Shown: positions 1 to 32,000 of the stretch, one piece after another
Numbering within the stretch: the first letter of the stretch is position 1
Layout: every line of letters starts with the position of its first letter
Source of the DNA: Candidatus Saccharimonadota bacterium
Lineage (GTDB): Bacteria > Patescibacteriota > Gracilibacteria > Absconditabacterales > Absconditicoccaceae
Assembly (NCBI GenBank): GCA_000503875.1
Contig: CP006913.1
Span: 960,001 to 992,000 of the forward strand
Direction of reading: 5' to 3'
Length of the DNA stretch: 32,000 bases
Translations under genes and position numbers: made by a program
The notes under the pieces: generated by a model
What the model saw: only the letters and a program-made list of their open reading frames with translations
What the model was told of the DNA's origin: nothing
The model's database searches: none

Positions 1-3000
1 TCTCAAAACCAAACTTGATGAAGTTAAAGCACAAATAAAACTGGCAAAAGAACAAGGAAACCGTGACGGAGTTATCCAACTAACTGCCGATGCTTCGAGG
101 ATTCAACAATCACTAACTCAAGCAGGTAGAGAGCTGAGGAATTATACAAGAACCTGATCGTCAGATATCTCAGTTTTATGAAAAAACTTTCAAGGAGTTA
201 ATACGGAGATACTCAAACAATGAGGGATTATCCAAAGTACCGTTCAGAAAATGAAGGTCACTTTTTCGTGATTAAAAGAGATTATCCTGACTGCTTTTTC
301 TGTTACTGCGATTATTGGATTTGTGAAATCTTTATTCACTCTATCGTCAGAACTCCAGCAGGCAAAAATAGCCTTCACTAATATGTTTAAGAGTGAAGAG
401 ATAGCGATCAAACTTCTTAAACAAATTCAGGCTTTTGCAAAACAAACTCCGTTTGATCAGATGGGACTTATCGACTGAGCCAAAAGACTATCTGCCTACG
501 GTTTCAAAGCAAATCAAATTCTTCCAATCATGAAATCGCTCGGAGATGCTGTGGCTGGTGTGGGTTGAAACCAAGATACCTTAAATGGTGTGATCGTAGC
601 CCTTGGACAGATGCAAACCAAAGGAAAATTGGTGCAACAAGAAGTAAATCAGATCGCTGAAAGAGGTATCCCTATTTTCGAGATTTTGAGAAAAAAACTC
701 GGTTTGACTCAAGAACAATTGGGTAACATCTGAGAACAAGGAATCTCCTCAGCCAAAGCTATCCCATTAATCTTGGAAGGTATCAATGAAAAGTTTTGAT
801 GACTTATGGAACAGCAATCCAAGACCCTTCAAGGAAAGCTCTCAAATATGATTGATAGTTTCAAAATTAAGATGGCAGAGCTTGGATTGGTACTGGCTCC
901 CATTTTCTGAGGTATCATCTCGAGTTTGCAAGCAATCATTACTCCTGTCTTCAATATCCTGATCTTAGGAATCAAGGGGCTATGAGTCGTATTCAAAACT
1001 GTGTTTGATGGTGCAAAACAGGTCTATCAATTTTTTGCTAATAATTTTGTCATCATTACAAAAACAATCCTGGCGACTTTTCTGTCTGCTTTGATTATCA
1101 TGAAACAACAAACGGTCATTACCTTTTTGCAAGGAATCGTGAACACTATTATCAGATGAATGGCGATAGCTTGAACTGCCGTGATTAATTTCTCAAAAGC
1201 CAGTCGATACTTCATAACCAACCTGAGAACAATAGTCGTCGAGGCTACCAGAGCTACGGTCGCCTTTATCAAAAAATGAGTAGCTCTTGCAGTAACTACC
1301 GTCAGAACATATGCACAAATTATAGCCAACAACCTCGCTTCATTATCTTTTCGTAGTCTTGGACTTTCTATTTTAGGTGCATTGAAAAATCTTTTATTGT
1401 TAGGTGCGAGGTTTTTCTTGATCGGTACAATCGTAGCAACCGTAGTGATTGCGATCTATAAAAACTGGAGTGTATTGAAAGAGAAATTGAAACCTGTCTT
1501 TGAGTTTATGGCAAAGGTCTGACAGGCAGTTCCTTGAGCGATAGCCAAAGCATGGAATTTTTGTGTTGATGTTATTTTTGGAGCTATCAAAGGGATATTG
1601 AAGTCCTGAAAGGCTGTCGCTGATTTTCTTAAAAATACTTTCAATGTGGATATTGGAAGTGCAAAGATTGATAAATATATCTCAGATATTGAGAACATGA
1701 GACAGAAACTTCAAACCAATGAAGGAGAAATCAAATCGGTATTTGATGGGATCAAAGAAGAGGCAGTCTGAGCCTTTGAATTTGTAAAAGATAATGTCCT
1801 GGGACTTGGTGATGCTACCAACCTCCTGTGAGGTGATGTTTTATCGTTGAATGGAAAATTTGATGATATGTGAAATGCTTCTGAATCGGCTGGTAAAAAA
1901 TGATCCAAAGCAACCCAAGAAGCCAAAGACCAACTTGCTGAATTAAAAAAAGAAACTGAGCAAGTAGAGAAAGCAAACGACAGACTAGAAAAAGCAATAA
2001 CCAATGTCACTGATGCACAGCAGGAATATAACGATGCGGTTATTGATACCACCAATCAAATCAAAAACAATCTCAGAGAAACCCAAAGAGAATATGATAA
2101 AACTATCAAGAGAATCAAAGAAACAAGAGATGAAGAATTGAAAAATATCGAGATAGAAAGACAACAAAACAAGTCCAAAAACACTGAGGACTTTGTAAAA
2201 TCTCAAGCCGAAGATCTCGCAAAATCACAACAAGAACAAACCAGTCTACAAACCAAATTGAATGGAGAAAGTGATAGTGATAAGAGAACAGAACTTCAAC
2301 AAGAAATCAATGCCGAGATACAAAAGCAAATCCAACTCCAAAAAAATCTTGATGATTTAAGGAAATGAGCTCAGGGAGATCAAAAAGCAGTATTGGATCA
2401 AATCATCCAAGAACAGCAAGCTAGGGCAAAAATGACAGAAGAACAGAGAGCCTATTATGATTTCCAAAGACAGCAACTCGATGTCGATAAAAAAGCTCAG
2501 GATGATTCTGGTAAAGCAAACCAAAAAGCACTAGATGATCAAAAGAAAGCTGAAGAAGATTTGGCTAATGCGAGGAATTCTATGGCTATGCAACAAAAAA
2601 TAATCCAGGCATTGGAGAAAGTCAAAACGGTCACCAAAGAACAGGTTGATGGTTTTTTGACTTCAAAATGATTTAGTCAGCTAGATGAAGATAGTCAGAA
2701 ACTCCTAGAAAAATTGATGGATTTGAAATTGAAAATATCTGATGCTATGAGAGATAAAAACACTGCTCAGACAGATGTAAATACACTTTCTAGTAAACTC
2801 CAAACCGATAGTGCAAATACTCAGATCAAGAACATTAAACAAGTCAAAAAGGAATACGATGAAGTGATCGCAAAAGTAAATGAAGCATTGAAAAAATCAC
2901 AAGAACTGTCTGTCGCTTCCCAATCAGTCTGACCAAAAAAATCCGTAGCTTCGAGTATCCAACAAGCAAGTATACCAAGTAGTAGTTCTAGTAGTACTAA

Positions 3001-3616
3001 TCGATCAAGTTCTTCAACTCCTGCGGTAGATGATCAAACGGCTACTGAAACCAAAAAAACAAATGTTCAAGCATTAACCGATTTCAAAAAACAAAAAGCT
3101 GATGAAGATGTCGTCAATCAACAAACAGCGATGGGTTCAGAACTTCAAGTTCATCTCACTACTATCGCACAAATCCAAACAGCACAGGTTCAATCCATAA
3201 ATGTCATGAGACAGAACTGGCAAAATTACTACATAAATCTGATAAATATTACTAGATCAGCAGTGAATGTTTTAGTTTGAGAATATAGCAGGCTGGCTTC
3301 CCAACTTTTATATGTCATAGCTCTCCAAGCTAGAGCAAGGTCAGGAAAATGATATGCGAGTGGTTGATTTACTTGATGAACAGACAGAAACAGGGTCGCT
3401 GGAATTGTGCATGAATGAGAATATGTAGTTCCGAAATGGATGGTCGATAAATACACACCACTTGTCATGAACCTCGAACAGATTAGAGGGAGAGGCTTTG
3501 CAAACTGAGGATACACTTCAACAACGAATAGATCAGTGAATATCAATGGAAACATCCATGTAGGGTCAGGTTTTGATCTTAATCAACAAATGGATTACTG
3601 GAAATGGAAGATTTAG
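1..3616 (+). CDS. Phage tail tape measure protein (5' partial; codon phase starts at nt 2)
   Basis: The frame is open from the window edge to TAG 3614-3616 when TGA is sense. It contains a TP901-type TMP core (FTNMFKSEEIAIKLLKQIQAFAKQTPFDQMGLIDGAKRLSAYGF, LGQMQTKGKLVQQEVNQIAERGIPIFEIL, EKFGGLMEQQSKTLQGKLSN). A hydrophobic central segment and a long K/E/Q-rich coiled coil (about 1.9-3.2 kb) follow. The C-terminal motif is GKGYASGGFTGG..VAGIVHEGEYVVP. Confidence 0.9.
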
Positions 3617-3653
3617 TTTTACTCTCAAATTTTAGTTTTTAATTTACTCTTTG

Positions 3654-4529
3654 ATGATAGGAAAAAATTTTTATTGGGATGGGCAAAGTATCATGCATCA
3701 GACCGCAGACTTTAGAATTGCACTTTCTGATGTCCAATGGAGAAAGTTGAAAGTGTCTGATGATAAACAAGATATCATTTGATACCATGGAACTCTTACC
3801 TGACCAACCTTTGCAAGATGAAGAAGTATTGTTTTGGAAGGATTAATCATCGCAACAACTAGAGCTCAGACTTCTATGGGTATGGATCGGCTGGATATCA
3901 TGTTTGCTTTGCAATGAATCCCATCGACCGTAGAAGAAAAAGAATTCAAAATAATCGATGAGCAAGACAGAGAGCGATCAATCAAATGCAAAGTCGATCT
4001 GCCTGTAGATTATGAAATTGAAGATGATAACGATCACAACGATGGAGCTTTGAGAAGATGGAGAGTGACACTTTTTGCACAAGACCCGAAATTCTATTCT
4101 TTGATTGCTAGTGTCTTTGAAGGTATAGAAGGTAATTACTGAGGGTTTCAATTTCCAACTGCGATGAGTAGTCAACGAAATATGAGCTACAATGAAATTA
4201 ATTGTATCACGACTTCCAATGCTGATGAACCAGTGAAAATATCTATCAATGTGGTTACTTCAATTTTCACACCACTAACGATCTATAATGTCACAGCCAA
4301 TAAGTGGTTTATGTTGAATATTGATGCCGTAGAATGAGATGTTATTATTATCGATGCTAAGAATCAAACAGCAACTAAAAACTGAATAAACATTTTGTGA
4401 ACGAGAGTACCTTGATCCCAACGACCAACGGTAAAAGGTATGACAAAATATGTTATTTATGATGTAAGTTGAGGTATCTACAATACTGATTTCCAAGTGA
4501 CCGTTTCTTTTAATAATTCACTTTTGTAA
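3654..4529 (+). CDS. Distal tail protein (Dit-like, siphovirus tail component)
   Basis: ATG 3654 to TAA 4527-4529, 291 aa, with no TAA/TAG in frame (checked codon by codon). It sits immediately downstream of the TMP, the canonical Dit position. The assignment rests on synteny and size. Confidence 0.6.
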
Positions 4530-4532
4530 CCT

Positions 4533-5588
4533 ATGATTATCGGCTATGTCTACGATAGACAAAAAAACTTAATCTGACAGATATTCAATGTTTTTTGATT
4601 TGAATGTACGATTAAATTGAATGATATCTCGACTTGAGAACTCACGATCATGAACGAGCATATGGATGATATCTTAAACATTCTCAAAGAAAATAATCGT
4701 ATCAAAATAATGGAAAACAACGATGGTACAGAAAATACACTCATTGAATGATATATCAGAGGGATAGAAGCTACTTTGAAAAATACCGTCATCAAAATTG
4801 AAGACTATCTCAGTTTTTTGGATGACAAAATTTTGTATACGGCTATCAATTTTACAGGTCAGGTCGATGTCCTTTTACAAACAATACTCGATCAAATCAA
4901 TGCAAGGGAAGATACAGGTTTGGTATTAGATTGCAGTGTCACTGATACCATCACAAAACAGTATGCTAAATGAGATAGCTTTTTCAGTGTCCTCAAAGAC
5001 CTCAGAGAAAACAACTATGAATTTATTGTCAGAGATTGAACTTTGTATTTTAGAGATACGATCTGAACTGATAGATCACTTATCAATAATGAGTATAGAG
5101 AATTTATGCGAGATGTTAATTCTCCATTGGATAGAACTATCAGAGATGCCAAAATGGTTATGGATATAAAACAGATGTGTAATTGCTGTATTGGAAAAGA
5201 TGGGACTACTTATGGTTCATATGAAGATGCTGATAGTATAACCGATTTTTGAAGAGTTGAAAGATCATTCACGAATAGTTGAAACATCCAAAAAGCTACC
5301 CAAAACTATGTCTTGGAAAGGAAGGACTCGATAAGGGAGTTCGATATTTCTCCTAATGTTAGCAATTTCTTTTATTGTGATCTTGGGGATATTGTCAGGG
5401 TGTATATCAATTCATGAAACGATCTGATGTTTTATGATGGTACCTTGAAAGTTATCGAAAAGTCATACACCGCAGGAGAGATGTGAAAAGTGACCTTCAA
5501 ACTCAGTAAAAACAAAGTCAAAGTCCAGGAACTTAACGAAAAACTCAAAGAGATCTCTGCAAGAGTGAAAAGTTTAGAATTGAAGTAA
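4533..5588 (+). CDS. Tail-associated / baseplate hub protein (Tal N-terminal or Sipho_Gp37-like)
   Basis: ATG 4533 lies 3 nt after the Dit stop and the gene ends at TAA 5586-5588 (351 aa). It holds the third position of the TMP-Dit-Tal triad and ends in a C-terminal coiled coil (KVQELNEKLKEISARVKSLELK). Confidence 0.55.
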
Positions 5589-5655
5589 TAGATTTATTTT
5601 TTCTTGTCATGAGTAAAATGCGATCAATCTTATTTATCAATTGATCGTATACCTC

Positions 5656-8600
5656 ATGGAAAGATGCTCACTACTTAATGGAAATACTCTCAATCAAGAT
5701 AGCGATTATTCGGCACCATTACTTGCCTTAACTGATGGTTGAGTAATTGAGGGACTAGAACTTTCGTATCTCAGTTGAAGTAACTTTGAAGTCAGTCCTG
5801 GAAGCTGTCTGATTAAATGTATCAAAACCAATGGCGATAAAATATTGGTGCATTATCAAAGCACAGAAACGGTGGCTTTGTCTTTTTCGTGATTAAAAAA
5901 AGTATGGGTAGAAATTAGTCAACAAAATTTAGATAATCCATTATTGAATCCAATCACAGGACTTGGTATCGGTCAGATCAAATACTGAGATGCTTATCCA
6001 ACCAAAAACTATGTAGCTCTCGCAAGTGTTAATGAAGACAACGAGGTTACAAGTGATCAGCTGGTTATCAAAAATATCAATACCATTATCAACCATGCGA
6101 TCGCACAAATCCAAATCGGTGCGACCACTTTTTCGGCGACTTCAACATGAGCAACAAACAGCTACAATATAGAATATGCCTGAGCTATCCCAACAAGTGA
6201 TGAAGGCAGTCCTCTGACTATTCCACAAAACATTTTATTATATTTCAAAGCTCATCAAACCAATACTTGAAGTGCGACTATCTCTGTAAATACCACCGCC
6301 TGAACATTAACCGCCACACTCAAAAAAATGTTGAATGTGAATTTGAATGCCTGAGATATTAAACAAAACCAACGAGTGATCATGCAACGAGATGGTATGA
6401 ATTTCCAAATGCAATCTCAACCTGGTCAGGTTCCTGTAGGTTCAATCCAAAATGTATCAGTCCAAGGACAAGTCTGAGAAGATGTCTCTGTCTGACAAAT
6501 AGGGTTTGTGTGAAAATGAGTGACCGATAAAATGAGACGAGAACAGCTTGATGCGAGTACGATCTATAATGTCGGAGATGGAACCAATATCAAACTCAGA
6601 GCGATGTTTCTAACAAGTCGTGATAATATTCTCAGAAGAGTTACAATCAATCTTTGAAAAGTATGATCGCCAAGTGATCAAATCTATTGTAGACTTTATG
6701 CTACTGATGGAGAGACTTTGCTTGCATCAAGTAGCAACTATTTCAATAGCTCGGCACTGACTTCAAGTAACGAACAGAAAAACTTTTTTTTCAACGATAT
6801 CGTTTTGCAACCACAGACTAAATATTTTGTTGCTTTTGAAAGGACTGGGGGTAATGATGTGAACAACTATTATACTTTGAGAGCTTGCAATACTCAGCTT
6901 ATTTATCCGATGGGATTCATCGAAAAATATAATGGATCAGCTTGGGAGCGATTGCAAGGATATATTTGGATGATATTACAACTGGGATACAATCATGAAT
7001 CCTGAAAATGGTATCCTTCACAACCTGAATATGACAGCACCGCATTGATGGACTGAGTTTTCAATCAAAACAAAATCAAAGACGAGGTCTGTGAAGTTAT
7101 CCAATGATGAACAGCCAATGTTTTTTCTCTGCTAACCCAAAATAATAACTACTTTCTGAATAACCTTGATTCATGAAATAAGAACCTTTCTTGGAATACC
7201 ACGACCCATTTTGGACACTCAATTGGTAACCAAGAAAAAGCATCCATGAGTTTCAAACTCTCGAGTTGAATGACCGTTGATAAAATTTTCTTAGCTATTC
7301 TGAGGGTCTGAACTCCGACAGATAATTTTGTTGTCTCGATCCAAACTGATGATAATGGAAAACCATCCTGAAGTCTTGTCCATGCAAATGCGACCTTCAG
7401 TTCTTCATGAACCAAACTCATGACCCAGGCATATAGGAAACTGTATCAGTTCAACTGATCTTTCTCGCTTAATGACAGCACTTTGTATTGGATTGTTTTG
7501 GAAAGAGATGGCTGATTAAACACCTCAAACTATTATTCTGTTTTGATCTACAACTCCGATGTGTACACGAGAGGTAATATGATGACTTATACCAATTCGA
7601 TTTGGGTTACCCAATCTTGGGATATGTTTTTCTCGTTTACCAACGAATACGATGGGATCAGACAGAGTGTGTATAATGAAAACAGAAACTTTGGAAACAG
7701 TAGTACTTGAATGGTTTTTACTTGTCAGGCTTTTCATTCATACACTCCGATAACGATCAAATCTATCATGCTGGCTATGTGGCAGATTTCTAGTCCGACC
7801 GATTGAGTGAAGATCAGGATCGAGAAGAATTTTTCTCAAACTCCATGAACAACCTGATATTCAAATGTTTCATGGAATAGTACTGAACAGACCTTTGGTA
7901 CCGTTTTAATAGAAAAGTATGCACAAAGTTTCACAGGTTCTGAATACCTAGAAACCTGATTATTAAATCTGTATCTGAAAAAATCTAATGTTCCGAGTGA
8001 TGAATTCATGGTCAGAATTGAAACCGACTATGAAGGAAGTCCAAGTGGAACCCTTATCAATACCAGTGCTCAAAGAACACTCTCACCATCATTACTAACC
8101 ACCTGACGAGATTGGTACACCCTTCAATTCCCAGGAAGCCTCAAGATGGAAAAAACTACGAAATATTGGGTGGTCTTAACAAGAACCTGAACCGTGAGTG
8201 CTACCAATTACTTTTCTATCTGAAAGCATAGTTCTAACCCTTATACTTTATGAGAGACCAAGAAATTTGATGGAACCTCATGGATTGCTGATACTTGAGA
8301 TATTATGTTTAGATTCTGAAATACTGATTTTATGATCGATGCACCAAGTGGAGAGCTTGTCGATCCAAATGCTGAGATAACTATCCCAGTAAGTAAAATC
8401 ACAACTGGATTCAAAAATAATTCGTTCGATTTCCCAGGAAGTTTCACTTTGGATAAAAATACGAAATATTGGATTGTGCTTTGAAGGACAGGAACTCAAG
8501 TCAATGCCTGATATTATCAATATGCTATGAATAGTAGTTGACCGTTTATGTATGGACAATACATGGAGTGTTCGAGTGCTAACTTTACAATTTCTAGTAT

Positions 8601-9123
8601 CGAACATAGATCGATGTACTTCAATTTCTGAATTTTGCATGAAAGACCAAAAGGGGTGATTAATGCACAGGTTCCTTCGTTTCTTAATCGATGCACCTAT
8701 GTAGGAAGATCACTCACCAATACTAACATCGCTATCAAAAATAATAGGATGACTGCTGAGGCTACAAAAATTCTGAAAGTTGAATGATGGAGTGCTTACA
8801 GTGCCAGTTGTAATACTTGTAATACAGAAGTCTGGTCATCAGTTTTCACGGTTTGAAATGGAAACCTCAAATTTGAAGTATGATGATCTTGAAGTTTCTC
8901 AACAACATGAAAATTGTATATGGCTGATGACGAGCAGACTTTGATGGCTGGGTTATGAACACTTGTCCAGACCCTTACCACTTGAAACATAACATTTTTG
9001 GCGAATGCTACCAAGAAATACAGGATCAGACTTAATTGAACGACCACCTGTACTACTGGATGTTCGGCTTACCACTATGCTCAGACCACCTTCGAGCCAT
9101 TCCCAGGCAGTTTGATCGCATAA
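5656..9123 (+). CDS. Large modular tail fibre / receptor-binding protein (1155 aa)
   Basis: ATG 5656 (alternative TTG 5641) to TAA 9121-9123. The frame was checked line by line and has many in-frame TGA but no TAA/TAG. It contains 4-5 paralogous modules, each ending in a shared signature: TKYFVAFERTGGNDVNNYY, TLYWIVLERDGGLNTSNYY, TKYWVVLTRTGTVSATNYF, TKYWIVLGRTGTQVNAGYY. Confidence 0.75.
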
Positions 9124-9148
9124 TTTTATTTTCATAAACTTTGAAACT

Positions 9149-9550
9149 ATGATCCTTCGTAATGTTACCCAAGAAATCCTACATTGAGTGAAACCCTGAT
9201 CTGTTATTGATGTACCTGATAGTCATCCTGACAGGATCAACCAGCTCTTAGAAGATGGGTTTGAAGATGTCTGAGAAATTTATGTCTCTTCCCTAGAAGA
9301 TTTTAATCCGATGATCTGTTATCGTGCTCTCAAAGAAATCATCAGGAGAAACTGGGATTGAGATGTGGATGCACTGACTATCGTAGATATGAAACTGAAA
9401 TATATCGAGCTTTGACTGACAGAGAGAATCCCTCTCATTACCGATGAGGGAGAAGATTGTCAGGGATTTAGCAAAAGTTATGTAACCACCAAAGAACAGA
9501 GAGAAAAACAACAATCTGAACAGGAATCTCCTGAACCTTTATCTTCGTAA
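9149..9550 (+). CDS. Hypothetical phage protein (133 aa, acidic)
   Basis: ATG 9149 to TAA 9548-9550, open with TGA as sense. No motif was recognised. Confidence 0.5.
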
Positions 9551-9559
9551 TTACTACCC

Positions 9560-9826
9560 ATGTTAGAAAAAATCAAAAACAATGCAGTCACCATTACCAT
9601 CAGTACCTTTGTTGGAATTATCGTTTTTGCCGTATCTCAGACTTGGACATTTTCGAGAGGCTATAGTGATTTTGAAGACAGAATCAGCTACATTGAAAAA
9701 ACATATGTAAATAAAACTGAGTTTGAAAAACTCCAAGTAAAAATCGATTTTATCCTCCAAAGTCTGTGAGAGATCAAAGACGACATGAAAGATCTCAAGA
9801 ATAATTTTATCCTTAAAAACAAATAA
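9560..9826 (+). CDS. Small membrane protein with coiled-coil tail (holin-associated candidate)
   Basis: 88 aa with an N-terminal TM helix (VTITISTFVGIIVFAV) followed by a heptad-like segment. One in-frame TGA at 9767. It lies directly upstream of the holin-like and endolysin genes. Confidence 0.5.
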
Positions 9827-9827
9827 G

Positions 9828-10034
9828 ATGTTTTTCCAAAGTGTTATTAAAATCACTGTTTTTATCCTCGTTTTATGAGGAGTGATCGGATTAATCATGG
9901 GAAAGATAACCTGAGAGCAATATTTATGATTGATCACCGCTTTCATGACAGGTTATTTCTCATGAAGAATCCCAAACCTAGAAAAGAAATCAGATTCAAC
10001 AATTTTATCTCCTTCTCAACCTAAAGAATGATAG
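9828..10034 (+). CDS. Holin-like small membrane protein (68 aa, two TM helices)
   Basis: The protein reads MFFQSVIKITVFILVLGGVIGLIMGKITGEQYLGLITAFMTGYFSG..., ending at TAG 10032-10034. It overlaps the endolysin start by 7 nt. Confidence 0.55.
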
Positions 10035-10390
10035 AACCGAAAAGAAACACCAACATTGCCGACCTTGATCCAAACTTCAAAAAAAAGTTTGATCCCTGGC
10101 GAGCAGAGGTGATCAAAAAATATCCAAAGGCTAGAATTTTTGAAACAACAAGAACTCTAGAAAGACAAAAATGGCTGTTTGGAATAGGAAGGACACACTC
10201 TTTCAACAAAAAGCCAGTGACTTGGAAAATGAATTCAATGCATCTTCTTTGAAGGGCTGTCGACATCGTTTTCGTACAAGATACTTGAAAAATAGGTCGA
10301 AACTGACCATATAATGATTTGATTGTAATGGCAAAAAGGTATGGAATTAGGAATCTAAGACCTGCCGAAACCTGCCACTTTGAGGGGTAA
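10028..10390 (+). CDS. Endolysin, peptidase M15 family (L-Ala-D-Glu / VanY-like zinc peptidase)
   Basis: 120 aa with ETTRTLERQKWLFGIGRT, then NSMHLLGRAVDIV (the SxHxxGxAxD zinc-site motif, whose Gly is encoded by TGA 10250-10252), then a C-terminal CHFEG. Confidence 0.8.
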
Positions 10391-10430
10391 TGTAGAAACA
10401 CATTAACAAACAAACATCCATATTAAGACC

Positions 10431-10454
10431 AGGGACTTGAAAAAGTCTCTTTTT
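10431..10454 (+). terminator. Rho-independent terminator closing the late operon
   Basis: The stem is agggactt / aagtctct (8 bp, one G-U pair) with a gaaa loop, followed by ttttt. Confidence 0.6.
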
Positions 10455-10569
10455 GCATTTTGTCTAGAATCTCATACAAAATTCGAGTGGATTTTGAAGT
10501 CCGTTTAATTATAAAAAATAGACTGGGTGAAAAAGCATTATTTTTTCATTTATATTAAAATTTTAAACC

Positions 10570-11691
10570 ATGTTTGATCCAAAGAACCCCGATAATGATT
10601 TACCACTATTACCACCAGAAAATCTCAAACTTTCTGATCGTACATACTGGCAACTCTCTAAGGCTAGTAGAGCCATCGCCTCTCTCAATACCTACATCAA
10701 TACCAATACGGAAAATGTAGGACTTTTGGTTTTGTGATCTTTTTTGATCAAGGAATGAGTGGCTAGTAGTGCTATTGAAAATATCAATACAACTCTTGAG
10801 AGTGTTTTTCAAGCTGATATCTCTTCTGGTAAAATTTCAAAAGAAGATAAAGAAGTATTGCATTATAGACAAGCTACACTTTGGGGAATTGAACAAGTGG
10901 AAAAATACTCAGCAATCATCACAAATACTTTGATCACAATCCAATCAATGATAGAACCTGATAAAGCATGAATTAGAAAGATACCTGGCACTGTTCTTAT
11001 GAACTGAGTAGGAGAAGTTATTTATACTCCACCAGTTGGAGAAGAAACAATCAGAAGTCTGTTATGAAATTTGGAAAAATATGTGAATACTGATGATGAG
11101 ATTGATCCATTAGTAAAACTTGCAGTTATTCATTACCAATTTGAATCTATCCATCCATTTCCAGATGGTAACGGTAGGACAGGGAGAATTTTGATGATCT
11201 TATATCTTGTACTGAAAGGACTTTTGAAATTACCAATTGTATACCTCAGTGAATATATCAATGCCAACAAAACTAAATACTATCAAGTCCTTCATGGAAT
11301 CAGAGAAAACCAAGATCGAGATAGTTTGGTACATTACATGCTGGTAGCGGTAGAAGAACAATCATTGAAGACTAAAGATAAACTAGAAGCTATCACGAAT
11401 CTCATAAAACAGAAAAAACAAGAAATTGATAATTTAGGTTTGAAGATACCATGAACCTTTATTGATTACTTCTTTGATAGACCATATTGCAGTATCGCAA
11501 TGATTGAGAAAGACGAGAAATATAGTAGAAAGACAATAAAAAAATACATTGATTCATTGGTAGATAATGGAATCTTGAAAATATATGAATCTGATTATGA
11601 AGTCCCTTATTTCGTTCCTGAATATATCGATGTTTTGTTTGGACACATCAAGAATAAGGAAAAAGTGAGAAAATTTACCCATAGTTTGTAA
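10570..11691 (+). CDS. fic: Fic family protein (AMPylase-type) with N-terminal intramolecular inhibitory helix and C-terminal winged-helix-like tail
   Basis: 373 aa. The Fic active-site motif HPFPDGNGRTGR is at 11152-11187. The (S/T)xxxE(G/N) inhibitory motif SSAIEN is at 10765-10782. The frame was checked line by line and is open apart from TGA codons. Confidence 0.9.
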
Positions 11692-11776
11692 ACTATAGGG
11701 AAAAAAGTATAAAATTTCCCTATAGTTTATGATTTTTGATAAACTATAGGGAAAAAATCAAAAAAATTCCCTATTG
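11678..11776. repeat. Array of alternating inverted copies of CCCTATAGTTT / AAACTATAGGG
   Basis: A perfect 14-bp stem (aaactatagggaaa 11690-11703 / tttccctatagttt 11715-11728) is followed by a second 8-bp stem (atagggaa 11746-11753 / ttccctat 11767-11774). The 17-mer AAACTATAGGGAAAAAA is repeated directly at 11690 and 11741. A further near-copy, cccatagttt, lies at 11678-11687 and overlaps the fic 3' end. Confidence 0.8.
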
Positions 11777-11809
11777 TCTTCTGGTTTTTATTTTTGATCA
11801 AAAATCTCT

Positions 11810-14800
11810 ATGGATTCACTAAATAGAAAAAAAAAATTAGCAGATTTAATATGAAGCTATATAAGCTTTAAAAACGATTGAAAGTTAGATTTAACTTCTG
11901 AAGAAACTATCAGAAATTGGTTAAATGATTTTTTGAATATCTTTAATCGAGATACAAAAGATACTTCTCAAATCTTACAAGAAAAAATTTTATCTCAAGA
12001 AGAAAAGAAAAAGCTAGAAGAAATTTGATCCCAAAACAATAGACCAGACTATACATTCAAAATTGCAAAACAAAAATTAACATTTTTAGATGCAAAAGAT
12101 ATTTCTGTAAATTTATATACAGACAAAAGCTCAGCTTTTCAAATTAAATCATATTGATGGTCTATTATGGCACCATGTGCATTTATTTCTAATTTTGAAG
12201 AATTTGTAATATATGATTGCACATATATGCCAGACAAAGACCATCCAGCAAATTTTGGTAGAAAATATTTTAAAATAAATGAATATTTAGATAATTTTGA
12301 AGAATTAGAGAATCACTTACTTAAGGAAAATATCTATAACTGAAAACTTAAAGAATTATATATTTCAAATAATACCAAGCTTTCTAATGAAACACCTGAT
12401 ATAAAATTTGCTTGATTATTGTCTAATTTTAGATTGGATTTAGCAAATGATATTTTAGTCAACAATCAAGAATTAATTTGAGACAATACAGAAGTATTGA
12501 GTTATATAGTACAAGTGATTATAAATAGAATTTTATTCGTTCGTGTTTGTGAAGCAAGAAAAATAGAAGAAGAATGATATCTGTTAGAATTTAAAAAAAA
12601 ATGATTTCGAGATTTATTTAAAAAGACATCCTATTTTGATTTTTATGAGCATTATGATTGACCATTATTCGAAAGGATAAAACTTTTACAAGATATAAAA
12701 ATCTCTAATACTATTTTTGACAAACTTTTGCCTTATTTATATTACCCATCTCCATATAGATTTGATGTAATACCTACAAAGCTATTGAGTGATATATATG
12801 AAATATTTTTGTCTAAAAAAATAACTATAACAGATTGAATTTGTAAAGATCAATTTAAGAGCGAATATATAAAAACCAAATGAGCAGTTAGTACACCACA
12901 ATATATTGTTCAAGATATAATAAAGAGAACCATTAAAGAAGATGATATCTTAAATTTAAAAGATAGAACTATTCTTGATATAAAAGTATTAGATATAGCA
13001 TGTGGTAGTTGAGTTTTTCTTATAGAGCTATATGATTATCTAGAAGACTTACTTAAAAAATATTGAAAAAGAAATATCTCAGAATATAAAAAATATTTTT
13101 TAGACGATACTCTAGAAATAATAAATCTTAAGTGAAAAAAAGCAATTATAGATAATTGTATATTTTGAGTGGATATTGATCCAGAAGCTGTTGAAGTTGC
13201 AAAGATGGCTTTATCGCTAAAAATGATAGACTCTATTGATAATTTAGATTGTTATAATGAAATAGGTATTTTTTGAGAAAAAATACTCAACTGAATCGGT
13301 GAGAATATCCGTTGTGGTAATTCTTTGGTCGAGAATAATATAAAAGACTTATTTCCCAATATTGAAAAAAATCAAGAAGAGTTAATTAAGACCAACCCAT
13401 TTGATTGGAAATCAAAAGAAGGATTTATAGATGTATTTCAATCAAAATGATGATTTGACTATATAATAGGTAACCCACCATATGTCGAAGTTAAAAATTA
13501 TAACACAGATTTACCATATATGCATCAATATATAAAAAGTATTTTTTTGTCGTCTCCTAATTGAAAAGTGGATTTAGCAATACCATTTATAGAAAGAGGG
13601 ATTAATTTACTAAATAAAAATTGAAGACTATGATTTATTGTTCAGAAAAGATTTTTTAAGACTGAGTATTGAAAAAAGATTCGTGAAATTATAACAAGAT
13701 CAAACTATGTATCATCGATTATAGATTTTGAGACAACATCTATATTTAAAGATAGAATGACATATGTTGCTGTTTTAATTTTAGATAAAATAGCTCCTAA
13801 TGATTTTTATTACAGAAAAATACTTGATGGAAAAGATGTAGAAGTAGAATTAAGAAAAATATCTTTACCTGAAAAAAAAATTGAAGAATATATAAAACTA
13901 CCTAGCTCTTCAATATCAGGGAATCCACGAAGTTTTGATGATCATCAATTATTAAGAATTAAAACCGATTTTATAAAATTGTGAACTTTCGGAGATTTTG
14001 CAAAAATTAAAGTTTGAATACAAGTGCTTCGAGATAAGGCATATCACATAAAAGCAAAAATAGTTAAAGATTGATTCATTATATGAGACACTCATTTAGA
14101 AAAAGGAATAAAAATAGAAGAAGAGGCATGTCGTTGATTGATATGTAATGAAAACTACTATCCATATCATTCCGATAAAACTGATACATATGTAATATTT
14201 CCTTATGATATTAATGATTGAGAGTCAAAAGAAATATTATTTAATGATTTTTGAAAAAGATACCCACTAGCTTATGCATATTTACTTAAAAATAAAACAA
14301 TTATTAAAAATAATGTTGAAACACATGATGATGATCAAAAATGGCATTTATTCACTAGAGTTCAAAACCATTGAGCTACATACAATAAGATATTAATCCC
14401 AATGACATCACTAGATACTTTTGCATCAGTTTCTTTTTCAGATAACATCTATTGTGATAATGCAAATATGTACTTTATTGAATTAAAATCTAAAGGAAAA
14501 GAAGATTTATATTCTGTTTCAGCAATAATAAACTCAACTATTTTCTCTGTATTTGCTAGATCTATAGCGAATCCACAATCTAACTGATATTTTAAATTTA
14601 ATAAACAATTTTTAGATCCAGTACCTTTCCCTATAGATAATTATAATAATAATCCTGAAATAGTAAAAAGTTTAGCAAAAATCTCTATGGAAATTGAAGA
14701 GACACAAAATAAATTTATTTTATCTTCACCATCACAAAAAAGAATTCTTTGAAATATACTGTTAGATAAATGGAAAGAACTTGATAATCTAGCCTACAAA

Positions 14801-14881
14801 ATATATGGTGTAAAAGAAGAAGATATTGATTTTTTCAATAGTTATTGAAGGAATTTTGATAGAATTAATATTTTAAATTAA
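11810..14881 (+). CDS. Type IIG restriction-modification enzyme (Eco57I-like fused endonuclease, gamma-class N6-adenine methyltransferase and specificity domain)
   Basis: 1023 aa, checked open line by line. The N-terminal PD-(D/E)xK signature is RPDYTF...LTFLDAKD (12044-12097). SAM motif I is DIACGSGVFL (12992-13021, the final Gly of GSG encoded by TGA). GVDIDPEAVEVAKMAL follows, then motif IV GNPPYV (NPPY at 13472-13483). A TaqI_C-like tail carries GYFKFNKQFLDPVPFP. Confidence 0.85.
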
Positions 14882-14889
14882 GATTACTA

Positions 14890-16725
14890 ATGGATAAAAA
14901 ACTTAAAGAAATTCTTAAAAAGTTTAGTAACAATGAAAATACTTTAGATAAAGTAATTGTTTCTACTTTTATTGAATCAAACAATATTTGTGTCAAAAAA
15001 AATAAACTCATCAAATGACTCTTGATCAAAGATGATGACTCCCTTAAAGAGCATATTAATCAAATGCCATTCACATTTGATGATTTAGTCGAAGTCTTTG
15101 AATCAATTATTCCTGAGAATGAAAGAACAATTAATTGAGCAGTATATACACCAAATCATATAAAAGATTTTATTGTCCAAAGTGTTTTCAAAAGGAATAA
15201 AAAAAATATTACTGATCTAATAGTATGAGATATATCTTGTGGGTGTTGAGCATTTCTTTACACTCTATCTAATCATATAAAGCAAGAAACCAATAAGAGC
15301 TTTGGTGCTATTTTTAAAGACAATATTTGGTGACTAGATATTAGTAAAAATAGTATTAAGAGAGCTAAAATACTTCTTTCTCTTTTAGCTCTTTCAAAGT
15401 GAGAAGATGAAGTAGATTTTGAATTTAATTTATTTGTCGACAATGCACTTAGTTTTGATTGGAATAAGATTTCGAAAATTAAAAAAAATTGATGATTTGA
15501 TATCATAGTTTGAAATCCACCATATGTAAGAGCTAAGAATATAGATGTAAACACAAAAGTACTTCTAAAAAAATGGGATATTACAAAATCTGGAAATCCA
15601 GACTTATACATTCCTTTTTTTGAGATATGATTAAATTATCTTAAAACTGACTGAATATTATCATATATCACAGTAAATACATTTTATAAAAGCTTAAATG
15701 CTAGAGCATTTAGAGGTTTTATGACTAAAAAAAAATATGAATTAGCGATAATAGATTTTGGAGATGAAAAAGTCTTTGGAAATAAATCTGTATACACATG
15801 TATTTGTTTTCTATCCAAAAAAGAGACGGAAAATATATCTTTTACGAAACATTCTAGTAAACTATTGGAGACATATAATAAATTAAAATTTACAAAAATT
15901 GCTTATAGCAGTTTAGATTCAGAAAAAGGATGGCTTTTAAGTGAAAAAAGTATTATTAACAATATTAATAAAGTTGAAAGATGTTGAACTGCATTATGAT
16001 CTTTATATAAAATCAAGAACTGAATTGCTACATTAAGTAATGATATTTATATTTTCAAACCGATTTGAGAAGAAGGTGAATATTTTATCCTAAAACAATG
16101 AACAAAGAAATATAAAATTGAAAAAGCTATTTGTCGTGACATAATTAAACCTAATATATTAAAATATGAGCATGAAATTGAAGGAAAAAAAGAAAAAATT
16201 ATATATCCTTATACAAATTGAATTTCTCCTCTTACACTAATGAAAGAGGCTAATTTAAAAAATAATTTTCCTAAAGCATATAAATATTTGTCCGATAATA
16301 GGAAACTATTACAATTAAGAGATAAAGGCGACTGAAACTATGAAAATTGGTTTGCTTTTGGTAGATCACAAGCATTAAGTGATAAGTGATATAAATTATT
16401 ATTCCCATATATGGGGAAAAAACCATTTTTTGTGTTTACAACCCAAAAAGATCTATTAATTTATTGTTGATATGCGATATTTTCAGAATCTAAGGAAGAT
16501 TTGCTTATGCTAAAAAAAATACTAGAATCTTCGGTATTTGAATATTATATTAATAGCACAAGTAAACCATACTCATGATGATATTTTTCTTATGCTAAAA
16601 ATTATATTAAAAATTTTAATATTTGTAAACTAAATAAAAAAGATAAAGAATACCTCATAATGGAAACAAACAAAGATAAAATAAATAAATTTTTAATTAA
16701 GAAATATGATATAGAAATAAAATAA
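14890..16725 (+). CDS. N6-adenine DNA methyltransferase, Eco57I/TaqI-like (stand-alone companion methylase)
   Basis: 611 aa, starting 8 nt after the upstream stop. Motif I is DISCGCGAFL (15229-15258, Gly encoded by TGA). Motif IV is IVGNPPYV (NPPY at 15514-15525). The C-terminal specificity-like region ends in GGYFSYAKNYIKNF. Confidence 0.85.
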
Positions 16726-16798
16726 CTAAACATAAAAACATTACTGCTATTGGTCTTAATAATGAGATTATTGTGTATCTTTAAACAATCTTCTAGAT

Positions 16799-19228
16799 AT
16801 GAAAATAAATAAAATAAAAAAAATCATATATAAATCATACCTTGATTTTGATCGAGAAAGAGTTTGTATAAAGAAAAATTTGCAAGAAGCGAAGTTTGAT
16901 AAATTCAACATAATCTTTTGAGAAAACTGATCGGGAAAATCATCTATTTGTGAAATATTTAAAAGCATATCTTTAAGCGATGGGTTCTCCTTTGATAATA
17001 TTAAGCCTGAAAAAATAATCCTAGAAGTCGAAACAATTGTAAATAAAGAGAATAAGAATCCACAAACCTGAGAGATATTTATTAAAACAGATAAAGAAGA
17101 AAAAATATATACTTATGAACAAGATCTATGGAATAATAATTTAGATAAAGACTCACTATTATTTTTTGATGTGGATTATATCAATAAAAATATACATACT
17201 CACTGAGAAAGACTTAATACTCAGTGACATCATACACAAAATTCATGAAAACTAATAATTGCACTAGATGAACAAGCCAATAATATGCAAGAAGAAATTA
17301 ATAATCAAGATATTGTCATTCAAGATTATAAAGAAATTAATAAGGGAATACTTTCTCATAAACTAGAGGAAAACGATTATAAAATATATAATTTGTACAA
17401 AGATGAAACTATAGAAAAAATTGAATTACATGAAATAGAGCTTAAGGAAAAAAACAACCTTCTGAGAGAAAAGGAGAAGAAAATAAATGAACTAAAAAAC
17501 AAATTTAATGAAATATCTACTATTTTACTAGATCAGACTAGTTTTTCTGAATTTAGTTTACCTAGCCAGCAATTAATCCAAGAACTATTTGATAGAAAAA
17601 TTCAACAAATAGGTATAGCAAGTGCAAATATAACCATAAAAGAACATTTTGATAAACATAAAAATTTTCTAGTTAAAGATGATAATTATAAGAAAATCAC
17701 AGAAAATGTAGAATGAATTTGTCCACTTTGTTCACAAAAACTAGAAAACATAGATGATGTGATTAAATATTACAATTCAGTTTTTGATACTTCATATGAA
17801 ACTGCAAGAACTAAGCATATTCAAGACATAACTAAATTATCTACATCTTTGAAAGATATAATTACTCAATTTAGTATGCTGTGAGGAATTGTACAATGAA
17901 TTTTTTGATATTTTGAAGAAATCTCAAAGAAATATTGAGTTGAAGATATATATAATATGGATTTAAAAAAAACTACTTTAGAAGATTTAAATAAAATTAG
18001 TATACCTACTGAAATCCAAACATTAATAGAGTTGCTATGAACAATTTGAACATTGACATGAGTAAATATTGAAAGCCAATATTTTCCTATTTCCAACTTT
18101 ATTAATGAAATTAATCAACTATTATGAAATGTTAAAAAATATCAAAAAGAATCTAATGATAGAATTTTGCAATTTAAAAGCCAATATTCTGATATTTTAA
18201 CTATCGAAAAACAACTTTGAGAACTGAATATAGAACAACAAAACAATGGTCTTTTGTTATCTTTTTTTAAAGAAAATAAGAAAACACATATAGAAAAATA
18301 TGAAAAAGCAAAAACGGAGTTAAAAAGACTGGAAGACATTAAGAAAGAAAAAGAATCTCAACTTGAAAAATATCTTCAAGAAAAAATTCCCAAAGACTTC
18401 ATAGAAAGAATGATTAAAACCTTGAAAAGGTTTAATCTCCCATTTACTTTACAACATCTATCTGCCAGTAAAAGAGCAAATGATTATACATTTTGATTCA
18501 AGGTCATAGATGATAATTGATTTGAAAGAAACCTAAAAAAATGATTATCAGAATGAGAAAGACAGTTGATATCATTAGCATTTTTCTTTGCAATGAATGA
18601 TAATATAAGCAATAAAGATAAAAAAATATTAATTTTAGATGATCCCATAACTAGTCTTGATTCTCCAAACTTAAAAATATTAGCTGACATAGTAACTGAA
18701 CAAATAAGTTTATATGAACAAGTCATTGTCTTTACACATCATCCACTTTTTTATAAATATTTATCGAAATTTAATTTTCCAAATCCAATAAGATTTTGAA
18801 TATTTAAAAATAGACCAGAACTATGATGAAGTTTTATCTTTTTTGAAGGAGAACAATTCTGTTTAGATACTGAACTTAAAAAACATGGAGAAGAAATAAA
18901 AAAATTAGCCGAGTCTTGAAATCTAAAAAATGAGGAGGTTTGTTTAAAATACTGACAGTTATTGAGACTTGCAGTGGAAAAATTAATTAAATACGATTTA
19001 TTAATGCGAAAAGAAGATAATTTTGAACATATCGCAGACAAATTAAAATCATCTAATTCTCAAATTAGAAAGTTAGATGATACAGATATCGATACCATAA
19101 CAAATATATATAAATACTGTAATTATTCTAATTTAATGCACATTGATAAAGAATCTCCATCCACAATATCAGAATTAATAAATTATATAAACATATATTT
19201 AAAAATAAAAGAAAAACTTAATTCATAG
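16799..19228 (+). CDS. AAA_13-family ABC-type ATPase with coiled-coil insertion, RloC/PrrC-like (putative anticodon nuclease)
   Basis: 809 aa. Walker A is GENGSGKS (16919-16942), with the first two Gly encoded by TGA. A long coiled coil carries CPLC (17720-17731). The signature motif is LSEGERQLISLAFFFA (from 18545), Walker B is ILILDDPITSLD (from 18626) and the H-loop is VFTHH. The C-terminal region has RLAVE (RxxxE, 18965-18979) and a downstream His (NLMH, 19139-19141). Confidence 0.8.
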
Positions 19229-19254
19229 TATTTTGTATTCATAACAACAAATTC

Positions 19255-21078
19255 ATGAAAAAACCAATAACTAAATCCCTCTTTGTTGACTACTGTGACT
19301 TCGAGAAACTTGCCCGATGGAAAGTTAATGATTCTGAAGTTTACAAAAAAATTCGCAAGATAGAATCTGAAGAGCAAGAGGAACATATTATGGCTATTGG
19401 ACAGGCGGTTGAAGAATTAGTCAAAAAATATTTGACTACAAAATATCAATCTGTACCAGTAAATCTTATGCCTCCGATCATTCAAGATCAATTTGAAATA
19501 AATCCTGAAGATGAAGACGATCAGGAGGATTTTATCTATTTCCCAAAAGAATGAGTACAACCTTGGGAAACAATCACGCATAATACAAGAGCTACTCTAG
19601 AAGCGATCAAAAATGGTGAAAAAATATTGTATCAACCATGATTTATGATTGATGGGTGTTTTGTAAGAGCAGATTTCATGGTTCTTCAACCGAATGGACA
19701 GTATGATCTGATCGAAGTAAAAGCCAAATCATGAATTAGAAAAGAAGTAAGTCATGAATGACAGAAAGCAAAAATCTGAGTAATTGATGATAAGTTTAGA
19801 AACGATACAAGCTTCCAAAAACGAGTGATCAATAAAGCATTAGAAAAGGAAGGACTGCCATTACTTGGAGATGTGTTTTTGTATTATCTCAACAAAGATT
19901 ATATCAAACAATGACCAATCGATCCTATGCAATTAGTAACAAAAGATCAAATGGGTATTGCTACATCTGTAACTGTAGAAGGAGAAAAGAAAGCCAAGGT
20001 TATCAATAGAGCCGACAATTTTGTTGATTGAAACACTATCGCAAAGCTCGTGGAAAATATGGAAAAAGAACTCTGGTTACCAGAAGAAGAATTCAATAAA
20101 ATCCATGTATTCCCAGGGAATAAATACCTTAACTATTTTGGTAAAAAACCAGATTTTTGAACGATTTGTGCAATCCCCAAAATGCATTATAGCAAAGCTC
20201 CTGTAGTTCAAAACTTATATTTCAACAATAGATTGAATCTTCTTGAACTTATTGATGAAGAGAAAGATGGATTCAACTCGGCGGACACTCGATGATCTGC
20301 TAGAGAATTTATTGAAAGATTTATTCACTGTACTAAAACAGGCGAGATAATAATCAATAAGGAGAACATCAGAAATATTATCTGAGATTTCAAGTATCCG
20401 ATTTGTTTTTATGATTATGAAACTATCAGTGTGCCAGTTCCTTTATTTGATTATTCCTATGCTTATCAGCAAGTCCCAGTTCAATATTCGCTTCACAAAT
20501 ACTATGAAGATGGTCGTATGGAACATTTTGGATGAGTGCTTGTAGGACAGGGGGAAAGGAAAATCGAACAAGTGACTATTGAAGACAATCCAAACAAAGT
20601 AGATTCTGAATCAGAAAAAGTTATCACCTGATCATACAAAGATTTACTAGAAGAATTACTGACTGATATTGGAGAGCATCTTGATCATTCAACCTGTATC
20701 GTTTGGTATAAACCCTTTGAAAACACAAGAAATAAGGAAGTTGGTAAAATATTCTCAGATATTCAAGATAGATTCTTGAGAATAAATGAAAACACTTATG
20801 ATTTAATGGAAATATTCTCTCAAAATCATTACTTTGATTTAGCTTTCCATGGATCAAATTCTATTAAAAAGGTACTACCTGTAATGGTTCCAAGTATGAC
20901 TTATGAAGGTATGAAAGTTTGAAACTGATCTATTGCGATGCAAAAATTAGAAAAACTTATCAACGGAGAAATATCTGATCCGATTGAGAGATTGGAAGTT
21001 ACAAAAAATCTGTTAAAATATTGCGGACAGGATTCACTTGCTATGGTTAGAATATTTGAGAGACTTTTAAATCTTTAA
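19255..21078 (+). CDS. DUF2779-like protein: N-terminal PD-(D/E)xK (Cas4/RecB-like) domain plus C-terminal DEDD/RNase H-like exonuclease domain
   Basis: 607 aa, checked open line by line. The N-terminal part has RADFMVLQPNGQYDLIEVKAKS (D...ExK) and DTSFQKRV. The C-terminal part has CFYDYETISVPVPLF (DxE), VWYKPFENTR, HGSNSIKKVLPVM and YCGQDSLAMVRIFERL. The family call is from remembered motif patterns. Confidence 0.65.
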
Positions 21079-21087
21079 TTCTTTATT

Positions 21088-21948
21088 ATGCCAACACCAA
21101 AAACAATAATTACATATCTCGTTGATGGTAATCCTCAAGGGATAAAAACTGTTGAACTTTCAAACTGGAATGGGAAAGCTTTAAGTATTCCAAGAGCTAG
21201 TTTGAAAGAAGCAAAAAACAGACCAGAAACTAATCAACCAGCATTATATTTTCTTTTTGGTGAGGATGAAAACGAAAATAAAATGGCATATATTTGAGAA
21301 GCTGAAAATGTTATTCAAAGGATGGCAGATCATGACAGTAAAAAAGAGTTTTGGGATACGGTTGTAGCTTTTATATCAACATCAAATTCCCTTACGAAAG
21401 CTGATGTAAAATATCTTGAAGCAAGAGCCGTAGATAGGGCAAAAAAAGCAAATAGATATATTTTACAAAATTCTACAGCCCCAATACCAAACAATCTACC
21501 AGAATTTCAACAATCAGCTATGGAGGAATTTTTACAAAATGTTGATTTACTCATATCAGCGATGTGATATCCAATTCTAAAAGAAATTGAAAAAGCAAAA
21601 ATAGAAAAGGAAAATATGTATTATCTAAATTCAAGATGATCAGATGCAAAATGAGTATATATGGAAGATGGATTTCTTGTCCTTAAATGAAGCTCTTGAC
21701 CAAAGGAGATGGTTAAATCAACTATTGAAAACGAAAGAATGGCTTTTAGACATAGACCAATTCTTCTTGAGAAAGGTATTATAAAAGAAGAATGAGAAAA
21801 TATTATATTTTTATCTGACTACTTATTTACCAGTCCAAGCTCAGCATCAGATATCATTGTTGGCAGAGATACAAACTGATGGATAGTTTGGAAAGATAAA
21901 GACGGAAAGACTCTTGATGAAAATGAAAGAAAAAATCTTACTTCTTAG
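21088..21948 (+). CDS. GIY-YIG nuclease domain protein with DUF4357-like C-terminal domain
   Basis: 286 aa, starting 9 nt after the upstream stop. It has ALYFLFGEDENENKMAYIGEAENVIQRMADH, where the G of YIG is encoded by TGA 21295-21297. The C-terminal motif is FTSPSSASDIIVGRDTNGWIVWKDKDGKTLDE. Confidence 0.7.
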
Positions 21949-22279
21949 TTTTCCAACTAGATACCTTTTTGATCTTAGGTTTCTTTACAGGTTCTTTTTC
22001 AACTTCCACTTTAGGCTCTACTACATTTTCAATTATATGGTCTGGTTCCTTGATAGTCACTTCTTCAATTGGGGTGGCTTTTTCTATAGTTCCATCAAGA
22101 AATTTCTGAAGCTCTGATATATGACTTTCAACAAACTCTCTGATTTTTACAAAACTCTCATCTGACGGTTCTTGAATTTTCTTTTGCCATCTGTTAAGTT
22201 GTGCGACTTTGATTCTCATAGTCTCTGCTATGTCTCTGTCTCTTTTTCTTAAAATAGTTAATAATGCTGGTACATTCAT
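21938..22279 (-). CDS. Small HTH (Cro/XRE-like) DNA-binding protein with acidic/lysine-rich tail
   Basis: ATG at 22279 (the track's TTG start at 22288 is in the same frame). The N-terminus, MNVPALLTILRKRDRDIAETMRIKVAQLNRWQKK, resembles an XRE helix-turn-helix. It is the last gene of the leftward operon. Confidence 0.45.
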   Translation of the reverse strand: MNVPALLTILRKRDRDIAETMRIKVAQLNRWQKKIQEPSDESFVKIREFVESHISELQKFLDGTIEKATPIEEVTIKEPDHIIENVVEPKVEVEKEPVKKPKIKKVSSWKTKK

Positions 22280-22307
22280 TGGTCGCAAGGTTTTAAAGAG
22301 TAAAAGT

Positions 22308-22517
22308 TTAGCAGATTCCTGCTTGTTCTAAATTTCTAAGGGCTCTTTGATATATTTGAATTTCCTTAGTTGTGGATTTTTCAAATCATTTGAATCCGTA
22401 GACAATAGTTAGGAATTTATCCATTCTTGCCACCCATTCCTTATTGCAGTCAGGTAGTAAAGCTTCGTGGAATTCTCTAATCTTTTTTTGTAGATGGGCT
22501 TTTTTGATTGAATTCAT
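22308..22517 (-). CDS. Hypothetical small protein (69 aa)
   Basis: ATG 22517 to TAA 22308-22310, with one in-frame TGA. It starts 4 nt after the upstream stop. Confidence 0.4.
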
Positions 22518-22520
22518 GGC

Positions 22521-22697
22521 TTATTGATTGTCAGGAATAAAAGGGATTTGCATTCAATTATCCAAAAGTGCATACCAAATACCGTTTTTTTGAAATACCG
22601 CTACCACCTTTACCAATTCAAAGCCTGTCTTTCCGAATTCATATTTTCTTTCTATCTTCAAGGTTTCTCATTTTTTGATTGTTCATTTGTGGAGCAT
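22521..22697 (-). CDS. Hypothetical small protein (58 aa)
   Basis: The protein reads MLHKGTIKKGETLKIERKYEFGKTGFELVKVVAVFQKNGIWYALLDNGMQIPFIPDNQ. The frame is open with three TGA codons. I preferred it over an overlapping frame on composition grounds. Confidence 0.4.
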
Positions 22698-22744
22698 TTT
22701 TGTGGTTAATAAAGAGATAAATGTAGCTTCTTAATTGTGGTTTC

Positions 22745-22772
22745 ATGTTATCTAATAAAAGCTCTTTATCAA
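22745..22772 (-). promoter_or_regulatory. Candidate leftward promoter (TTGATA-N16-TAACAT) inside a conserved 16-mer
   Basis: The -35 is the reverse complement of 22767-22772 and the -10 is the reverse complement of 22745-22750. The 16-mer AGCTCTTTATCAAGTC (22760-22775) is identical to 26542-26557. Confidence 0.4.
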
Positions 22773-22818
22773 GTCCTTAATCAAGATAATCTAGGTATAA
22801 ACTAGCATTACTAACGAT

Positions 22819-23013
22819 TTATAATTTTTTTTTCTTTATCTGTTTTTTGGTAATGAGAAACGGCAAAATCAAAACTAAACCTCCAAAAACCACCAAAGGA
22901 AAATAAACCAATACCAAAAAGAAGCCCAGGAGTAGTAAAGAAACTACGAGCAGATTGAAGATATAGAGTGCTATTATTAGAGATTTTGGTGGTCTCATTT
23001 CTTCAACAATCAT
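22819..23013 (-). CDS. Small membrane protein (64 aa, two TM helices, lysine tail)
   Basis: This track ORF has an ATG start and a TAA stop. Its sequence is strongly hydrophobic (LIIALYIFNLLVVSLLLLGFFLVLVYFPLVVFGGLVLILPFLI). Confidence 0.5.
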   Translation of the reverse strand: MIVEEMRPPKSLIIALYIFNLLVVSLLLLGFFLVLVYFPLVVFGGLVLILPFLITKKQIKKKKL

Positions 23014-23077
23014 ATTACGAGTAAAAAAAGGGAGCAGACATTGTCTGTTGTTCTCCCAAAATTTTATATCTCAGCAT

Positions 23078-24103
23078 TTATTTCCCCTGAGTATTCATCT
23101 GTTCTAGAAACCATTTGTATCCAACATCAGCTCAGAACTGTTTGAATGGATTGACGATGAATGGGTTTTTATTTATACTCTTGTAATAGAGATCAAGGAC
23201 TACCTGTTTGTAGAGATAAATAAAAGCTTTTACTGGCTCCATATTCTTGGTAAAATCAATCTCGTATTTTAAGATAGTTTCAGGCATAGGCATAACCTTA
23301 GCTTGAAGGAGTTTTTCTTTAAGTTCTTCATTCTTGGTATATTTTTCATAAGGGACTCCATACTTATCACATAGCTCTCTCAAATCTTTTTGAAGCAGAC
23401 CTTTGAAGACATTTGGTTTGCCTTTTACGATCTGATCAAAAATCATTCTTTTGGGTTGCTTTCAAGTGATACTCATACATCCTATGAAATAAGCTCCTGC
23501 TTGAAGATCAAAGTCTGGTGCTGTATCAGTCGCTTCTTTTTCATAGCCAGCACTTGTTGTTTTGTGGTCTACGATGACAATATTCCCTTCTTCATCTTCG
23601 GCGATCATGTCGATTTTTGTTTTGATCGGTACAGGCATATCTTCTCATGAGAAGTCTGTGAATTCAACAATATCATCAATTTCGGTATAAAGAGGTTTGT
23701 ATTTCGGTGGGTTAGATAAATAGGATTCCAATGTTTCTTTGATAGTTTCCAAGCTTCATTCTCTGTCTTGGGTTACTCACCAAACCATCGTTCAGTTTTT
23801 CTCTGCGACATTGAAGGCATGGTTTGCTTGTGTGATAGCGACTGATATAAAGTCTTCGTTGGTCATTTGTGGAACATCGTGTCATGCATTGAGGTATCAT
23901 TGATGAATCCAATAATGTTCTATCCCTGCATGGACAGCCGATCAAATCACAAAGCTAGGCTTCGTTTCAAAATCGTCTCGTTGTCCGAGGATGTACCCTT
24001 TGTAAAATGATTGTTGATCCTGGCAGTAAGATTTGATACTGCTGTAGGAGAGGTGGCTCACTGGTAGAGCCTCGATAATCTGTTGTTTTGCTGGCAATTT
24101 CAT
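23078..24103 (-). CDS. PD-(D/E)xK exonuclease (RecB/Cas4-like phage recombination exonuclease)
   Basis: 341 aa, with no TAA/TAG in frame (plus-strand triplets checked). Motifs are FVIGSAVHAGIEHYW (Gly encoded by TGA), KIDMIAEDEEGNIVIVDHKTT and DLQAGAYF. It lies directly downstream of recT. Confidence 0.8.
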
Positions 24104-24136
24104 TTCGTTTGTTTAAAAAAAGATAAAAGGAGGTAT

Positions 24137-25138
24137 TTACTTGGTGGTAGGTTCCTCTTTTTTTGTTTCTGTTAATGTTTCTCCAAAATTTATGATTTCT
24201 TCAAGGAGCTTCTGATCGTTAGGATTTACATAAATATCTGTGATTATTTCTATGACAGAGCTAAGTTCTTCTAAAGTATAAATTCTGTCCGTGATGATTC
24301 TTTTCTTCAATCAAAGCTTAAGTTTCTCTATAAAATTATTGGCTTCATCGTTAGTAAATTTGGTAAGTGAATCTTTGTTGTAGAGTTCTTTACAAAATTC
24401 TTTTTTCTTGGTATCACTATCTTCATATTTCATAAGATCAAAAATCTGATTAATTTTCTTTTTCTGTTCAGATGAAATCACATCTGCTTTAACTGATTTT
24501 GTTTGTAAGGCATCGACATTTACAGGCTCTGTATTTTCTACCTGAGCAAGGCTGACTTTCTTTTTTGATTCTGTTTCTCAATCAATAACTTGTGCATTCC
24601 GTATCTCTTCTTCAAGATATGGCATTCATCCAATATCCTCAGGAAAGCAAAGTCTCATACCTTGTCCGATCAAAGTCTTCTTGGTCATGAATTTCGGTTT
24701 TTCATTCCAGTTCTTGTTTGGAGATCAGTCTTTTTTACATTGAACGATCTCATCTCGAGTCACTTCCCAGATGAATGGATTATTCCAATCTTTACGGTGG
24801 ATAGTGATTTTACCTCCTGCCACTTTACCGTCATCATCTTCAATGATTTCTGTTTCCCAGCCATCAAGCTTTCAACTCGCTTGTGCTTTTTGAAGGTAAA
24901 CCGTGTAGGCAGTCACAGGTTGCATGTCGTTTTTTCCAAGTTTGCTATTCCAAAATGGGATAGGATAGATTTCTCTTTTGTAAGGGTTGAGATTGTTTGC
25001 TAGAGCAATTCAAACAAACAAGGCTTTCTGTTCATCAGAGATTTCGTTTTTGCATTGGCTGAACAAGAAATCTTCTAGAGTGTCCTTGCTGATCGCCATA
25101 GTCTTTTGGACTGTTGCTAGTTGTTTTTTGTCGTTCAT
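24137..25138 (-). CDS. recT: RecT-family single-strand annealing protein
   Basis: 333 aa, frame checked. It has EQKALFVGIALANNLNPYKREIYPIPFWN, VTAYTVYLQKAQASGKLDGWE and KPKFMTKKTLIGQGMRLCFPEDIGG, followed by an acidic/lysine-rich C-terminal extension. Confidence 0.8.
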
Positions 25139-25147
25139 GATAGTTGG

Positions 25148-26470
25148 TTATGAAGATGTAAAAGAAGTAACTTTCTTTGTAAAACGGCTCCTTATCTCAT
25201 TGATGCGATCTTTCGTTTCTTGAGAGGGTGGGGCTATTTCTTTTTCTGGTGGACTTGTTGGCGGAGATAGAATGCTACGAATTTTGGAAGTGACATGCTT
25301 CCTTTCTTGTTCGATAGTTATCCTAGCAAAGACATTTTCGAGTGTTCCATAGAATTTATTGATATGTTTCAAGAACTCTCAGAGATCAAAATGCTCGATT
25401 TTAAAGAAGAGGTATTTTGAAAGCCTGTGTTCCTTGATCAGATTCAAAACTTTTGCAAAGATTGATATCCTGGAAATGAAATCTTGAAGGGTGATAGAAT
25501 CAATAATGTTGTATAAAGCTTTCTTTGTTTTCTCGTCCATTCGATCGTTCCTTCCTGTAAGAGTATTTCGGTTGGCGATAAATTCCTGACCTTCGTTTTC
25601 AACTTTTAGCATCCTTTGTTTAAATCCGTCAGGTTCCCCCTCCACACCTCCCCCTATACTATTTAAAGAAGAAGTGGGGATATTTCTTTTATCTAGTTTC
25701 TTATCTCTAGTATATATACTCTTATTATTGTGACTGTTTGATGACTGTTTCGTGTCTATTCCCTGGCTGTTTGGTGGCTGTTCGATAATAAATGGTGCTA
25801 TAACTTCATAATTAGCAAGCCTATAAATCGCTGACTGTTTCGTGGCTGTTTTTTTGTCACTTTTTTTCATAAATCATAACGAAATTAATTTGTCTATTGC
25901 TCTTACTATTTTTCAAGACTGGCTCTGTTGTAATCCGAAGTGTGCATACTCATTTTTACTCAGAGTAAATTCTCATTGATCTAACCCTTCAGGACTTGGG
26001 TAGGGATACTTCCATACTCTCAAAGCTCCTGTAACCATAATAGCCAGCCAAAGAGGGTTCTCTATAAGAAGAGATACTCTGTAGTCATGACGATCATCAG
26101 AAAGCTTGATAAAGTAGTGCATAAAAGTATCTTCCATTAATGAATAAAAAAGATGTCTGACCGCAGTGGAACAAACATCTTTTTCATTCGTTCCATGAAT
26201 GTTCTTGCGAAGATAGGGTCATGTTTGAAGCGATAGATTTGCATCTATCCATGACACTACCGCTTCAAGAATAGGTGTTCATAGAATGCGATCATAGGAT
26301 GGGAGTGAAACGAGGGAGTACTTGTGAGGTCGTTCTCTAGTTTCAGAAGACTCCCAAAACCTAATGATGCGATTGCTGTATACTTTTTTCTCGAACCATT
26401 TACAAGAGAAAAACGCTGGTTCGAAGATAGTCCTGTTCGGGAGGGTAAAGTGGTATTTTTGACTTTTCAT
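25148..26470 (-). CDS. Replication-initiator-like protein (winged-helix, lambda O-like organisation)
   Basis: This is a single 440-aa frame. Three track ORFs plus one untracked segment are joined by in-frame TGA codons, with no TAA/TAG between 26470 and 25148 (checked). A wHTH-like segment reads FTLSKNEYAHFGLQQSQSGKIVRAIDKLISLGF. The low-complexity linker is encoded by an iteron-like array. Function is inferred from position and architecture. Confidence 0.55.
25731..25853. repeat. Iteron-like array of 11-nt units, TG(A/G)CTGTTT consensus
   Basis: Consecutive 11-nt units start at 25731 (tgactgtttga), 25742 (tgactgtttcg), 25753 (degenerate), 25764 (tggctgtttgg) and 25775 (tggctgttcga). Two more start at 25832 (tgactgtttcg) and 25843 (tggctgttttt). 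An AT-rich tract, tagtatatatactcttattatt, lies adjacent at about 25709-25730. Confidence 0.7.
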
Positions 26471-26526
26471 CTTTGATATAGTAGGTAGTAACTAAAATCC
26501 GAGCGGTTCGAAATTTCTTTTAGTGA

Positions 26527-26554
26527 CTATTAACTAATCTTAGCTCTTTATCAA
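26527..26554 (-). promoter_or_regulatory. Candidate leftward early promoter (TTGATA-N16-TAATAG) for the replication/recombination operon
   Basis: The -35 is the reverse complement of 26549-26554 and the -10 is the reverse complement of 26527-26532. It lies about 57 nt upstream of ATG 26470 and shares the 16-mer AGCTCTTTATCAAGTC with 22760-22775. Confidence 0.45.
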
Positions 26555-26802
26555 GTCTTTATAGGCTCTTTAATTGTCTTTTCTCGATATGTAGACCTAT
26601 TGTATCTCGAGATTATAGACAAATCTAGCCAATAAGGGTATGGTTTGGGAAACATATTCCGAAATAAACCAAAAAATAGAAGATTAGTAAAGTTATGATG
26701 TATGCTTTCAAAAGAAAATATTTGTATTTCTATTATTTAGAATATTTCACTTTTCTTGGTTTGGGAAATCTGGATACAAAAGATGTATTTTTCACAAACT
26801 AA

Positions 26803-26830
26803 AAAGAGGATACTTTTAGCATCCTCTCTA
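26803..26830 (-). terminator. Hairpin with a T-run on the minus strand
   Basis: The stem is agaggat (26805-26811) / atcctct (26821-26827) with a 9-nt loop. The minus strand continues as TTTTA. Confidence 0.4.
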
Positions 26831-26836
26831 TAGTTT

Positions 26837-27001
26837 CTATGTCATACTTTCTACATATTTTTGGTAAACATCTAGTTGTTCTAAAAATTCCTTGCATTTA
26901 ACCAAGCATTTCTGTATAGTAAGCATCGCATTAGCCGAGCTATCAAAGCTCTTTCAATCCGCAGGTTGCGGTTCGATAGAAGTCCTGTTCGGGTATACCA
27001 T
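26837..27001 (-). CDS. Possible 54-aa ORF (alternative reading of the candidate sRNA locus)
   Basis: ATG 27001 to TAG 26837-26839, reading MVYPNRTSIEPQPADG.... There is almost no room for a promoter between it and the terminator at 27025-27056. Its similarity to the initiator N-terminus is confined to a 24-nt patch. Confidence 0.25.
26892..26920 (+). promoter_or_regulatory. Candidate promoter TTGCAT-N17-TATAGT
   Basis: The -35 is at 26892-26897 and the -10 at 26915-26920, with exactly 17 nt between them. It points towards the strong terminator at 27025-27056. Confidence 0.45.
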
Positions 27002-27056
27002 AAAATATTAATTTACGAAAATACAGAAAAAACCGAGATAAAAATCTCGGTTTTTA
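26927..27056 (+). ncRNA. Candidate ~130-nt small RNA, antisense-type regulator of the initiator mRNA
   Basis: It is bounded by the promoter at 26892-26920 and an intrinsic terminator. Two short 5' hairpins are predicted (gagct/agctc 26937-26951; ccgca/tgcgg 26959-26971), followed by an unstructured stretch containing GGTTCGATAGAAGTCCTGTTCGGG (26970-26993). This stretch matches 26418-26441 at 20 of 24 positions on the same strand, so the RNA would be complementary to the leftward mRNA. Confidence 0.35.
27025..27056. terminator. Bidirectional rho-independent terminator
   Basis: The sequence aaaaaaccgagat-aaaa-atctcggttttt forms a 9-bp stem (27031-27039 / 27044-27052) flanked by an A-run and a T-run. 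Confidence 0.75.
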
Positions 27057-27083
27057 AAAATAATTTTAAAGGGATCTATAATC

Positions 27084-27167
27084 TTAATCTTCAATCTCAT
27101 CAATTGTTTCAATCTCAGGAGGATCGTATATTTCCTCATGATCAAAACAAAAATTTCGTAGTTTCAT
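27084..27167 (-). CDS. Tiny acidic ORF (27 aa)
   Basis: The ORF reads MKLRNFCFDHEEIYDPPEIETIDEIED, from ATG 27167 to TAA 27084-27086. It lies just upstream of the terminator on the minus strand. Confidence 0.3.
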   Translation of the reverse strand: MKLRNFCFDHEEIYDPPEIETIDEIED

Positions 27168-27262
27168 AGTACACTATTTAATGTTTTTTTATAAGACACA
27201 CATAAACAACACAGTTCAAAATAAGAAATTCCTATCTCAAACCAAATAGAGCTTATTGGAAA

Positions 27263-27382
27263 TTAAGAATGTCCTTCTCCCAAAATAAGTTCATCCGTAG
27301 TAGCCTCATACACATTACCAGCACCTGTTTCTTCCTGAATTTCATCACGAAGATCATCGGTAATTTCTACATCACCTGCCAT
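27263..27382 (-). CDS. Tiny acidic ORF (39 aa)
   Basis: The ORF reads MAGDVEITDDLRDEIQEETGAGNVYEATTDELILGEGHS, from ATG 27382 to TAA 27263-27265. It lies downstream of the candidate promoter at 27459-27486. Confidence 0.35.
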   Translation of the reverse strand: MAGDVEITDDLRDEIQEETGAGNVYEATTDELILGEGHS

Positions 27383-27458
27383 AATAGTAGTTGTTCAGAA
27401 TTAAACCCCTGTCCCCGGCTCTAAGTTCTGTATTTAAAGATTTTGTTTTTTCAAAACA

Positions 27459-27486
27459 AATATAATTATATAAATCAAAAAGTCAA
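27459..27486 (-). promoter_or_regulatory. Candidate promoter TTGACT-N16-TATATT (minus strand)
   Basis: The -35 is the reverse complement of 27481-27486 and the -10 is the reverse complement of 27459-27464. It is divergent from the promoter at 27604. Confidence 0.45.
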
Positions 27487-27603
27487 TATACAAAAAAAAT
27501 ACGCCTTTTATATATACATCATATTTGATCTAAAAAAACACTAAAATTCACATATATTGCTATATCTAAAAAAAGCCTTGGTTAGCTCTTACAAAAAATA
27601 AGC

Positions 27604-27631
27604 TTGACATTTAATAGAATTTATATATAAA
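27604..27631 (+). promoter_or_regulatory. Candidate promoter TTGACA-N16-TATAAA
   Basis: The consensus -35 is at 27604-27609 and the -10 at 27626-27631, about 39 nt upstream of ATG 27670. Confidence 0.5.
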
Positions 27632-27669
27632 AAAAATGACAAAAAAATACCAACAAAAAAACATACGCT

Positions 27670-28242
27670 ATGTACAACAAAATTATTTCAATTCCGGTAT
27701 TTGTGATCGGAATTTGTTTATTGGTTCTTTTTACTGAACCTAAGATGGGTAGTACCGCCCTTTCTGGCTTCCAATTGGCCGGAATCATAATCGGAGGAAT
27801 CGGTTTTCTATGGATGTTATGCTCTTTGATGGATACATTGATGAAATCTACAGAACAGCTTAGAACATTCAAAGAGACGATACGACTGCAGAAAAAACTC
27901 GCCATTAAAATTGATTTCAAAAACTCAATCGAAAAAGAGTTTAAAGAAATTCTTACACAAACATTTCCCAATTTCGAAAAAGATTTGGTTTCCATGTTTT
28001 CATTTGAAAATAAAGAATCCAAAGAAGCATTTCTTGCTGTTTGTCCCGAATTAGAATCAGGTTCTTCATTTGAAAAATATGTTGATGAACTTTCGGATGC
28101 AATGGAAGAAATCCAAGAAGTAAGAATTGAACTCGATGAAAAACTTGCAGAAATTGCTTTTTACAACGAGGATCCATGGCTTTGGTTTAGGCGCCCTATG
28201 CCTGCCAATATAAAAATCTTGATCGATGTTTTCGAAAAGTAA
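27670..28242 (+). CDS. Membrane protein (190 aa, two N-terminal TM helices, acidic helical C-terminal domain)
   Basis: This track ORF has an ATG start and a TAA stop, with no internal TGA. It is flanked by its own promoter and terminator. Confidence 0.7.
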   Translation: MYNKIISIPVFVIGICLLVLFTEPKMGSTALSGFQLAGIIIGGIGFLWMLCSLMDTLMKSTEQLRTFKETIRLQKKLAIKIDFKNSIEKEFKEILTQTFPNFEKDLVSMFSFENKESKEAFLAVCPELESGSSFEKYVDELSDAMEEIQEVRIELDEKLAEIAFYNEDPWLWFRRPMPANIKILIDVFEK

Positions 28243-28262
28243 TATTATTAATTTAGAAAGAT

Positions 28263-28294
28263 TCCCTTGGCTTTTTCAGCTGAGGGATTTTTTT
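28263..28294 (+). terminator. Rho-independent terminator
   Basis: The stem is tcccttgg / ctgaggga (8 bp including two G-U pairs), followed by seven T. Confidence 0.5.
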
Positions 28295-28306
28295 ATTTTG
28301 CTCTTC

Positions 28307-28334
28307 TTGCTTTCTCCTCGCAAAACTCTATACA
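28307..28334 (+). promoter_or_regulatory. Candidate promoter TTGCTT-N16-TATACA within a conserved box
   Basis: The box CTTGCTTTCTCCTCGCAAAACTCTATACA recurs at 29202 and, in diverged form, at 30646. Confidence 0.45.
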
Positions 28335-28364
28335 AAATAAACTTTTTATTTAATAAGCAATTTC

Positions 28365-29138
28365 ATGAAAAGACTCTTCATTATTTCAGTGATCGCGTTG
28401 GTTCTTTCTGGATGTTCATTAAACACTATGCCTTCACAAGAAACCCCTACACAATCTTGAGAAACTATAGAATCAATAGCCGAAATTACTAATACAACAG
28501 AAGGAATAATAACAAATGCAATACCATTAATTCATTCTTATGAACCAAAAACTATTTCATGAGACGTAGCAGAGGATGTGTATTTAAATAACAGCAAATC
28601 TTTTGAATGATGTGTTCTTTTGGATGAAGAAGAACGTGGATTAACAGATTATGATTGCAAAAAAATAAATGGATACGTACACACATATCAATCTCCAGAA
28701 TTATGAATAAAAATAACATACGATGAAAATTATGATTTTTTAGGAAAGAAACTTTTCTTTGCGCAAAATCCTATAGATCCAATTAAAAAACATGAAAATA
28801 TAATTTTTGATGTTAATAAACCAAATATATTTATTAAATTGATTGAAAAAAATCCAAATCAGACTCCTCAACAAATTATGGAAGCTTTACCTAAACAAAC
28901 AAATTGCATATATACTACAGCAAAAGATATTAGTATAAAAAATGATAATATAACAATTTATGCATATCAAGAAGATGAATCAAACGCTGGAGAATGCTAC
29001 GATGAAAACTACAATTATACAGAATATATATTTAGCAAAACAAAATCTGAATATTATTATCAAAAAGTTTTTAGTAGTGATTGTGCTCCATGACCATGTA
29101 ATGCTTTGGAATGAACAACTGAATTATTTTTAAAATAA
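28365..29138 (+). CDS. Lipoprotein (257 aa)
   Basis: The signal peptide and lipobox read MKRLFIISVIALVLSGC. The frame is open to TAA 29136-29138 with several in-frame TGA. Confidence 0.75.
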
Positions 29139-29160
29139 CTTTTAAGTATAGCTAACAATT

Positions 29161-29196
29161 AAACCACTTCTCGACATTTCCTGAAGTGGTTTTTTT
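29161..29196 (+). terminator. Rho-independent terminator
   Basis: The stem is aaaccacttc (29161-29170) / gaagtggttt (29183-29192), followed by a T-run. Confidence 0.7.
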
Positions 29197-29202
29197 CTAA
29201 TC

Positions 29203-29230
29203 TTGCTTTCTCATCACAAAACTTTATATA
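29203..29230 (+). promoter_or_regulatory. Candidate promoter TTGCTT-N16-TATATA within a conserved box
   Basis: The box CTTGCTTTCTCATCACAAAACTTTATATA lies 30 nt upstream of the murC ATG. Confidence 0.45.
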
Positions 29231-29259
29231 CAAATCACTTTAAACGATAAACTAATTCT

Positions 29260-30645
29260 ATGGGAAATATAGTCCTCGTATGAGCATGATGAACAGGAAT
29301 GTCAGGGGTTGCAGGAATTTTGCAGGAACTCTGATTTACCAATATTATTTGCATCGACAGTACCCAAAGTCAACTCACCGATAATCTTCAAAAAAAATGA
29401 TTCAAAGTTATCATCGGACATGGAATTTATCAGCCAAAAATAGACGACGCCATTATTTATTCTGAAGCTGCGGTAAATAGCCCAGAAGTAACATGAGCAA
29501 GAGCACTCATTTCTCAGGAACAAAAAATGATGCTGATTATGAATTATTTTGAATTTTTAGGAGAAGTATCTAAATATTTTACAACAATTTGAATCACCGG
29601 AACCAACGGCAAAAGTTCAACCACTGCCCTGGCGATTTACGGAGCAAAAGATATTCCAACGTTTTGATTAGGTATTCTCTGAGCAATGGTTCCTGATTTC
29701 AATAATCAAAGCTACCTTATCAATCCAAATCATAAGGAAGAAATTAAAACAATTTTCATCAAAATTTTCACGGGAAAAACTCCAACAGCTATTGACCACA
29801 AAAAATTATTATTTATAGTTGAAGCCTGCGAATATAAACGTCATTTCTTACATCTCGATCTCGATTATGCAGCTATCACCAATATAGAATATGACCATGC
29901 TGATTACTACAAAACCTTTGATGATTACAAACATGCCTTCAAAGAAATGTTAACGAAATTAAAACAAAAATGCTTTGTTCTCCAATGATTCCTAGAATCA
30001 AATCCAGAATTTAAACTATCCCAAAATATCCAAGAAATCCCAGAAAGACAAGAACATTTTGACTATATCTTTTGACCACATACCAGCAAAAATGCAGCAC
30101 TTACATTAGCATTATTACGCACGCAAGACTCAAGTATATCAACACAAAAAATCCAACAATTCAAAGGCCTCCGACGCAGATTAGAATATCTCGGCACCAC
30201 TCAAAATTGAGCAAAACTGTTTTCCGATTATGGACATATGGCATCATCAATCGTTATTGGATATCAATCGCTCAAACAAAAATTTCCCGACAAAAAAATA
30301 ACAGCAATTTTTCAACCGCACCAGATCAATAGAATTTTTACAGGACGAGATGATTTTGTGCAAAGTTTCAAAGGGTTTGATAAAGTCATTATTTACGATA
30401 TCTATGCTGCGAGAGAAGACATCGCTCATTTTGATTTTTCCAAAAGAGGACAAAATATCAACAGTGTAGAAGAACTTTGACATAATTTTGCAAACGCTTG
30501 TTGAGGAACATATAGCAAGGAACGAGCGGAAATTAAACAACAAATAGAACAAGCTGACAACAATCATATTATTGCTATTTTTTCTGCAGGAGATATAGAT
30601 TACGAAATTCGTACTCATCTTTCAATTAAACCATCTACAATTTAA
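29260..30645 (+). CDS. murC: UDP-N-acetylmuramate--L-alanine ligase
   Basis: 461 aa. The N-terminal VGAGGTGMSGVAG has three Gly encoded by TGA. Further motifs are the P-loop GITGTNGKSSTTA, VEACEYKRHFLHLDLDYAAITNIEYDHADYY, SDYGHMASS and IFQPHQINR. The frame was checked line by line. Confidence 0.9.
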
Positions 30646-30646
30646 G

Positions 30647-30674
30647 TTGATTTCTCTTACAAAAACAATAATCT
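30647..30674 (+). promoter_or_regulatory. Candidate promoter TTGATT-N16-TAATCT (diverged copy of the conserved box)
   Basis: The sequence GTTGATTTCTCTTACAAAAACAATAATCT starts immediately after the murC stop. Confidence 0.3.
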
Positions 30675-30708
30675 GACAGCAATATAATTTTTATATTAAC
30701 AAAAACAT

Positions 30709-31242
30709 ATGAAAAAATTATTCATCATCACAGCAAGTTTTGGAATGTTGTTTTTGATGTGATGTCAAAAAGTAACTATTATTCCAGATGAAAGCTTAAC
30801 AGGAAATATCCAAGAAATAACATGATCTGTAGAAGAGACAACAGGATTTATAATCCAATCATTTGAAGATTGTTTAAACTCAGGCTTTCCGATAATGGAA
30901 AGTTATCCAAGACAATGTAACGATGGTAAAACAACATATGTTGAAGAAATCGTACAAGAACTTACTGGAGAAAACACAAACGTAGACAATACAACTTGAC
31001 AACAAATAGGAGAAACTGGTACAAAACAAGAGGATTCTACAGGGACCAATCTTAGTATACTTCAACAAAAATTAAGAGCAATGATGGAAAGAAGAAATCA
31101 ACAAACACAAAGCGGAACCACAACAAATAGTTGAACAACCAGTACTACTATACAAACAACAACAGTATCAGACAACGAACAAGTAACAGAAGATGATATT
31201 GAAAATCTAGAAAACATTATTGATACCATTATAAAAAAATAA
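30709..31242 (+). CDS. Lipoprotein (177 aa, Thr/Gln-rich C-terminal half)
   Basis: The N-terminus reads MKKLFIITASFGMLFLMGC, with the lipobox Gly encoded by TGA 30760-30762. It also has a CLNSGFPIMESYPRQCNDGKT motif. The stop is TAA 31240-31242. Confidence 0.75.
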
Positions 31243-31336
31243 TTTGAATACCCAAAGAATCTTAAAATATTGCTTTGGGATATGAAAATTATACTCACAA
31301 AAATTAGTATAAATTTAACTCTTCAAAAACAAAAAA

Positions 31337-31630
31337 ATGGCATTTTTTATGGAAATATGTAAGGGAATATTCTTTTTTATCACTATGGTAGTCGGTCTAT
31401 TTTTCCTAAGAGGACAAGATATTGTAAACCAACAATCATTTGTGATTATAAAAGAGATTTTGATGCCAGGTTACTTGATTTTTTGTGGAATTATGTTAGG
31501 ATATATTCTAGCTCGCATAAATATAGGATACAACGAACAACATGACGACGAAACCAAAATATATACAAAATATTTCCTAATAGGAACTAGCGTTTGACTT
31601 ATTCTTGCTGTTATTTACATTGTTTTGTAA
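31337..31630 (+). CDS. Small membrane protein (97 aa, about three TM helices)
   Basis: The track ORF is extended through TGA 31595-31597 to TAA 31628-31630. Confidence 0.55.
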
Positions 31631-31632
31631 TT

Positions 31633-32000
31633 ATGAAAAAAAACATCATAGGGTTAGTTATAGTACTATGATTATTCATGTGATGATGTACAAAAAAAGT
31701 AGAAAAACCCATCATTTTTGATCAGTATCATATTATTTTAACAACAGAATATATCTATCAAGAAATTGCTGCAAATACTATGGCCTGAGCTCCAGCAATT
31801 AAACAATATATACAAGAAAATGAGACATGATTTGCTGGTTCGATTATTATTGCAAAAATACAATTAGAAACAGGTATGGATATCTCAACATTTGCAACAT
31901 ACAATAGTAAATCAATAACAAGAAAAATAATGGGAAGTAATAAACCATCTACAGATAAATTCTCGTTTGAATGTGGCTCATGATCTATAGATTGAATTCT
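31633..32000 (+). CDS. Lipoprotein (3' partial)
   Basis: The N-terminus reads MKKNIIGLVIVLGLFMGGC, with both Gly of the lipobox region encoded by TGA. The frame is open to the window edge. Confidence 0.65.

What the first reader, a model, noticed from the sequence alone, without database searches (positions are those of the whole stretch)
1..32000. TGA is a glycine codon throughout the window (genetic code 25), in both prophage and chromosomal genes
Reading TGA as a stop shreds every gene. Reading it as sense gives uninterrupted frames of 0.3-3.6 kb that end only in TAA or TAG. The amino acid can be read from invariant motif positions. Examples: Walker A G-E-N-G-S-G-K-S with the first two Gly as TGA (16919-16942); SAM motif ACGSG (TGA 13010); CGCG (15247); MurC V-G-A-G-G-T-G-M-S-G (29281-29292); the G of YIG (21295); the M15 SxHxxGxAxD motif (10250); lipoboxes LMGC and FMGGC; TMP YASGGFTGG. 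Trp (code 4) would not fit any of these positions. This places the host in Gracilibacteria/Absconditabacteria, and the phage shares the reassignment.
Basis: partly seen in the sequence, partly recalled or inferred. Interest (0 to 1): 0.7.

Follow-up and report, generated by a model that had tools for sequence, protein, structure and literature searches.

The report
TGA encodes glycine: known SR1 genome

Summary
Observation confirmed and interpretation supported, but already known.

**Source.** With TGA read as Gly, ten window ORFs are letter-for-letter identical to GenBank proteins AHB41664–AHB41686 of candidate division SR1 bacterium RAAC1_SR1_1. This is a closed 1,177,760-bp genome. Kantor et al. 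2013 already reported UGA=Gly and a tRNA-UCA for it.

**TGA = Gly.**
- Under table 11 the longest ORF is 200 aa. With TGA as sense, 22 genes cover 89% of the window and end only in TAA or TAG.
- In nine standard-code homologues of the type IIG enzyme, residues opposite TGA are Gly 102/290 and Trp 0/290. Seven of those columns are invariant Gly.
- Against a related prophage, changed TGA codons pair with GGN 67 of 87 times and never with TGG.
- Pfam scores rise 114 bits in total for Gly over Trp.

**Prophage.** Window 1–26990 is absent from an otherwise identical contig. Its right end lies in the last 6 nt of a tRNA-Leu(CAA) gene. It uses TGA as densely as the chromosome. Liu et al. 2023 already described this pattern for Absconditabacteria prophages.

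**Correction.** "Code 25" is incomplete. CGA (and probably CGG) reads as Trp here, in prophage genes too. Shulgina & Eddy 2021 inferred CGA=Trp for this same assembly.

The parts
1..26990 (.). Right-hand part of an integrated prophage. It carries tail, lysis, defence-cargo and recombination modules, all dense in in-frame TGA.
   Evidence: Pfam TMP_3. PHROGs Dit, holin (weak), endolysin, exonuclease and RecT. The region is absent from the otherwise identical contig L003. A related prophage has the same modules.
26991..32000 (.). Chromosomal flank with lipoproteins, membrane proteins and MurC, also using TGA as a sense codon.
   Evidence: 100% identical to L003 7732-12741. In L003 this stretch follows tRNA-Leu(CAA), SSB and SecA with no prophage in between.
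2..3616 (+). Tape measure protein, with its 5' end cut by the window. [quoted passage not shown]
   Evidence: Pfam TMP_3 scores 81.6 bits with TGA=W and 89.9 bits with TGA=G. The motif was checked.
3654..9123 (+). Three tail genes: Dit-like (3654-4529), 351 aa (4533-5588) and 1155 aa (5656-9123). They carry 10, 11 and 50 TGA codons respectively.
   Evidence: PHROGs distal tail protein. Codon-by-codon comparison with the related prophage L001.
10028..10390 (+). Endolysin-like peptidase. TGA at 10250-10252 falls on the Gly of the SxHxxGxAxD motif.
   Evidence: PHROGs endolysin families, best E=1e-10. Motif checked. There was no hit in Pfam or PDB.
10570..11691 (+). SoFic-type Fic protein with 6 TGA codons and one CGA codon at 11317-11319.
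   Evidence: PADLOC SoFic 3e-96. The CGA column is Trp in 115 of 144 aligned residues from 150 diverse representatives (6 gaps). TGA codon 134 is Gly in 103 of 150. PDB SoFic structures have Trp at the CGA position.
11810..14881 (+). Type IIG restriction-modification enzyme with 35 TGA and 4 CGA codons. TGA 13010-13012 is the last Gly of SAM motif I. CGA codons at 11948-11950 and 13928-13930 fall on invariant Trp.
   Evidence: PADLOC REase_MTase_IIG 6e-165. Nine standard-code plasmid homologues were aligned. PDB CamA and TaqI alignments.
14890..16725 (+). Type II N6-adenine methyltransferase with 22 TGA codons. TGA 15247-15249 is in motif I (CGCg), and another TGA precedes NPPY.
   Evidence: PADLOC MTase_II 2e-115. 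PDB BseCI and CamA have Gly at the motif I TGA and at codons 83 and 255; the TGA before NPPY is Gly in CamA but Ala in BseCI.
16799..19228 (+). AAA_13 / PDC-S06 ATPase with 25 TGA codons. The Walker A motif gENgSGKS lies at 16919-16942.
   Evidence: Pfam AAA_13 scores 66.0 bits with TGA=W and 89.4 bits with TGA=G. Motif checked.
19255..21948 (+). DUF2779 protein (19255-21078; 14 TGA, 3 CGA) and DUF4357 / PDC-S14 protein (21088-21948; 8 TGA, with YIg at 21289-21297).
   Evidence: Column statistics over 120 homologues. Pfam and PADLOC hits.
23078..26470 (-). Recombination and early module: PD-(D/E)XK exonuclease (23078-24103), RecT (24137-25138), and a 440-aa protein with no family match (25148-26470).
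   Evidence: Pfam and PHROGs. Codon comparison with L002.
29260..30645 (+). MurC with 14 TGA and 3 CGA codons. TGA at 29281, 29287 and 29290 gives the three Gly of GxGGxGMSG.
   Evidence: PDB MurC structures 9ir5, 6cau and 1gqq have Gly at these three positions and at two further TGA positions. Homologue columns are Trp/Gly mixtures, because many public entries were translated with table 4.

Best explanation
The window comes from the closed genome of candidate division SR1 (Absconditabacteria) bacterium RAAC1_SR1_1. In this organism UGA is not a stop codon. It is read as glycine throughout, and in this window it is the single most-used Gly codon: 279 TGA against 309 GGN in total. Only UAA and UAG terminate.

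The published mechanism is a dedicated tRNA-Gly with anticodon UCA, with no release factor 2 to compete. That step is taken from the literature and is not visible in the window.

Bases 1-26990 are the right part of a temperate phage. Its right end sits in the last 6 nt of a tRNA-Leu(CAA) gene. Its structural, lysis, recombination and defence-cargo genes use TGA=Gly as heavily as the host, so they can be translated correctly only in a host with this code.

A second, published reassignment is also visible. CGA, and probably CGG, is read as Trp rather than Arg, in chromosomal, cargo and phage genes alike. The real code is therefore table 25 plus CGA/CGG=Trp.
For: **Identity**
- Ten TGA-to-Gly translations are exact matches to AHB41664-AHB41686 of RAAC1_SR1_1, on a contig of 1,177,760 bp.
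- Kantor 2013 (PMC3812714) describes that same genome as closed, using UGA=Gly and carrying a tRNA-UCA.

**TGA is a sense codon**
- Longest ORF is 200 aa under table 11 and 1204 aa with TGA as sense.
- Coding density is 0.89 and in-frame TGA codons are evenly placed along genes.

**TGA = Gly, from standard-code homologues**
- In nine plasmid homologues of the type IIG enzyme, residues opposite TGA are Gly 102/290 and Trp 0/290. Seven columns are invariant Gly.
- PDB structures of MurC, CamA, BseCI and TaqI have Gly at motif positions. I counted Gly at 13 of 35 aligned TGA positions (my tally by eye from the printed top-hit alignments) and Trp at none. The binomial p is 7e-7.
- Fic codon 134 is Gly in 103 of 150 representatives.

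**TGA = Gly, from DNA-level synonymy**
- Against a related prophage (73-95% aa identity), TGA pairs with TGA 93 times, GGN 67 times, TGG 0 times and other codons 20 times.
- In 120 DUF2779 homologues, columns opposite TGA (G 0.37 / W 0.32) match columns opposite GGN (G 0.39 / W 0.29). The W residues there come from table-4 mistranslation in public databases.

**Composition**
- TGA+GGN gives 4.9-7.3% Gly. Reading TGA as Trp would give 2.7-4.2% Trp.

**Pfam**
- The Gly reading beats the Trp reading in 9 of 10 proteins, by 114 bits in total.

**Prophage**
- An empty-site contig and the tRNA-Leu gene define the right end. PHROGs confirm phage functions.
- Liu 2023 (PMC10746230) reports that all Absconditabacteria prophages are dense in in-frame TGA.

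**CGA/CGG = Trp**
- Fic codon 250 is Trp in 115 of 144 aligned residues.
- Type IIG codons 47 and 707 are Trp in 9 of 9 homologues, and Arg appears 0 times in 36 residues opposite CGA.
- Between the two prophages, CGA/CGG exchange with TGG 7 times and never with AGA, AGG, CGT or AAA.
- Shulgina & Eddy 2021 list GCA_000503875.1 as UGA=Gly, CGA=Trp, CGG undetermined.
Against: - No tRNA gene and no release-factor gene lie in the window. The decoding machinery was therefore not seen here.
- In the Fic gene only 1 of 6 TGA codons sits on a Gly-dominated column. Taken alone, those six columns fit Ser or Ala slightly better than Gly, although Trp is strongly disfavoured at -8.4 bits.
- One CGA codon (type IIG codon 741) aligns to an invariant Ala and another (codon 267) to a variable column.
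- CGG=Trp rests on only two CGG-to-TGG exchanges.
- All evidence is comparative. There is no peptide-level proof from this window.
Confidence: 0.97

Rival explanations
1. TGA is read as tryptophan (translation table 4, as in Mycoplasma and some insect endosymbionts).
For: Table 4 gives the same long ORFs as table 25. Many public translations of these genes use it, for example P0001 and P0153. Prodigal originally chose table 4 for these scaffolds (Kantor 2013).
Against: - No Trp in 290 residues opposite TGA in standard-code homologues, and seven invariant Gly columns.
- No TGG among 87 changed TGA partners.
- Columns opposite the true Trp codon TGG contain W, R, F or Y but not G, whereas columns opposite TGA match columns opposite GGN.
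- Pfam scores total 114 bits lower than with Gly.
- It would imply 2.7-4.2% Trp and only 2.1-4.4% Gly.
Confidence: 0.01
2. TGA has two meanings: Gly inside genes, but still a stop (or an inefficiently read, regulatory codon) in some contexts, for instance in phage late genes.
For: Ambiguous or context-dependent stop codons exist in other lineages (my own knowledge, not tested here). Nothing in a DNA window can measure read-through efficiency.
Against: - All 23 complete ORFs end in TAA or TAG, and none needs TGA as its stop.
- TGA codons are evenly spread along genes, KS p=0.78.
- TGA density is as high in tail genes (33 per 1000) as elsewhere.
- TGA sits at catalytic Gly positions, where termination would destroy the protein.
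Confidence: 0.02
3. The TGA-interrupted frames are decayed pseudogenes or non-coding DNA, and TGA keeps its standard stop meaning.
For: Under table 11 the window looks almost gene-free, with a longest ORF of 200 aa.
Against: - TAA/TAG-free frames of 0.3-3.6 kb in 32% GC DNA are not expected by chance.
- The frames match ten Pfam families.
- The proteins are conserved at 73-95% identity in a related prophage, with mostly synonymous TGA/GGN exchange.
Confidence: 0.001

Closest known systems
Translation table 25 (candidate division SR1 / Gracilibacteria code; Campbell et al. 2013, Kantor et al. 2013)
   Same: UGA is a frequent in-frame Gly codon and only UAA/UAG terminate. The genome is low in GC (32% in the window). 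The organism is the very RAAC1_SR1_1 genome for which this code was reported.
   Different: Nothing differs for UGA. Table 25 as defined does not include the CGA/CGG change, which the window also shows.
Absconditabacteria CGA/CGG-to-Trp reassignment (Shulgina & Eddy 2021, Codetta)
   Same: CGA aligns to conserved Trp in standard-code homologues and exchanges with TGG, not with other Arg codons. Codetta inferred CGA=Trp for this assembly.
   Different: Codetta left CGG undetermined for this assembly. Here two CGG-to-TGG exchanges, both in prophage genes, point to Trp. The paper did not examine phage genes of this clade. In the held literature I found no report of phages following this reassignment.
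Code-25 prophages of Absconditabacteria and Gracilibacteria (Liu et al. 2023, mBio)
   Same: An integrated phage with tail, lysis and recombination genes dense in in-frame TGA, so it is compatible only with the host's code.
   Different: That study judged the code from coding density and TGA counts. It does not mention RAAC1 in its main text. Here the amino acid is read from alignments, and one insertion boundary at tRNA-Leu(CAA) is mapped.
Translation table 4 (UGA=Trp; Mycoplasmatales, Entomoplasmatales, insect endosymbionts)
   Same: UGA is a sense codon and the genome is low in GC.
   Different: The amino acid is Gly, not Trp. According to the literature the mechanism is an extra tRNA-Gly(UCA) rather than a wobble-expanded tRNA-Trp.

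Membership tests
Translation table 25 (SR1/Gracilibacteria code) | UGA occurs in frame within most protein-coding genes | tested here: met
   279 in-frame TGA codons in 9723 codons. 23 of the 24 ORFs called contain at least one.
Translation table 25 (SR1/Gracilibacteria code) | UGA specifies glycine | tested here: met
   Gly 102/290 and Trp 0/290 opposite TGA in nine standard-code homologues. PDB motif positions are Gly. TGA exchanges with GGN in 67 of 87 changes.
Translation table 25 (SR1/Gracilibacteria code) | Termination only at UAA and UAG | tested here: met
   The 23 complete ORFs end in TAA (20) or TAG (3). There is no TGA enrichment toward gene ends.
Translation table 25 (SR1/Gracilibacteria code) | A tRNA-Gly with anticodon UCA is encoded in the genome | not testable with these tools
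   No tRNA gene in the window. The whole genome could not be fetched. Kantor 2013 reports a tRNA-UCA in RAAC1.
Translation table 25 (SR1/Gracilibacteria code) | Release factor 2 (prfB) is absent | not testable with these tools
   Not in the window, and absence cannot be shown from 32 kb. Shulgina & Eddy note that Gracilibacteria lacking the reassignment do keep RF2.
Translation table 25 (SR1/Gracilibacteria code) | The organism belongs to Absconditabacteria or Gracilibacteria | tested here: met
   Exact protein identity to candidate division SR1 bacterium RAAC1_SR1_1. All 120 best MurC homologues that carry a name are Absconditabacteria or Gracilibacteria.
Translation table 4 (UGA=Trp) | UGA aligns to conserved Trp and exchanges with UGG | tested here: not met
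   Trp 0/290 opposite TGA. No TGA/TGG exchanges. Pfam scores are lower than with Gly.
Absconditabacteria extended code (CGA/CGG=Trp) | CGA aligns to conserved Trp in standard-code homologues, not to Arg | tested here: met
   Fic codon 250 is Trp in 115 of 144 aligned residues. Type IIG codons 47 and 707 are Trp in 9 of 9. Arg appears 0 times in 36 residues opposite CGA. One codon (741) falls on an invariant Ala.
Absconditabacteria extended code (CGA/CGG=Trp) | CGG also means Trp | tested here: inconclusive
   Only 4 CGG codons in the called ORFs. Both aligned ones exchange with TGG in the related prophage. Codetta gave '?' for this assembly.
Absconditabacteria extended code (CGA/CGG=Trp) | tRNA(UCG) and tRNA(CCG) carry Trp identity elements | not testable with these tools
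   No tRNA genes in the window. Shulgina & Eddy list one tRNA(UCG) and one tRNA(CCG) for this assembly.
Temperate tailed phage integrated at a tRNA gene | Phage structural and lysis genes are present | tested here: met
   TMP_3. Dit, holin (weak) and endolysin.
Temperate tailed phage integrated at a tRNA gene | The element is absent from an otherwise identical chromosome, with the junction at a tRNA gene | tested here: met
   L003 is 100% identical to window 26991-32000. Identity stops 6 nt before the 3' end of tRNA-Leu(CAA).
Temperate tailed phage integrated at a tRNA gene | An integrase and the second attachment site (attL) are present | tested here: not met
   No integrase family hit among the window proteins. 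The left end of the element lies outside the window.

The most novel reading that the evidence does not exclude
The prophage and its defence cargo follow not only the stop-to-Gly change but also the host's sense-codon reassignment CGA/CGG=Trp. That would make it a phage tied to a host by two codon changes at once. The two CGG-to-TGG exchanges would also settle CGG=Trp for this genome, where Codetta was undecided. I found no report of phages following the CGA/CGG change in the held literature. It would also mean that the GenBank (table 25) protein records for this genome carry Arg where the cell inserts Trp.
Probability: 0.8. Interest if true: 0.3.

Novelty: already known. Interest (0 to 1): 0.12.

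Why it matters
For gene calling it matters a great deal. Table 11 shreds every gene here, and table 4 puts Trp at catalytic Gly positions. As a discovery it adds nothing. The code of this exact genome was published in 2013, the CGA=Trp change in 2021, and the rule that Absconditabacteria prophages share the host code in 2023.

Two practical points remain.
- Even the correct table 25 mistranslates CGA/CGG. For example, the deposited Fic protein AHB41671.1 carries Arg at residue 250, where 80% of homologues have Trp.
- Many public translations of these organisms are in table 4. Database columns therefore show spurious Trp at Gly positions.

Tried and rejected
- **Concatenated phage query.** A query joining the endolysin, RecT, exonuclease and tape-measure pieces returned only tape-measure hits. 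It gave no column statistics for the other phage genes.
- **PDB for the endolysin-like protein.** No hits even at E=10. The SxHxxGxAxD Gly therefore rests on the motif and on PHROGs endolysin hits only.
- **PDB for RecT.** Only a weak match to lambda Bet (E=0.014). Its three aligned TGA positions fall on non-conserved residues.
- **Representative search with a masked query.** This biases against Trp at the CGA column, which makes that result conservative.
- **Contig look-ups.** NCBI table-25 translations are not indexed by the look-up of encoding contigs. The table-4 twin P0001 worked.
- **Rfam and ARAGORN.** Neither found anything in the window, so the tRNA-Gly(UCA) could not be examined. A collection-wide pattern scan for it was considered and dropped, because no exact sequence of 14 or more bases was available.
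- **Selenocysteine.** Dismissed without a test. About 29 TGA codons per 1000, at Gly motif positions and exchanging with GGN, is incompatible with Sec.
- **Fic alone as a test of TGA=Gly.** Its six TGA columns are mostly variable loop positions and do not single out Gly.

Full report
**1. What the sequence shows**

The window is 32% GC. Under the standard bacterial code it holds 27 ORFs of at least 100 aa, and the longest is 200 aa. If TGA is not a stop, frames of up to 1204 codons appear.

A non-overlapping set of 22 genes then covers 89% of the window. Kantor et al. report a coding density of 0.91 for the genome the window turns out to come from. The 23 complete ORFs end in TAA (20) or TAG (3).

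There are 279 in-frame TGA codons in 9723 codons. They are spread evenly along the genes (KS p=0.78) and do not cluster at gene or domain ends.

**2. Where the window comes from**

I translated ten ORFs with TGA=Gly and looked them up by exact sequence. All ten are identical to GenBank proteins AHB41664.1–AHB41686.1 (locus tags P148_SR1C00001G0876–0898) of candidate division SR1 bacterium RAAC1_SR1_1. They lie on a contig of 1,177,760 bp.

Kantor et al. 2013 (PMC3812714) describe that genome as closed and circular, of the same length. They state that table 11 gave an excess of short, split genes and that table 4 gave normal ORFs. They add that conserved alignment positions indicate UGA=Gly, and that a tRNA-UCA is present. 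The core claim is therefore already published for this very DNA.

**3. Which amino acid TGA encodes**

I used tests that do not depend on the GenBank annotation.

- *Standard-code homologues.* I fetched nine plasmid-borne homologues of the type IIG restriction-modification enzyme (11810–14881). They come from Proteobacteria and Bacillota.
  - The residues opposite its TGA codons are Gly 102/290 and Trp 0/290.
  - Seven columns are invariant Gly, including SAM motif I.
- *Solved structures.*
  - MurC structures have Gly at all three TGA positions of GxGGxGMSG and at two further TGA positions.
  - CamA, BseCI and TaqI have Gly at TGA positions in motif I and at several other conserved positions. 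The TGA before NPPY is Gly in CamA and Ala in BseCI.
  - My tally, made by eye from the printed top-hit alignments, is Gly at 13 of 35 aligned TGA positions and Trp at none. The binomial p is 7e-7.
- *Synonymy at the DNA level.* A related prophage (Logan SRR28201389, 52.7-kb contig; 73–95% protein identity) was aligned codon by codon for eight genes.
  - TGA is paired with TGA 93 times, GGN 67 times, TGG 0 times and anything else 20 times. The "anything else" codons are mostly Ala or Ser.
- *Column profiles.* Many public homologues were translated with table 4, so their W residues mark their own TGA codons.
  - In 120 DUF2779 homologues, columns opposite window TGA (G 0.37 / W 0.32) are indistinguishable from columns opposite window GGN (G 0.39 / W 0.29).
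  - Columns opposite the true Trp codon TGG contain no G among the listed residues.
  - MurC shows the same pattern.
- *Family models.* Re-scoring ten proteins against Pfam gives 750 bits in total with TGA=Trp, 771 with TGA masked, and 864 with TGA=Gly. Nine of ten proteins improve with Gly.
- *Composition.* TGA+GGN gives 4.9–7.3% Gly. TGA=Trp would give 2.7–4.2% Trp.

The one weak spot is the Fic gene. Only one of its six TGA codons lies on a Gly-dominated column (Gly in 103 of 150). The six columns together fit Ser or Ala slightly better than Gly, although Trp is clearly disfavoured.

**4. Prophage versus chromosome**

Phage genes in the window:
- tape measure protein (Pfam TMP_3);
- distal tail protein, a weak holin match and an endolysin (PHROGs);
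- a PD-(D/E)XK exonuclease and RecT.

A Logan contig (L003, 79.9 kb) is 100% identical to window 26991–32000. To the left of that stretch it continues with tRNA-Leu(CAA), SSB, signal peptidase and SecA instead of phage genes. Identity stops 6 nt before the 3' end of the tRNA.

So 1–26990 is an integrated element and 26991–32000 is chromosome. The attL site and any integrase lie outside the window.

| Region | TGA per 1000 codons |
|---|---|
| Tail and lysis genes | 33.0 |
| Cargo genes | 29.6 |
| Recombination genes | 18.8 |
| Chromosomal genes | 24.4 |

The phage clearly shares the reassignment. Liu et al. 2023 (PMC10746230) already reported that all Absconditabacteria and Gracilibacteria prophages are dense in in-frame TGA.

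**5.

In the prophage comparison, TGG exchanges with CGA five times and with CGG twice. CGA/CGG never exchange with AGA, AGG, CGT, CGC or Lys codons. In contrast, AGA exchanges freely with AGG (21 times) and AAA (21 times).

Standard-code homologues confirm this inside the window.
- The single CGA of Fic (11317–11319) is Trp in 115 of 144 aligned residues from 150 diverse representatives (6 gaps), and Trp in the PDB SoFic structures.
- CGA codons 47 and 707 of the type IIG enzyme (11948–11950 and 13928–13930) are Trp in 9 of 9 homologues.
- Arg appears 0 times in 36 residues opposite CGA.
- One CGA falls on an invariant Ala and one on a variable column.

MurC and DUF2779 columns at CGA show R/W or aromatic mixtures and never Lys.

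This is the CGA/CGG-to-Trp reassignment that Shulgina & Eddy 2021 (PMC8629427) reported for Absconditabacteria. Their source table lists this very assembly as UGA=Gly, CGA=Trp, CGG undetermined. "Genetic code 25" is therefore correct for TGA but incomplete. The deposited table-25 proteins carry Arg at these positions.

The small additions here are these.
- Prophage and cargo genes follow this second change too.
- Both aligned CGG codons behave as Trp.
- I found no paper in the held library that links this reassignment to phages.

**6. Mechanism: what is shown and what is inferred**

- *Shown here:* TGA is sense, it means Gly, TAA/TAG terminate, CGA means Trp, and both hold in phage and host genes.
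- *Taken from the literature and not visible in 32 kb:* a dedicated tRNA-Gly(UCA), loss of RF2 (indirectly), and one tRNA(UCG) and one tRNA(CCG) gene listed for this assembly, whose Trp charging was not checked here.
- *Inferred:* the prophage and its defence genes can be expressed correctly only in hosts with this code.

**7. Verdict**

Interest is low. The only mildly new element is that a phage follows the CGA/CGG sense-codon change as well.

Noticed in passing
window 11317-11319, 11948-11950, 13928-13930; in all 34 CGA and 4 CGG codons in the called ORFs: CGA/CGG behave as Trp codons rather than Arg. They align to conserved Trp in standard-code homologues and exchange only with TGG between related prophages. 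This was published for this assembly by Shulgina & Eddy 2021, but it is not part of table 25 and not in the finding.
   Followed up: yes
window 26990/26991; L003 7653-7737: The right end of the prophage maps to the last 6 nt of a tRNA-Leu(CAA) gene. A prophage-free but otherwise identical contig (L003) defines it, and a 191-kb ENA contig (L004) starts exactly at the junction. The phage DNA just left of the junction carries a degenerate T-arm-like stretch (GCGGTTCGA). attL and the core repeat lie outside the window.
   Followed up: partly
window 10570-21948; L002 5137-16765: A defence island sits between the endolysin and the recombination module. The window carries SoFic, a type IIG R-M enzyme, a type II methyltransferase, PDC-S06 (AAA_13), DUF2779 and PDC-S14 (DUF4357). 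At the same position the related prophage carries a different set: N6_N4 methylase with ResIII helicase, DUF2779, GmrSD, and AAA_21 with RloB. It looks like a cargo hotspot.
   Followed up: partly
window 25148-26470 (- strand): A 440-aa protein next to the attachment site has no Pfam or PHROGs match, and a 465-aa counterpart exists in the related prophage. No integrase was found in the window, so this could be a replication or recombination protein of an undescribed kind.
   Followed up: no
window 27670-28242 (+ strand): The first chromosomal gene after the junction is a 190-aa membrane protein with no TGA at all, although it contains about ten GGN Gly codons. The window average would predict roughly five TGA codons.
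   Followed up: no
database proteins P0001, P0003-P0009, P0133, P0140, P0142, P0153: Many public translations of Absconditabacteria genes (Logan, ENA, JGI) were made with table 4 and carry Trp at every TGA. Homologue columns therefore show spurious W/G mixtures, and the same gene appears twice in the collection under two spellings.
   Followed up: yes
window 21900-23100: Gene calls here are uncertain. The two short + strand ORFs I listed (21917-22252 and 22516-22734) are probably not genes. The - strand ORFs 21938-22327 and 22819-23103 fit better with the small - strand genes at the same place in the related prophage, and with the three GenBank locus tags G0889-G0891.
   Followed up: no
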